Made by a program: the position numbers and the translations under genes. Below, one piece after another: positions 1 through 64,000 of a stretch of 64,000 nucleotides of DNA (positions are counted from its first letter, which is position 1; each line of letters starts with the position of its first letter). Origin of the DNA: Leucoraja ocellata (Eukaryota). Under the pieces are notes generated by a model, which was not told the origin of the DNA, ran no database searches, and worked only from the letters and a program-made list of their open reading frames with translations. The stretch is taken from contig JAWMAR010000021.1 in assembly GCA_036785375.1 (NCBI GenBank), positions 4,898,001 to 4,962,000 on the forward strand. Direction: 5' to 3'.

Positions 1-1520
1 ATCTGCATTATACTGCATCTGCTCACTCACCCAACCTATCCAAGTCACCCTGCAGCCTCATAACATCCTCATCACAGCTCACACTGCCACCCAGCTTTGT
101 GTCATCTGCAAACTTGGAGATGTCACCTTTAATTCCCTCATCTAAATCATTATATATTGTAAATAGCTGGGGTCCCAGCAACGAGCCTTGTGGCACCCCA
201 CTAGTCACTGCCTGCCATTTTGAAAAGGACCCATTAATTCCTGCTCTTTACTTCCTGTCTGCCAACCAGTTCTCTATCCATGTCAATATCCAACCCCCAA
301 TACCATGTGCTCTAATTTTGCACACTAATCTCTTGTGTGGGACCTGGTCAAAGGCATTTTGAAAGACCAGATACACCACATCCTCTGGCTCTCCCTTAAC
401 CATTCTACTTGTTACATCCTCAAAAAATTCCAGAAGATTAGTCAAGGATGATTTCACCTTCATAAATCCATGCTGACTTTGATCGATCCAGTCACTGCTT
501 CCCAAATACGCTGCTATATCGTCTTTAACAATCGACTCCAGCATCTTTCCCACTACTGATGTAAGGCTAACTGGTCTACAATTCCGTTTTCTCTCTCAAT
601 AGACAATAGGTGCAGGAGTAGGCTATTTGGCCCTTCGAGCCTGCACCGCCATTCAATGTGATCATGGCTGATCATCCCCAATCAGTACCCCGTTCCTGCC
701 TTCTCCCCATATCCCCTGACTTCGCTATTTTTAAGAGCCCTATCTAGCTCTCTCTTGAAAGCATCCAGAGAGCCTGCCTCCACCGCCCTCTGAGGCTCTC
801 CCTCCTTTCTTAAAAAGTGGGGTTACATTGGCTACCCTCCAGTCCACAGGAACTGATGCAACTGGGAGAGCATTGGAAGAAGATCACCAATGCATCCACA
901 AATTCTAGGGCCACCTCCCTCAGTACTCTGGGATGCAGACTATCAGGCCCTGGGAATTTATCTGCCTTCAGTCCCAACAGTTTACCTTGCACCATTTCAT
1001 GACTAATGTGAATTATTTTCAGTTCCTCCCTCCCACTAGATCCTCGGTCCCCTAGTATTTCTGGGAGATTGTATCCTCCTTAGTGAATACAGAACCAAAG
1101 GACTGTTCTGCCATTTCTTTGTTTCCCATTATAAATTCACCTGCCTCTGACTAAGGAACCTACATTTGTCTTCGCTAATCTTTTCCTTTTTACATATCTA
1201 AAGAAGCTTTTAGAGTCAGTTTTTATATACCCCGCAAGCTTTCTTTCATGCTCTTTCCCCCCCCCCCCCCCCCATTTAATTAACCCCTTTGTCCTCCTCC
1301 CTCCTCTGTTTACTTCTATTTTTCTCCTAGTCCTCCGGTTTGCTGCTTCCTCTGGCCAATTTATACGCCTCTTCCTTGGAATTAACACTATCCTTGATTT
1401 CCCTCGTTAGCCACCGTTGAGCCGCCTTCCCTGTTTTTTTTTTTTACCAGACAGGGATGAACAATTTTTGGAGTTCATCCATATGGTCTTTAAATCTTTG
1501 CCATTGCATCTCCACCATCA
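1..1520 (-). mobile_element. CR1-clade (HER1-like) LINE ORF2 fragment, degenerate
   Basis: Minus-strand ORFs with [52 protein letters not shown]. Confidence 0.9.
597..795 (-). mobile_element. CR1 3' tail nested in the older CR1
   Basis: Interrupts host between ctctc repeats; tail caatagacaataggtgcaggagtagg is the reverse complement of the tail at ~49700-49733. Confidence 0.75.
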
Positions 1521-1765
1521 ACCCTTGAAGTATAATTTCACAGCCTTTTGTAGGGGAGATAAAGCTGGAAAAGATTTGGGGGTGGATTTCAAAGCCTTGT
1601 ATGTGATAGGTAGATACTGGTGGGGTACAGGAAACAGGGAGGATAAAGAGCAGTGATTATTCGTTGGTTAGTTATCTCAAATTGGAGAATTCAATTGGAT
1701 TTGGGTCATCACAAAATGCTGGAGTATGAAATATGTATAGGACCCATGTTTCCAAAAGGATAAAA

Positions 1766-2060
1766 GGGGCAGCCCAGTGGCACAGGGTTAGAGTTGCTGC
1801 TTTACAACGCCAGAGAGCCGGGTACGATCCTGACTACGGGTACTGTCTGTATGGAGTTTGTATGTTTTCTCTGGGTGCTCTGCGTGACTGCATGAGTTTT
1901 TCTCCGAGTGCTCTGGTTTCCTCCCACACTCCAAGGACGTACAGGTTTGTAGATTAATTGGCTTCTGTCGTTAAATGTCCCTAATGTGTAAGATAGAACT
2001 AGTGTATGGTGGTCCATGGTCGGCGTGGGCTTGGGGCCTGTTTACACAATATATCTGTAA
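1766..2060 (+). mobile_element. tRNA-derived V-SINE (HE1-like)
   Basis: A-box gtggcacaggg, B-box-like ggtacgatcc, V-domain gtgctctggtttcctcccacactcc. Confidence 0.85.
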
Positions 2061-2156
2061 AAATAAAGAAAAATTAAATATAAACAATGGACATTAGCAA
2101 AGAAATTGGAGCAGGAGAAAAAGGCTCCCTTAAATCTGTCTATGCTTTTCTCACAG

Positions 2157-2236
2157 GAGCTTAAGAATGCTGAAATAGCATTAAGAACACAAAAGATACC
2201 ACCAGGTCTTCAACATGAAAACACCGCACCAGCAGA
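2157..2236 (+). CDS. NUP58: NUP58 internal coding exon (ELKNAEIALRTQKIPPGLQHENTAPA)
   Basis: tcacAG acceptor and GTaagt donor; 80 nt, phase 0 to 2; peptide matches recalled vertebrate Nup58 ELKNAEIALRTQKTPPGLQHE. Confidence 0.95.
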
Positions 2237-2403
2237 GTAAGTCTGTGAATTTCTCTTTAAGTATCATGTTCGCCAAACCTTTTATTCAAGATATGACAAA
2301 AATTTCCAGACTGATATTTAGTGATACACTGTTGATACATTGAATTAAAAGATACATTTTATTACCAAATTGGTGCTCTGCAGATGAATAAGATGATTGA
2401 GGA

Positions 2404-2610
2404 AAAACATAAAATGCTGGAGTAACTCGGTTGGTCAGGCAGCATCTCTGGAGAACATTGACAGGTGACATTTCAGGTCAGGAATGAAAAGGGTTGCAGC
2501 CCGAAAAGTCACCCATCGATGTTATGCAGGGATGCCACCTGACCCGCTGAGTTACTTCACCATTCGGTATCTTTCCTTGGCAAACCAGTATCTGCAGTTC
2601 CTTGTTTCTC
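2404..2610. mobile_element. Fold-back Penelope pLTR-derived element, degenerate
   Basis: gctggagtaactc...ggtcaggcagcatc mirrored by gatgccacctgacccgctgagttact. Confidence 0.65.
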
Positions 2611-2893
2611 CAGTAAGATGATTGGACTGGAGCTTTGCATTTTAATGCATTCTCATTTTTCAGAGTCAGTGGAAAATAAGCATACAGCCTGACCATTTCA
2701 TCTATAATGTTGGCCGACTAAGAAGCAGGAATTATCCAACATGGCTTTCTGATTGTTGCTTGCCTTCATTGAGGCAGGTATTCAGCCTCCAAGAACCTCC
2801 AAGCGACATTCCACGTGGCTTTCTTACCCTACATTTGTACAGTATCTCCCAGACACATTGTGCAGCCATCAACCTATAAACCTTGAGGAAATC

Positions 2894-3015
2894 GGTCTGA
2901 AGAAGGGTCCCGACCCGAAATGTCAACTTTCCATTTTCTCCAGAGATGTTGTCTGGCCCGTTGAGTTACTCCGGCATTTTGTGTCTATCTTTGGTATAAA
3001 ACAGCACCGTCAGTT
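2894..3015 (+). mobile_element. Penelope pLTR fragment with hammerhead-like core
   Basis: ggtCTGAAGAaGGGTcccgACCCGAAAtgtc. Confidence 0.7.
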
Positions 3016-3844
3016 TTTTATTACCTGGAGGAAATATCTTTTTTGGGATAAAAAGCTGACTTTGCATTATTCCTGATATAATGGATCATTTTTGTTTGAA
3101 GTGGTAATTACAGCAGAATCAGGGCATTTAGCCCATTGAATTCACTCTGCCATTCGTTCATGGCTGATTTTTTTTTTTTTTATCCTTCTCAAACCCATTC
3201 TCCTGCGTTCTCCCTGTAACATTCTCCCCGGCGGGCCATGTGGCCAGATGCACAAGACCTGTTGTGCTAGAGGGAACCCGCCGAGCCATCCCCTGCTCCT
3301 TCCCTGGAAACCAGCGATTGGAGAGATGGGAGCCTGAAGAGACTTGAGGAGCAAGGCCATTAGGAGAGAGGCTGCCAGAGGCGCCCCCAAGGCACAAAGG
3401 TGGATGGGTGAGGAGACTGACGTCAGTTCACTGGATGATACAGACGTCCAAGGAAGGCGATGGCTGGAGGCCTGCAGCAGCCTGAGGCTCGCCCAGATTG
3501 GGAGCCGCTCATAAGACCTCAAACATGGACTGCACTTTGAAAATGGCACCAAAGCTTGGCTCCTCAACCATGGGTTCTCAGTGGACTATTTCTGTACACT
3601 TTCCTAATCTAGGACCATTGACCGTAACATTGACAGAGAAATGTCTATGAATGTTAATTATATGGACTTCCAGAAGCCATTTGAAAAGGTCCATAATGGA
3701 AACCTTTAGCTGATACTCATGGGATTGAAGACTAATTATTAACCTCATTAGAGTGACAGAAAGTGAGAGCTCACGGTGTACTGAAAATAACCCCGTTTTG
3801 TAGTTCAAATTTACAAAGAACTAGGATTGTGGGATAAGGAGAGT

Positions 3845-4235
3845 CAAAACTATTTTATTGTCAGATGTCTCAAAACAGAACAATGAAATTTGTACGTGCA
3901 GCAGCGACGTAACAGGTTTGTAAATACAGGACTCAATAGATAATATAACGAACAAGGAAAAGTTCAATTAAAAAATCAATATAGTACCAAAACAAAACAA
4001 AGTCCCAAGTGCATCCCAAGCAATTCGTAGTTTGGAGTTCATAGTGTTCAACAGCCTAATGGTTGTTGGGAAGAAGCTGTTTGTTACAGTTTTCAGACTC
4101 TTCCCGGTGGCAGGAGTGAAATGAGAACATGGCCAGGGTGGTGTTGGTCCTTGATGAGGCTGGCTGCCTTTTTGAGAAAGCGCCTCATAGATCCTTTCAA
4201 TGGTGGGGTGGTCACTACCTGTGATGGAAATGTAC
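3845..4235 (-). mobile_element. Rex1/Babar-type LINE 3' fragment
   Basis: Minus strand encodes, with frameshifts, AAS.IKD.HHPGH...NSFFPTTIRLLN, then a tail ending tgacaataaa. Confidence 0.7.
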
Positions 4236-4688
4236 GTCAATCACCGTACAAAACCCACACGTCTTGAGGTGTGGGAGGAAACAGCTAGAATACGGTCCAG
4301 ACCTCCCATTTACCTTATTGGAGACCTTTGAACTATCTTTAATCAGACTCTGTCTGATTATCTGAATGTTGTACCATTTATCCATTATAGTGGAATCAAG
4401 GGATATGGGTGGAAGGCAGGCACAACATTCTGCTTATTGAATCGGGATGATCAGCCATGATCACAATGAATGGCGGTGCTGGCTCGAAGGGCCGAATGGC
4501 CTCCTCCTGCACCCATTTTCTAAGTTTCTATCTGTACAATATGAACAGCTTGATTGTAATCATGTATAGTCTTTTTGACTGGATAGCATGCTACAAACCT
4601 TTTTCACTGTACACTTGACAATAATAAACTAAACCAAACTAAGGAAACCAGAGCACCCGGAGGAAACCAACGCGGTTCCAGGGAGGAT

Positions 4689-6015
4689 ACTTAGAGATAA
4701 TATATATAATCATCTGGATAAACAGGGTCTGATGAGGAACAGTCACCATGGATTTGTGTCTGGAAGGTCATGTTCGATTAATCTTCTTGGATTTTTTTGA
4801 AGAGGTTACTAGGGAAATTGATGAGGGTAAAGCGGTGGATGTTGTCAATATGGACTTCAGTAAGGCCTTTGACAAGGTTCCACATGGAAGGTTGGTTAAG
4901 AAGGTTCAATTGTTGGGTATTAATAGTGGAGTAGCAAGATGGATTCAACATTGGCTGAATGGGAGATGCCAGAGAGTAATGGTGGATAACTGTTTGTCAG
5001 GTTGGAGGCCGGTGACTAGTGGGGTGCCTCAGGGATCTGTGTTGGGTCCACTGTTGTTTGTCATATACATCAATGATCTGGATGATGGTGTGGTAAATTG
5101 GATTAGTAAGTATGCAGATGATACTAAGATAGGTGGTGTTGTGGATAATGAAGTAGATTTTCAAAGTCTCCAGAGAGATTTAGGCCATTTGGAAGAATGG
5201 GCTGAAAGATGGCAGATGGAGTTTAATGCTGATAAGTGTGAGGTGCTACATCTTGGCAGGACAAATCAAAATAGGACGTACATGGTAAATGGTAGCGAAT
5301 TGAGGAATGCAGTTGAACAAATGTGCATAGTTCCCTGAAGGTGGAATCTCATGTAGATAGGGAGGTAAAGAAAGCTTTTGGTGTGCTGGCCTTTATAAAT
5401 CAGAGCATTGAGTATAGAAGTTGGGATATAATGTTAACATTGTACAAGCCATTGGTGAGGCCAATTCTGGAGTATGGTGTACAATTTTGGTCGCCAAATT
5501 ATAGGAAAGATGTCAAAAAAATAGAGAGAGTACAGGGGAGATTTATTAGAATGTTGCCTGGGTTTCAGCACCTAAGTTACAGAGAAAGGTTGAACAAGTT
5601 AGGTCTTTATTCTTTGGAGCTCAGAAGGTTAAGGGGGGACTTGATAGAGGTCTTTAAAATTATGAGAGGGATAGACAGGGTTGACGTGGATAACCTTTTT
5701 CCATTGAGAGTAGGGTAGATTCAAACAAGAGGACATGATTTGAGAATTAAGGGACAAAAGTTTAGGGGTAACATGAGGGGGAACATCTTTACTCGGAGAG
5801 TGGTAGCTGTGTGGAATGAGCTTCCAGTGGAAGTGGTGGAGGCAGGTTCGATTTTATCATTTAAAAATAAATTGGATAGGTATATGGACGGGAAAGGAAT
5901 GGAAGGTTATGGTCTGAGTGCAGGTAGATGGGACTAGGTGAGAGTAAGTGTTCGGCACAGACTAGAAGGGCCGAGATGGCCTGTTTCCGTACTGTAATTG
6001 TTATATGGTTATATG
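4689..6015 (+). mobile_element. Young 5'-truncated CR1 LINE (RT domain to 3' tail) inserted in a minus-strand V-SINE
   Basis: DFSKAFDKVPH, SGVPQGSVLGPLLF, YADDTK, LERRRLRGDLIE-like motifs; tail gttatatggttatatg; SINE halves at 4642-4688 and 6016-6112. Confidence 0.92.
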
Positions 6016-6168
6016 ATGTGCAAACTCCAGACAGACAAGACCTAAGTTTGTGATTGAACCCAGGTCTCTGGTACTGTGAAGCAGCTGCTCTACCAACTGC
6101 GCCACTGTACCTGTTATGAAAATAATATTTGACTATCGTTCTCAGCTATTCCAACTTGTATTTGACAG

Positions 6169-6287
6169 CTATTTCAGGCAGCTGGTGGAACAATTTGAGG
6201 TTCAGTTACAGCAGTATCGACAGCAGATAGAGGAACTGGAAAATCACCTTGCTACGCAGGCTAACAGCTCTCACATGACTCCACAAG
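6169..6287 (+). CDS. NUP58: NUP58 coding exon, coiled coil (YFRQLVEQFEVQLQQYRQQIEELENHLATQANSSHMTPQ)
   Basis: gacAG and GTttgt boundaries; 119 nt, phase 2 to 1; joins previous exon as GA+C = Asp. Confidence 0.97.
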
Positions 6288-6684
6288 GTTTGTACTTCCG
6301 AGAAAAAGCTTGAATACATTTTTCTGATTTTATGATTCCATCGAAATCATGAGAGGAATAGATTGGGTAGACGGACAATCTCTTGCCCAGAGTAGAGGAA
6401 TCGAGAACCAGAGGACATAGGTTTAAGGTGAGGGTGGGAAAATGTAATAGGAACCTAAGGGGTAAAGGGTGGTGGGTGGTGAGCTGCTGGAGGAGGTAGT
6501 TGAGACGGGAACTATTGCAATTTTTAACAAACATTTAGACAAGTACATGGATAGGACCGGTTTAGAGGAATATGGGCCAATTACAGACAGGTGAGACATT
6601 TTTCCATGCTGCATGACTGCCTCGCTGTGTAGGCTACCCTGGGAACATTATTTTTGTTGTTGATCATTATTGTCATTTCTACAG

Positions 6685-6767
6685 ATCTGTCTCTTGCAAT
6701 GCAGAAAGTATACCAGACATTTGTAGCTCTGGCTGCTCAACTTCAATCAATCCATGAAAGTGCAAAG
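6685..6767 (+). CDS. NUP58: NUP58 coding exon (DLSLAMQKVYQTFVALAAQLQSIHESAK)
   Basis: ctacAG and GTaaca boundaries; 83 nt, phase 1 to 0. Confidence 0.96.
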
Positions 6768-7633
6768 GTAACATCTAGTATTTGCTTATAATCTAAAAAT
6801 CCTTTCTGTAGATAAATCAAAACTTGTCTTTCATGTTCAGTATAGTTGTAGCAGTACCAAACGTGGTGACCAAACAGTTGATTTATTCAGATGTTACATG
6901 GTTGGTGTACATACAAGTTTGGTCCTCTAACATACTAAGCCATTGCTGTTGCTGCTGCTGTGCGAGGGTGTTGCCTCGAGCTCAGCTACCTGTACACCGA
7001 TGATCTCCAGGCGAGATCTGCTTATGTAGCAAGGCACTCCCCTTAACCCATGACGTCACGTAACTACTGACGAGGGTTCGACCGTAAGTGGTCTGACTAT
7101 CAGCTGACGCCACACCATAAAAATTACTATGTTGCCAATTTGATACAGTTGAAAGTTGCATGACAAATACAATCGCTGAAGAAAATGCAACTGACTTGGC
7201 TCCTCTCCCTTTATTTCTCTTTCCTTCTTGCTTTACTCCTGTTTCCAGTTTCGCATTGAATTTGTATCGTACTAAAGTTTTCACCTCGCTTGCCCCCTTA
7301 TTTTGGTTTCTGTTTTTTGGTCCTGTTTCCTCTTCAATCTCCACACTCGTCCCCATCTCTCCTATCCTCATTTTTCCTCTTAACTTCATTTTCTCTGCAT
7401 CTTTAAATCTGCTCGATTTGTAGTCTTGACTAGCTACATGCACTCTTGTGGGATATCCAGTGAAACATAATTTGTGTTTTATGATGGATAAATTGGATGC
7501 AGAAATTGTTCTCCACTGGATGCTAAATTCACAGTCGTGTGGGGAAAGATTATTCCAAAGGCTTGGAGTCTACTCACAGATGAAAAGTAAATCCTCGGGT
7601 TTTCTGAGCATTTCCTGAAATTGGTTTTGGAAA

Positions 7634-8025
7634 CAGGCCCACCACCGATTTTCCAGCAACTGGTGGTCCGCCCCCCCCCCCCCCCCCCCCCCAACCTCCC
7701 TCCCTCCTTTTAATCTGGATGAAGGTCCGAGCGCCACGGTAAGGCGGACGACCTCTACCTCATCGGGACTTCCGTGACAGAATTGTCACAGAATTGTCGG
7801 GTCGAATTTGCCACTTGCGGCTGGGGCTCTGGAACTGGCCCGGCTGGAGCCAGCAGATCGATCAGTTCCCATAGCCGACTTCCGAGGCTGACTTTGTGAG
7901 CTGGCTTAGGACTTTTCCAGTGCCGTTTGACTCCTCTCGGAGGTCATGACCTCTGTTGGCCTGGCAAAACGGATAACCCGGAAAACCTCTTGAGCCAGGG
8001 GTGCCGGAAAGTTGTGGTGGACCTG
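7634..8025. mobile_element. Non-autonomous Tc1/mariner (Tigger-like) element
   Basis: Imperfect TIRs CAGGCCCACCAC...TTTCCAGCA and TGCCGGAAAG.TGTGGTGGACCTG, followed by TA on the right. Confidence 0.6.
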
Positions 8026-8600
8026 TATAAGGATATTTTAGAAACAATTGATTGTTAAATTATCTCAACTATCTACAGATAGTGTATTAATCCATGTAGG
8101 ATGAGAAGGATATATTAAACCATGATCCATGGCCAGTATAGGTGGAGGAAGTGTGGAACTCACCTTGATACAAAGAGAACATCAACATACCTCAAACTGA
8201 GCAAAGCACAGTGCTGGAGAAACTCAATGGGGCAGGCAGTATCTGGGGAGAGAATGGACAGATGACCTTCTTCAGTCTGATTCAAAAGAAAGGTCGTTGC
8301 TTGTCTATTTCCCCCCCCCCCCCCCCCAATACACTGCAAGAGCTGCTGAGTTCCTCCAGCACATTGTGCATTGTTTTCAGATTCCAGCGTCTGCAAATTC
8401 TTTTATCACCATTGGACCTCTAACTGATTTGGACTGTTACATTAATTACAGTATCAAGTTTGTACAAAATTTGCACATATTAAAAATAATAGTTGAATTC
8501 TAACGGAACAACGTGGATGCAAAAGTGATGTGGAGAAAATGTTTGTCTGTGTGTGCTTACAACTGGTGATTAAGTGAGTTGCCTTCCCCATGGATTAAAG

Positions 8601-8795
8601 GTATTTAACAATTTGCATAAATGGTGTACTAAATGCTGTTTTCACACTAAATGTATTTAACTATTTTCATAAACATTGCACAAAATGCTATTTCCACTCT
8701 AAAGCTACAGAGCAATTTTCATAAACCTTGCACTAAATGTATTTAACAATTCTCATAATGCTGTATTTAACAATTTACATAATGCACTAAATGTT
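8601..8795. repeat. Degenerate AT-rich minisatellite
   Basis: Repeated modules gtatttaacaattt.cataa and gcactaaatg, about 5 copies each. Confidence 0.75.
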
Positions 8796-8874
8796 GTTTC
8801 AAACAAGCTATTTACTTATTTTATCTTAGTATTGATTGCCATTCTGCATAATGAACTTTGACATTTCATTTCAG

Positions 8875-9073
8875 ATTCTAAGAGAGCAGTATCTTGGCTA
8901 CCGTAAGACATACTATGGTGATGCCACTGATGTCTTTGAAGCGAGGCGCGTTGAAACTAAGAAGTGGCAAAATACTCCACGTGTCACAACTGGGCCAACT
9001 CCCTTCAGCATACCAAATGCAGCAGCAGTTGCCATGGCTGCAACATTAACACAGCAGCAACAGCCTGCTACAG
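8875..9073 (+). CDS. NUP58: NUP58 coding exon (ILREQYLGYRK...KKWQNTPRVTTGPTPFS...TQQQQPATG)
   Basis: tttcAG acceptor, weak GTctga donor; 199 nt, phase 0 to 1; within ORF 8836..9096. Confidence 0.96.
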
Positions 9074-9096
9074 GTCTGAATGTCTTCAAGTTATAG
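9074..9096 (+). CDS. NUP58: Putative alternative C-terminus by donor read-through (GLNVFKL*), Nup45-like isoform
   Basis: In-frame GGT CTG AAT GTC TTC AAG TTA TAG; resembles recalled mammalian short-isoform end GLNAFKL; downstream AATAAA at 9402. Confidence 0.6.
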
Positions 9097-9863
9097 ATGA
9101 ATAGAGCTGAGACAAATATCTGGTTATACGATATAAACTTTCTAGTATACACATTTCTCTTTTGTCTTCCTGAACACATCTCAGTAGTCTTACTGCTGTA
9201 TTAGAAAGCACCCAAGACTTTCTTGTATCTTATTTTGTCACTTTTTTAAAGTTTTCTAAATTACTGATATCTGCATATTTAAAAAAAACTACTAATTTAT
9301 GGTAATACAGGATATATACAAAGCAATAATCTTAAAGCTGTAAAATACCTAATTTCTTAAAATTGGTAATTTAGAAAATGTGAAGTGACTTTTTATACTA
9401 TAATAAAGGTGACTAAGACTTTAGTTAGAAGTGACCTTGTGAGGCTTTGAATGTTGTTGAATCACTAAATTCTGAAGATAATTTGCAGAGAATGTAAATT
9501 AATTGTTAAGATTGATGTTATTTTGTTCAAAACAAAATGTTAAAATTTAAACAAGGATGACGTACATGGGTGAATTACAGATGCACATAGCTCTAAAATT
9601 GTTCTGGGTGAGATATTGCTTTGATTAACCTACAGAAAATAATAACTACTGAAGGATGATACAGATACCATATCTATTTTACAATGAGGTTCTTATTTCT
9701 TCATTTAATCATGGAAAACAGTATTGTATAATACGTTGGTATAATCAAACAAGCTGGAAGAAATTGCTTTAGCATAAAGTCCCTGTTTGGCACATTCCCA
9801 ATCTGAGATAAACATTGATCAGTGAGAGTTGGTCAGTTTTTCTACAAGAATATAATTTAAGAA

Positions 9864-10145
9864 TGTAGAGTTGCTGCCTTGCAGTACCAGAGAGTCAGGA
9901 CCAATTCTGACCTCGGGTGCTGTCTGTGTGGAGTTTGCACTTTCTCCCTGTGACCACGTGGTTTTCATCTGGGTGCTCCGGTTTCCTCCCACATCTCAAT
10001 GACATGCGGATTTGTAGGTAAAACATCCCAAGTGTGTAAGGAGTGGATGCGAAAGTGGGAAAACGTAGAACTAGTGTGAAGGATGATTGATGGTCGGAGT
10101 GGACTCAGTAGGTCGAAGGGCCCTGTGCTTAACTCTAAAACTAAG
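9864..10145 (+). mobile_element. V-SINE
   Basis: gtagagttgctgcc head, gggtgctccggtttcctcccaca core, cgaagggccctgtg tail. Confidence 0.85.
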
Positions 10146-12492
10146 CTCAAACAATCCAAGTCATCTGCTTTCACAACTCCTCTAACACCTTTGATAGTTT
10201 GTTACAATACACAACAGATCATATTCTCATCTTCGATTGTGCAAGTTGTTGACTAAATTGATGGGAAAATGTTGTTGTATAAAATATCCCTCAATAAACA
10301 ATGGTAGTTTTTCATCATGGTTGCTATTCCAAATTAAGATAGGATGTCTGGGGTAGAAATGTTCTATCATAATTTAAGTTTTAGTGAGATAAGCAAATAT
10401 AGTGAATGAAAACACCTTGATATTTTTTATGAAGGTGTAACAATAAAGTTTACATTAAGAAAGTTCTACAATATGTGATTAATTTAAAAATAAATGGAAT
10501 TTGACACAAAGTAAATTGTTTACAATAGGGTGGTAAAGGAGTAGGAAGTCAGTATTAGAACGTTGGAATTCTTTATTCTTACTCCATGGTATTCTATTTA
10601 ACATATCCGAAAACAGCATTTAAAATGCGCGTTTTATATTTACTAATCTCAGCCACAAAACATTTCTGTTTTGTACAGTGAATATTTATTGATGGCTCGC
10701 CTCTTCCCTCCTCTCCCACAACCAGTTACAATGTGTAAAGTTAAAAAATATGATTAGAGTGTAAACAAATTTGAAGAAGGAAGAACAGTGTATTTGATAT
10801 TATTAACCAAAATTAATAGCACTGTAAACATTTAAGTAAATTAATTTGTAAGATATTTGCAAACCGGGGCTGCTAGAAAAAAGTGCAGGTAAGTCTGTGC
10901 ACATTTCATGTGCTGTATTTTATGAGTATAAAACAATGTTTCTGCTTTCTGAAAGAGCAGCATTTGAATTGTTCCACTGAAATCGATTGCCAAAAATTAT
11001 TACTACTTCCCAGTATTGTAATATTCCAAACACCTACATGAAGTCTTTCAGTGTACACAAACGCGCAGTGCCGCAGTTGCCTTCTTTACAGACACTAGGT
11101 TACAACACTAGTTTGGTTATGAAATCAGTCTTTGTAAAATATATTATATAATACTGCATTATCTGTAAAACTCATGTTATAGTCATATATGTATCTGTCT
11201 CTTCATTGTTCTTTGATATCTATGATAAAGGAAGACAGTGTCAATTCCTTGGCATATATGGGCTGAATTTTTGAATAATGATCAATTTTTCTACTTAAAT
11301 CATCTTTTCATAAATGTTCCAATTAGTTTTGCAAATTTTGAAATAACATATGCTAGCCTTTCTTGTTTCTGTATTGGTAGCATATTTCGTTTTTAAGTTT
11401 GCCTGTAGTTGTGCAAGAATTGTGGACAGCTTTGAAATGAGGCCTACGTAGGTGCCTAAGATTGGACTGTCTCAGGATTTGATCCATAGTTTTCTCTGAT
11501 GTTTTCCGGCATTTCTTTGGCATAATTATAATTCTTTGCTTCTCTGCACCTTCCACATTCCCCTTTGACAATTAACTCTTCTAGAACATCATACTACCAA
11601 AAGCAATATGTTCTACCATTGCACAGGGCAAAATAAGTAGTGTGTTTGAAATGTGAAAGTGTGGATGTGTTAAACCTACATATGAAGTGTAAATTCAGTG
11701 GTGCCTTTTTCAAACTGCGCACGCATAGAAATTCACTTCTGGTTGTAACTGCCTTTAGAACCTGAATATTCCCTCCGTTTATTTAAAAAGTTGCCTAATA
11801 TCAAACTGTAGTGCACTAAAAGCAAGAATATGGCAGTTATGAATTAACAAAAATGAAAATTTTATTGTTGTGTTGATATGTAATTGAGTTGTTTCAAAAA
11901 CTAAACAATAAATTGAGATGTGAAAGATCTTATTGTCTTCTTATGTATTTTTGTTCTTTAATTATTGCTCAATTGATTCATACTTGAATGCAATGCGCAT
12001 GTAAAGTTTATTTAAATCTAAAACTGAGGCTATGTCGCAGAATGCAGGCGATTTGCTTACTTTTAAAAATAACATTTGGGACATATAACTATGCTGAATA
12101 AAGGGACTTTAGTGTGAACACAATTAAAGCATAAAACAAAATAAGCCACCAAAGTAACTGTAAGGAGAAGATTAAGTATGATTTGCTTTGGATTTATTTT
12201 GTTTCCCAACTACTGCTGAGTAGATGAATTGGCAAAAAAGTGTTTAAAACTTGAAGTAGCATAGATATGGATCAGTCTCTTTTTGTTTTTCAATATTTGT
12301 TCTAGATTCTAATTTGTTTTGGATCAGTCTAAGCTTGACCCACATACATTTGAAGACTTTGCCCATTATTTTTAAGAGTGGCTGAAATAAAATTCTCGTA
12401 TTGGAGAGTCATTTTATAAAATATATGCTGAAAACTATTTCTAAGTGTAATGGAAATTTTTGTCTTTTTCTTCTTAATTATTTCTGTATCAG

Positions 12493-12591
12493 GATCACAG
12501 CCAGCTTTGGGAGTTAACTTTGGAGTACCGTTCGCCTCAGGTATTGGCACTGGCTTGCAGTCAACTGGCTTAGGTTCTACAACACTTGGAG
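12493..12591 (+). CDS. NUP58: NUP58 FG-region exon (SQPALGVNFGVPFASGIGTGLQSTGLGSTTLG)
   Basis: Polypyrimidine tract with atcAG, donor GTacaa; 99 nt, phase 1 to 1. Confidence 0.95.
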
Positions 12592-13874
12592 GTACAATTT
12601 TATTAAAAAACGTTTTTGTAATGTCCAAGGTTTCTTTTTACAGCTTTAGAAATAGTTTTCAAATGCATTGGGTCTCTTAAAGTGACTTTAAAATCAGTCG
12701 AAAAATAATTGCAATCCCATTCCGTAATCAAAATTTCCTTGCATGTTCTATGACAATTAACCTTACAAATTATTTTTGATGTTATTGCCAAATTTACCTG
12801 GTTGTTTCTCCTCTTTAACTTCCATACATTAATAAGAATCTGTGCTGCCTTCATCTAATGATATTTTATATGTGAACACTAATTTTGTTATCTCAGTTTA
12901 CAAAAACTAGAGGTTTTTTTTTTACTTTACTCAATTTCCAAGTTTTAAGGTGATTTGACATTAATTCTTTTTTTTGTGCCCTTTTCACCACCAACCCTCT
13001 CTTTCGCTATCTCCTCAAGCTTCTGCCATCACCTCTCCCATCATTTTACCAGCTCTGACATAAAACACTAAAAACAATAGAAATGTACAATATTTCTGTC
13101 AGCATCTCAAAGACAACAAATAAACTGCTTTGCGCATTAACACTTTTTGATTGCTAATGTATCTAGAGTATAACTCTACCTTTTGTTGTATGCTATTTGC
13201 AGCAAAATCTGATACTGTGAAACTTTGATAATTTGCTATCAAACTATTCAGAAATCCATTAGTTCAGCATCTGGCATGCCAGTTGATGTTTTTTTTGTGT
13301 TCCCAACCACTCTTTGGTTCCTGCACTAACTTTAAATTTACCTTAAAATAAAAAGTGAAATAAATATGTGTTGGGATCTTAGTAGAACAATAACTGATTG
13401 TTCAGGAAATCTGCTGCTCCAGCACCATCAAAATCCCTGGCGTTTCGCATTCACTCTACCTTTGTTGAAACATAATGTAACAATAGCCAAACACTGAATG
13501 CTGGAAGTCAGAAATAAAAGAAAATGCTGGGAAAATGAACAGGACAGGCAGTGTGGAATTTCCAGGTTGATGATCTTTGATTAGGAACGGAAAATATATA
13601 GAATAAAACAACTTTCACAATATTACAAAGAACAAAAGGATTAGTTGGGAGATTAAATAACAAAAGGGATGGAGATTGGACAAAGGGAAATAATTGGAGA
13701 TCAATCTGGAAGCAAGGTACATGGAAATAGCTGAACCATTGTCTGAAATTACTGAACACAACATTAAGTAGAAGGTTGTAACATGGAAAACCAAGGTGTT
13801 TTCATCCTCGGATTTCATTGGAACAATCTTGGAAGCTCAGTCTTGCATCCGGGAGACGATTGGGTCAACACGTG

Positions 13875-14295
13875 GGAAACGTTTGACGACTCTGGGCCTG
13901 TACTCGGTGGAGTTTAGAAGGATGAGAAGGGATCTCATTGAAACCTACCAAATAATGAAAGGCCTAGATAGAGTGAATGTGGAGGGGGTTTTTCTAGTAG
14001 TAGGAGAGTCTAGGACCAGAGGGCATAGCCACAAACTAAAAGGACATACCTCCAGAATGGAGATGAGGTTTTTTTTAGTCAGTGGGTGGTGAATCTGTGG
14101 AATTCACCGCCACTCAGCAGTGGAGGCCAAATCATTGGGTATTTTTAAATAGATAGCTTGATAGATTCTTGATTGGGAAGGGGGTCAAAGGTTATGGGGA
14201 AAAGACAGGAGAATAGGGTTGAAAGGGAAAAATAGATCAGCCATGATTGAAGTGTAGACTCAATGGGCTGAATGGCTGAATTCTGCTCCTATGAC
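13875..14295 (+). mobile_element. CR1 3' fragment
   Basis: LGLYSVEFRRMRRDLIETY...RTRGHS plus typical 3' UTR. Confidence 0.85.
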
Positions 14296-15414
14296 AAGAG
14301 CGAATTCGATTTTTTATTATTAAAATATAATATATTCTGCTGTAGTTCACTGCTGTCAGGTGCACATATATAAGGTGATTTCTTTGGGGGCTAGAAAGGT
14401 TTCTAAGCATCCGCACAGTAATTAGCGAGTGGCATGTTATTTAAAAGCTCAGTTTCATTGATGCAACAATGCACAGCATTTTTAGGGTACTTTGTCGACA
14501 GAATAATTCAGATATACCCAAACTTCTCATCAGAACACTGGTTTCTTAAGGTTTCAAAGCAGTTTCTTATAGTGACAAATATCTACATTTCTGCAATCAC
14601 CCTTGCGTATCTGTATCCCAGAACTTTTTTATCAGTTCGATACTATAACAAAGGCAAATATTGATAGTGTTGCTATCATTTCAGCAGCAAATTACTCATC
14701 CATGAGTATGTCGAGAGCTACCTGTAGGCACTTAACTATTTGCAAACTGGTACTAAATATTGCTCATATCAGATTAATTAAACTGGGCCTCATTTGTTGT
14801 CATGCATTAGATTAGGAAATGTAGAATTAAACTGCTAATTCAAGATTCCTTACCTTAAGTTTGATAACTGTAAAATGTGTCAGAATAAGAATAGATTTTA
14901 GGAAATTTTCCGAGTTCCCAACTGCTCATTTTTATTGCCGCTTTTAATTAAGAAGCCCTTAAATGCAAATTTGATCATTTGAATTTCCAAATTATATTTC
15001 AGATTGCTCAATTCAAATCATTAGACAATTACATTTTTAATTTGTAAAATAGTTGCGAATATCGGTGGTAAACTGCATTTTATTGAAAACTGCATACAAT
15101 AAATATACTATATACAGCCAGGAGAATTCCTTCTCAGTCTAGTTAGTTGAATACACTACTGCAAATGATAACAGATTGGTAATTTGTATGTAATTATCAC
15201 TTCATTTTCCTGCATAAATAACCCTGCCTTCCCGGGGAGAGGTTGCTGTAGTCTGTTTCCTCTTTTCTCCGGAAAGTCATTTTGTATTCTATTTCAATTT
15301 TCACTGACACCAACCTCTGCATTTCTGCAATCAACAATGCATATCTGTATCCCAGAAGATTTATTCAGCTCCCTGCTATAACAATGACAAACAGTGATAG
15401 TCTTGTTATCAATT

Positions 15415-15722
15415 TTAGTTTAGTTTAGAGAGGCCCATTGACCCACCGTGCCGACATCGATCAACTGTTCACACTAGTCCTATGTTATCCCACTTTCTCA
15501 TCCATTCCCGACACACTAGAGGCAATGTAAAGAGGCCATTCAACCAACAAACCTGCACGTCTTTGGGATATGGGAGGAAACCGGAACACCCGGAGGAAAC
15601 TCATGCGGTCTTGGGGAGGAGAACGTGTAAACTCCACACAGACAGCACCCGAGGTCAGGATCGAATCTGGGTCTCTAGCGCTGTGAGACAGCAGCTCCAC
15701 CAGCTGTGCCACTGTGCTGTCC
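15415..15722 (-). mobile_element. V-SINE
   Basis: Reverse-complement V-domain gggaggaaaccggaacaccc and head; (tttag)n tail. Confidence 0.85.
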
Positions 15723-16527
15723 TTCTCAGTGAATGCTGTTTGGCAGCAAGTGTGGAACGAACTTTCATCAGAGCTGAATAAATTGATTACAGAGATGTTG
15801 CCTGACCCGCAGTCACTCCAGGATTTTGTCTTTTTTTTTGTGGTAAACTAGCATCTGCAGTTCCTTATGCCTACATTGACTTTGCTGTGCAGTAGACATA
15901 TTGTTCCTTATTCTGTTTGATCTCAAATTCCATGCTCAATACAATGTTATCAATAAATCTCCATGGCGTGATAATGCTATTTCTAAAAGGAGCGGAGATG
16001 AATGGACAATTTAGTCGAACTTGGTGTCCACACCACAATAGGTATTCAACTAGACTTCACTCGGAGTTGTGTTTTGGAAAAATTATTTCTCATTGTGGAA
16101 AATTACTGTAGTTTTTGTTTGCTTGGATATTCAATTAAAAAATAATTTTTAACACAATTTTTGCTGGAAATAGTAAGGGAAGAACACTTAATGTTTGCAA
16201 GTCATTGACCTTTTATTAGGCCTGTTAGCTGTATGACCCACTTATCCAGCATTTTCTGATTGTTATTTTAATTTTAGATTTCCAGCATTTACACTTTTGA
16301 GATTCCTCGGGCAAAATTATCTTTGTTGCTCGACTGCTTGCTGCGACTCATAGACCCTGCAACACATTCCAACTCGTTGCCTGACGTCATGTTGTCAATT
16401 AACTCCACAATACAAAATACCTCTGACGATACAAGATGATCCTTGTTTCTTTTTCTTTTCATGGGAAGAATTATGAATAGGAAAGTAACTGCTACTTAAC
16501 ACCAGGCTGTAATGCTACATTACGAAT

Positions 16528-16890
16528 AGTGAAAGGCCTGGATAGAGTAGATGTAGATAGGATATTTCCACTAGTGGGAGCGTCTATGACCAGAGACCAT
16601 ACCTCTGAATAAAAGGATGTGCCTTCAGCAAGGAGATGAGGAGGAATTTATTTTGTCAGAAGGTGGTGAATCTGTAGAATTTATTGCCACAGAAGGGTGT
16701 GGAGGCCGTCAATTATGTTATTAATGTGGAGTTTGACAGATTCTTGACTAGTAAGGGTGTCGGGGGGTTATGGGGAGAATGTAGGAGAATGGGGTTGAGA
16801 GGGAAAGATAGATCAGCCATGATTCAATGGTGGAGTAGACTTGATGGGCCGAATGGCCTAATTCTGCTCCTGTAACTTATGGACTTATTG
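16528..16890 (+). mobile_element. CR1 3' fragment
   Basis: aaaggcctggatagagt...gatgggccgaatggcctaattctgctcc tail. Confidence 0.8.
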
Positions 16891-18557
16891 CTGTAGAACC
16901 TAACTTATTTTAAGTTTGCAATTGGAATCTTCTAATTTCAAAAGCATACGTATAGTTGTGAATTTGTGTAGTTAGTTTATTTTACTTGGGATTATCTCTG
17001 AAATTTAATTTTGGCATTGAAACTTTAATTGACTGTAGATACTACAGAAACGAACAGAGGTGTCAGCAAAACAAATCTAAATTATCCTTGTTAGATTGTT
17101 AGCGGGGAATCTTTTTTGGTGTCCTTACTCTCGTAAGTACTTAGCAGTACTTCGGCCAGCACCTTAAATTCTGAACTTTTAATCTTGACCATTATCTGAA
17201 TCATGCTACCTTGTGGGATGAGTTGGAATGGATTATATGATCTATTTGTGTCCAATGTTTCTGTATGGTCATAATAGTTGTTTTCTACAATCCACTTGGG
17301 TTGACTCTTCCTCAAAACAGGGAAAATCTTCCAATTCTGAATCTGTTTGACTTTTTAACCAGATAAAATACGTTATTATACAAATAATAACCTAGTTCAC
17401 CTGCACATTATTTCAATGCAAAACTAAAATAAGACTAATTAATATTTGTGGCTGTCTGGATTTGTCCTTTAATTTGGGGAGAATTTTCTTTTCTGTTGCT
17501 TAATGGATTGATACTTCTTGTGCCTCGAGTAACATGGTTCATGTCAATCTATTCCCTTTTGGCAATTAAAATTTATTTTGCCTTCCCAAGGTAATTTCAG
17601 GTGATCATAAACAAAAATTTCATTGTAGTTATTACTCAGCGAGAACATTGTTTGAGCAATCTTTTATGAAGATTGTGAGAGCAATCTTTCACAATATTAA
17701 CATAATATACATCGAATATCTTTCAAAGCTATTTGTATTTTCCGAGTGATTTTTGATCTCCTTGTTCACTGCCTTCATACCATTGAAGTTCAAAAGGATT
17801 CAATAGTATTCTTTGCTTTACTAAAGAATCCCGATGTGCCCATCCAAATCTGTGTTAAGAAATAAATATACACTTTGGGGAGGGGGAGATATTTCTTTAC
17901 TAATGTTGTCAGCCAACACGATACTAAATTAAGAGTGGAAAATGGATTTTAGTGCAAATTTTAAAAAGAAAACTTTTATTTGACGTTGAAATCCTGTTTT
18001 GTAATGTTCTCAACTTTATTTTAAAAGAAAATCTTGTTCAGAATTGGTTTTGTTTTCTCAAATTCGCACTTTTCTCTGTTAGTATCAATACAGTGTACGC
18101 TGCAATTATCAAAGGGAAAAATACTTCACTGGCAATTAAGTTCCTCGTTAGTTTTGGCCCACTCTGTAGTATGTATGTGATGCAGCAGATTTGCTGTGTA
18201 TTTTGTCACGTACAAGGAGACTACAAGTAAACTTATTAAAGCTCTCTGAATTTTATTTTTACTGGGAAATATTCTGGATAAAATCATACAGCATGAAACA
18301 GGCCCTTTGGCCCAATTCATCCATGCCGATAAAGATACCCAATTTAATCTAGTCCCGTTTGGCCATTAAACCTTTCCTATCCATGAATGAAAAGATGAAA
18401 GGATATTGTTATTATTTGTTCTGGCTACAATTTTTTTTTTAAATGGAATTTTGAAGCAAAATCTATTCCCATTTGGTTACGTGTTGGAATTTTATCTTGT
18501 ACGATTATAATGTTTCTAGCACACTGAATATTAAGTGTGTAGTACTTATTCTTGTAG

Positions 18558-18653
18558 GATTTGGAAATACTTCTGCCTTTGGAAGTAATACTTCAGGCAA
18601 CGCCTCATTTGGATTTGGATCAGCCACTAAACCCTCAGGAAGCCTCAGTGCAG
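18558..18653 (+). CDS. NUP58: NUP58 FG-region exon (FGNTSAFGSNTSGNASFGFGSATKPSGSLSA)
   Basis: tgtAG and GTttgt boundaries; 96 nt, phase 1 to 1; KPSGSLSAG conserved. Confidence 0.95.
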
Positions 18654-18761
18654 GTTTGTTGTAATTTTGTTTCTGTTAGTGGTGTGATGGTAAATAAGTG
18701 ATTTCAGATAGCTCATAGCCAGTGTAGCAGAAATCCATTGGGTATTCAGACATGATCGAGT

Positions 18762-19810
18762 TATAGAGTCATACAACATAGAAACAGGACCTTCGGCCCA
18801 ACTTGCCCACACTGACCAACATGTCCCTTCTACAATAAACCACCTGCCTGCATTTGGCCCATATCTCTCGAAACCGGTCCCTTCCATGTACCTGTCTAAA
18901 TGTTTCTTAAACTTTGCGATGGTACCTGCCTCAACTACCACCTCCAGCAGCTCATTTCATACAGCTACCAGCCTTTGTGTAAAATAAGGTTTTGGGTTCC
19001 AATTAATTCTTCACCCCCCCCCTCACCTTAAACCTATGTCCTCTGGTTCTCGATTCCCCTACCTGTGCATGAGACTCTGCGTTTACCCAATCTATTCCTC
19101 TCATAATATTATACACCTTTATCAGATCACTTCTCATCCTCTTGCACTCCAAGTAATAGAGTCCTAACCTGCTCAACCTCTCCCTATTGCCCCTGACCCA
19201 CTTAGGAAACCTGAACGGAAACCTCTGGAGACTTTGCGCCCCACCCAAGGTTTCCGTGCGGTTCCCGGAGGTTGTAGGTGGTTGCTGGAGGTTGCAGGTA
19301 GTGGAAGCAGGTAGGGAGACTGACAAAAACCTCCGGGAACCGCACGGAAACCTTGGGTGGGGCACGAAGTCTCCAGTGGTTTCCGTTCAGGATTCCTAAG
19401 TGAGACAGGGGCATATAGCTCAGGCCCTCTAGTCTTGGCAACATCCTCGTAAATCTTCTTTTAACCCATTCCCAGCTTGACAACACCTTTCCTATAACAT
19501 GGTGCCCAAAACCGAACACAGTACTCTAAATTTGGCCTCACCAATGTCTTATACAACTGCAACATGACCTATACTCAATACCCTGACTGATGAGGGCCAA
19601 TGTGCGGGAATAATTTTTGACCACCTTATATATTTGTAAAGCTACTTTCAAAGAACTATGTACCTGCACTCCTAGATCCCTCTGCTCTACAACACTCTCC
19701 AGAGTCCTACCATATCACAGTGTAGGTCCTGCTCATGTTGGACTTCCCAAAATGCAACCTCGCGTTTCTCTGTATTAAATTCCATCAACCATTGCTCAGC
19801 CCACCTGGCC
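18762..19810 (-). mobile_element. CR1 3' fragment interrupted by a MITE
   Basis: Minus-strand RRFTRMLPRLEGLSY and RERLSRLGLY split by the 19188-19413 insert. Confidence 0.85.
19188..19413. mobile_element. MITE with 86-bp TIRs and 3-bp TSD (PIF/Harbinger-like)
   Basis: 19188-19273 is a near-perfect reverse complement of 19328-19413; TAT duplicated at 19185-19187 and 19414-19416; removal restores host ccctatagctc. Confidence 0.9.
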
Positions 19811-20339
19811 AACTGATCAAGAGCGCACTGCAAAGATGTACTCGTACTCTAGATGTACTAATGAAAAAAGTGAAAAATTCATACCAAAGATCATGCTTTA
19901 ACGTTGTTCATCTGCAATTGTACTCTGCATTTTGATTGCTATTGATGTTGCATTGCATTGATGATAAATACACATATCTTCTCTTCAGTAGAATAGTATC
20001 ATCTGAAAGATCTAGGCACAGTTTATATCATAAAGATGCCAATGCAAAATCTGAGATTCTGTCAGATGCAGGATGCAAGATTTATGGCTCCTAGAAAATG
20101 CTTGGCTTTGTCCATTTGGCAGGGTATTTATATTGGATTAGTAATCATAATCTTGCCAATGGTGGAGATGCTAGAGTTCTGGTTATCTGAACTATCTCAT
20201 GGTTCTATGGTGTGGTTTCGAATCCTTAACCATTGGCTTTTTCCAATCTATACGTTCAATTTCTGGATTTGGGTAAATGATATATGTAGAAATTTACAAA
20301 TTAACATATACAAGTGAGGATATAGTACATATGTAACAG

Positions 20340-20830
20340 TTGCGCTCCATCTGCCTTGGCCTACGTGATCACCCGGTTGTCGAACATTTTAACTCCCATT
20401 CCAATACTGACCTTCCTGTCCTGTACCTCCTCCACTGTCAGTGAGGCCACGTGCAAATTGTAGGAACTGCACCTCATATTTGACTTGGCCAGTTTACAAT
20501 CCAGCGGTATGAACGTTGATTTCTCTAATTTCAAGTAACTCCTGCATTCCCACCCCCACCCTACTAGTTTCACTTTTTGTATCCTTGTATCCCTCTCATC
20601 ATCACATCTTCCCCAGCCGTCAATGGGCTATTATGTACTCCACCCTTCCTGAGGTCATCTGTTGCTGGCCTTGATTTGTTCTGGCCTTTCTCACCCCCCC
20701 AGTTTCCACACCCCTCACACCTCTATCTTTCAATCTGAAGAAGGATTCCGAGCTGAAACGTCACCTATTTCTTCTCGCCAGTGATGCTGCCTGATCCGCT
20801 GAGTTACTCCTGCATTTTGTATCTATCTTC
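20340..20830 (+). mobile_element. Old Penelope-like 3' fragment (GIY-YIG end plus pLTR)
   Basis: Similar to 39290-39696; degenerate ctgaagaagg...gaaacgtcacc at ~20735. Confidence 0.75.
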
Positions 20831-21524
20831 CACGTGTGTATATATGAACTCGACAAGCAAAAGACTCGTGTGTTTTCCTTAATTTGTTTTGGAATTAGGG
20901 CCGGTGCTTATGATGAATACTTAACAGGAAATGTTAACCAAAGACCCTGTTTCTTTGTTGCAATTCCTATCTACTCTCACTTAAGTGAGAATGAAATTCA
21001 TATGGGTGTCCAAAATTAATGGAACCATTTACCATTGTGCTTCATGGTTTAGGAATCATAGTTTCACTTTATCTCAATGAATCATACTTGTGTTGAAAAA
21101 GTACTTTATGGAGTAGGAATACAAATAACACAGTATTTTCTTTGTGGTTGAGAGCTAGAGGCATACAACGTGGACACAGGCCCCTCGGCCCAACTTGCCC
21201 ACACCGCCCGACATGCCCCATCTGTACTAGTCCCACCTGCCTGCCTTTGGCCCATATCCCTCTATCCATGTACCTGTCTAAATGTTTCTTAGATATTGCG
21301 ATAGTAGCAGTCTCAACTACCTCCTCTGGCAGCTCATTCCATACACTCACTATTTTCATAAAGGGTGCATCGAGCAAAGTTATTTAGTTTAGTTGAGTGA
21401 TGCACACAGAAACGGGCCCTTCAGCCAAACACCTGACTGATAAATTCTGAAAATCTAAAGAGAATATTATCCTCTTCGTCTCCTCAGTTGGCATTTTAAA
21501 CAGAACATTAGAAAATATTTTTAG

Positions 21525-21835
21525 GGGTAGTGCGGTGACACAGCGGTAGCCACCTTACAGCTCCAGAGACCTGGGTTCGATCCTGACTACAGGTGCTGTC
21601 TGTACGGAGTTTTTACATTCTCCCCGTGACCTGTGCGGATTTTCCCTGGGTGCTCCAGCTTCCCCCCACACTCCAAAGATGTACAGATTTGTAGGTTAAT
21701 TGACTTTGGGGAAAAATTGTAAATTATCCCTAGTGTGTGAAGAATGGTGTTAGTGTACGGGGGGGATCACTGGTCGGTGTGGACTCGGTGGGCCGAAGGT
21801 TCTGTTTCCACCCCGTATCTCCAAACTAAACTAAA
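21525..21835 (+). mobile_element. V-SINE
   Basis: ggttcgatcc B-box, V-domain, ggactcggtgggccgaagg tail, (ctaaa)n. Confidence 0.88.
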
Positions 21836-23694
21836 CAGCATTGAATCAGGTGTCTGGTGTTGTTGGTCCGTGGTGATATTGGAAAGATTTAAAGAATCAT
21901 TTAGGCATTGCTATTCATAGAAATAAATGCTATGTAATGATAGAATATCTATGAGAACATTATTTTAACCACATCCATACTAGTGTTATAGTCTGGGCTT
22001 CCCATTATGTTGAAAATTTGAAGCTCTCAGATGTTATCCCTCATTATACATCTAATTTATAGCTGAACTTGTCATATTGTATCTGGCCTCCTGTTGAAGC
22101 TTGGCGGGTTAGTAGTTGTTCTTCAATGGAAACCCTCAGTTTAATAGAAAAATGTGTCTGTTATTTTTTATGGTTGAAAATCTGGAAGGCTCAATTGGTG
22201 AAACTGAGTGACTGGTGGACACAGAAGATTGTGCAAAATTGTTGTGCACTATTCTGGTAACAACCTATCTTCCACGACTTTTCAATATTAAATAGCTATG
22301 AGGAAGAGTCCCTCACACACAAAGTCATATGTTGCTCTAATTTGTTTTGTTTTTTTGAAAAAAAATCACTTAATTTCCATTAGAGCATTATGCAGAAAGA
22401 AATCACCACCCTGAGGTGGTTTTTCTATATAGTTTTCAATTCGTACAACAACTCTGAAACATGACAACTATTGAAGCAATAAAACTCAAATTTCAAAAGT
22501 ACCTTTACTGCTATTCTATAATGTAACTGCAAAAATAATCGTAGAACATGCAACAATACTCACAAGAACAGTTCCTACAATGTTTTTTACTGAACATAAT
22601 GTCAAGACCATTTCTTATCTATCTGCACATAATCCATTCCCTGCATATCCATGTGCCTATCCAAAATGCCACCATTGTATCTGCATCCACCACAACGTGG
22701 GTTGCAGGCACGCACCAGCCTGTTTGTTTTTTTAACTTGCACTGAATATTTCCTTTAAACTTTGCCCCCCTCTCTCCTTAAAGCTGTACCCTCTAGTATT
22801 TATTTGTTTTCCATCTTGGGGGACTGCTTACCCTTTCTATGCATTTGATACTTTTATATATTTCTATCAAAATACAAAAGATTCCTTAAATTCCATGTTT
22901 TAAAATTATTCACCTTTTTATTTTCTTCCTGTCTGCTCCCATCTAAAACCAGAAATATTTTATAACAATGTTTTGTTTCTCTTGGCTTAAAAACAGCACT
23001 CGTACCTGTTTGTAGTTGATCATGAGGTAAATAAATGATGCATAACAATGAAGTATCACAAAGTAACTAAATTGTGTGTATTAATAGAATAAATATATGT
23101 GGTAGTTATAACTGATGGCTAAGCTAATTGACTCCACTTGAAGCAGTAGCAGGTCAGGAAGAATAGAATTATGTATAATGCACCAAGATTCATTTCTTCC
23201 TATTTTACCAGAACTTTTTTAGTTTTCAATAAGCATTTTACCTATTCTAGAGCAAATATGTTAGGATTTCGTATAACATCTTTCTGGAATCTCTAATCTC
23301 TATTCGAATGCATTAAATCTGGATTATGCTCCTGACACACATTAAACAAATACCTTAAAACTAAAAAGTTCTTTTTTTTATTTTTTAGAAATAGCTGTCA
23401 AATCAGCTTTGTTAAATGATATTGATTTTACTTTTGAATTTAGTCAGAAGATACTAAATGTGCAGCATAATCATTTTTGTCATTGGAAATATCTCTTTAG
23501 ACACCCAAACGATTTAGTGTTGATACAGAAATTCCGGTGTTCTTGGCAAAATTAGCTGATCCATTTATCTTGGAGCTTCACTGTTTAGGAATCGTATCTC
23601 AATGAATAGCATTTATTGTTTTGAAAGAATACTTTTTATGGCTGGCAATGCAAATAACATTTGTCGTTTTCTTTATGGTTAAGAGCAAAGATGT

Positions 23695-23950
23695 TTAGTT
23701 TAGAGATGCAGCATGGAAACAGGCCCTTTGGCCCACCGAGTCCACGCCGACCATCACCTGTTCACACTAGTTCTATGTTATCCTACTTTTACATCCACTC
23801 CACACATTAGGGGCAATTTACAGGGGCAATCAACCTAAAAACCCACACATTTTTGAGGTCACAAGGAGCACGTGCAAACTCCACACGGACATCATGTGAG
23901 GTCAGGATCGAACCCGGGTCTCTGTCGACAGCAGCTGCGCCACTGTGTGC
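23695..23950 (-). mobile_element. V-SINE (internally deleted)
   Basis: Reverse-complement tail and ggatcgaacccgggtc head. Confidence 0.8.
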
Positions 23951-24442
23951 CGCTCAAAGTGATCCAATTTGATCTTTGTGGACTTAACAGTTACATGAGT
24001 TTATACAAAGCCAACCAGTTACAACTAATGCTGTGATTTTAACATGTTATTAGTTTTGTTTTTTAATTAGGATTTTTGTCACATAGTTTTCTTTGTTTTC
24101 TGGTCACCTGCTATTGCCTATCATTGGTCTTACTTGGAGGAAGTTTATCTAGTCAGTTTGAGTGATGAAAATTGAAAACCCACATGGAGCTGTGTTTATT
24201 TTGTAAGAATAAAACACAGATGGGTCAAATGCTTTAACCCGAGTGTCATGGCTAATTAGTGATACCACTATATGTGTGTGAGAACCATTTTCTTTTACAA
24301 ATATCACAATGATTATTTACTGGTTTTAATATTACTTTCCTGTTTTTTTAAATTTCAGTTCTTTTCATTTAAGGAAATTAATTGTGCGCATTGGTGTTTC
24401 TGATTATGTAAACTTGTTTATTTTCTTGCAGTTGTGTGTGAT

Positions 24443-24785
24443 TTAGAGCCATAGTCTTACAGCATGGAAGCAGGCCATTTGGCCCAACTTGCCAACATGT
24501 CCCATGTACAATAGTCCTACCTGACTGCATTTGGCCCATATCCCTCTTAAACTTGTCCTAAACTTGTCTAAATGTTTCTTGAACATTGAGATTGTACCTG
24601 CTTTAATTGCCTCTTCCGGCAGCTCGTTCCATACACCCACCATTCTTTGTGTGACGAAATGACTCTTCCAGTTCCTATTAAATCTTCCCCCTCCCCCATC
24701 ATCTTGAACCGCTGGTTCCTGATTCCCCAACTATGGGCAAAAGACTGTGTGTATACCCGTTCTATTCCTCTCATGATTTTGTGCA
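24443..24785 (-). mobile_element. CR1 3' fragment
   Basis: KIMRGIERV and VTQRMVGVWNELPEE on the minus strand. Confidence 0.8.
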
Positions 24786-25487
24786 CAATTACTTTTCTCT
24801 TGGTTAACTTCCTTCCCCAGCATTATCATCGCCCACCTATAGTACTTATTAATACTTGAAAATAATATTCTACCATCCTCTTGAAACAAAGCCACCCACT
24901 AATGATAGTTATGCATAATCTGAGGGAGCTGGAAATGTAATTGACGTCAATAGGAATTGCTTTCAAAATTTAATGGTTAAAATCACACAAAGTTCCTTCC
25001 TTCTTGGTTTTAACAAATGTATTCAAACCATTTATTTTGAGTTAATTAAATAATGAATGCATTTTACTATTCTTCAGATTAATTTTGAACTCTTAAGAGG
25101 CGAGTAAATGATTAGAAATGCACTCTTAATATTTGGAATGAATCTCGGTGCGAAAATTGCCGTGCTGTCTAATTTGAAATCTTGCACGAAAGACTGTTCA
25201 ATATGGCACTGATAGTTTTGAAAATGACACAACTTATGAACTGTAATTGCTGTTCAAAAAATATTTTGGGCATTTAAACTCTTAAATTCTTTTGTGTAAT
25301 ATGGAGAGAAAGCACATCCGACTGCTTTTATTTCATTTTAGAAACGCCTCACCAGTTTGTTCTATAACAAGAGTGCATTCAACACGGGGGTGTTATTTTT
25401 GCTTCTTATATGCCTGCAGTTTGGGAAAACAGATGCAAGAAAGTTTTTTTATGAGTAGTTTTTGTTTTTTTTATTTTCATGTGCAAG

Positions 25488-25666
25488 GTTTTGGCAGCTC
25501 AACTACAACTGGATTTAACTTCAATAACCCTGGGATCACAGCGTCTGCTGGTCTGACCTTTGGTGTGTCCAATCCTTCAACATCAGGTCTTAGCAGCAAT
25601 CTTGTAGGGGGACAGCTCCTACAACTGAAGAAACCACCAGCCGGCAACAAGCGGGGCAAAAGATAG
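25488..25666 (+). CDS. NUP58: NUP58 last coding exon (FGSSTTTGFNFNNPGITASAGLTFGVSNP...QLLQLKKPPAGNKRGKR*)
   Basis: Long T tract then caAG acceptor; diagnostic C-terminus LLQLKKPPAGNKRGKR; stop TAG ends at 25666. Confidence 0.97.
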
Positions 25667-26650
25667 AGAATTATTATTTTGGGCAGGGCCACATATTTCT
25701 TAAATTAGGCATGACTCATGGTTCTGTGTCCCAAATATGTTTTTTAACAGTTGTAGATAGAAATCTACCACCAAATAGAATGTTTATATTTGACCAGGCG
25801 AGCTTTAATCAGAAATTCCTCATTTTCCAGAAGGAGTCTGATATCAATGAGTTTTCACAGTGAAGATTATATTTTTGAAAGTAACGCAAGATGGATTGTG
25901 TACCTAGCTAATTTCATATATACAAAGCTTAAACGAGGAGTGTATCAGGTGTTTTCTATGTTAGTAATTGGTCACATACCTATTGAAGATCAGCTGCTAT
26001 GTAAGTGAATTTGAACCATGAGCTTTGCAGACGACTGCCTCACTGAGAAATGGAAATTATTTGTGTTAAGTCGGTAACATGCGTGTTTTAAATATGGAAA
26101 TTCACAGCGATCATAGCCTTTAAACATTGCACTTTTTATACAGTAGGTACTGCCCAATATGTGTCTTTGTAGTAAGAGAGTTAGGCAGTCATACCTTTGC
26201 GTTGTGAAGGTATCATGGTTGAGAGATTTGGTGGTGGTGACTTTCCTTTAATATATAGTTAATGTCTATTTTTGTAAGGTTGGAGGAAACTCCGCTCTGA
26301 TGCCTTTATTGGTGAGGGAGGAAGTGAGAGATGTTGAGTTGGATGGGATTGTTAGCAAATGTCACTGTTGTCCTCAATCTCACCGTGTTTTTGTGCATGA
26401 GACGCTGCTGTGTGCAGGCTTCATTTGGAATTTACTTACAATAATTTTTCAAGGCCAGATTTGTTTTCTGAATTGTTTTCTTTGTGACCACCAAGTTATT
26501 TACGTCTGTTTGTTTCAAAACAAGTGAAATGGAAACGTATATAACAAATGTATTTGAACTTTGTTGTGAAGTCTTGAATTAGAAGAAAATGCAATTGTAT
26601 TTGGAGAAAATTGTTAATTTTGTTAAAATAAAGCAACTTCCACAAGCTTT
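25667..26650 (+). other. NUP58: NUP58 3' UTR (approximate)
   Basis: Repeat-free AT-rich ~1 kb between the stop codon and the poly(A) signal. Confidence 0.65.
26627..26632 (+). terminator. Polyadenylation signal of NUP58
   Basis: AATAAA followed by CA dinucleotides ~10 nt downstream and a T/GT-rich tract; repeats resume ~130 nt later. Confidence 0.7.
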
Positions 26651-26759
26651 GTTATTCTGTATGTTTCTAATGAGACCTACATCTATGATTTACGACACTG
26701 GTTCTGTTTCTTAGACACACATTCATAACTAATATAACAATGGACTTGTGCAGAAGATC

Positions 26760-26940
26760 GACACAAAATGCTGCGGGTCAGGCAGCATCTCTGGAGAAAA
26801 AGGATGGTGACGTTTTGGGTCTGGACCCTTTTTCAGATGTCCCGACCCGAAACATCACCCATCCTTTTTCTCCAGAGATGCTGCCTGACCCACTGAGTTG
26901 CTCAATCTCCTGTAGATAGCATCTACAGTTCCTTTCTACA
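26760..26940. mobile_element. Fold-back Penelope pLTR-derived element
   Basis: gggtcaggcagcatctctggagaaaaaggatggtgacgttt mirrored by aaacatcacccatcctttttctccagagatgctgcctgaccc. Confidence 0.8.
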
Positions 26941-27024
26941 CAACTTGTACAAGTTTTAAAGAAAAAAGTGACTAGGTTATGTAGTCTATCAAAACTCCAG
27001 GACATTTATTCCCATTGTGACAGA

Positions 27025-27540
27025 CATAGAAAATATGTGCAGGAGTAGTGTGCCCTTCGAGCCAGCACTGCCATTCAATATGATCATGGCTGATCATCCA
27101 AAATCAATACCTCATTCCTGCTTTCTCTCCATTTCCCTTGATTCCATTAGCCCTGAGAGCTTTTCTCTAACTTTCTCTTGAAAACATCCAGTGAATTGGC
27201 CTCCACTGCCTTCTGAGGCAGTAGAATTGCACAAATTCACAACTCTCTGGGTGAAAACGTTTTTCCTCAGCTCAGTCCAATCCATAAAATATGACCCCTA
27301 GTTCTGGACTCCTCCAAAATGCGGAACATTTTTCCTGCATCTAGCCTGTCCAATCCCTTAAGAAGTTTATATGTTTCTATAAGATATCCTCTCATCCTTC
27401 TAAATTCCAGTGAATATAAGCCCAGTCGATCCATTCTTTCATCAGATGCCAGTCTCGCCATCCCTGGAATCAACATGATGAACGTACGCTGCACTCCCTC
27501 AATAGCAAGAATGTCCTTTCTCAAATTAGGAGACCAAAAA
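27025..27540 (-). mobile_element. CR1 3' fragment
   Basis: ORF 27267..27524: RKDILAIEGVQR...LGLYSLEFRRMRG. Confidence 0.85.
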
Positions 27541-27626
27541 TGTATTTAAATATCTTTCCTCCCTGAAGAAACAAAAATGTGTCTTATATGACACATCAAA
27601 ATTATTTCAATTATGGCGCTTGACAC

Positions 27627-27900
27627 TACACATCAAAATACTGAACGTGACTCCTTTCATTGACATGACATTGCTGTGTCCCAAACATGATGGTCCCTGA
27701 AATGGGGGGACTATGTATAAACACTGCTGTAATGGTGAAACCTAAATGTATTAAAAAATGGCCTTTAATAAAATCTGACAGTGTGCACTTTAACCACATG
27801 TGATTTTTTTTTTTTTCTCTATTACAAATCTCAAATTGTGGAGTACAGAGGCAAATAAATAGATGATGGGTCTTTATCCCAAACATTATGAAGGGCACTG
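27627..27900. mobile_element. Tc1-like transposon end (IR/DR type), solo
   Basis: Ends in gggcaCTG followed by TA; internal direct repeats tgtcccaaacatgatgg (27677) and tatcccaaacattatga (27875). Confidence 0.7.
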
Positions 27901-29104
27901 TATCTCAATTAAATGTTCTTCCCTTGTCCAAGAGAAAACAACCTGCCTGGTTAAAAACATCCCTCGTACTGAAATTCTCAACTCTTAAGTAGGATACTGT
28001 TAGTGTACAGCATAAGCGTTGCTCAGCACGGACTCGATGGGCCGAAGGCCCTGTTTCCGTGCTGTATCTCTCGTCTAATTGTACCCCTTACTGTGATGGC
28101 CTGAATTCTCACGTATCCATTGTCTGGTGTTTTTTACTATCAGGCATGACCTTTCCTGTTCTTATGATCTGTGCAATCAATTCAAGCAAATATTCCCCAA
28201 ACCTTCTTAATCACTTCATCCACCTGCCCTGCTCCTTAAGGACATATGCTCTTTGTTCCTCTATTTCCCTATAGCTGCCAGGTATATTGTGTAGCAAGGA
28301 ACTGCAGATGCTGGTTTACACTGGAGATGGACACACAAAGCTGGAGTAACTCAGTGGGGCAGGCAGCATCTCTGCAGAGAAGGAATGGGTGACATTTCGG
28401 GTCAAGTCCCTTCTTCAGACTTAGTCAGGGGAGAGGGAAACTAGAGGTATTAAAAGGAACAGACCAAATGAATGATATTCTCTTGTTTGCCTTTTCTAAA
28501 TGAATTCCCTCAAACTTCTCTGGATTGAACTCTATTTGTCATTATCTTTTATTTTTGGTCCACCTGCTCCGTTTATTGATTTGTAGATCTCCATTATCCG
28601 CCCAGCCAATTTGATATAATTTGCACTTCACCTTGCCCCTAACATTCAAGTCCAACTGATGAACAAATGCCATGAAAAGCCAGTAACCTGTAATTAAATT
28701 CCCCAGAATTTAACTGCTTGCACCTGCCTTCTTGTTGAAGCACCATTGACCTTTGGTTTCTGTTTAAACCATCATTGGATCCCTTTGATTCCATGTTTTT
28801 TATTTTCTTATCAATGTTAGACTCATTTTAAAATCCATGTCGATGATATCAAATGAACTAATCTCACCAAACTTCTTACCTCCTCAATTGTTAAACAGGT
28901 ATGAACTTTCTTTAACAAATTTATGCCCAATTTTCCCGATTAAACTTTATTGCCTTTCTAATTGGAGAATAATGTTGTTCCTCAGAATTTATTCATAGTA
29001 ATTGGTTTTCATTGCTCGACTAACTCGCCCGCATTACCTGATCTATCTTTTTCTCTCTTTGAAACAGCAATACCATACCTGCAGCCGTCCATTACTTAAC
29101 ACTA

Positions 29105-29393
29105 GGGACGGTACAGTGGCACAGCAGTAGAGTTGCTGCCTTACAGTGCCAGGGACACTGGTTCAATCCTGTGTACCGGTGCTGTCTGTACATAGTTTGT
29201 ACATTCTTCCTGTGACCTGCATGGGTTTTCTCTGAGTGCTCTGGTTTCCTCCCACATTCAAAAAGCGTGCAGGTTTGTGGGTTAATTGGCTTCTGTAAAA
29301 TTGATAAAACTGTCCCTAGTGTGTAGGGGATCACTGGTTGGGACGGACTCAGTGGGCCGAAGGGCCTGTGTCCCATGCTGTATAACTAAACTA
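29105..29393 (+). mobile_element. V-SINE
   Basis: Head, V-domain and gggccgaagggcctg tail. Confidence 0.87.
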
Positions 29394-29734
29394 ATCGCTG
29401 CATTCTGTAAGATTAGATAATAATGGTCAGTACTTTATTTGCTCTTAAATAGAATGGTGTATGTTTTATCTAGATTTGTGGCTCTGGAAGAACATAAGAA
29501 ATAAGAGCAGGGGTCGGTCACACTGTGCACGGGGCCTGCCCCACCATTCAATAACATTCCCGCTGATCTGATCTTCACCCTCAACTCGATTTACCGCCCC
29601 TTCCCCATAACGCTGTAGTCCAACAACTTAACTGCCTCAGCCCATAAATACCTTTAACGTCTCAACATCCATCGCCCTCTGAAGTGAAAAATTCCAATGG
29701 TGACTTGCGTCGGAGAAAGCATTCTTCATCTAGG

Positions 29735-30000
29735 GAGGCACAGTGGTGCAGCGGTAAAGCTGCTGCCTCAGCGCCGGAGACCCAGATCTGATCCCGACTA
29801 CGGGTGCTGTCTGTGTGGACTTTGTACGTTCTCCCTGTGACCGCATGAGTTTTCTCCGGATGCTCTGGCTTCCTCCCACCTCCTGAAGATGTACAGATTT
29901 TTTGTTTAATAGGCTTCCGTCAATTGCCCCTAGTGTATAAGGTGTGGAACTGTGATAACATAGAACTAGTATATGGGTGATCAATGGTCAGCATGGACTT
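29735..30000 (+). mobile_element. V-SINE
   Basis: ggcacagtggtgcagcggt head and V-domain. Confidence 0.82.
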
Positions 30001-30504
30001 AATGGATCGAAGGGTGAGACTTGTCCTTGATTATGCTGGTGGCCTTGCTGAAGCAGCATGAAGTGCAGATGAGAAAATGGAAGGGAGGCTGGAAAGAGTG
30101 CAGAAAAGATTTATGAAGGTATTGCCAGGACTTGGGGGGCAAACTTCCCATTGATAGAAGGGTTGAGTATTGGAGACATGGATTTAAGGTGACGGGACTA
30201 CAGAACAAGGAACCAGTAGGCCATTCGGCCCTTCGAGCCAGCACCACCATTCAATGTAATCATGGCTGATCATCCAGAATCAGCCTTTCAGGTCTCAGAA
30301 TCCAGAATATTTTTTCAGTTAGAATCTCAAATTCACTGGCTCAATCCTTGTTTTAAAAACAAAATGAGATGCATTAGATAAATTAGATAAAATAAAATCC
30401 ATTGTTACGGGTAACTAGGCAGGGAGTAGGTCTAATTCGATCGCTCCTCGGAAGCTGGTGGTTTTACAGGCGTTTCTTAGTGATGTAATGATTCTATAGG
30501 CAGT

Positions 30505-31055
30505 ACAGGGTGACGTGGTTGCGCAGCTGGTAAACCTGCTGTCTCACAGCGCCAGAGACCTGGGTTTGCTCCTGACCTCAGGTGTTGGCTGTTAGGAATT
30601 TGCATTCTCTCCTTGTGACCTTGTGAGTTTCCTCCGGGTGCTCTGGTTTCCACTCACGTCCTAAAGATGTGTGGGATTGTATGTTAATTGGCTCTGTAAA
30701 TTGTCCCCACTTTGTTGGGAGTGGATGAGAAAGTGAGATAACATATAACTAGTGTGATAGAGTAACTCAGCGGGTCAAGCAGCACCTCAGGAGAACATGA
30801 AGAGGCGACGTTTCGGGTTGGGACTTTTCTTTTGTCCCAACCCAAAACATCACCTATCCATGTTCTCCAGAGATGCAGCCTGATCTGCTGAATTACTCCA
30901 GCACTTTGTGTCTCTTTCTGTAGCCCAACATATGCAATTCCTTGTTTCTACATGGAACTAGTGTGAACTAGTTCAGTTCTACATAGAACTAGTTGATCAA
31001 TGGTCGGCAATGGCTCATTGGGCCGAAGAGCCTATTTCCTTGCTGTATCTTTAAA
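30505..31055 (+). mobile_element. V-SINE carrying a fold-back insert (30758-30949)
   Basis: SINE interrupted at aactagtgtga; near-duplicate 17-mers at 30741-30757 and 30950-30966. Confidence 0.8.
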
Positions 31056-31666
31056 ATAAATGCTCCACCATTGAAGATGATCCCTGTGGGATACTAATAT
31101 CCTGTGGCTCCCAGGCTACTTGGCAATGGTAGTGGCAGGGCAAGAGTTAAAAAAAAAATCCATGTCCAAACTTCACTTTAGTTTGTCTCGGTGTCCATTA
31201 GAGGGCAAGCTTGTCATTTGCAGATGCACTCGTGTTGCTTGGAGTAGATGAGAAAAGCATTAGCACCTCCTTTCCTACGAGGAGTCGCATCCTTACAGCA
31301 ATAATTACAAATGATCACAGGTGTTGAAATTTGGGGCCAATTTTTGATTGGAATTGGTGAGAATAAAATGTTATTCAAGCAGAGGCCAACATTTCAATTA
31401 CAGAACTCCTAGCATGCAGTCTGAAGAAAGGCCCCGACTCAACCCGAAGTGTCATTTATGCATAAATAAACACAAAGTGCTGGAGTAACTCAGCATGTCA
31501 TGCAGCATCTCCTGAGAAGAAGGAATCGGTAACATTTGGGGTCGGGTGACTTCATACTGAGAAAGGGTCCCGACCCAAAAGATCACCTATCCTTTTTCTC
31601 TGGAGATGCTGCCTGACTTACTGAGTTACTCCAGCACTCCACGTGGATACTCCAGCACTCCACTCC

Positions 31667-32258
31667 AGTTGGGATGTAATGTTAAAATTGTACAAGGCAT
31701 TGGTGAGGCCAATTCTGGAATATGGGGTACAATTTTGGTCGCCTAATTATAGGAAGGATGTCAACAAAATAGAGAGAGTACAGAGGAGATTTACTAGAAT
31801 GTTGCCTGGGTTTCAGCAACTAAGTTACAGAGAAAGGTTGAACAAGTTAGGGCTTTATTCTTTGGAGCGCAGAAGGTTAAGGGGGGACTTGATAGAGGTT
31901 TTTAAAATGATGAGAGGGATAGACAGAGTTGACGTGGAAAAGCTTTTCCCACTGAGAGTAAGGAAGATTCAAACAAGGGGACATGACTTGAGAATTAAGG
32001 GACTGAAGTTTAGGGGTAACATGAGGGGGAACTTCTTTACTCAGAGAGTGGTGGCTGTGTGGAATGAGCTTGGTGGAATGGAATGGTGGAGGCAGGTTCG
32101 TTTTTATCATTTAAAAATAAATTGGATAGTTATATGGACGGGAAGGGAATGGAAGGTTATGGTCTGAGCGCAGGTATATGGGACTAGGGGAGAATATGTG
32201 TTCGTCATGGACTAGAAGGGTCGAGATGGCCTGTTTCCGTGCTGTAATTGTTATATGG
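31667..32258 (+). mobile_element. Young CR1 3' fragment, same subfamily as 4689-6015
   Basis: ORF 31643..32167 nearly identical to 5323..5937; same gagatggcctgtttccgt.ctgtaattgttatatg tail. Confidence 0.92.
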
Positions 32259-32479
32259 ATAGGTGACATAGAAGCAAAGAACTGCAGATGCTGGATTATG
32301 CCAAAGCAAGATACAAAGTGTTGAAGTAACTCAGCGGGTCAGGCAGCATCACCAGAGAAAAAGGATAGGTGACTTTTCGGGTTGTGACCCTTCTTCAGTC
32401 TGAAGAAGACGTGGGCCTAAATGCCTGTTCCAGTGCTGTACTGTTCTATGTATTTCCTTCTAAAATATACTGTGAATTT

Positions 32480-33128
32480 AGGAAGTTGTGAAGTAAAAGC
32501 TTCCAAAATTTCAAGATCTGGACTCGGGCATTAAATCTTGGCTGAATTTCAGTGTGGTACTAAGGAAGCTTGTGTTATTGAGGTGCCATCTACAAATTAA
32601 CATTTTGATGTAGTAGCTCTCTTGGAGTGAGTGTCTTTAGACATTAGAGATACAACGTAGAAACAGGCCCTTCGGCCCATTGATACTGCACTGATTAGCG
32701 ATCACCTCATACACTAGCACAATCCTACACACTAAGTACAATTTTACTGAAGCCAATTAGCCTACAAACCTGCACATCTTTGGGATGTGGGAGGAAACCC
32801 AAGCGGTCACATCAAGAACGTGCAAACTCCGTACAAACAGCACTCGTGGTCAGATGAGTCTCTGGCGCTGTCGGGCAGCATCTCTACCGCAGCATTACTG
32901 TGCTGCTTGACTGATGTAAAATATCCCACAGCACAATTCAGAATAGACCAGGTGCTCTGACCAGCATTTATATCTCAATCAACATGAGTGAAATAGTTTA
33001 ATTGATCACTTACCTTATTGCAATTTACATGACCTTGCTTTGCGCACGTTTGCTGCTGTTTTCCTACATTAAAACTTTGCTGGCACTTGAAAACTCATTA
33101 ATTGACTATGAGGCACTTTGGTTTATCC
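32480..33128 (+). mobile_element. Ancient Deu-domain SINE (SacSINE1-like) interrupted by a minus-strand V-SINE (32636-32905)
   Basis: gatgtaaaatatccca, atttatatctcaatcaacat, ttgctttgcgcac..ttgctgctgttttcctacatt and gcactttgg resemble the recalled DeuSINE consensus. Confidence 0.65.
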
Positions 33129-33156
33129 AACAAATGTCAGCGCCGCACCCTATTAA

Positions 33157-33184
33157 CTGAAGAAGGGTTCCGACCCGAAACGTC
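33157..33184 (+). ncRNA. Minimal type I hammerhead ribozyme-like core
   Basis: CTGAAGA-A-GGGT(TCCG)ACCC-GAAA-CGTC. Confidence 0.55.
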
Positions 33185-33519
33185 ACCCATCTATATCCTC
33201 CCCTCCAGAGATGTGCCTGACCTACTGTGTTAGTCCAGCACCTCTGTGTTTTACTATTGACTGTTATGTTTGGGAGAAGATGGAAAGAGACAACGTTCAG
33301 CACTGCTCAAATGGACTTGAACCACAGATTTCTGTTCGATCTGTTGCTTTTTACAAAGGTGAGTTTCTCTATTTGAAAATGGACTTTAAGAAATATAACG
33401 CTATTGTAGATGCTGAACATTAAATGGATGAGAATTGTGATGAGTGGTCGGCATGGACTCAGTGGGCTGAAGGGCCTGGTTCCATGCTGCATGTCTAAAC
33501 AAGAAAGAACTTCTAGCTT

Positions 33520-33790
33520 GGTTTAGAAATACACTGTGAATACAGGCCCTTCAGCCCACCGAGCTAACACCAACCATCGATAACCTATACTATACCAGGA
33601 GCAATTTGCAGAAGCCAATTAACGTATAAACCCGCATGTCTTTGGGATGTGGGAGGAAACCGGAGGATCCAGAGAAAACCCACATGGTCACAGGGAGAAT
33701 GTACAAACTCCACTCAGGCTGCAAGCAGGTTCAGGATAGAACCCAGGTCTCTTGTGTTGTGAGGCAGCAGCTCTACCACTGTGCCACCTA
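33520..33790 (-). mobile_element. V-SINE
   Basis: Reverse-complement V-domain and head. Confidence 0.82.
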
Positions 33791-34174
33791 TTATCTAGAA
33801 TGATAAAATCATCAGTCTTCGTGATACTCTTCAGGCTTTTTGATCCAGCGTGCTTTTATTGTTCCCTGAAGCAGGTTGAACATTTTTCTCTCCAACTTTC
33901 CTTTTTTTTTTAAAGTATTATTCATAAATCCTATTTTGGGGATTTTTAGTTTTAAGTTTATTATTGTCATGTTTACCGAGGTGAAGTGAAGAGTTTTGTT
34001 TTATATGCTATCCAAACAGATCACATAAAAAAACGAGCCAAACTTAAGTGCAATTGGTAGAGAAAAGGGCAAGATACAGAATGCAGAATATGGTTCTCTG
34101 CATTGTAGCACAATAGTTCCAGGAACAAAGTCCAATGTTCGTAATGGAGTAGAGTTAAATTGCATAGTACCCAT

Positions 34175-34555
34175 AAGATCATAAGATACAGGAGCAAAAT
34201 TATGCCAATTGGCCCATCGAATCTACTCCGCCATTCATTCATGGCTGATCTACCTTTCCCTCTCAACCACACTCTCCTGCCTTCTCATAACGTTTGACAC
34301 CCTTACTAATCAAAAATGTATCAATCTCCACTTTAAAAATAGCCAATAACTTGGCCTCCATAACCGTCCGTGGCAATCAATTCCGCAGATTTATCACCCT
34401 CTGGCTGAAGAAATTCCTCCTTATCTCCATTCTAAAGGTACGTCCTTTAATTCTGAGGCTGTGCCCTCAGATCCTAGACTCTCCCATTACTAGAAATGTC
34501 CTCTCCGCATCCACTCTATGTAGGCCTTTCATTATTTGGTAAGTTTCAACATGAT
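34175..34555 (-). mobile_element. CR1 3' fragment
   Basis: Reverse-complement CR1 3' UTR with cataagat tail. Confidence 0.8.
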
Positions 34556-34654
34556 CCCTGGCTTATGTCAGCAAACAAACTAAATCTGGCAATTAGATGT
34601 ATGTTTATTTTTTATAGGTGATCAAGACTGAGGGAGGAATGTTATCCAAATAAA

Positions 34655-35750
34655 AGGGAGAGTGCAGAGAAGATTTATGAGGATGTTGCCAAGACTTGAC
34701 AGCCTGCGCTATTGAGAGATGCTGGGCAGGCTGTGACTGTATTCCTTAGAGCCCAATAAGCTGTGGGTGATCTTTTTGAGGTGTACAAGATCATGAGAGG
34801 AATAGAAAGGGTGAATAACAGAGTTCTTTACACAGAGTAGGGGAATTGAATGATAGGACATACGATAGGACATACGTTTAAGGTGAGAGAAATGTATTTA
34901 ATAGAAAACAGAAGTACAACTTTTACAAAGGTGCAGATAAGCCTGCACAGATAATAGGTGGCACATTTGCTCAGCAGTAGAGTTGCAGCCTCACAGCGCT
35001 AGAGTTGCAGCCTCACAACGGTAGAGTTGCAGCCTCACAGCGCTAGAGACCTGGGTTCTATCTGGACCTCGGGTGCTATCTGTACGCAGTTTGTACCTTT
35101 TCCCTGTGTTTAGAGTTTTAGTTTAGAGAAACAGTGCGGAAACAAGCCCTTCGGCCCACCGGGTCCGCACTAACCAGCGATCCCCATCCAACACACTAGG
35201 GACAATTTTACACATACACCAAGCCAATTACCCCACATACCTGTACGTCTTTGGAGTGTGGGAAGAAACTGAAGATCTCGGCGAAAACCCACGCAGGCAC
35301 GAAGAGAACATACAAACTCCGTACACACAGCAGCCATAGTCAGGATCGAACCCAGGTCTCTGGCTCTGTAAGGCAGCAACTCTACCTCTGCGCCACCATG
35401 CTGCCCAATGACTGTGGGTTTCCTCCCACGTCCCAAAGATGTGCAGGTTTATAGGTTAATTGCGTACTGTAAATTGCCCCCAGTATGTAGGACATAGAAC
35501 TGGAGTACAGGTGATTGATGGTTGTCGTGGACTCAGTGGGCTGAAGTGCCCATGGTGGTGGGTATATGGAATAAGCTGCCAGAGGAAGTAGTTAAGGCAG
35601 GTACTATAACAAAATTGAAAAGACATTTGGGCAGGTACATGGATAGGAAAGATTTAGAGGGATATGGGTAAACACAAGCATGTGGGAATAGATCAGACTT
35701 GTTGAGCAAGTTGGGCCGAAGGGCCTGTTTCCGTGCTATATGACTCTATG
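34655..35750 (+). mobile_element. Nested cluster: CR1 fragment containing a + V-SINE (34960-35550), which contains a - V-SINE (35108-35405)
   Basis: CR1 sequence resumes at ~35555; outer SINE resumes at ~35410. Confidence 0.8.
34978..35043 (+). repeat. 3 x 22-bp tandem repeat in SINE head
   Basis: tagagttgcagcctcaca(gcgc/acgg) three times. Confidence 0.9.
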
Positions 35751-36291
35751 CGAGCTCTCTTCAATACATTCAATCAGATTGTTTTTAAAGATTCACTTTA
35801 ATCACAGACTCTGGAAGATGGCCCTCTAATTTATTACATTATCCACAGGATAGATTTACCAACAATCCAGTCAACCCGTGGGACTGTAGTCAGCTAAGCC
35901 GGCAACATGTGCTGGCATCTTGGCACATCGCTCAGAACAGCAATCTGAGGAAGGGTCCCAACGCAAAACCTCACCCATCCTTTTTCTCCACAGATGCTGC
36001 CTGACCTGCTGAGTCACTCCGGTACTCTGTGTCTATCTTCGCTCAGATCAGCAATTTATAAACTCAGAATGAATGAATGATACTTTCTTTTCACATGTGA
36101 CATGTCACAATGAAATTCTTTGTTTTACAAACCATACACAAAGTATGCAATGAGTTGCCACGTATAGGGCACCAACAAAGTTACGTGTTCAATGTAGTCC
36201 CCAATGGTGCCTCTTTGTTCTCTTGGCGCCCCCCACAGGCTGGGTCCCTCATTCAATCAAAACAACCAATTGAATCAAACCCTGAAAAATG

Positions 36292-36294
<3 letters not shown>

Positions 36295-36348
<54 letters not shown>
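36295..36348. repeat. (TA)n microsatellite
   Basis: Direct reading. Confidence 0.95.
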
Positions 36349-36355
<7 letters not shown>

Positions 36356-36840
36356 TTTCAAACTTTCGTGGAGAATTCTCTTTAAAAATTGACATTATTT
36401 GGCTAATCAATTATTAAGTCATTCCCTGAATTTCTTGTTCTGAACTTCCTGTCATTTCTAATCCAAAGACGTACTGGTTTGTTGGTTAATTGGTTAAGTG
36501 TAAATTGTCTCTAGTGTGTATAGGGTTGCATTAGTGTGCGGGAGGCGCTGGTCAGCGCGGACTCTGTGGGCCTAGGGGCCTGTTTCCGTGCTGTATCTCT
36601 AAACTAAACTAATGTTTAAGAAAGAAGTGCAGATGCTGGAAAAATCGACGGTAGACAAAAATATGAAGAAACTCAGTGGGTGAGGCAGCACATATGGAGC
36701 GATGGAATAGGTGTCATTTCGGGTCGTGACACTTCTTCAGATTTATGTGGGGGAGGGGGGGGCGGGAAGAAGAAAGGAAAAGCAGAGACTGGGCTGTGAG
36801 AGAGCTGGGAAGGGGAAGGGAAGGAGGGAGAAAGCAAGGA

Positions 36841-37678
36841 CTACCTGAAATTTGAAAAGTCAATGTTCATACAGCTGGGATGTAAACTACCCAAGCAAAA
36901 TATGAGGTGCTGCTCCTCCAATTTGCGGTGGGACTCACTCTGGCCATGGAGGAGCCCCAGGACAGAAAGGTCGGATTCGGAATGGGATGGAGAGTTGAAG
37001 TGCTGAGCCACCAGGAGGTCAGGTTGGTTAATGCGAACTGTGCGGAGGTGTTGGGCGAAGCAATCGCCAAGCCTGCGCTTGGTCTCACCGATGTAGAGCA
37101 GTTGACACCTAGAGCAGGGGATGCAATAGATGAGGTTGGAGGAGGTGCAGGTGAACCTCTGCCTCACCTGGAAAGATTCTTTGGGTCCTTGGATGGAGTC
37201 GAGGGGGCAGGTTAAACGACAAGTGTAGCATTTCCTGCGGTTGCAAGGGAAATTACCAGGGGGTGGTTTGGGTGGGAAGGGACAAATTGACCAGGGAATT
37301 ACGGAGGGAGCGGTCTCTGCGGAAAGCCGAAAGGGGAGGAGATGGGAAGATGTGGTCAGTGTTGGGATCCCGTTGGAGGTGGTGAAAATGTCAGAGGATT
37401 ATCTGTTGTATGTGACGGCTGGTAGGGTGGAAGGTGAGGACAAGGGGGACTCTGTCCTTGTTACGAGTGGGGGGATGGGGAGTGAGAGCAGAGTCACGTG
37501 ATATAGAAGAGACCCTGGTGAGAGCCTCATCTATAGTCGAAGAGGGGAATCTCCGATGCCCTGGTTTGGAATACCTCATCCTGGGTGCAGATGCGGCATA
37601 GACGGAGGAATTAGGAGTAGGGGATTCCTTACAGGAAGCAGGGTGGGAAGAAGAGTAGTCCAGATAGCCGTGGGTCAT
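36841..37678 (-). pseudogene. Penelope ORF C-terminal part (RT thumb plus GIY-YIG), inverted arm
   Basis: YLDYSSSHP, RVPLVLTFHP, LIYCIPCSRCQLLYIGETKR. Confidence 0.9.
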
Positions 37679-37689
37679 CCATTATTTTA

Positions 37690-39488
37690 AACTGCCGGCG
37701 AGACATCAACTACCTCAACTTCTTCACTCCCCTTACTCATTCTAACCCCCCCCCCCCCCTTCCCGAACGTACAGCCCTCCACTCACTCTGCAACAACCCA
37801 AACTGGGTGATGAAACCAGCCGTGGTAGTCTGGCGCGCTGATCTCTATCGCTCTGAGGTCAGACACCTCCTCCTACTTATCCTTGGACCATGATCCTTGG
37901 ACCATGACGAGCACCAGGCCATTATCTCAAGCACCATCACTAGCTTCATCACTTCCGGCTCCCTGCCCTCCCAAGCCTCCAACCTCATCGTTTCCCAGCC
38001 CTGCACGGCCCGATTTTACCTTCTCTCCAAAATCCACAAACCTGCCTGTCCTGGCAGACCCATTGTTTCTGTTTGTTCTTGTCTCACCGAACTTATTTTC
38101 ACATACCTCGACTCCATCCTATCACCCCTACCTACGTCGAAGATACCTCACACGCTCTTCGTCTCCTCCATGACTTCCGTTTTCCAAGCCCCCACTCTCT
38201 CACCTTCACCATGGATGTCCAGTCACTCTACACCCCCATCCCCCACCAGGAGGGTCTTCAAGCCCTCCGTTTCTTCCTTGACCGCAGAACCAACCAATCC
38301 CCGTCTACTGATAATCTCCTCTACCTAGCAGAGCTGGTCCTTACCCTCAACAACTTTTCCTTTGACTCCTCCCATTTCCTTCAAATCCAAGGAGTAGCTA
38401 TGGGCACGCGCATAGGCCCCAGCTATGCCTGCCTCTTTGTAAGGTACGTCGAATAATCCTTCTTCGTGGCATACCGTGGCCCTAGCCCCGAACTTTACCT
38501 CCGCTACAATGACAACTGCATCGGTGCTATTTCCTGCACCCATGCAGAACTCACTGACATCATCCATTTCATCCCTAACTTCCATCCGGCACTCAAATTC
38601 ACCTGGACCATTTCCAACATCTCCCTACCGTTTCTAGACCTCACTATCTCCATCGCAGGTAACTGACTACTGACCGACATCTACTACAAACCCACTGACT
38701 CCTAATTCCTCCATCTACGCCGCATCTGCACTCAGGATGAAGTGTTCCAAACCAGGGCATCGGAGATGTCCTCATTCTTTAGGGGGTTCCCCTCTTCGAC
38801 TATAGATGAGGCTCTCACGAGGGTCTCCTCTATACCCCGCAACTCTGCTCTCACTTCCCATCTCCCCACTCGTAACAAGGACAGAGTCCCCCTTGCCCTC
38901 ACCTTCCACCCTAGCAGCCGTCACATACAACAGATAATCCTCCGACATTTTCGCCACCTCCAACGGGATCCCACCACTGGCCACTTCTTACCATCGCCTT
39001 CCCTTTCGGCTTTCCGCAGAGGCCGCCCCCTCCGTAACTACCTGGTCAATTCGTCCCTTCCCACCCAAACCAACCCCTCCCCTGGTACTTTCCCTTGCAA
39101 CCGCAGGAAATGCTACACTTGTGGCTTTACCTCCCCCCTTGACTCCATCCAAGGACCCAAGCAGTCTTTCCAGGTGAGGCAGAGGTTCACCTGCACCTCC
39201 TCCAACCTTATCTATTGCATCCGCTGCTCTAGGTGTCAACTGCACTACATCGGTGAGTCCAAGCGTAGGCTTGGCGATCGCTTCGCCCAACACCTCCGCA
39301 CGGTTCGCATTAACCAACCTGATCTCCCTGTGGCTCAGCACTTCAACTCCCCCTCCCATTCTGAATCCGACCTTTCTGTCCTGGGGCTCCTCCATGGCCA
39401 GAGTGAGTCCCACTGCAAATTGGAGGAGCAGCACCTCATATTTCGCTTGGGTAGTTTACATCCCAGCGGTATAAACATTGACCTCTAA
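37690..39488 (+). pseudogene. Penelope RT plus GIY-YIG endonuclease ORF, frameshifted
   Basis: FYLLSKIHK...GRPIVS, TMDVQSLYT, GVAMGTRIGPSYACLF, YLRYNDN (degenerate YxDD), LPFLDL, LIYCIRC..C...YIGE.KR.L..RF..H. Confidence 0.9.
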
Positions 39489-39713
39489 TTTCAGGCAGTC
39501 CTTGCTTTCTCCCTCCTTCCTCTCCCCTTCCCAGCTCTCCCACAGCCTACTGTCTCCGCCTCTTCCTTTCTTCTTCCCGCCCCCCCTCCACCCCCACATC
39601 AGTCTGAAGAAGGGTCTCAATCCGAAACGTCACCCATTCCTTCGCTCCATAGATGCTGCCTCACCCACTGAGTTTCTCCAGCATTTTTGTCTACCTTAAA
39701 CTAAACTAATGTT

Positions 39714-39726
39714 GAGAACTGGTACT

Positions 39727-39760
<34 letters not shown>

Positions 39761-39980
39761 TTCAGGAGCTAAATAATAGGTTAATAATGTCAAATAATTA
39801 TGCAGATTCAATTCACGACTAAAACAATCAGGTCACTGATGAAACTGGTACTCAATTACGGAATGATGAGAAGAGGCCCAAAAGAATATGTGTTCAGAAA
39901 CCAAAATAATTTATCAATAGTGTCAAATAGTTATGCCGGTTCAATTAATGATTAAAACAATCAGCTCACTAGTGAAATTA
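39714..39980. repeat. Diverged ~130-bp tandem duplication containing (TA)n at 39730-39757
   Basis: aactggtactcaa twice; gttcag...tgtcaaata.ttatgc...ttcaatt...ga.taaaacaatcag.tcact twice. Confidence 0.75.
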
Positions 39981-40821
39981 ATTTATCCAAATTATTACTC
40001 TTTCAGATAAGGTCGTGTGCTTTCAACTGTAGAAATTTGCCACGAGAAACAACGGTTTTTGAGCTCCAGTTTAAAAAAAAAAATTGTTAATCCCTCCAGC
40101 AAATCAAAGTAAGCATATTTCCGTTATCTTTCTTTTCCTTGATGTTCCAGGTGGAGGAAAACGTTGGAGGGCTATTGAGCCAAATGCAGGCAAATGTGCC
40201 AATATGCCAACTTGGTTGCCATGGACAAGATGGGGCCCAAATGCCTGTTGCCGTGTTGCATTGCTCTGTGACTCTCTGACTCTATCTGATTTTAGTATGT
40301 TTTAAATTAAGCACCATTTCCAAGACTAAGACATTTTCCAAGTTTACAGAATCAAGATAATGCCTGATGTTTTCAGAATGAAACAGATATTTGAGCTTCC
40401 TATGTGCATGCATGCCTTTAGAATATCCGAGCAATCTACTCCTTAATCCTTCCCACCCGTAACTCCTCAAAGCAAGTTACCAGGTGCAGAACACTAAACA
40501 TTTTGAAACATGCCACTGCTCTCTGTGCTTTATGCCTGTACTCACCTGGGCATCTGTACCAAAGGAATAGTAAATATTCTTGAACAATCATTTTAAGTTT
40601 AGTGTCAATCTCTTATTTGTTTACCTCATTGAAGTAGGTTGAGTTGAATTAGGATATACAGGAAAACACGTTGCAGGTATAGCATGGATTTAGATTTCCT
40701 ATCACACAGTAGAAAATTCACGTCTTATCAGCACGATTTCTCTAAATCTACCACCATCCAAAATTGGTTTAGCTGAAGCAAAAACGTGTTAGTTTAGTTT
40801 ATTATTGTCACGTTTACTGAA

Positions 40822-41128
40822 AGCAGCATGGTGGCGCAGCAGTAGAGTTGCTGTCTTACAGCGCCAGAGACCTGTGTTCGATCCTGACTACAGGTGCTGT
40901 CTGTACGGAGTTTGTATGTTCTCCCTGTGGCTATGTGTGTTTTGTCCAGATGGTCGGGTACCCTCCCACACTCCAAAGACGTGCAGGTTTGTAGGCTAAT
41001 TGACTTCTGTAAATTGTAAATTGTCCCTAGTGTGTAAGGCTAGTGCTAGTGTACGGGATGATTGACGGTTGGCACAGACTCGGTGGGCCGAAGGACTTGT
41101 TTCCACACTGTATCTCTGAAGTCTAAGG
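40822..41128 (+). mobile_element. V-SINE
   Basis: Complete head, core and tail. Confidence 0.87.
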
Positions 41129-43545
41129 TACAGTGAAAAGGTTTTGTTTGTGTGCTATCCAGTCATTAAAAAGAGTATGTATGAATACAATCAAGCTGTC
41201 TACAGGTTCAATGGTACTTTGTTGAATGTCACGTGTACTGAGATACAGTGAAATTCCTTTTTGCATACAGTTCAGTAAAAGTATTATTGTACATCAGCAC
41301 AATCTTAGTTAAGTACAAGTGAATGGGAATAATACACAGAGACAGTATAGAAGAGTCGCCATGTTTAGGCACAATTTTTCATGATTCGTCCCAAATTGTT
41401 AAACAGTACACAGATAAAGGATAAAAATACAGCATTTAGTGCATGATATAGCATGGTCGTTGTAAAAAGTCTGATTAAGGGCCAATGAGGTGGATGGGAG
41501 GCCAGACACAAAGCTGATTGGAAGGGCATAAGTTGACTTTTATGATTATTTTACTTTGCATTCAATCATTACCACTATATTCCGCACTCCTGCCTCAGAA
41601 TAGTTTTCCTGTTAGAGCACAATTAATTAAAGCAGCCACGTTGATGATGTTAATTTGCTGACACAAGAGAAAAGATCAAATGGCTGTGGGAATACAGGCT
41701 TCAGTTCATTGGCAATGAGACAGAGCGTCAGTAATTCATTCAGCAGGGATCAGTCCATGGCTGAACAGATCTTGCATGGTAGACAGTTTTGTGAGTTCTT
41801 CCAGATGAGATCTATGAGCCATTGATCTCTGACATGTTGGTCTGTCAAACGTCTGGTGTGAAGGAGATGATAAAGATGGAGGTGACGAGCAGGGAATTCA
41901 GATCTTTGAACTCTAACACCTTTTAGATTATTATTCAATGTGAATGAGCCATTAATACAACAACTGTCAATTAATTGAATTACTTACGAATAGCTCCAAA
42001 GAAGTAAAATTGTTCTTTTACGGGGAAAAAAACAGGGTGTGAAACATCAGCGAGCAAACTGTGATTGCAATACTGTAGGCATGATTGATCAAACACCTTC
42101 AAAATGAACGAATTTCTGGAAAAAACTAAACATACACTAAATAGACCAATTTAAAATATTAATATTACTGACTGGGCGGGGTTAGGTACCATTTAATGAA
42201 TTGCTGAAACAAATTTTATCTGGAAAGTTAAACCAGTAGTGAGTTTAAATGATGGTGATCTTGAATATGAAAATGTTTATTATTAATATCTAAAATGTAT
42301 ATTATTTGGAAGTATTAATTAAGAAAATGAATGCAATTTAATAAGCAATGATTGAATGGCAGATTAGACGGGCTGATTGGCCTAATTCTGCTCTTATGTC
42401 GTGGTATTATGGTATTAATTTGAGGATATTGATGTCTATCTGGGAAGTAGAAATATAAAAGAATAATCATAACTATAAACTCAGAGTAATAGCATTGATC
42501 AGACCACACTAAACTTTGTTGTGTATGATTCTGGTTACCAAGTGTTAAAACCATTGATAGGACATAGAGAAAAGTAACTAGACTAATCTAAACTAGATGG
42601 AGAATGAACTATAATACAATATTTGAGTTCATTGTGGAATTAGATGTTAAATAGTAGGGTTTAAGCTAAGAGGCAAATATTAAACTATCCTCACAGAGTT
42701 TAGCCAAGAAGTATAAACATAAAAAGATGTATGTAATATATCGTCGATGATTTTTATGACTTGGAAAAATCAGGCTAACAGTGAATAATACTGAAAGTGA
42801 AAGCATATCAGTGCATACCAAATTAAAACAAATAAAGCTATGAATTTGGTCAGATACAGAGTCGACATTGAAAGCTAAATGTTTGTGCAACATTTAGACA
42901 TAAGAGTTTATTCATTTTATGTGCTATTGATTCCTACAATGTAGCACTAATATAAATGTTACCTTAAGATGACATAAAATCTTCCAAAATGACAATAGAT
43001 TTAACTGCATCAGTTAAAAAAAAACCTCACCGTTTAGTGAATGTCATAAATCAGGATTAACCAATGTAGATTTTGATCTATGGCTTTTTTCATTTGAGAG
43101 TCAAACATTTTCTGATCATTTTTGAGATCTGCCACATTGTCTAATTTCCCTGGGAAATGACATGAATTGGAGAAGGATAATTGACAAACGAGTAACATTT
43201 GTTAGAAGAATCCTTTTGACTTTCATTTTCCCCCCTTTTAGAAGTTCACATATTGTTAATATATTATAAAATAACTAGCAGTCACATAATTGGGTTATTG
43301 AAATGTCTGCTCTAAAAGGCAATATAGAATATCACTACAACAATAACCCAACTAATCTTTGTTTATATAATTAAATAATTTCTTTATTAAGGAACTTTTT
43401 TTAATGCTTAGTGCACAAACTAATTATTCATTAGCAGCGCTGATTACTCACGGATATCATTTACGGTCATTTAGTAGCCACCTCAAATAGGGTTTAGTGG
43501 TCATTAAGCCCTATCTACTAATTAAAGTTTAATTGCTACTAGAGA

Positions 43546-43720
43546 TAGACACAAAGTGCTGGAGTAATTCAGTGGGCCAGGCAGCATCTCTGGAGAACGT
43601 GGATCTCTGAAGAAGGGTCCTGACCAATAACATCACCTATCTATTTACTCCAGAGTTGCTGGCTGAGTTACTCCAGCACTTTGCATCTAACGTTGGTATA
43701 AACTAGCATATTTAGTTGCT
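43546..43720. mobile_element. Fold-back Penelope pLTR-derived element
   Basis: caaagtgctggagtaa mirrored by ttactccagcactttg; central ctgaagaagggtcc. Confidence 0.75.
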
Positions 43721-44913
43721 TCTTATTATATTTAATTACGACTAATTAATTTCTTCATTTGTTGGATGGCCACAGCTTCACAATCATTAAAAGCTTTTTT
43801 CACAACGTGATCAGGGCAACACCGGATGGAAAACTTTGTGGCTGGTATCAAATGACTCAAGGTATGTGTTTTCTCAGCTTATGGGCTCTCATCTTTAAGG
43901 TATTGATGCAAGGCAAAAAAGCAACGAGGGTTGTGCCCCAGTAACTGTGGAGGTCAGACACGTTCCGTAAGTAAGCAAGAAGCTAGCGTCCAGGGAGTGT
44001 GGAAGCCATAATCATTCAGGAAATCTTGTTGGTGAGGGGTAGTTGTTGAAATTTGTTCTTGCATTTTGTTGAAATTCAACAGTTATGATGTCAAGTTCTC
44101 TCTGTCTTTTCAGGAAAAACAAGCTGACATCAGGCCCCAGCTACAGATCACCGCTTTAACATGTCAATCTCAATCTCAGTTAGGATTTTCCTTTTCCATG
44201 CTGGCAGAGCCTTCTCCAACAAACTGTGGGTTTTGTGCTCCATCATTTACTTCTATGAATTATCCATGTGGTCATTAAAAGAATTGGTGTGCGTGCATAA
44301 GATCCAATGAACGATTAATTGCTGTTCATTTGCTAATGAACTAGTTACAACATCCAACAAAATAATCAAAACAAATGGGTTAGAAACGAGGAACTGCAGA
44401 TGCTGGTTTACCAAGGCACAAAGACACAAAATGCTGGAGTAAATCAGCGGGTCAGTCAGCATCTGTGGAGGACATGGATAGGTGATGATTCGGGCCAGGA
44501 CCCTTCTTCAGACTGATTGCAGGGGCGGGGGGAAAGAAAGCTAGAAGAAAGGAGTGCAAGAAAAAGTACGGCAAATCATAAGTTAATCAGTTTGAAGGCA
44601 ACAGTTGATTGAATTGAAATTAAGTACAGACCGAAACGTAGGAATTACTGGATTAAAAAGTATTATGTTTTACTTGCACAATTCACGCATGTTATTTCCT
44701 AATCTCACAACCTTTTGTCTCCTTTTCATCTCTGGCCTTTACCCACCCATCTGCCAGTCAAGCCTCTCTCACCTGTATTCAGAAATTCATAAGTTGTAGG
44801 AGCAGCATTGGGCCATTCGGCCCATCAAGTCTAATCCGCCATTCAATCATGGTTGATCTATCTCTCCCTCTCCACCCCATTCTCCTGCCTTCTCCCCTTC
44901 ACACCTGACTTTG

Positions 44914-45136
44914 CTTAGACTTAGTTCCTCCCACACTGTTACTCAACATTGGGCAGCAAGCTTTCGCCATTCTATATGGTTATGTGCGCCGTCTTCCACC
45001 CTCGTTAGGCTTGTGTCCCGGGCTTCCAAATCCTTTTGGAATGTTTGCCTCCATGTGAGTTTTGGTCGGCCTCTTTTCCTTCTTCCATGTCATTGCTATC
45101 TTAGGTGCACGTTCTGGTGACATTCTGAGTACATGC
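44914..45136 (-). mobile_element. RTE-clade LINE 3' end
   Basis: Minus strand reads HVLRMSPERAPKIAMTW, then RRKRGRPKLTWRQTFQKDL...EWRKLAAQC*; short (taagtc) tail. Confidence 0.8.
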
Positions 45137-45139
45137 TGC

Positions 45140-45520
45140 AAATTTCATCCTACGTACCTCTATGTCGGGAGCTCGCAGGTCACAGGCTGGTGCCTGTTTT
45201 CCGGAGCTCCCGCGGCAACAGCTGGACCACCCCGGGCTGCGAGCTTGAACCGACCCGTTCGCGGAGCTCGGTGAGCCGCGGGACTTGACTTGCCATCGCC
45301 CGGTGGGGTATCGCCTCAGCACAGAGGGAGAAGAGGAGGGAAGAGACAGTAACCCTAAGATTTTTGCCTCCATCACAGTGAGGAGGTGCCTGGTGAACTC
45401 ACTGTGGTGGATGTTAATTTGTATTTATTGTGTGTTTTGTTGTTTATTATATGTATGGCTGCAGGCAACGACATTTCGTTCAGACCGAAAGGTCTGAATG
45501 ACAAATAAAGTTATCTATCT
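45140..45520 (+). mobile_element. GC-rich unclassified retroposon ending in a stem-loop and tgacaaataaa
   Basis: CpG-rich 5' part, T-rich tract, hairpin at 45477-45500, (atct)n tail. Confidence 0.55.
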
Positions 45521-46399
45521 GTCCTTGCTGAGAGGCTTTGTGACAGTTTCACGGTAGATCTGACACCCGTGCTAATCAAGAATCCATCACTCTCCGCCTG
45601 AATCTCCATTGACGGCCTCCACGGCCTTCTGTGACAATGAATTCCACCTATCACTGAATCTGAAGTCTGAAGAAGGGTTCCTTTTTCTCCAAAGATGTTG
45701 CTTGACTTGCTGAGATACTCTAGCACTTTGTGTCTATCTTCAGTATAAACCAGCATCTGGAGTTCCTTTCTATACACCTACCTGTGGGATAGAAGTCAGC
45801 AATGGGCAACAGTGACTGAGAACTCTCACTTGCTATTGATGTTAAAATTGGAAAGAATGTAGAGAAGATTTACGAGGATGTTACCAGGGCTTGAGAACCT
45901 GAGCACTAGGGAGAGGTTGGGCAGGTCGGGACTGAATTATTTTGTGTTCAAGAGTGTTCAAAAATAAGGGTCAAAAGGTATGGGGGGAAAAGGCAGGAGA
46001 ATGGGGTTGAATGGGTAAAATAGATCAACGATGATCAAACGGCAGAGCGGACTTGATTGGCCGAATAGTCTAATTCTGTTCCTGTGTCTTATGGTCTAGG
46101 AATAAAGTATATTTTCTTAACAAAAATGCATTTGTCTGTTCAGCGAGTATTATTATTTTAATAATCAATTTCTTTTTTTGTAGTTTGTCTGACCCACCTC
46201 AGCTCAGCTGGATTCGGTTCCCAGTAGGTTAGTTAGAATGACAGGCGCAGGAGTGAATGTGATGTCTTTTTTTCACTGCACCATCTCAGTGGAATAGGCA
46301 CGTATAATCTCCTCCATATGTTAATTCAAAATGCCGGCAGAATAGCAGAGGTGTAATCTTGCTTAAATTGCACAGGTCATCATGTCAGCTGCAACCACT

Positions 46400-46760
46400 T
46401 TAGTAGCGCCCTTATTTATAAATTAGAGGGTTCTAGGTTTAAATCCCATTCCCGCATCTTGTGCACTTGGTTCTGTACCTTCCCTTACCCCCAGTTTCCC
46501 CCTCCCCGACTCTGTCTGATGAAGAGTTTCGACCCGAAACATCACCTATTCCCTTTCTCCAGAGATGCTGTCTGAACCGCGCTGGGTCTGCAGTGAGGGA
46601 GTCGTGGACTGCACGAGGCTACTGCCTTTCAACGACTCGTTAAACTGAGACCCTGCCGCAAAATCTCTTGGGTGAATATAAAAGATGCCGTCAAAGAGGA
46701 GATGGGCACTTATCCCTTGTGTCCTGGGCAATATATCCATCAATCAATATTTCTGCAAAA
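46400..46760 (+). mobile_element. Ancient Deu-domain SINE interrupted by a pLTR fragment (46470-46580)
   Basis: gagggagt...cgttaaactgagaccc...taaaagat...tgtcctgggcaatat...tcaatcaatat. Confidence 0.65.
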
Positions 46761-47184
46761 ATTAAAAAATTAAATTTAGGGTTAGACCTCTTTAAAAACA
46801 TATCTGCTGCAAACAGCGATGAAACTAGATGGTTTAAATGAAAGATTGGATGCTGTTGAATTGGCAATTTGTAATGTTAATTAGCTATGTTTGTTGTTAT
46901 AATTATGTGGTCTTCTGCTGTGTTTATTAGGCAATTAGCATGTAAATCCAGGGTGAGCTGCAGTTTGTGTCTGGAACATGCAGAGGAGCTAAATTCAAGC
47001 TAGAAACTCACATATGGAGACCCTTGGACTATAAGGTCATAGGGATAGGAGTAGAATTGGGCCATGCGGCTCATCAAGTCCACTCCGCCATTCAATCATG
47101 GCTGATCTTTCTCTCCCTCCGAACTCCATTCTCCTGCCTTCTCCCCATAACCTCTGACTGCTGTAAATCCCATCTATGTTTGAT

Positions 47185-47930
47185 TGGCTAGGCGATCGTT
47201 TCGCTGAACACCTTTCCTCAGTCTGCCTAGGCCTACACGATCTTCCAGTTGCCAAACACTTTAACTGCCATTCCCACTGACCTTTCTGTCCTGGGCCTCC
47301 TCCACTGTCAGAGATGAAGTCTGCAAATTGGAGGAACAGCAACCTCATATTTCACTTGGGCAATACAACCCAGTGGTATGAATATTGATTTCTCTAAAGT
47401 TGTAACCCTTGCATCCCCTCTCTCTCCGTCCCTCCCCCACACTAGTTGTCGTACCAATTTCGCTGCCGTCCCCGTTGCGTTTCACTGTCTGTATAACTCG
47501 TTATCTCCTACCCCACAGCCAACAATGGGCCATTGTAAGCCCCACCTTCCCAAAATCATTGTTTGGTTTTGTATATCTTTCATTCATTTGTTATATATGT
47601 ACCTATATCTCTCATTTCCCTGACTCTCAATCTGTAGGAGGGCCTCAAAACAAAATATGACATAAGGTACACAAAATTGCTGGAGAAACTCAGCGGGTGC
47701 AGTAGCATCTATGGAGCGAAGGAAATAGGTGACGTTTCGGGCCGAAACCCTTCTTCAGACTCCAGTCTGAAGAAGCAATTTTGTGTACCTTCGATCTTCC
47801 AGCATCTGCAGTTCCTTCTTGAACAAAATATCACCTATTCCTTTTCTCCAGAGATGCTGCTGGACCCGCTGAGTTACTTCAGTTTTTTTGCGTCTATCTC
47901 TGGTGTAAACCAGCATCTGCAGTTTCTACC
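47185..47930 (+). mobile_element. Old Penelope 3' fragment with a nested fold-back element (47659-47821)
   Basis: ggcgatcgtttcgctgaacacct GIY-YIG end; 10-bp duplication aacaaaatat at 47649 and 47822. Confidence 0.78.
47728..47760 (-). ncRNA. Minimal hammerhead ribozyme-like motif
   Basis: Reverse complement GT-CTGAAGA-A-GGGT(TTCG)GCCC-GAAA-CGTC-ACC. Confidence 0.6.
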
Positions 47931-48269
47931 GACATATTTTAATCGGAATTTACTGGACCTTATCTTTCATTAAACGCTATTCGCGTTATTTCCTTTATCA
48001 TGTATCTGTACACTGTGGACGGCTCGATTGTAATCGTGTATTGTCTTTCCACACACTCGTTGGCACGCAACAAAAGGTTTTTGCTGTACCTCAGAACCTC
48101 TGTGTCTAGTTCCACCCTCCTCATCTCCACTTCCACCCCGACTACATTTGTGGCCCTTTTTACTCTCCTTATCTGTTTCTACCTACAGCAACCCCCCCCC
48201 CCCCCCCCCCCCCCCCCAAAACTCTAACCATCCTCTTCCCCTGTCCAGCTCTTTCAGCTCCTGTATTAA

Positions 48270-48500
48270 CTAGTGTCCTTCTACCACTGGACATTGAGGG
48301 GCAGAGTCGGGTGGGGACACCCGTCAAACAAGCAAAGGGATATCAGCCCAGGGGTGGGGGCACATGAATGGCAATGGTGTTTTGTTTATATTAGTGAATA
48401 TGCTACTATTTAATATGTATATAAAATGTATGAGGAGATTTTGCAATGTTTTTGTTTTGTATGTATTTTTTATTTGGAATAAAGTTTATTTTTTTGAAAA
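48270..48500 (+). mobile_element. Possible L1/Tx1-type retroposon 3' end
   Basis: G-rich then T-rich UTR, gaataaagtttattttt and a short A run. Confidence 0.4.
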
Positions 48501-48899
48501 AGATAAAAGACCTTGCCTGCCCAGCCTCCCCCTACAGCTCAGACCCTCAGGTTTTGGCACCATCCTTCTAAATCTTCTCTGCATTCTTACCAGCCTGTTT
48601 GTTCTCTGTGATGAGATGCATGTTTATGTTGTTGAACCTGTGACCCTCTGACCTTGGAGACTCAAGGAACCGCAGATGCTGGTTTAACAAAAAAAGGACA
48701 TAAGGTGCTGGAGTAACTGAGCGGGTCAGACAGCATCTCTGGAGGACAAGAATGGGTGATGTTTTCAGTCGGGACACTTCTTTAGGCTCCCTCAGGCCAT
48801 ACTGTTTGGGGGATGGGATTGTTTTAGGTCCTTCAATGAAAATCGGGCAGCACACCGTGGTGTAGAGCTGCTGCCTCACAGCGCCAAACACCTGGGTAC

Positions 48900-49890
48900 A
48901 GCAGGCAGTGAAGAATGCAAAAATGCCAAGTTGGCCTTTATAACAAGAGGAATTGAGTATAGGAGCAAAGAGGTCCTTCTGCAGTTGTATAGGGCCCCAG
49001 TGAGACCACAACAGGAGTATTGTGTGCAGTTTTGGTCCCCTAATTTGAGGAAGGACATTTTTGCTATTGAGGGAGTGCAGCGTAGGTTTACAAGGTTAAT
49101 TGTGTGGGACTGTCATATGCTGAGAGAATGGAGCGGCTGGGCTTGTACACTCTGGAGTTTAGAAGGATGGGTGGGGATCGTATTGAAACATATAAGATTA
49201 TTAAGGGTTTGGACATGCTAGAGGCAGGAAACATGGCCCCGATGTTGGGGGACTCCAGAACCAGGGGCCACAGTTTAATGTTTTTTCATTGTTTTTATTT
49301 TAATATGTTTTATTTATTTATTATTTATTTTTATGATACTGGACTGTAATGAAAATTTATTTTGTTGTCTCCAATATGAGATAATCAAGAGTCAAGAGTC
49401 AATTTAATTGTCATATTTAATGACAATAAATTGAATACTATGCAATACAATTAAGAATAAGGGGTAAGCCATTTAGAACGGAGACGAGGAAGCACTTTTT
49501 CTCACACAGAGTTGTGAGTCTGTGGAATTCTCTGTCTCGGAGGGCGGTGGAGGCAGGTTCTCTGGATGCTTTCAAGAGAGAGCTAGATAGGGCTCTTAAA
49601 AATAGTGGAATCGGGGGATATGGGGAGAAAGCAGGAACGGGGTATTGATTGGGGATGATCAGCCATGATCACATTGAATGGCGGTGCTGGCTCGAAGGGC
49701 CAAATAGCCTACTCCTGCACCTATTGTCTATTGGGTATTTTTAAAGTGGAGATTGATGGGTTTCTGATTAATAAGGGTGTCAAAGGTTATGGGAAGAAGG
49801 CAGGAGAATAGGGTTGAGGGAAAAATAGATCAGCCATGCTTGAACGGCGGAGTAGACTCGATGGGCCAAATGGCCTAATTCTGCTCATGT
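48900..49890 (+). mobile_element. CR1 3' fragments with an internal insert
   Basis: AFITRGIEYRSKEV...YCVQFWSPNLRKDI; two successive CR1 3' tails. Confidence 0.87.
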
Positions 49891-50842
49891 GCCTTGTATG
49901 AACGATGGAAATGAATGAATCGCACAATTATTAGACCAATGCAAATTCTTGCAAACTTGGGCCGAAGGGCCTGTATGCTGTATCTCTGAAATAAATCTGC
50001 CCTGCAACACGATGTCCGGCCAGCAGGGCTGTGTTACGAAGCCGGAGCAAAAAGTTGGTGGCCCTACCTGAGAGTGTTGAACTTCGCACGTGTTTCTCCT
50101 TTGTGTTGTGAGGGTAAACCTGCTGGGTAAACCATCCACCCTGCCTAGCCTCTGGTGTAACTGACTCACTGGTTAGGGCAGAGGGTTCAGCAGGGACTCA
50201 CCGCCACTGAACGAGTGAAGGGGAGGAGAGACAAGAACAAAGTAAAGCAAGGATCTTTGAAGTAAAGGGAGCTGGAGAAGGAGTGGCACTGCAGCAGCAG
50301 GCAAGTACAGGGAGCTGGAGTAGGGGCCGGCTACAATGAGGAACAACAACAACTGCTGCTGCAGCGTAAAGGGGGCGTTGAGGAACTGAAATGTTGGTCA
50401 CTCCTCCCTCATCGATACCAGCAGCTGCGAACCGCCAGTCAAGACACATGGACGGGAAAGAAGCAAGGATCTGCTGCAGTCCGGTGCACCGGCCAATCCT
50501 TTGTGAATCACAACGCTCAGCCAGCGCCAGCATCGATGCATTTCACGGACCCTGTGCGGGAATGCACTGGTAACATCGGACGGGATTACAAGACTGAGGA
50601 CTGAGTCAGAGAGTGGGAGCCAGCCAGCGCCGGTGAACTGGATTGAATGACCACTGAATAGGTCGCACAGTCTACTGCTTGTTCTTGCACTGGTCAGAGA
50701 AGAACCGTGGAAATGTTAGCAAGGGGGAACAATTCACGTTCTTGCCCCCTAAAGAGGAGAAACTATTGAATTTCTTTGCAAAATCCAACTGCGCTGCCCT
50801 AGTGCACGGTGATGAAGTCTATCTATCTATCTATCTATCTAT

Positions 50843-50972
50843 CTGAAGAAGGGCCCCGACCCTAAACGTCGCCTGTCCACGTTCTCCAGAGATGCTGCCT
50901 GGCACGCTGACTTCCTCCAGCAGTTTGTGTTTTGCTGAATATCCCAGCATCTGCAGTTCCTCGTGTCTCTGT
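50843..50972 (+). mobile_element. Penelope pLTR fragment ~160 bp upstream of the SHISA2 ATG, preceded by (ctat)n
   Basis: ctgaagaagggccccgaccctaaacgtcgcc...cagcatctgcagttcc. Confidence 0.75.
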
Positions 50973-51087
50973 CTACCTGTTGTCGGGCTTGCGATTTCAA
51001 AGTCTTGTTGCTGATTCAGATGTCGCCCCTCCCCACCGACTTCAGAACTTTTTGATGCAGATATCTGTGTGGGTTTGGAGCCTCTAG

Positions 51088-51483
<396 letters not shown>

Positions 51484-51589
51484 TAGCAATAAACAACACA
51501 TGACGGGGCTGGAGGAACTCGGCGGGTCAGGCAGTATCTGTGCAGGAAATAGACAGGCGAATCTGTCTTCTGACTGTCCAATCTCCACC

Positions 51590-51665
51590 GATGCCACCTG
51601 TCCCGCTGGCCAAACCACCCATCTTCAGATGCTACCTGTCCCGCTGGCCAAACCACCCATCTTCA
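51590..51665 (+). repeat. 2 x 38-bp tandem duplication
   Basis: gatgc(c/t)acctgtcccgctggccaaaccacccatcttca twice. Confidence 0.92.
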
Positions 51666-52139
51666 ACTGCTGCCTGACCGCTGAGTTTACTTAAACGGAC
51701 AGCGTATTCTTCATGCTGCCCAATTCGCCCTCCACTCGCTGCCTGACCCACCCGCCGAGTTCCTCCAGCACTTTGTGTTTTGCTGAAGGTTCCAGCACCT
51801 GCAGTTCATTCTGTGCCCTCTTTGTATTACGTTACTTGCGAGAAAGCAGCGGGTCACATCGCTAATGCAGGTAAAACCAAAAGGGCAAACACAAGACGAA
51901 GAAGCAATTGAAGGAAATATTGGCAGCAGCTGATCAAGTGGTCTGTGATCGCGAACAGCAAGCAGCGTGGAGATTAGTTTAGACTGAATTCCCGTGGTGT
52001 GCAACTTGCTAGATCAGTACCTCGGTTTTGCGCTATTGTCCCAGTTACCTAGTATTACTTACCAGGAATGTATTATTGTATATTCATAGTTGCGTCAATC
52101 AACGTGCCTGTGTAAAGTTGCAGCAAGTAAGCATGTTAT

Positions 52140-52350
52140 AATGTGTATGAAGTGAACTGCAAATGCTGGTTTACACCCACGATAGACATAAAATGTTGGA
52201 GTAACTCAGCGGGTCAGGCAGCATCTCTAGAGAAAATGAATAAGGTGACGTTTCCAGTCGAGACCCTTCAGTCTGAAGAAAAAATGTCTCGACCCGAAGC
52301 GTCAACTGTTCATTTTCGCTAGAGATGCTGCCGAATTACTTCAGCATTTC
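52140..52350. mobile_element. Fold-back Penelope pLTR-derived element
   Basis: ggcagcatctctag...ggtgacgtttc...cttcag, then tctgaagaa...cgacccgaagcgtc...ctagagatgctgcc. Confidence 0.78.
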
Positions 52351-54279
52351 ATAAGATCCATGTCGGACATAGAACAGCACAGCTCTGGAACAGGCCCTTC
52401 GGCCCACAATGTCTGTGTCCACCATGATAACAAGTTCAACTAATCTTCTCAACCTGCACATGATCCATATCCCTCCATATCTAAAATACCTCTCTAAACG
52501 CCAATTGACCAGTCCGTGGGACTGTGGAGAGGTACATACAATGGCCCACTGACTGACTGACTGACCTGCGGCGGAGAGGCATGCACTGCGGACTATCTCC
52601 ACAGAGGCACAGATGTGGCACTGGCTGAGGCAAAGCGATGGCAGAACATTGTCTGACACACGAGCGAACGAAAAGTCCGTGGGACAAATGTCCCAGCTCC
52701 CCAATTCTGCCTCCTCTTTAGCTGTGTGTGTGTGTGGAACACAGTGCCTTTGTTACTAAGTTAAATGTTGGAAGAACTCAGCACATGAGGCAGGTGGGAC
52801 TAGTGTAGTTGGGACATGTTGGCCGGTGTGGGCAAGTTGGGCCGAAGGGCCTGTTTCCACACTGTATCACTCTTTGACTCGATGCATTTATAACGTGGGA
52901 GGATAAAACCAGACGACTTTCTCGTCCAGAACGGGGTCCCTGCTTCCGTTCAGAAAGTATGCTCTTGTGGGCTTTAGTCTTTAAGACCAGGGAGACCCAT
53001 GCATTGGAGAAGCTTCAGACAGAGTGTGTCGACATAGACTTTAACTGGAGCACTTGTGCAACTTAACAACCCGGGAGAGCCGTCCGTCTATCGTGGCAGC
53101 GGCGTGCAGGGCGGTGCATTGGGAACGACCGTGCGGAGCCAGCCCTCCCTCACTCGTTGAAAGCGGGAGCAGGACATGTCAGGAACTGACCACATGAGGT
53201 CCGTTGCGTTGCACAGAAAAACATGTAAATGCAAACCGTACCGCCTTTTATGGCGATCGGCAGTTCCCAGCTATTTCTCCATCATTTAGTTGCAACTAAT
53301 TGGTCTCTTTAAAAAAAAAACAAAAGACGGTGTTTAGAAGAGACAGATTCCAGTGTACAATCTTGGGCTGTTATGTTTCATAACATCGCGGTTTATTTCC
53401 AAACCTCACCACATAGAATGCACGGTCTAGGTTTGAAATTGTTGTTATTATCGAAAAATAAGCGTTGTCCACTCATGCTAAAAGTGGCAATTACAAAGAT
53501 AATTTAGTGTTTTTGAGAGGTATTTAATGGTGCATTGCAATAAAATTCAAAGACCACACAAGTGAGTGAAAGTTTGCAAGGTCTCAAAAAAACATCCAGA
53601 CAAAAGCACAACAAATAAACCCGGCAAAATAAATAACTTCCCCGAAGCTTCCAGTCCCAGCGCAGCGAAACAGCTGGGTCAGTTTAACTCACTGGGGATT
53701 TGTTTACTCGTGTGATATTGCTATGAATTATTTCCCACCTTAAAACGATAAACGGCATCACCTGCCTTAACACTAAGTGCTGGAGGAACTCAGCGGGTCA
53801 GGCAGCATCTGTGGAGGGAATGAACAGGCAACGTTCATTCCCTCCACAGATACTGCCTGATCCGCTGAGTTACACCAGCATTTTGTGTCTATGTGCTGGA
53901 GGAACTCAGCGGGCCAGGCAGCATATCTGGAGAGAAGGAATGGCTAACGTTTCGGGCCAAGACTGTTCTTCAGACTCTGAAGTCTACTTCATACTTCTTA
54001 CGTCTCAGAGTCTGAAGAAGGGTCTCCAGCCTTTCGTGTCTATCTTCGATTTAAACCAGCATCTGCAGTTCCTTCCTACAGAGTACCCCCAGCACTGTGT
54101 TCTGTTCAAGATTCCAGCATCTGCAGTTCGTTGTGTCTCCAATCCCTGCCTTAAACTGGGTTCAGTTTAATACCAAGGGCTTGTCCCAATAACATGTTTA
54201 TTCTTTATAGCTAGCCCGATGAGATTTCTACATGTGATAAAGCCCCCCTATCACTAGTTGGTTGCCCATCTGTTTTTTG

Positions 54280-54568
54280 ATCGATTGATAGATGCATCAT
54301 GGAAACGGGCCCTTTGGCCACTGCGTCCACGCCAATCATCGATTCACACACTAGTTCTATTTCATCCCACTTTCTCATCCACTCCCTACACACTAGGGGA
54401 AATTTACTGAGGCCAATACACCTACAAACCCGCACAACATTGGGATGTGGGAGGAAACCCACACGGTCACAGGGAGAGTGTACAAACTCCACACGGGCAG
54501 CATCCGAGGTCAGGATCAAACTTGGGTCTGTGACGCTCTTGTGGCCAGCTGTGCCACTGTGTGCTGCC
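54280..54568 (-). mobile_element. V-SINE
   Basis: Reverse-complement tail, core and head. Confidence 0.82.
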
Positions 54569-54864
54569 CTAATACATGGCCAAGTGTTCCATCCACCTCA
54601 CACTCCACAAGCCTTAGCGTTTTACTCAGTTTACAGTGAAGGGGAAGCTTTTCAATGTAGTGATGTTGGTGTTCAAACATTGCTGGGTATTTTTACAACA
54701 GCTGTTGGGGTCATAGAAGAGAAGTCTTGTGAAAACATTAGGAACACTCTTACCAGTGAGGGTATGAGACCAGAAGACATTAAATAATCATATCACAAAC
54801 TTTATTAATAACAATAATAACACTTAAACTTTGGAGTCAACTGCCATAAAACGATTAGAGTCCT

Positions 54865-55220
54865 TTATTTAGTTTAGAGATACAGCGTGGAAGTGGGCTA
54901 TTCAGCCCACAGAGTCCACACCGACCATCGATCACCCATTCACACTAGTTCTGAAGAAGGGTTCTGAACCAAAACATCACCTACTTTCTCCAGAGATGCT
55001 GCCTAACTCACTGAGTTCCTGCAGCATTTTGTGTCTATGTTCGGTATAAACCAGCATCTGCAGTTCCTTCCTCGGCACTAGTTCTATGTTATCCCTCATT
55101 CTCGTCCACTCCCTACATAGTGGGGCAATTTTCAGAAGCCAATTAACCTACAAACCCTTAGGAGTGCAGGGGGAAACTGGAGCACCCGGAGGAAACCCAC
55201 GCAGTCACAGTGGAGAACGT
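54865..55220 (-). mobile_element. V-SINE with a pLTR insert (54953-55075)
   Basis: cactagttct duplicated at 54943-54952 and 55076-55085. Confidence 0.8.
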
Positions 55221-55639
55221 GCTAACATCTTTGATAATCCTGAGTTCTTCCAGCAGTCTGTTTGTCCACTTTTAGAATCTATACACTGAGTTTCATCTCC
55301 AAAATTTTTATTTCAAAGGTTTATTCCTTTTAAAGAAATTAAGAATACTTTCATAAAGGTGCTGGTTAAAGGATAAATTATGTTTGTACAGTCTTGCTTT
55401 ACTTTCTGAAGACTGCTTCCAAGCCCAGCCATGGTGGCATGAAACGGTATTTGTGGTATAAAAGGTATAGATAGGGCTTTGTCATGTTCAGGTCAAGATG
55501 CTGCCCCTGTGCCAACTCTCCATATCGACTGGGAAAAGAACTACAAGCTGAACAGAACACCATGAAAAGGGACTATTCTTTTACCACCACAGGAAGGAAG
55601 ACCAAGGGGTGGGAGTGCATGGAACACATTTTACACCAA

Positions 55640-56080
55640 AGGTAGACACAAAATGCTGGAGTAACTCAGCGGGTCATGCAGCTTCTATGGGGAAAACAAA
55701 TAGGTGACGTTTCGGGTCGAAACCCTTCTTCAGACTGAGAGTTGGGGGGAGGGAAACAAAAGGTATGAAAAGGTTCAGAACAAATCAGAGCTGACAGTGA
55801 AGAGAAAGGTAGGAGGAGGGAAGGTGGAGCCCACAATGGTCCATTGTTGGCTGTGGAAATGGTGATAATGAAGGTATATATGGATGCGAACAGTGGAACC
55901 TGCAGGATGACTAGGGTGTGGGAGGGACAGAAAGAGGGAATGCAAGGGTTATTTGAAATTAGAAAAAAAATCAAGATTCACAACACTGGGTTGAGCTGCC
56001 CAAGTGAAATGTGAGGTGTTGTTCCTCCAATTTGTTTGTGGCCTCACTCTGACAGTGGAGGAGGCCCAGGACAGAAAGGT
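55640..56080 (-). mobile_element. Penelope 3' fragment with intact hammerhead motif
   Basis: Reverse complement of the GIY-YIG end (NWRNNTSHF frame as in 39253 ORF) plus pLTR. Confidence 0.8.
55703..55736 (-). ncRNA. Minimal hammerhead ribozyme-like motif (best copy)
   Basis: Reverse complement AGT-CTGAAGA-A-GGGT(TTCG)ACCC-GAAA-CGTC-ACC; palindromic ACGT stem III, GUC cleavage triplet. Confidence 0.65.
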
Positions 56081-57361
56081 CTGAAGTTCCTTCTTACACA
56101 TTTTACACAGGTGGTGGGTCCATGGAGCACATTTTACACAGAGGGAGTGCCTGGAACATTTTTGCAAGGAGGGTGGGAGGTGCCTGGAACAAGCTATCAG
56201 CTGCTCCAAATATTTCAATGCAATGACAGTGTAAATGTATAATGCAGAGTTATTTACAATGCATTTTGAAGATTGGACTTTAAGGTCACTCCCACCCTTG
56301 TGTGCACTGGAACTAGTGCTGGCTGCATGGAAACTTGCATGAACAGTACTACTGGTATACTAACAGATTAGGAAGACGGGCCATTCAGAGTTAAATCTAG
56401 TTATTGCTGTGTGTTACATACTAATCTTATGGATGTGTGTGCATTGGTCCATAACTCCTACTGTTACTTTACATTCAATGTTTGGGGAATCTCTTTGGAC
56501 ATGCCAGCAAACGAAATAAATTTGAAATCGGCCTGAAGAAGGGTCCCTACCCGAAACCTCGCCTACCCGTGTTCTCCAGAGATGCCGCCTGACCCGCCAA
56601 GTTGCTCCATCACTTTGTGTCTTTTTTTTCTAAACTAGCATCTGCAGTGCCACGTTATAGTCATACAGCATGGAAACCAGCCATTCGGCCTAACTTGGCC
56701 ATGCCGACCAAGATGTCCCATCTTCACTCATCCCACCTGCCCACCTTTGGCCAATATCCCACTAAACATTTCCTATTCGTGTACTTGTCCAAATGTCTTT
56801 TGAACTTTGTGATAGTATCTGTCTCAACTACCTCATCTGGCAGCTCGTTCCATTTACCCACCAAACTTCTGTGTGGAAAAAGTTACCATTCTCATTCCTA
56901 TTAAAACCTTCCCCTCTCACCTTAAACATATGACCTCTGGTTCTTGATTCTCCTACTCAAGATAAAAGACTCTGTGACTTTTCCTTGCAGTCCTTCTTAA
57001 ATAAACATTAGCCACCCTCCAGTCTTCTGGTACCTCACCTGTATCTCCAAAATCAATACAGTATCAGATGACAGTGACAAGTTGCCCCAGTGTTCATTGT
57101 TTAGTGTGAAAACTCTTTGTATTTCTTTGAATCCAATCTAACTCAACCTTGCTATCATTTAGAGCAGCAATTGGATATTCTTCTCCATGTTGTGCTTCAA
57201 ATAATTGTGGTCTGTGAACATTTCCCGAGATGTGTCACCAGACTGCAATGTGGGTACAGGGTGAAGTATTGGGAGTGTTGCATCTTACAATTATTTATCC
57301 ATAATATTAGCTGTGACGTTATTCAGCAGGGAGGTAACAAATGACATTTTATCACAGAATT

Positions 57362-57665
57362 CAGCATGGTGGCGCAGCGGTAGAGTTGCAGCCTTAGAGT
57401 GGCAGAGACCCGGGTTTGTTCGATCCTGACTACGGGTGCTGTCTGTACGGAGTTTGTACATTGTCCCTGTGTCCGAATGGGTTTTCTCTGGGTGCTCCGG
57501 CTTCCTCCCACTCTTCAAAGATGTACAGGTTTGTAGGTTAATTGGCTTTGGTAAAATGGTTAAATTGTCCCGAGTGTGAATGATAGTGCTGGTGTACGGG
57601 GTGATTGTGGTTGGCGCGGACTTGGTGTGCCGAAGGGCCTGTTTCTGCGCTGTCTCTCTAAAGTC
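57362..57665 (+). mobile_element. V-SINE
   Basis: ggtggcgcagcggtagag A-box, gttcgatcc B-box, V-domain, tail. Confidence 0.88.
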
Positions 57666-58169
57666 TAATGTAAAGATCTAGATAATGGATTACTGGGCAA
57701 GACAGCAGAAGCACTGGCAACTGTTTTTGCTTTGTCCTTGTTCTCTTAACTGGTTGCTATCAGAGCAATAGGTTTGCATGAATATGCTGAGTAATCTCAA
57801 TCACATCTGCGGCAATTATTATAATCAACTATTCTATTACTCTTCTCCCCAATGGGAAATGCACGTTAGGCTCGTCCGATAGCATTTGCGTTGTAATGTC
57901 AAACCTATTGATAATTATTGATTCTAACCAAAGACTATCTAATTCATAGAACAGTACAGCACATGCCTTTCTAAACATTATTCCCTTTATCATGTATCTG
58001 TACACTGTGGACGGTTTGATTGGGATCATGTACAGACTTTTTACTGACTGGATAGCATGTAACAAGAAGCTTTTCACTGTACACATGACAATAATAACCC
58101 AAACTAAAATAAACTAAACAATGTCTGTACTGAACTGTACATGATGCTAAGTTAAACTGCGTGCACATG

Positions 58170-59200
58170 ACCCATATCCCTCCATTCCCTGCATATCCAT
58201 GTGCCTGTCTAAAAGACTTAAATATCACTATGGTATCTGCCTTTACCACTGTTCCTGGCCGCATGTTCCAGGCACCCAAACCTTGCCGCACACATCTTCT
58301 TTAAACCTTTCCCCTCCCATCTTAAAGCTATGTTCTCTAGTGTGTGACATTTTCACCCACTGACTTTCAACTCCACCTCCGCCTCTTAACGCTCCAAGAA
58401 AACAAATGTCCAACCTTTCCACTCAGCTAATACCCACTATTCCAGGCAGCATGCTGGGAAATCTCTTCTGCAAGCTCTCCAAAGCCTCCATCCTGCAACT
58501 GCAACCATAACTGCACACTATACTCCAGACAGCCTGACCAACATTTCTTTGAAAGCAGCAACATGACTTCCTGACTTACACTCAAGTTATAGTCGTACAG
58601 CGTGGAAATAATCTCTTCGGCCCAACTTGCCAAAGCCACCCAACATGTCCCATCTACACTAGTGTTTGGCCCATATCCCTCTAAACCTGTCCTATCTATG
58701 TACTGTAAATGTTTCTTAAACGTTGTGATGGTACTTGCCTCAACTACATCCACCTCATTCCATATATCCACCACTCTTTGTGTAAAAAAAGTGACCCCTC
58801 GGGTTCCTATTAAGTCTTCGTCTCCTCACCTTAAACCTATGTCCTCTCGCTGTCCTCTGATGAAGGCAAGCATACCACATGTTATCTTTACAACTCTATG
58901 TGCTTGTGTTGCCACTTTCAGGGAGCTATAGACTTGAACCCCCAAGATCCTTCTGTACATCAATGCTGTTAAGAGTCTTGCCTTTAAGTGTATACCTTTA
59001 ACCCCCGTCTTCAACCTGCTACATTGCAACACCTCACACTTGCCCGGATTAAACTCCATCAGCCATTTCTCTGCCCATATCTGTAACAGATCTATATCCT
59101 TTGACAGCTTTCCTCACTACTTGTAGCTCCAACAATTTTTGTCATAGGCAGACCTACTAACCAACTCATCAACATGTTCTTCCAAGTCGCTGACATAGAT
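58170..59200 (-). mobile_element. Old CR1 fragments, nested
   Basis: MEFNPGKCEVL, LEYSVQLW, VDIWNE on the minus strand. Confidence 0.75.
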
Positions 59201-59577
59201 TCGATCGGTTTTGACAATGTTTTCTCATAAGGTTGGGCCATGCCTCTTTCTAACCTATCATTCCCTGTTGCTAGGGGGAGTTCTACCAGACTATGTATTT
59301 ATAATCAATCATGAGTTTTATCACGCAGCTAGTTTGTCTTGTTAAAAACTGTAACCTGCAATTAGCTACGCCAATGGCTCATTACATGCGTCAGGTATAC
59401 AAGCACTTGTCTCCACACTGCAGCCTAACATAGCCCTGAGCTGAGGGTTTGTGTGATTTATCACATACCCAGCATTGTCTGTCCACCAAAACTATTCACC
59501 AACAGCAGTGTATCCAGCTGTAGAACTTCTGCAGAGAACCAAGCCTTGTTCTCAATCAGCCTTGTTGTTATCAAGTA

Positions 59578-59847
59578 CAGCATGGAGGCACAGCAGTAGA
59601 GTTGCTGCCTTACAGCACAGAGACCCGGGTTCGATCCTGACTAAGGATGCTGTCTGTACAGAGTTTGTACGTTCTCCCTGTGACCACATGGGTGCTCCTG
59701 TTTCATCCCATACTCCAAAGACGTGCGGGTTTGTAGGTTAATTGGCTTCGGTAAAGTTTGTAAATTGTCCACAGTGCTAGTGTACGGGGATCGTTGGTCA
59801 GCGTGGACTCGATGGGCCGAAGGGCCTGTTTCCACACTGTATCTCTT
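59578..59847 (+). mobile_element. V-SINE
   Basis: gacccgggttcgatcctgac head, tail gggccgaagggcctgtttccacactgtatctc. Confidence 0.87.
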
Positions 59848-59857
59848 AAAAAAAACC

Positions 59858-60200
59858 CCAGTCATCCCCTCTTCACCCCTCTCCTATCGGGCAGAAGATA
59901 CAAAAGCATGAAAGCGGGTACCGCCAGATTCATGAACAGCTTATTCCCCGCTGTTATCGGACTACTGAACGGTGAAATCGAGGGTGTAATCCCCATCTCC
60001 CAACCTTCCGCACTATCTCCTTAACTTTATTTTCTCTACCACTGGAACTCTGATGCTGTAAGACTACATTCTGCACTCAGCTATTTTTCTCTTTGTACTA
60101 ACTCTTGTACTTGATGTGGCTTGTTTGTGCTCGTGTATAGTATGACTTGATTGGATAGCATGCATCACAGAGATTTTGGTACTCGTGTCAACAACAAACC
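59858..60200 (+). mobile_element. Rex1/Babar-type LINE 3' fragment
   Basis: SHPLFTPLLSGRRYKSMKAGTARFMNSLFPAVIGLLN. Confidence 0.78.
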
Positions 60201-61254
60201 AACCAACATATTTGGAGTCACAGAGTCGTACAGCGTGGAAATAGGTTCAACGTGCCCACGCCGGCCACCGTGGCCCATCTACACTGGTCCCACCTGCCTG
60301 CATTTGGCCCATATCCCTGTAAACTGGTCCTAGCCATGTACCTGTCTAAATGTTACTTAAACATTTCAATAGTACCTGCCTCGACTATCTCATCCGACAA
60401 CACGTCCATACATCCATCTCACCCCCCCCCCCCCCCCCTCCCCACCCCTTACCTTAAACCTGTCCTTTGGTTCTCTGCCCCCAGACTGGGCAAAATACAA
60501 TACAATACCATTTATTGTCATTTGAACCTCAAATTAAATTCAAACAAAATTTGGTTTCTGCAGTCATACAACAACAAGAAAAACTAAGACACACAATTAA
60601 CACAATTCACACAAACATCCATCACAGTGAATCTCCTCCTCACTGTGATGGGAAGGCAGAGTCATTGTCTCGCCCCTGTTTTCCATTCTTCTCCCGATGT
60701 TAAAACTGTAAAAAAACTCTGCATTTACCCAATCTATTCCTCTCGTGATTTTGCACACTTCTATAAGATCACCCCTCATCCTCCCGCGCTGCAAGGAATA
60801 GTCCTAAATATAGAACAATACAGTCAACATTCCTGGAGAAAAGGAATAGGTGCCGGTTCAGGTCGGAAACTTCCTCGGTCCTTTTTCTCCAGAGATGCCG
60901 AGTTACTCCAGAATTTTGTGTCTATCTTCAGTATATAAACCAGCATCTGCAGTTCCTTCCTACACTTAGAACAGCACTGGCACGGCCCTTCATGCCGGGC
61001 GTTACATGTGGGAGCCTAGTGCATCATATGCAACCCTCTGTTGCTACACTACCGTCCAACATAGCCCTGAGCTAAAGCTTTATGTGAGTTATCGCATCAC
61101 AGAGAGTGCATATTGTGTGCCACTGAAACTATTTACCAACCCAGGTGCCCAGTGCCCAGGTGTTGATCTACTACAGAGAACGCAGCCTTATTCTGAAAAT
61201 GGCAAAACTTTAAATCAGTTCAATAGCTGAAGTCTCCCATATTATCAATAAATT

Positions 61255-61710
61255 GACTGAGTATATAATGTTGCAGTTGTATAATAGGTTGGTGAGGCCA
61301 CATTTAGAGTATTGTGTTCTGTTCTGGGCACTATGTTACAGGAAAGATGTTGTCAAGTTGGAAAGGGTGCAGAGAAGATTTACGAGGATGTTGCCAGGAC
61401 TCGAGGGCCTGAGCTATAGGGGGAGATTGATCAGGCTGGGACTATTCCTTGGAGTGTACAAAATCATGAGAGGAATAGATCGGGTAGACGCGGGTGAGGG
61501 GAAGGAAAGATTTAATAGGAACCTGAGAGGTACTTTTTTCACACAAAGGGTGGTGGGTGTATGGAACGTGCTGCCAAGGACTATTGCAATGTTTAAGAAA
61601 CAATTAGACAGGTGCATAGATAGGACAGGTTTGGTGGGATAGGGGCCAAACTCGGGCAGGTGGGACTAGTGTAGATGGGACGTGTTAGTCAGTGTGGGCA
61701 AGTTGGGCAG
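61255..61710 (+). mobile_element. CR1 3' fragment
   Basis: LVRPHLEYCVLFW...LERVQRRFTRMLPGL. Confidence 0.87.
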
Positions 61711-62936
61711 CATCTCTGGAGAACATGGATAGGTGAAGTTTCGGGAAGGGACCCTTCTTCATACTGACTGAAGTTTAGGCCCTTTCTGTGTTTGAGTTGA
61801 TGGGCCCAGTTTCCTTACTTGTTGCAGAGAGCGTCGTTGTGCCTAGACGTCACATCGTGATGTTTCACAATCTTCATAAACATTTGTATCCATATTTCCA
61901 GCTCTTTCTTTGGTTCGTTTTGTGGAATCATATAGCACAGAACCAGACCCTTCAGCCTAACTTTCCCACACCGACCAAGATGCCCCATCTACACTAGTCC
62001 CACCCGCTCGCATTTAGCCATATCCCTATAAACCTTTCCTATCCATGTACCTGTCCAAATGTCTTTTAAATGTTATTATTTGTACCTGCCTAACCACCTC
62101 CTCTGGCAGTTCGATCCATATACACACCATACTCTGTGTGGAAAACATTGCCCCTCAGGTTTCTATCAAATCTTTATTGCTTAGTTTAAGTTGATCTATT
62201 ATTGTCACATGTACCAAGGTACAGTGAAAAGTTTTTTATTGAGCGCTAACTAGTCAGTGAAAAGATAAAGCAGTGGCAAGAGAGCCTGTTTCCACGCTGT
62301 ATCTCTAAACTAAACTATTCTAACGATTTAGGACATTTACACTCTCATTTTCTTTTATAATTCAATGTCTGGTTATTTTTGATCTGCCAATGTGCACAAA
62401 CGTGACTAGCTCTGACAGACATCGTGGTCAGCTTGGACTGGTTGGGCTGAATGGCCTGTTTCCTATGACTTTCTTTTGGGAGGGTTCCTTAAACTATGAT
62501 ACATATTTTATGTTGAAGGCACAATATAAAGTGCGACAATTAGTTTCTTCTCGTGTATTATTTCTCCTGATTCCGTTTGGCAGTTGATATAGAAGTTTAA
62601 ATGCGCGCACCTCAAAACTCAGGAACAGCTTATTCCCCTCTGTCATCAGGCTTCTGAATGGTCTTTGCAATGTCCCTTGCAATATTACAGACCATTAATT
62701 TTTATCGTGCATTTGGCACATAACGTGCACATTAACTTTTTAAGGGGAATGCTCTGTGCTATTTAGTTTCTTGTTTTCTGTTTCACCTTAGAGGAGGGTG
62801 TACAGAGAAATTATTGTCCTCGGAATGAAATGCACACTGATCATTACAGTTCATGAGGCACAAGTCTTCATTTGGTTCAACCTTCTCCTCTGAACAGAAA
62901 TTGTTCAAGACCAGAACGGTTTAGTTTAGGCATTAA

Positions 62937-63420
62937 GGGCAGCACAGTGATGCAGAGGTAGAGTTGTTGCCATACTGCACCAGAAACTCAGCTTCCATCC
63001 TGACTACGGATGCTGTCTTTATGGAGTTTGCACCTTCTCACCATGACCATGTGGATTTTCTCCGGGTGCTCCAGTTTCCTCCCACATTCAAGTCAAGTCA
63101 AGTTTATTCGTCACATACACATACGAGATGCGCAGTGAAATGAAAAGTGGCAATGCTCGCGGACTTTGTGCAAAAAGACAAACAAACAAACAAACTATAA
63201 ACACAATCATAAACACACATATTCTTTTACATATTAAATATTGGAAGGAAAAACGTTCAGTAAAGTTAGTCCAAAAGGTGTGCAGGTTTGTAGGTTAATT
63301 GGCTTCTGTAAATTGTCCCTAGTATGTAGGCTAGAGCTAGTGTTTGGGTGATTGTTGGTCAGGGTACACTCGGTGGGCCAATAGGCCTGTTTCCACTCAG
63401 TATCTCTAAACTACGCTAAA
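62937..63420 (+). mobile_element. V-SINE with an internal insert (63088-63270)
   Basis: Core interrupted after cccacatt by (caagt)n and resumes at ccaaaagg. Confidence 0.78.
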
Positions 63421-63690
63421 AAAAGATACAGCATGGCACAAGGCCCTTTAGCCCACAGTCCATGTCAAGCATCAATTTCCCTTTCACACTAGTTCGATGT
63501 TATACCAATTTCTCATCCACTCCCTACACGTTAGGGGCAATTTACAGAGGCGAAGAAACCTACAAACCCGTACGACTTTGGGATGTGGGTGGAAACCCAC
63601 ACGGTCACAGGAACAACGTGCAAACTTCACACAGACTGCACCTGAGGTCAGGATCGAACCAGAGCCTCTGGTGAGGCGAGGTGGCGAATC
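63421..63690 (-). mobile_element. V-SINE, tail-to-tail with the previous copy
   Basis: Reverse-complement tail and ggatcgaacc B-box. Confidence 0.78.
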
Positions 63691-64000
63691 TGCAAGCTGT
63701 GACATCCTGTGCTTATCCTTCTACCTTTTGTATTCCTACTTTTTGTTCCATGAAGCCTGTGATCCATGGACCCCCCCCCCATTGCCGACATTGGACTTTA
63801 TCTCTGGAACTGATGACCTACGATGCTGAGAACTTTATATTCTGCACTCTGTATCTTCCCCTTTGCTCTTCCTACTGTACTTGAGTTTGACTTGATTTTA
63901 ATCTGTGTAGTATTATCTGATATGATTGGATAGCATGCAAAGCCATTACAGGAAGAATGAGGAGGCTTTGGAAAGAGTGCAGAGATGGTTTCCCAGAAAA

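Follow-up and report, generated by a model that had tools for sequence, protein, structure and literature searches.

Minimal hammerheads (min-HHRs) have been known since 2014 in the pseudo-LTRs (pLTRs) of metazoan Penelope-like elements (PLEs) (Cervera and De la Pena, 2014, PMC4209133); the hammerhead-in-PLE architecture is already published and the motif itself is no discovery. The parts of that paper drawn on here do not name cartilaginous fishes, and two of the three supplement files contain no shark or skate term. Searches of the literature turned up no account of PLE hammerheads in a skate; the skate family may already carry a name in Repbase or Dfam. Two further bodies of work bear on this locus. 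In PAc, an element of the Poseidon clade from Anolis carolinensis, the hammerhead is protein-assisted and dispensable for insertion, and no RNA ends occur at the cut site (Frangieh et al., 2024, PMC11167929). Animal non-LTR retrozymes are short non-coding hammerhead units from PLE pLTRs, organized as head-to-tail tandem arrays (170-400 nt) (PMC7229834; bioRxiv 10.64898/2026.07.22.740005).

In the window, the 64-kb stretch of Leucoraja ocellata DNA analyzed here, a recurrent 31-nt motif is, judged by its sequence, a minimal type I hammerhead in the pLTR of a putatively Neptune-type Penelope-like retrotransposon. We think it probable that these hammerheads spread by Penelope-like insertions, with short copies likely made from uncut RNA, a ribozyme that likely cuts rarely, as a dimer or with protein, and window copies that are likely inert. 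With at most 6 substitutions allowed, the motif has 23 matches in the window, 12 on the plus and 11 on the minus strand, and none in any of 20 order-2 Markov shuffles. Eighteen of the 21 positions listed in the first-pass annotation are among these matches; at the other three (31421, 52245, 52273) the motif is present with indels, and five matches (2484, 26806, 30804, 31557, 48755) are additional. Searching with a profile built on the full ~135-nt repeat raises the count to 42 copies. An Rfam scan of the window returned no hammerhead family at E<=10, and its weak miRNA matches arise from head-to-head hairpins. The features are as follows.

2136..25663, plus: Nucleoporin_FG2 (NUP58-type) gene; exons 2136-2276, 6167-6295, 6678-6788, 8872-9078, 12489-12593, 25475-25663
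2376..2616, unstranded: head-to-head pair, NUP58 intron, both cores broken (profile)
2888..3030, plus: solo sense copy, NUP58 intron; invariant core kept, palindrome now AUGU (motif and profile)
8207..8416, unstranded: head-to-head pair, NUP58 intron, internal deletion (profile)
20727..20835, plus: sense copy, NUP58 intron, after GIY-YIG remnant (20340-20532); retains its core and 3/4 stem II pairs
26745..26949, unstranded: head-to-head pair (profile)
28282..28425, minus: decayed copy with 3' UTR remnant (motif and profile)
30754..30960, unstranded: head-to-head pair, its hairpin giving the weak Rfam miRNA matches (profile)
31421..31638, unstranded: decayed fragment, 31421; head-to-head pair, 31456-31638 (motif and profile)
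32267..32405, minus: decayed copy, fold-back junction at 5' end (motif and profile)
33155..33258, plus: solo short copy, intergenic, intact hammerhead 33157-33184; predicted cut 33184/33185
35938..36050, plus: decayed solo copy (motif and profile)
36606..37674, minus: inverted 5'-truncated partner with GIY-YIG end, 3' UTR, decayed hammerhead 36713-36740 and tail (inverted repeats I1/I2; blastn against intact unit)
37681..39488, plus: 3' part of Penelope-like ORF, decayed (RT, Cys linker, GIY-YIG; tblastn with intact ORF P0056, residues 624-1259, 66-72% identity)
39489..39709, plus: 3' UTR, TCAGT, hammerhead 39604-39631 and tail of the ORF copy; core, 4/4 stem II pairs and ACGU intact, predicted cut 39631/39632
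43530..43728, unstranded: head-to-head pair (profile)
44380..44519, minus: decayed copy with 3' UTR remnant (motif and profile)
46510..46580, plus: decayed copy (motif and profile)
47664..47944, unstranded: head-to-head pair, minus member with intact hammerhead 47731-47758 (profile)
48652..48789, minus: decayed solo copy, newly listed (motif and profile)
50834..50969, plus: decayed solo copy directly upstream of SHISA2 exon 1 (motif and profile)
51133..51453, plus: SHISA2 exon 1; intron runs past 64000, exon 2 just beyond the window end
52138..52349, unstranded: head-to-head pair, SHISA2 intron (52245 minus, 52273 plus), both damaged (motif and profile)
53769..54082, unstranded: two neighbouring head-to-head pairs, SHISA2 intron; minus copy at 53973 with core and stem II 2/4 pairs
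54948..55081, plus: sense copy, SHISA2 intron, without G12 (motif)
55628..55741, minus: copy with 3' UTR remnant, antisense in SHISA2 intron, intact hammerhead 55706-55733; predicted cut 55706/55705
56525..56660, plus: sense copy, SHISA2 intron, palindrome broken (motif)
60821..60972, unstranded: head-to-head pair, SHISA2 intron (profile)
61702..61770, minus: decayed antisense copy, SHISA2 intron (motif and profile)

The assignment to a Penelope-associated pLTR, first proposed from the motif, is borne out by its neighbours: the hammerhead lies ~115-150 nt past a GIY-YIG stop in the window, where the decayed ORF at 37.7-39.5 kb precedes it (GIY-YIG match E=0.005, under the Pfam cut-off), and does so at 21 of 30 loci selected by RT, and it flanks intact ORFs. 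The unit runs pLTR (TCAGT, hammerhead, tail), ORF (RT, CX4CXXC linker, GIY-YIG), pLTR. A sense hammerhead stands upstream of the ORF in 14 of 30 long young loci, and 3 of 16 stretches have an open frame of 1,183-1,263 codons between hammerheads 3.95-4.0 kb apart. The intact young ORF, 1,239 aa counted from the first ATG, is a single frame with RT then GIY-YIG (RVT_1 and GIY-YIG matches both below curated Pfam cut-offs) and the motifs ADKG, RYIDD and, in the linker at residue 1130, CNRKRCNTC. Seven units are 96.7-98.8% identical, and the young subfamily combines intact ORFs with 54,021 exact tail copies. Its architecture resembles Neptune-clade EN+ PLEs (Craig et al., 2021, PMC8557442): one ORF with a C-terminal GIY-YIG, a CX2-5CXXC linker, partial tandems, an inverted 5'-truncated partner and an optional 30-40-nt tail, the last three all present among skate copies. 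The long skate ORF, with its proline-rich low-complexity insert, differs. A CX2-5CXXC linker between RT and endonuclease is a Neptune feature found in Nematis too (PMC8557442), and the proposed Neptune assignment draws on this linker and the architecture. The region upstream of L150, considered as the element's 5' end, belongs to another retroelement. Because the start codon lies at +165, the skate hammerhead is non-coding, unlike that of PAc, where the start codon falls inside the hammerhead (PMC11167929); in the young subfamily the core can therefore be mutated without changing the protein.

The repeat is abundant. Exact motif copies number 24,241 genome-wide, and a strict hammerhead descriptor gave 33 matches in 934 kb against 0-2 in five Markov controls. 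The ~135-nt pLTR fragment makes up ~5% of the sampled DNA, at ~480 fragments per Mb; the genome would hold about a million such fragments, most of them decayed, and by extrapolation ~10^5 copies with an intact fold. By comparison, PMC4209133 gives ~4,000 copies for coelacanth and 9,000 for Xenopus; the skate set far exceeds both in number and is more uniform. The intact folds are as many as the 126,247 retrozyme hammerhead motifs of axolotl (PMC7229834; bioRxiv 10.64898/2026.07.22.740005), in a much smaller genome.

All parts of the fold as first described are present: CUGAAGA, the extra A, a 4-bp stem II, GAAA and the ACGU palindrome, with the invariant core C3 U4 G5 A6 N7 G8 A9, G12 A13 A14 A15.1, U16.1 and H17. 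The loops first named for the variable stem II were CCCG, TCCG and TTCG; genome-wide the commonest is CUCG, followed by UUCG. The min-HHRs of PMC4209133 likewise have a CUGANGA/GAAA core, an extra base between 9 and 10.1 (changed in ~0% of our 33 aligned ORF-linked copies), a G10.1-C11.1 pair (the commonest in skate), a palindromic 15.2-16.2 without a stem III loop, a place in pLTRs, and copies that are mostly solo or in close opposite-strand pairs. The skate family differs in its stem II, which has 4 bp and a tetraloop of CUCG/UUCG type where that of Schistosoma has 7-8 bp; its proximal stem I is 2 bp, as in D. virilis, a min-HHR stem I being described as 4-5 bp long. Stem I comprises two contiguous pairs (88% and 85% paired), two mismatches (6% and 3%) and two further pairs (91% and 84%). 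ACGU replaces stem III, its trans duplex contributing ~-3.1 kcal/mol, and from this palindrome and the literature it follows that cleavage would be dimer-dependent. Monomers are predicted to fold otherwise than as the hammerhead (probability of stem II ~0 in a young unit, 0.4 in the copy at 55733; fold z-scores -1.0 to +1.6).

Such competing folds, together with the 2-bp proximal stem I, weigh against our preferred reading and would suit a vestigial hammerhead, retained as overlap with an internal promoter or protein-binding region and never cutting, even as a dimer. So would the fixation of a GUU triplet and U-G pairs in the youngest subfamily, tail parts as invariant as the core, and the failure of 8 of 9 Xenopus retrozyme dimers to cleave (bioRxiv 10.64898/2026.07.22.740005). 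We nevertheless hold this to be quite improbable. The four subfamily changes in the motif (loop 2, U-A to U-G in stem I and in stem II, GUC to GUU) are all tolerated by a hammerhead, and this architecture shows weak cleavage as dimers (PMC4209133) or with protein (PMC11167929). Only at the subfamily level do variants spare the core: they touch 4 hammerhead positions and 9/51 tail columns but 0/10 core columns, a contrast too small for significance alone. Stem covariation was confined to the one-sided U-A to U-G change between subfamilies, two-sided compensatory change being absent in so uniform a family.

Among inserted copies, the excess core conservation that had been anticipated did not materialize: core columns changed in 18/328 cases (5.5%) and invariant tail columns in 85/1363 (6.2%; p=0.70), as expected because the copies are dead. 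The sample began with 49 ORF ends, of which 40 had a tail and 33 were aligned, 7 being dropped for distance and two near-duplicate pairs kept. The hammerhead would thus be maintained in source elements only and decay neutrally afterwards. Decay is indeed widespread, as noted at first: 4 of 42 window copies retain core, 4/4 stem II pairs and ACGU (33157 and 39604 plus, 47758 and 55733 minus). Genome-wide A-to-T variants, commoner at N7 (836) and the extra A (708) than at lethal A6 (398) and A9 (365), had suggested selection on the core, but sequence context explains them: in other repeats, A-to-T change is 1.43% in AAG (30/2092) and 0.77% in GAA (25/3249).

Short insertions predominate, and a third of the copies stand head-to-head (166/498, against 18 tail-to-tail); a direct neighbour accompanies only 29/498. 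Although short, non-coding and retrozyme-like in number, they lack the head-to-tail tandem order of non-LTR retrozymes and carry the hammerhead at their 5' edge. Target-site duplications of at least 7 nt flank 30/113 solos, against 3.2% by shuffling. The 5' ends gather immediately ahead of the core (144/364 at -5..+2) and not at the cleavage site (9/364 at +27..+31); 12 of 18 non-long young copies begin at -6..+1. The 3' ends of short copies fall at ~+91-95 or +130 from C3, and PAc likewise has two internal 3' ends ~35-40 nt apart and a pLTR hammerhead (PMC11167929). Among RNA reads from a related skate, 5' loose ends are commonest at -3, -2 and -1, depth shows no step at the cut site, and three raw-read runs contain no pile-up of RNA ends there. 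In this too the element resembles PAc, as it does in its likely insertion from uncut RNA (PMC11167929); the skate copies lend genome-scale support to the in vitro finding that uncut RNA serves as the template for PLE insertions, and the sharp boundary at -3/-2 bears on the role of the PLE hammerhead. Starts at +29 in 3 of 30 young copies (2 events) had suggested cut templates. Larger counts did not uphold this: 100 listed young ends include 14 at +29 and 7-14 at neighbouring positions (hand tally), and fold-back junctions number 33 there against 70 at a matched GC control. A second fold-back control, +17, has 100 junctions but contains a 4-nt microhomology and is hence unmatched. A pyrimidine tract and CAG before the core were considered as a splice acceptor, an idea that gained no support; solos share no upstream exon, and composition is background from -6 on.

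From the copy ends, we propose that transcription begins at or near the initiator-like TCAGT immediately ahead of the core. The encoded protein would nick DNA and initiate reverse transcription at two internal sites in the tail, as in PAc. Complementary DNA primed in the first pLTR of the RNA would run off its 5' end and integrate as a 95-135-nt solo, head-to-head pairs could result if both strands of a single break were primed, and priming in the downstream pLTR could yield long 5'-truncated or partial-tandem copies. A simple start site does not explain the long young loci, of which 0/30 begin at -5..+2 and 14 continue into the upstream unit.

These 14 loci exceed unit length, as predicted if the hammerhead were essential for processing (the Cervera and De la Pena model): tandem hammerheads would release unit-length RNA, ligated to a circle, reverse transcription round the circle would give partial tandems, and short copies would be by-products. 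The core unchanged across subfamilies accords with this, and religation restores the cut site, so ends at +29 are not expected from a circular template cut and religated in this way. However, the stop of short copies at -5..+2 is left unexplained, mutating the PAc hammerhead leaves in vitro insertion normal (PMC11167929), and none of the best-supported RNA-read joints implies a circle closed at the cut site, short reads being blind to a seamless junction. We judge this model unlikely. Also rather unlikely, in our estimation, is that short solos are integrated 'strong-stop' cDNAs: reverse transcription from +92/+130 to the RNA 5' end (~-3) would normally be followed by homology transfer to the 3' pLTR. 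Hammerhead cleavage there, at +28, would set the limits of a 31-nt terminal redundancy comparable to the R region of retroviruses. Partial tandems would arise from repeated transfers, and the million solos from failed ones. One literature search found no paper proposing this. If true, the PLE hammerhead would have a definite function, and the idea can be put to the test in the skate family, which has intact young units and near-identical copies by the tens of thousands.

Two host genes overlap the window. Nucleoporin_FG2 (PF15967) gives 12 exon matches on the plus strand up to 25663; we take this gene to be NUP58 from the family match, no hit bearing that name. Sense copies do lie in the NUP58 and SHISA2 introns, as first reported, but the implied relevance to these genes finds no support, because the sense intronic copies are damaged and strand bias is absent. 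That they are ribozymes cutting or regulating NUP58 and SHISA2 pre-mRNA we regard as very improbable. Some ~10^5 intact folds could pair with them in trans, and the repeat is ~3.5x commoner on one strand in single-cell reads of the related skate. Against this, none of the four fully kept window hammerheads is a sense intronic copy, inserted copies decay neutrally, and RNA depth over the site is smooth in the related skate. Copies inside host genes are probably inert, and their strands are near equal, 5 plus and 2 minus in NUP58 and 7 of each in SHISA2.

The dense family of hammerhead-like motifs described in the first-pass annotation is real. The 31-nt pattern has 23 matches in the window (at most six substitutions) and none in each of 20 Markov shuffles, and 18 of the 21 positions given in that annotation match directly, the other three with indels. 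The motif makes up the 5' portion of a repeat about 135 nt long. A profile search for this repeat recovered 42 copies in the window itself and 498 across 934 kb (the window, 200 kb of neighbouring sequence and 670 kb from other large contigs). A profile of the tail alone, the part 3' of the hammerhead, gave 419 matches and a reversed control none. A genome-wide count gave 24,241 exact 31-mers and, for a 46-nt tail sequence from the youngest subfamily, 54,021 exact copies, with both controls at zero. In the 670-kb sample, 323 fragments make up 4.8% of bases, and in 19 of them the core, ACGU and all four stem II pairs survive. By extrapolation the genome would contain about 1.6 million fragments and about 98,000 with the fold intact; this sample comes from large contigs only, with exact 31-mers at 5 (4.7 expected) and young tails at 6 (10.5 expected). 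Hammerheads are about as numerous in axolotl (PMC7229834). The hammerhead class is ordinary; what is notable is the scale, the intact young source and the clean 5'-end signature. No description of such motifs in skates turned up in the article texts searched, but a 2026 retrozyme preprint covers one chondrichthyan genome and the family may already be named.

The proposed association with Penelope-like elements (PLEs), within the pLTR, was upheld: a same-strand hammerhead follows the ORF in 21 of 30 RT-selected loci. Retroelement remnants in the window are as follows.

4736-5335: LINE RT fragments with RVT_1 matches
36606-37674: inverted partner of the copy at 37681-39488
37681-39488: decayed RT and GIY-YIG frame; beyond it lie a pyrimidine-rich UTR and then the hammerhead at 39604

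Upstream walking revealed a sense hammerhead ahead of the ORF at 14 of the 30 long young loci. Of the 16 stretches retrieved, 3 have an open frame of 1,183-1,263 codons between two hammerheads spaced 3.95-4.0 kb apart. In one young unit with an intact ORF (L230), the first ATG lies at +165 from core C3 and opens a protein of 1,239 aa containing ADKG, RYIDD, a CX4CXXC linker and GIY-YIG, with Pfam matches below cut-off; the linker sequence fits the definition of Neptune in PMC8557442. Seven units are 96.7-98.8% identical to one another, and activity is therefore recent. Five of 30 long young copies (L201, L206, L220, L221 and L227) start at about +85 to +88, +115 or +130, adjoining the two positions where copies end, and are thus near exact unit length. 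A long young copy at L150 is inserted in the different young retroelement described below, with a 5-nt TSD at L150:2688-2692 and 6323-6327.

The expectation that the core would be conserved in excess of the rest of the pLTR failed among inserted copies. In 33 ORF-linked copies, picked without use of the hammerhead, 18 of 328 core sites (5.5%) and 166 of 1,654 tail sites (10.0%; p=0.009) differ from the column majority, but with subfamily-variant columns set aside the tail figure is 85 of 1,363 (6.2%; p=0.70 versus core), indicating that inserted copies decay neutrally. The core-tail difference resides in subfamily variants, found in 9 of 51 tail columns and 0 of 10 core columns. Such variants also affect four positions of the hammerhead, each with a tolerated change: one in loop 2, U-A to U-G in both stem I and stem II, and GUC to GUU. 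Hammerheads accept GUU under established rules. Variant counts across the genome gave no independent support for core selection once mutation context was measured. Stem I has only two contiguous pairs, the predicted monomer fold is not the hammerhead, and a trans ACGU duplex is predicted to add about 3 kcal/mol, all of which would count against easy activity. Such hammerhead variants reportedly cleave as dimers (Lunse et al. in 2017). Published relatives cleave weakly as dimers (PMC4209133) and the hammerhead of PAc, the Poseidon PLE of Anolis carolinensis, cleaves only with the element's protein (PMC11167929). Rich covariation aside, the four features by which Cervera and De la Pena characterise minimal PLE hammerheads (PMC4209133) are all found here. 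We consider it quite unlikely that the hammerhead is vestigial.

Among the 498 copies, 80 reach into the UTR, 166 are head-to-head and 18 tail-to-tail. A TSD of at least 7 nt occurs in 30 of 113 solo copies against 3.2% by shuffling, an excess that marks solo copies as genuine insertions. Among 364 non-long copies, 144 start at -5 to +2, 102 at +3 to +26, 9 at +27 to +31 and 109 further 3'; the references are cut at -5, where 37 starts accumulate, and solo flanks are background from -6. A set of 30 young copies comprises 12 long copies, 12 starting at -6 to +1, 3 at +3 to +10 and 3 at +29. At the 3' side, ends concentrate around +91-95 and +130, a pattern resembling that of PAc, where RT starts at two internal sites.

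These copy ends suggest that the RNA probably begins at TCAGT, immediately before the core. Internal priming close to the RNA 5' end would then give short cDNAs with the hammerhead still uncut; where both strands of one break prime synthesis, head-to-head pairs would result. Self-priming on an antisense template, described in PMC3846280, is a possible alternative origin of these pairs. That paper also reports an initiator-like TCACT in a rotifer pLTR, to which TCAGT may correspond, judging from copy ends only; Drosophila Penelope has an internal promoter (PMC2377424). The start-site model has one main gap: of the long young units, none begins at -5 to +2 and 14 of 30 are longer than one unit. 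Tandem transcripts, circles or strand transfer could fill this gap. Circles would account for those 14 loci, and we regard them as an unlikely route overall; a start at TCAGT remains our preferred reading.

The hint of cut templates given by the ends at +29 was not borne out: a hand tally found 14 such ends among the first 100 of 1,433 listed (by a pattern that excludes +29 fold-back) against 7-14 at neighbouring positions, and 33 fold-back junctions fall at +29 compared with 70 at a matched control. In RNA of a related skate, one run has 563 loose ends at -3, 288 at -2 and 158 at -1, the same boundary as in the copies. Depth is smooth across the cut site, and at no position do a fifth of these molecules start or stop. 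Because these reads stem largely from read-through of dispersed copies and from fragmented libraries, rare cleavage is compatible with them. In single-cell reads (runs X22 and X23) over L230:3700-4190, the repeat is about 3.5 times commoner on the minus strand, and the 3' UTR more than 20 times; possible causes are internal oligo-dT priming, transcripts from the antisense strand and a loss of sense RNA. The tail at L230:4089-4157 (+48 to +116) has a predicted long-range hairpin closing near the two 3'-end positions; it is a candidate structure for protein binding or for RT initiation.

Nucleoporin_FG2 exons lie on the plus strand up to 25663, in a gene that we read as NUP58. SHISA2 exon 1 shares 99% identity with the protein named from the skate Amblyraja radiata, and exon 2 is just past the window end. 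Sense copies are present in introns of both genes, as first annotated, but the best are damaged (at 2897 the palindrome has decayed to AUGU; at 20735 stem II keeps 3 of 4 pairs) and the strands are balanced (NUP58 5+/2-, SHISA2 7+/7-, upstream NUP58 introns 2+/5-). Only four copies in the window keep the fold intact: 33157+, 39604+ and 47758-, which are intergenic, and 55733-, which is antisense to SHISA2. That hammerhead copies regulate these host genes is very improbable. The NUP58-SHISA2 gap (25663-51133) spans only 25 kb; in human, the two are separated by the large gene ATP8A2.

A different young retroelement (L169-L197), whose RT we take to be DIRS-like, contains a solo antisense pLTR/hammerhead copy at about 1395-1497 of the oriented loci. 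The copy, which starts at C3 and ends near +95, has the same location throughout: a pattern search detected it there in 24 of 29 loci, and in the remaining 5 it can be seen by eye. A solo insertion has here been multiplied as a passenger. A second, very young Penelope-like family (L244-L273) has a 759-codon frame with 30% identity to the first and forms tandem arrays on many small contigs; within 1.5 kb of GIY-YIG, the descriptor found a hammerhead in 0 of 30 loci, and CUGANGA was seen in 0 of 5 inspected. Much of the remaining window is occupied by LINE RT fragments and a second abundant SINE-like repeat, presumably HE1-type (families D1, D7, D10, D12, D13 and D19; 1769-63704).

Follow-up and report, generated by a model that had tools for sequence, protein, structure and literature searches.

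Short forms of Nup58 and the NUP58 locus of a skate

The secreted and membrane forms of the IgM heavy chain are the textbook example of intronic polyadenylation with a composite terminal exon. Among short forms of Nup58, the p45 cloned from rodents reportedly retains a portion of the C-terminal FG region. In passages of the literature on this protein, p45 is presented as a product of alternative splicing in which the N-terminal FG region and coiled coil are present (Hu et al., 1996, PMC2120945), Nup45 is counted at about 32 copies in purified rat nuclear pore complexes, against 48 for Nup58, and given a mass of 52 kDa predicted from its sequence (AAC82318; Cronshaw et al., 2002, PMC2173148), and a band of p45 size is labelled a proteolytic product in one study (PMC6371224). 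The rat Nup58 helical region, according to a passage of PMC4004597, comprises residues 239–415 and builds a 1:1:1 Nup58–Nup54–Nup62 trimer. Lists of pore components have included Nup45 for some 30 years, and these passages give it no function of its own; those on rat Nup45/p45 hold no description of intronic polyadenylation or of non-mammalian forms.

Our working hypothesis, which we regard as probable, is that cleavage at about position 11927, within intron 13 of the skate NUP58 gene, yields an mRNA with an unspliced exon 13 encoding a predicted short NUP58 of 472 residues, and that this arrangement is likely to be ancestral to gnathostomes. Both this kind of isoform and its mechanism have precedents; what is new is the age proposed for it, the evidence from skate, the mapped site and a possible split of 'p45' into two isoforms. 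Full-text literature searches, with supplements and most subscription journals outside their coverage, found neither conservation of the tail described below nor this poly(A) site; 'NUP58' combined with 'intronic polyadenylation' returned 0 papers, and a term search of PMC6679547, PMC8533070, PMC10218210, PMC11289042 and PMC6640030 located no passage on the end of the isoform. Genome-wide tables of poly(A) sites may already list the mammalian site.

The window, a 64,000 nt stretch of the Leucoraja ocellata genome (assembly of 3.44 Gb), contains NUP58 exons 10–16. Together with the upstream 20 kb it gives a 16-exon model of 589 residues, identical at 589/589 positions to the L. erinacea isoform X1 (XP_055492909.1). 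The product has an N-terminal FG region, a coiled coil and a C-terminal FG region, as expected of a NUP58 orthologue, and homologue matches carry PF15967. The exon at 8875–9073 matches skate nucleoporin p58/p45 at 100%, and a whole-assembly search found exon 13 once in its own genome. Intron 8, in the upstream sequence (locus L002, 8492–8587), has 96 nt, the other introns of the gene 348–6834 nt. Downstream of NUP58, the window also contains stop-free frames at about 36886–37212 (+) and 38706–39485 (+), which resemble pieces of a Penelope/GIY-YIG-type retroelement. The features of the locus are as follows.

2157..2236, + strand: NUP58 exon 10 (16-exon model)
6169..6287, + strand: NUP58 exon 11 (16-exon model)
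6685..6767, + strand: NUP58 exon 12 (16-exon model)
8875..9073, + strand: NUP58 exon 13, end of the helical region and linker ending PATG (model, homologues)
9071..9079, + strand: exon-13 donor, weak on the intron side (6/9 U1 matches, pyrimidine at +3)
9074..9096, + strand: read-through coding tail (G)LNVFKL and stop (frame; homologous tails in other species)
9097..11927, + strand: 2831 nt 3' UTR belonging to the short isoform, AT content 67% (RNA depth)
9402..9407, + strand: AATAAA named in the original prediction; no use seen, minor use conceivable
9865..10128, strand not assigned: SINE-like interspersed repeat within the UTR (29 other matches nearby)
11907..11912, + strand: AATAAA serving the intronic poly(A) site in use (UGUA upstream, 65% T downstream)
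11925..11929, + strand: cleavage/poly(A) positions, 566 nt before the exon-14 acceptor (5, 19 and 4 reads)
12493..12591, + strand: NUP58 exon 14, FG, long form only (16-exon model)
18558..18653, + strand: NUP58 exon 15, FG, long form only; some skate records lack it through skipping
25488..25666, + strand: coding part of NUP58 exon 16, FG and basic tail, stop (16-exon model)

Read-through of the exon-13 donor gives GLNVFKL and a stop ending at 9096, just as the original prediction had it. The same prediction called the donor weak, which holds for its intron side (1/4 matches at +3 to +6, with a pyrimidine at +3) but not within the gene, where it is not the weakest of 15: by a crude count of matches to the U1 complement, made with no trained model, the NUP58 donors span 5 to 8 and those of exons 14 (5) and 6 (5.5) score lower, while those of exons 8, 11 and 12 tie with it. 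Poor intron-side matches are found at all three of the last NUP58 donors. Read-through of the 15 donors would give between 1 and 47 residues, so that a read-through of seven is ordinary by itself; in the sequences compared, it is the match of the tail between species, not its length, that exceeds chance. The predicted short product has 472 residues and 49.0 kDa and the long form 589 residues and 60.1 kDa (computed). Like Nup45, the short form would retain the coiled coil and the FG region at the N-terminus; 123 C-terminal residues would be lost, among them the basic end KKPPAGNKRGKR and seven of the long form's 13 FG dipeptides.

A polyadenylated 3' end within intron 13

Four of 24 listed RNA runs were aligned to 9090–12540, a region that starts 3' of the exon-13/intron boundary. 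RNA beyond 9073, on which the original prediction depended, is present in skate: intron 13 is transcribed, with depth from 9090 to about 11927, and polyadenylated. The oligo-dT run X24 (organism A) has depth in 25/25 bins over 9090–11989, from 185 aligned reads of which 101 align only partly, mostly in the repeat, leaving about 84 non-repeat reads or roughly 2 RPKM. Depth is zero in the four bins of 11990–12453 in all four runs, and the RNA is therefore neither pre-mRNA nor the product of whole-intron retention. The single-cell run X22 peaks at 11758–11989 and provides 28 A-tailed reads, which end at 11925 (5), 11927 (19) and 11929 (4), 13–17 nt after the AATAAA at 11907; all come from this single run, and copies of one molecule are possible among them. 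As the genome has one A in the 10 nt that follow the cleavage position, internal priming is unlikely. The AATAAA at 11907–11912 has the most T-rich downstream stretch (65%) among eight candidate hexamers. The intron thus contains a site of non-templated poly(A) addition, preceded by a canonical signal and followed by a U-rich element, and in 4/4 runs the RNA ends there without continuing to the next exon. This places the polyadenylated 3' end of the intron-13 RNA 566 nt short of exon 14.

The poly(A) run X21 (organism E) has depth over 10714–11873 and none after, from about 16 reads, none of them in 9090–9785. Every first mate lies on the minus strand, as plus-strand RNA would give in a dUTP-type library; several letters differ, and the run is therefore probably from a relative. 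Contigs of run X1, the RNA origin of which is guessed, cover 9678–11836. Both X21 and X1 are without depth in the first 580 nt, and such holes in depth prove nothing. The first 48 nt of exon 14 have a depth of 0.45 in one run, which is too partial for an isoform ratio, and the table of read starts and ends lists no place for the intron-13 region. A loose end of X22 at 11895 presumably represents library adapter and was set aside as an artefact; read pile-ups at 9907–9940 come from other copies of the repeat and were rejected as a local signal. The repeat itself has 29 other matches of 67–91% identity, 21 in the window and eight in upstream loci. Over 9097–12500, Rfam gave 0 matches at E≤0.1, and Tandem Repeats Finder reported nothing beyond two trivial repeats.

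Conservation of the six-residue tail

Three homologue searches, with 120 matches listed of 1104, 1103 and 1159, together with three cluster look-ups and one profile search, yielded 630 proteins, 471 of which contain the end of exon 13. A tail that starts with L and stops within 30 residues follows in 54 of these 471 fetched proteins. It has six residues in 54/54 records, with L and K invariant, and fits the consensus L-[NSTD]-[ASTV]-[FY]-K-[LF]-stop in mammals, sauropsids, frogs and teleosts; LTAYKF occurs 25 times, LNAFKL 11, LSAFKL eight, LTAFKF four and LDAFKL twice, while LNSFKL, LTSFKL, LTTFKF and LTVFKF are each seen once. Named carriers include mammals (Aotus, Microcebus, Cervus, Choloepus), sauropsids (Pitangus, Phrynosoma, Gekko, Sphaerodactylus), frogs (Xenopus tropicalis, Hymenochirus) and fish (Albula, Coilia, Cyprinus, Scomber, Ophioblennius, Siganus). 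Because the searches were enriched for the tail, 54/54 measures its shape where found and not its prevalence; lineages with a decayed tail are under-sampled by such searches, and many of the 54 records are from close teleost relatives. The mammalian GLNxFKL-type tail anticipated in the original prediction is borne out by LNAFKL in Aotus, Microcebus and Cervus, and in the protein records the six-residue tail is common to gnathostome classes. The form of about 485 residues named in the original prediction agrees in length with the human gene, in which exon 13 ends at G479 and six further residues give 485 (computed); no human tail record was among those fetched.

Many tail carriers are gene predictions or single-exon open reading frames, which show the genomic frame only. 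Evidence of expression outside skates comes from the X. tropicalis RefSeq record NP_001025650.1, which ends LNAFKL, and from 15 Logan proteins of 472–498 residues that run from Met to tail on contigs of 1.6–5.7 kb. On five of these contigs fewer than 800 bases are left over, which could not accommodate 12 introns, and they thus represent spliced read-through transcripts, from fish. The tail appears in 0/62 shark, ray and chimaera records, so that cartilaginous fish are represented by this skate only; the sole lamprey record (P0462) has neither a PATG end nor a tail. Among 150 listed representatives of 50% clusters, one has the tail, a fish-type open reading frame, and with one record per cluster this is weak evidence of absence. 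In five further models the tail is the start of a sequence that continues by splicing. Four of the first 458 records have a different short end immediately behind exon 13 (WF, an empty end, and PSTLRCTDHCA twice).

Read-through of other donors behaves differently. That of exon 9 gives VILKCLW... in skate and VYQLMAILP in other records, and that of exon 15 gives GLL in skate and GLCVSA in bat, so in the sequences compared the read-throughs of introns 9 and 15 are unmatched between skate and other records. The eight types of substitution in the exon-13 tail all score at least 0 in BLOSUM62, for which random single-base changes give an expectation of about 0.04 (a rough product of 0.039, and a weak test). 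Taken with the unvarying length of the tail, this makes selection on it as a peptide likely. Given the matching six-residue end in bony vertebrates, the short-form arrangement is likely ancestral to jawed vertebrates.

The RNA could be real and the conservation could nevertheless belong to an RNA-level element controlling splicing or 3'-end formation, in which case the peptide would be a by-product and the RNA would mainly lower the output of full-length NUP58. The first two residues of the tail are fixed by its overlap with the donor, a UTR of such length with 14 ATTTA motifs can destabilise an mRNA, and the short protein is a predicted one; the weakness of the substitution test also leaves room for this explanation. 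We consider it improbable, as the residues vary at codon positions 1 and 2 (N/S/T/D, A/S/T/V, F/Y), so that the DNA is not frozen, while length, K and stop are constant in all 54 records and full-length open frames have been assembled from fish transcripts.

A second alternative, which is very improbable, is that the intronic RNA does not encode the tail, being either transcribed separately or joined as an alternative last exon at a cryptic acceptor. Compatible with such an origin are the start of the aligned region at 9090, beyond the exon boundary, the lower depth in 9090–9321 (1.7–3.3) than in 9322–9669 (6.5–8.7), 11 rows of loose ends outside those listed, the SINE-like repeat in the intron, and mammalian records with other ends after exon 13 (WF, DGW, VPSTLRCTDHCA). 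X24 depth, however, begins with the first bin and thus ahead of the repeat, every listed loose end 5' of 11895 lies within the repeat, and tail-bearing spliced transcripts occur in fish and frog. A rough search for cryptic acceptors told nothing, with 5/7 true acceptors below its cut-off.

Least probable of all is that the short form ends at the proximal AATAAA, which is present at 9402 as originally claimed and is followed by six TGT/GTT words, with X22 depth of 0.5–0.6 at 9322–9553, but is one of seven in intron 13 and of a kind that chance alone produced in 51% of 5000 shuffled versions of the 334 nt following the stop, while X24 depth continues without a drop after 9437, no poly(A) end at 9402 is among the loose ends listed, and the A-tailed reads lie instead about 2.5 kb further on. 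A minor poly(A) site near 9402 may exist.

The predicted short protein, p45 and other C-terminal variants

We therefore return to cleavage at about 11927 as the preferred origin of the short form. In this mechanism exon 13, which we infer to be linked to the upstream exons, would run unspliced into a 2.8 kb 3' UTR, and a middling donor would compete with a strong poly(A) site near the far end of a 3.4 kb intron. Splicing to exon 14 first would give the 589-residue long form, and cleavage first would give the short form. Messenger RNAs whose stop lies in the terminal exon are spared by junction-dependent decay, and the short mRNA, with its stop so placed, should therefore escape it. The arrangement resembles that of the IgM heavy chain, in which a donor also competes with an intronic poly(A) site and a short intron-encoded tail is gained as a C-terminal domain is lost; in NUP58, by contrast, 2.8 kb separate the donor from the poly(A) site, which is just 566 nt short of the next exon.

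The short protein would keep the whole helical region that binds Nup54 and Nup62; rodent exon 13 ends near residue 467 (computed), beyond the helical region at 239–415. It would replace the long form in the central-channel trimer, bringing six FG dipeptides instead of 13 and no basic tail, and would lower FG density in the channel. The simplest function would be a tuning of the FG content of the central channel. The effect of importin-β contact with NUP58 reportedly runs through the C-terminal FG part. Residues 523–589 of Nup58, in the region lost from the short form, serve as an FG probe in binding assays in a passage of PMC10881386, and NUP58–importin-β contact is reported in a passage of PMC6101944 (citing Koh and Blobel, 2015) to affect the conformation of the channel. 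With the poly(A) site and donor mapped, the short form could be removed and the long form left untouched, making a role in channel composition or permeability testable. That skate and mammals share a six-residue end encoded in an intron argues for selection on a short NUP58. It is tempting, if doubtful, to go further and suppose that the switch, beyond removing FG repeats, replaces the conserved basic tail with a selected C-terminal hydrophobic–Lys–hydrophobic motif ([FY]-K-[LF]-COOH) that has bound a specific partner or set turnover since the first jawed vertebrates, and that this form, rather than the cloned rat p45, is the ancestral second type of central-channel subunit; if true, the Nup62 complex of vertebrates would come in two kinds, with intronic polyadenylation as the means of tuning them.

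The skate form and rat Nup45/p45, as the latter appears in the passages cited above, are alike as short products of the Nup58 gene that arise by alternative RNA processing and keep the N-terminal FG region and coiled coil. They differ in mass, the 52 kDa given there for the rat protein exceeding the approximately 48.8 kDa computed for the rodent exon-13 read-through form by about one FG exon. The exon-13 form may work like Nup45, and the heavier cloned rat p45 may be another isoform, which suggests that the name 'p45' may cover two different isoforms. A longer short form exists in a bat record (P0036), which ends in exon-15 read-through. Database isoforms NP_001025650.1/Q5BJ32, A0A2K5D2H4, A0A8C5V746 and CAK6951873.1 share the position, length and motif of the tail and the loss of exons 14–16, with the ends LNAFKL, LSAFKL or LTAYKF (X. 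tropicalis, Aotus, Microcebus, Scomber); they are, in contrast, scattered and mostly automatic records, and the skate tail has V at its third position.

Variation at the NUP58 C-terminus is common and includes skipping of exon 14 or exon 15, the bat end LCVSA and the skate ends KVVCFQL and ASAITSPILLPALT (P0036, P0001, P0004); skate exon-15 read-through gives GLL-stop only (window 18558–18665). About 20 records, mammalian where named (P0037, P0040, P0071, P0089), have an alternative last exon after exon 15 with an end like ETNE[LVI]GRKI[QL]F, for which no match was seen among the shark and ray ends printed. Nine of 143 more distant representatives (P0465, P0471, P0481, P0482, P0492, P0493, P0507, P0566 and P0581) end PLG or PLGK and do not have the basic last segment; one of these is a Lingula isoform X2, of which X1 is longer, and invertebrates may have short NUP58 forms of their own through read-through of a different donor. 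The Choloepus p58/p45-like record P0112 (468 residues) combines the short tail with many private substitutions. It may have arisen by retrocopying of the short mRNA, and this, if true, would prove germline expression of that mRNA in mammals.
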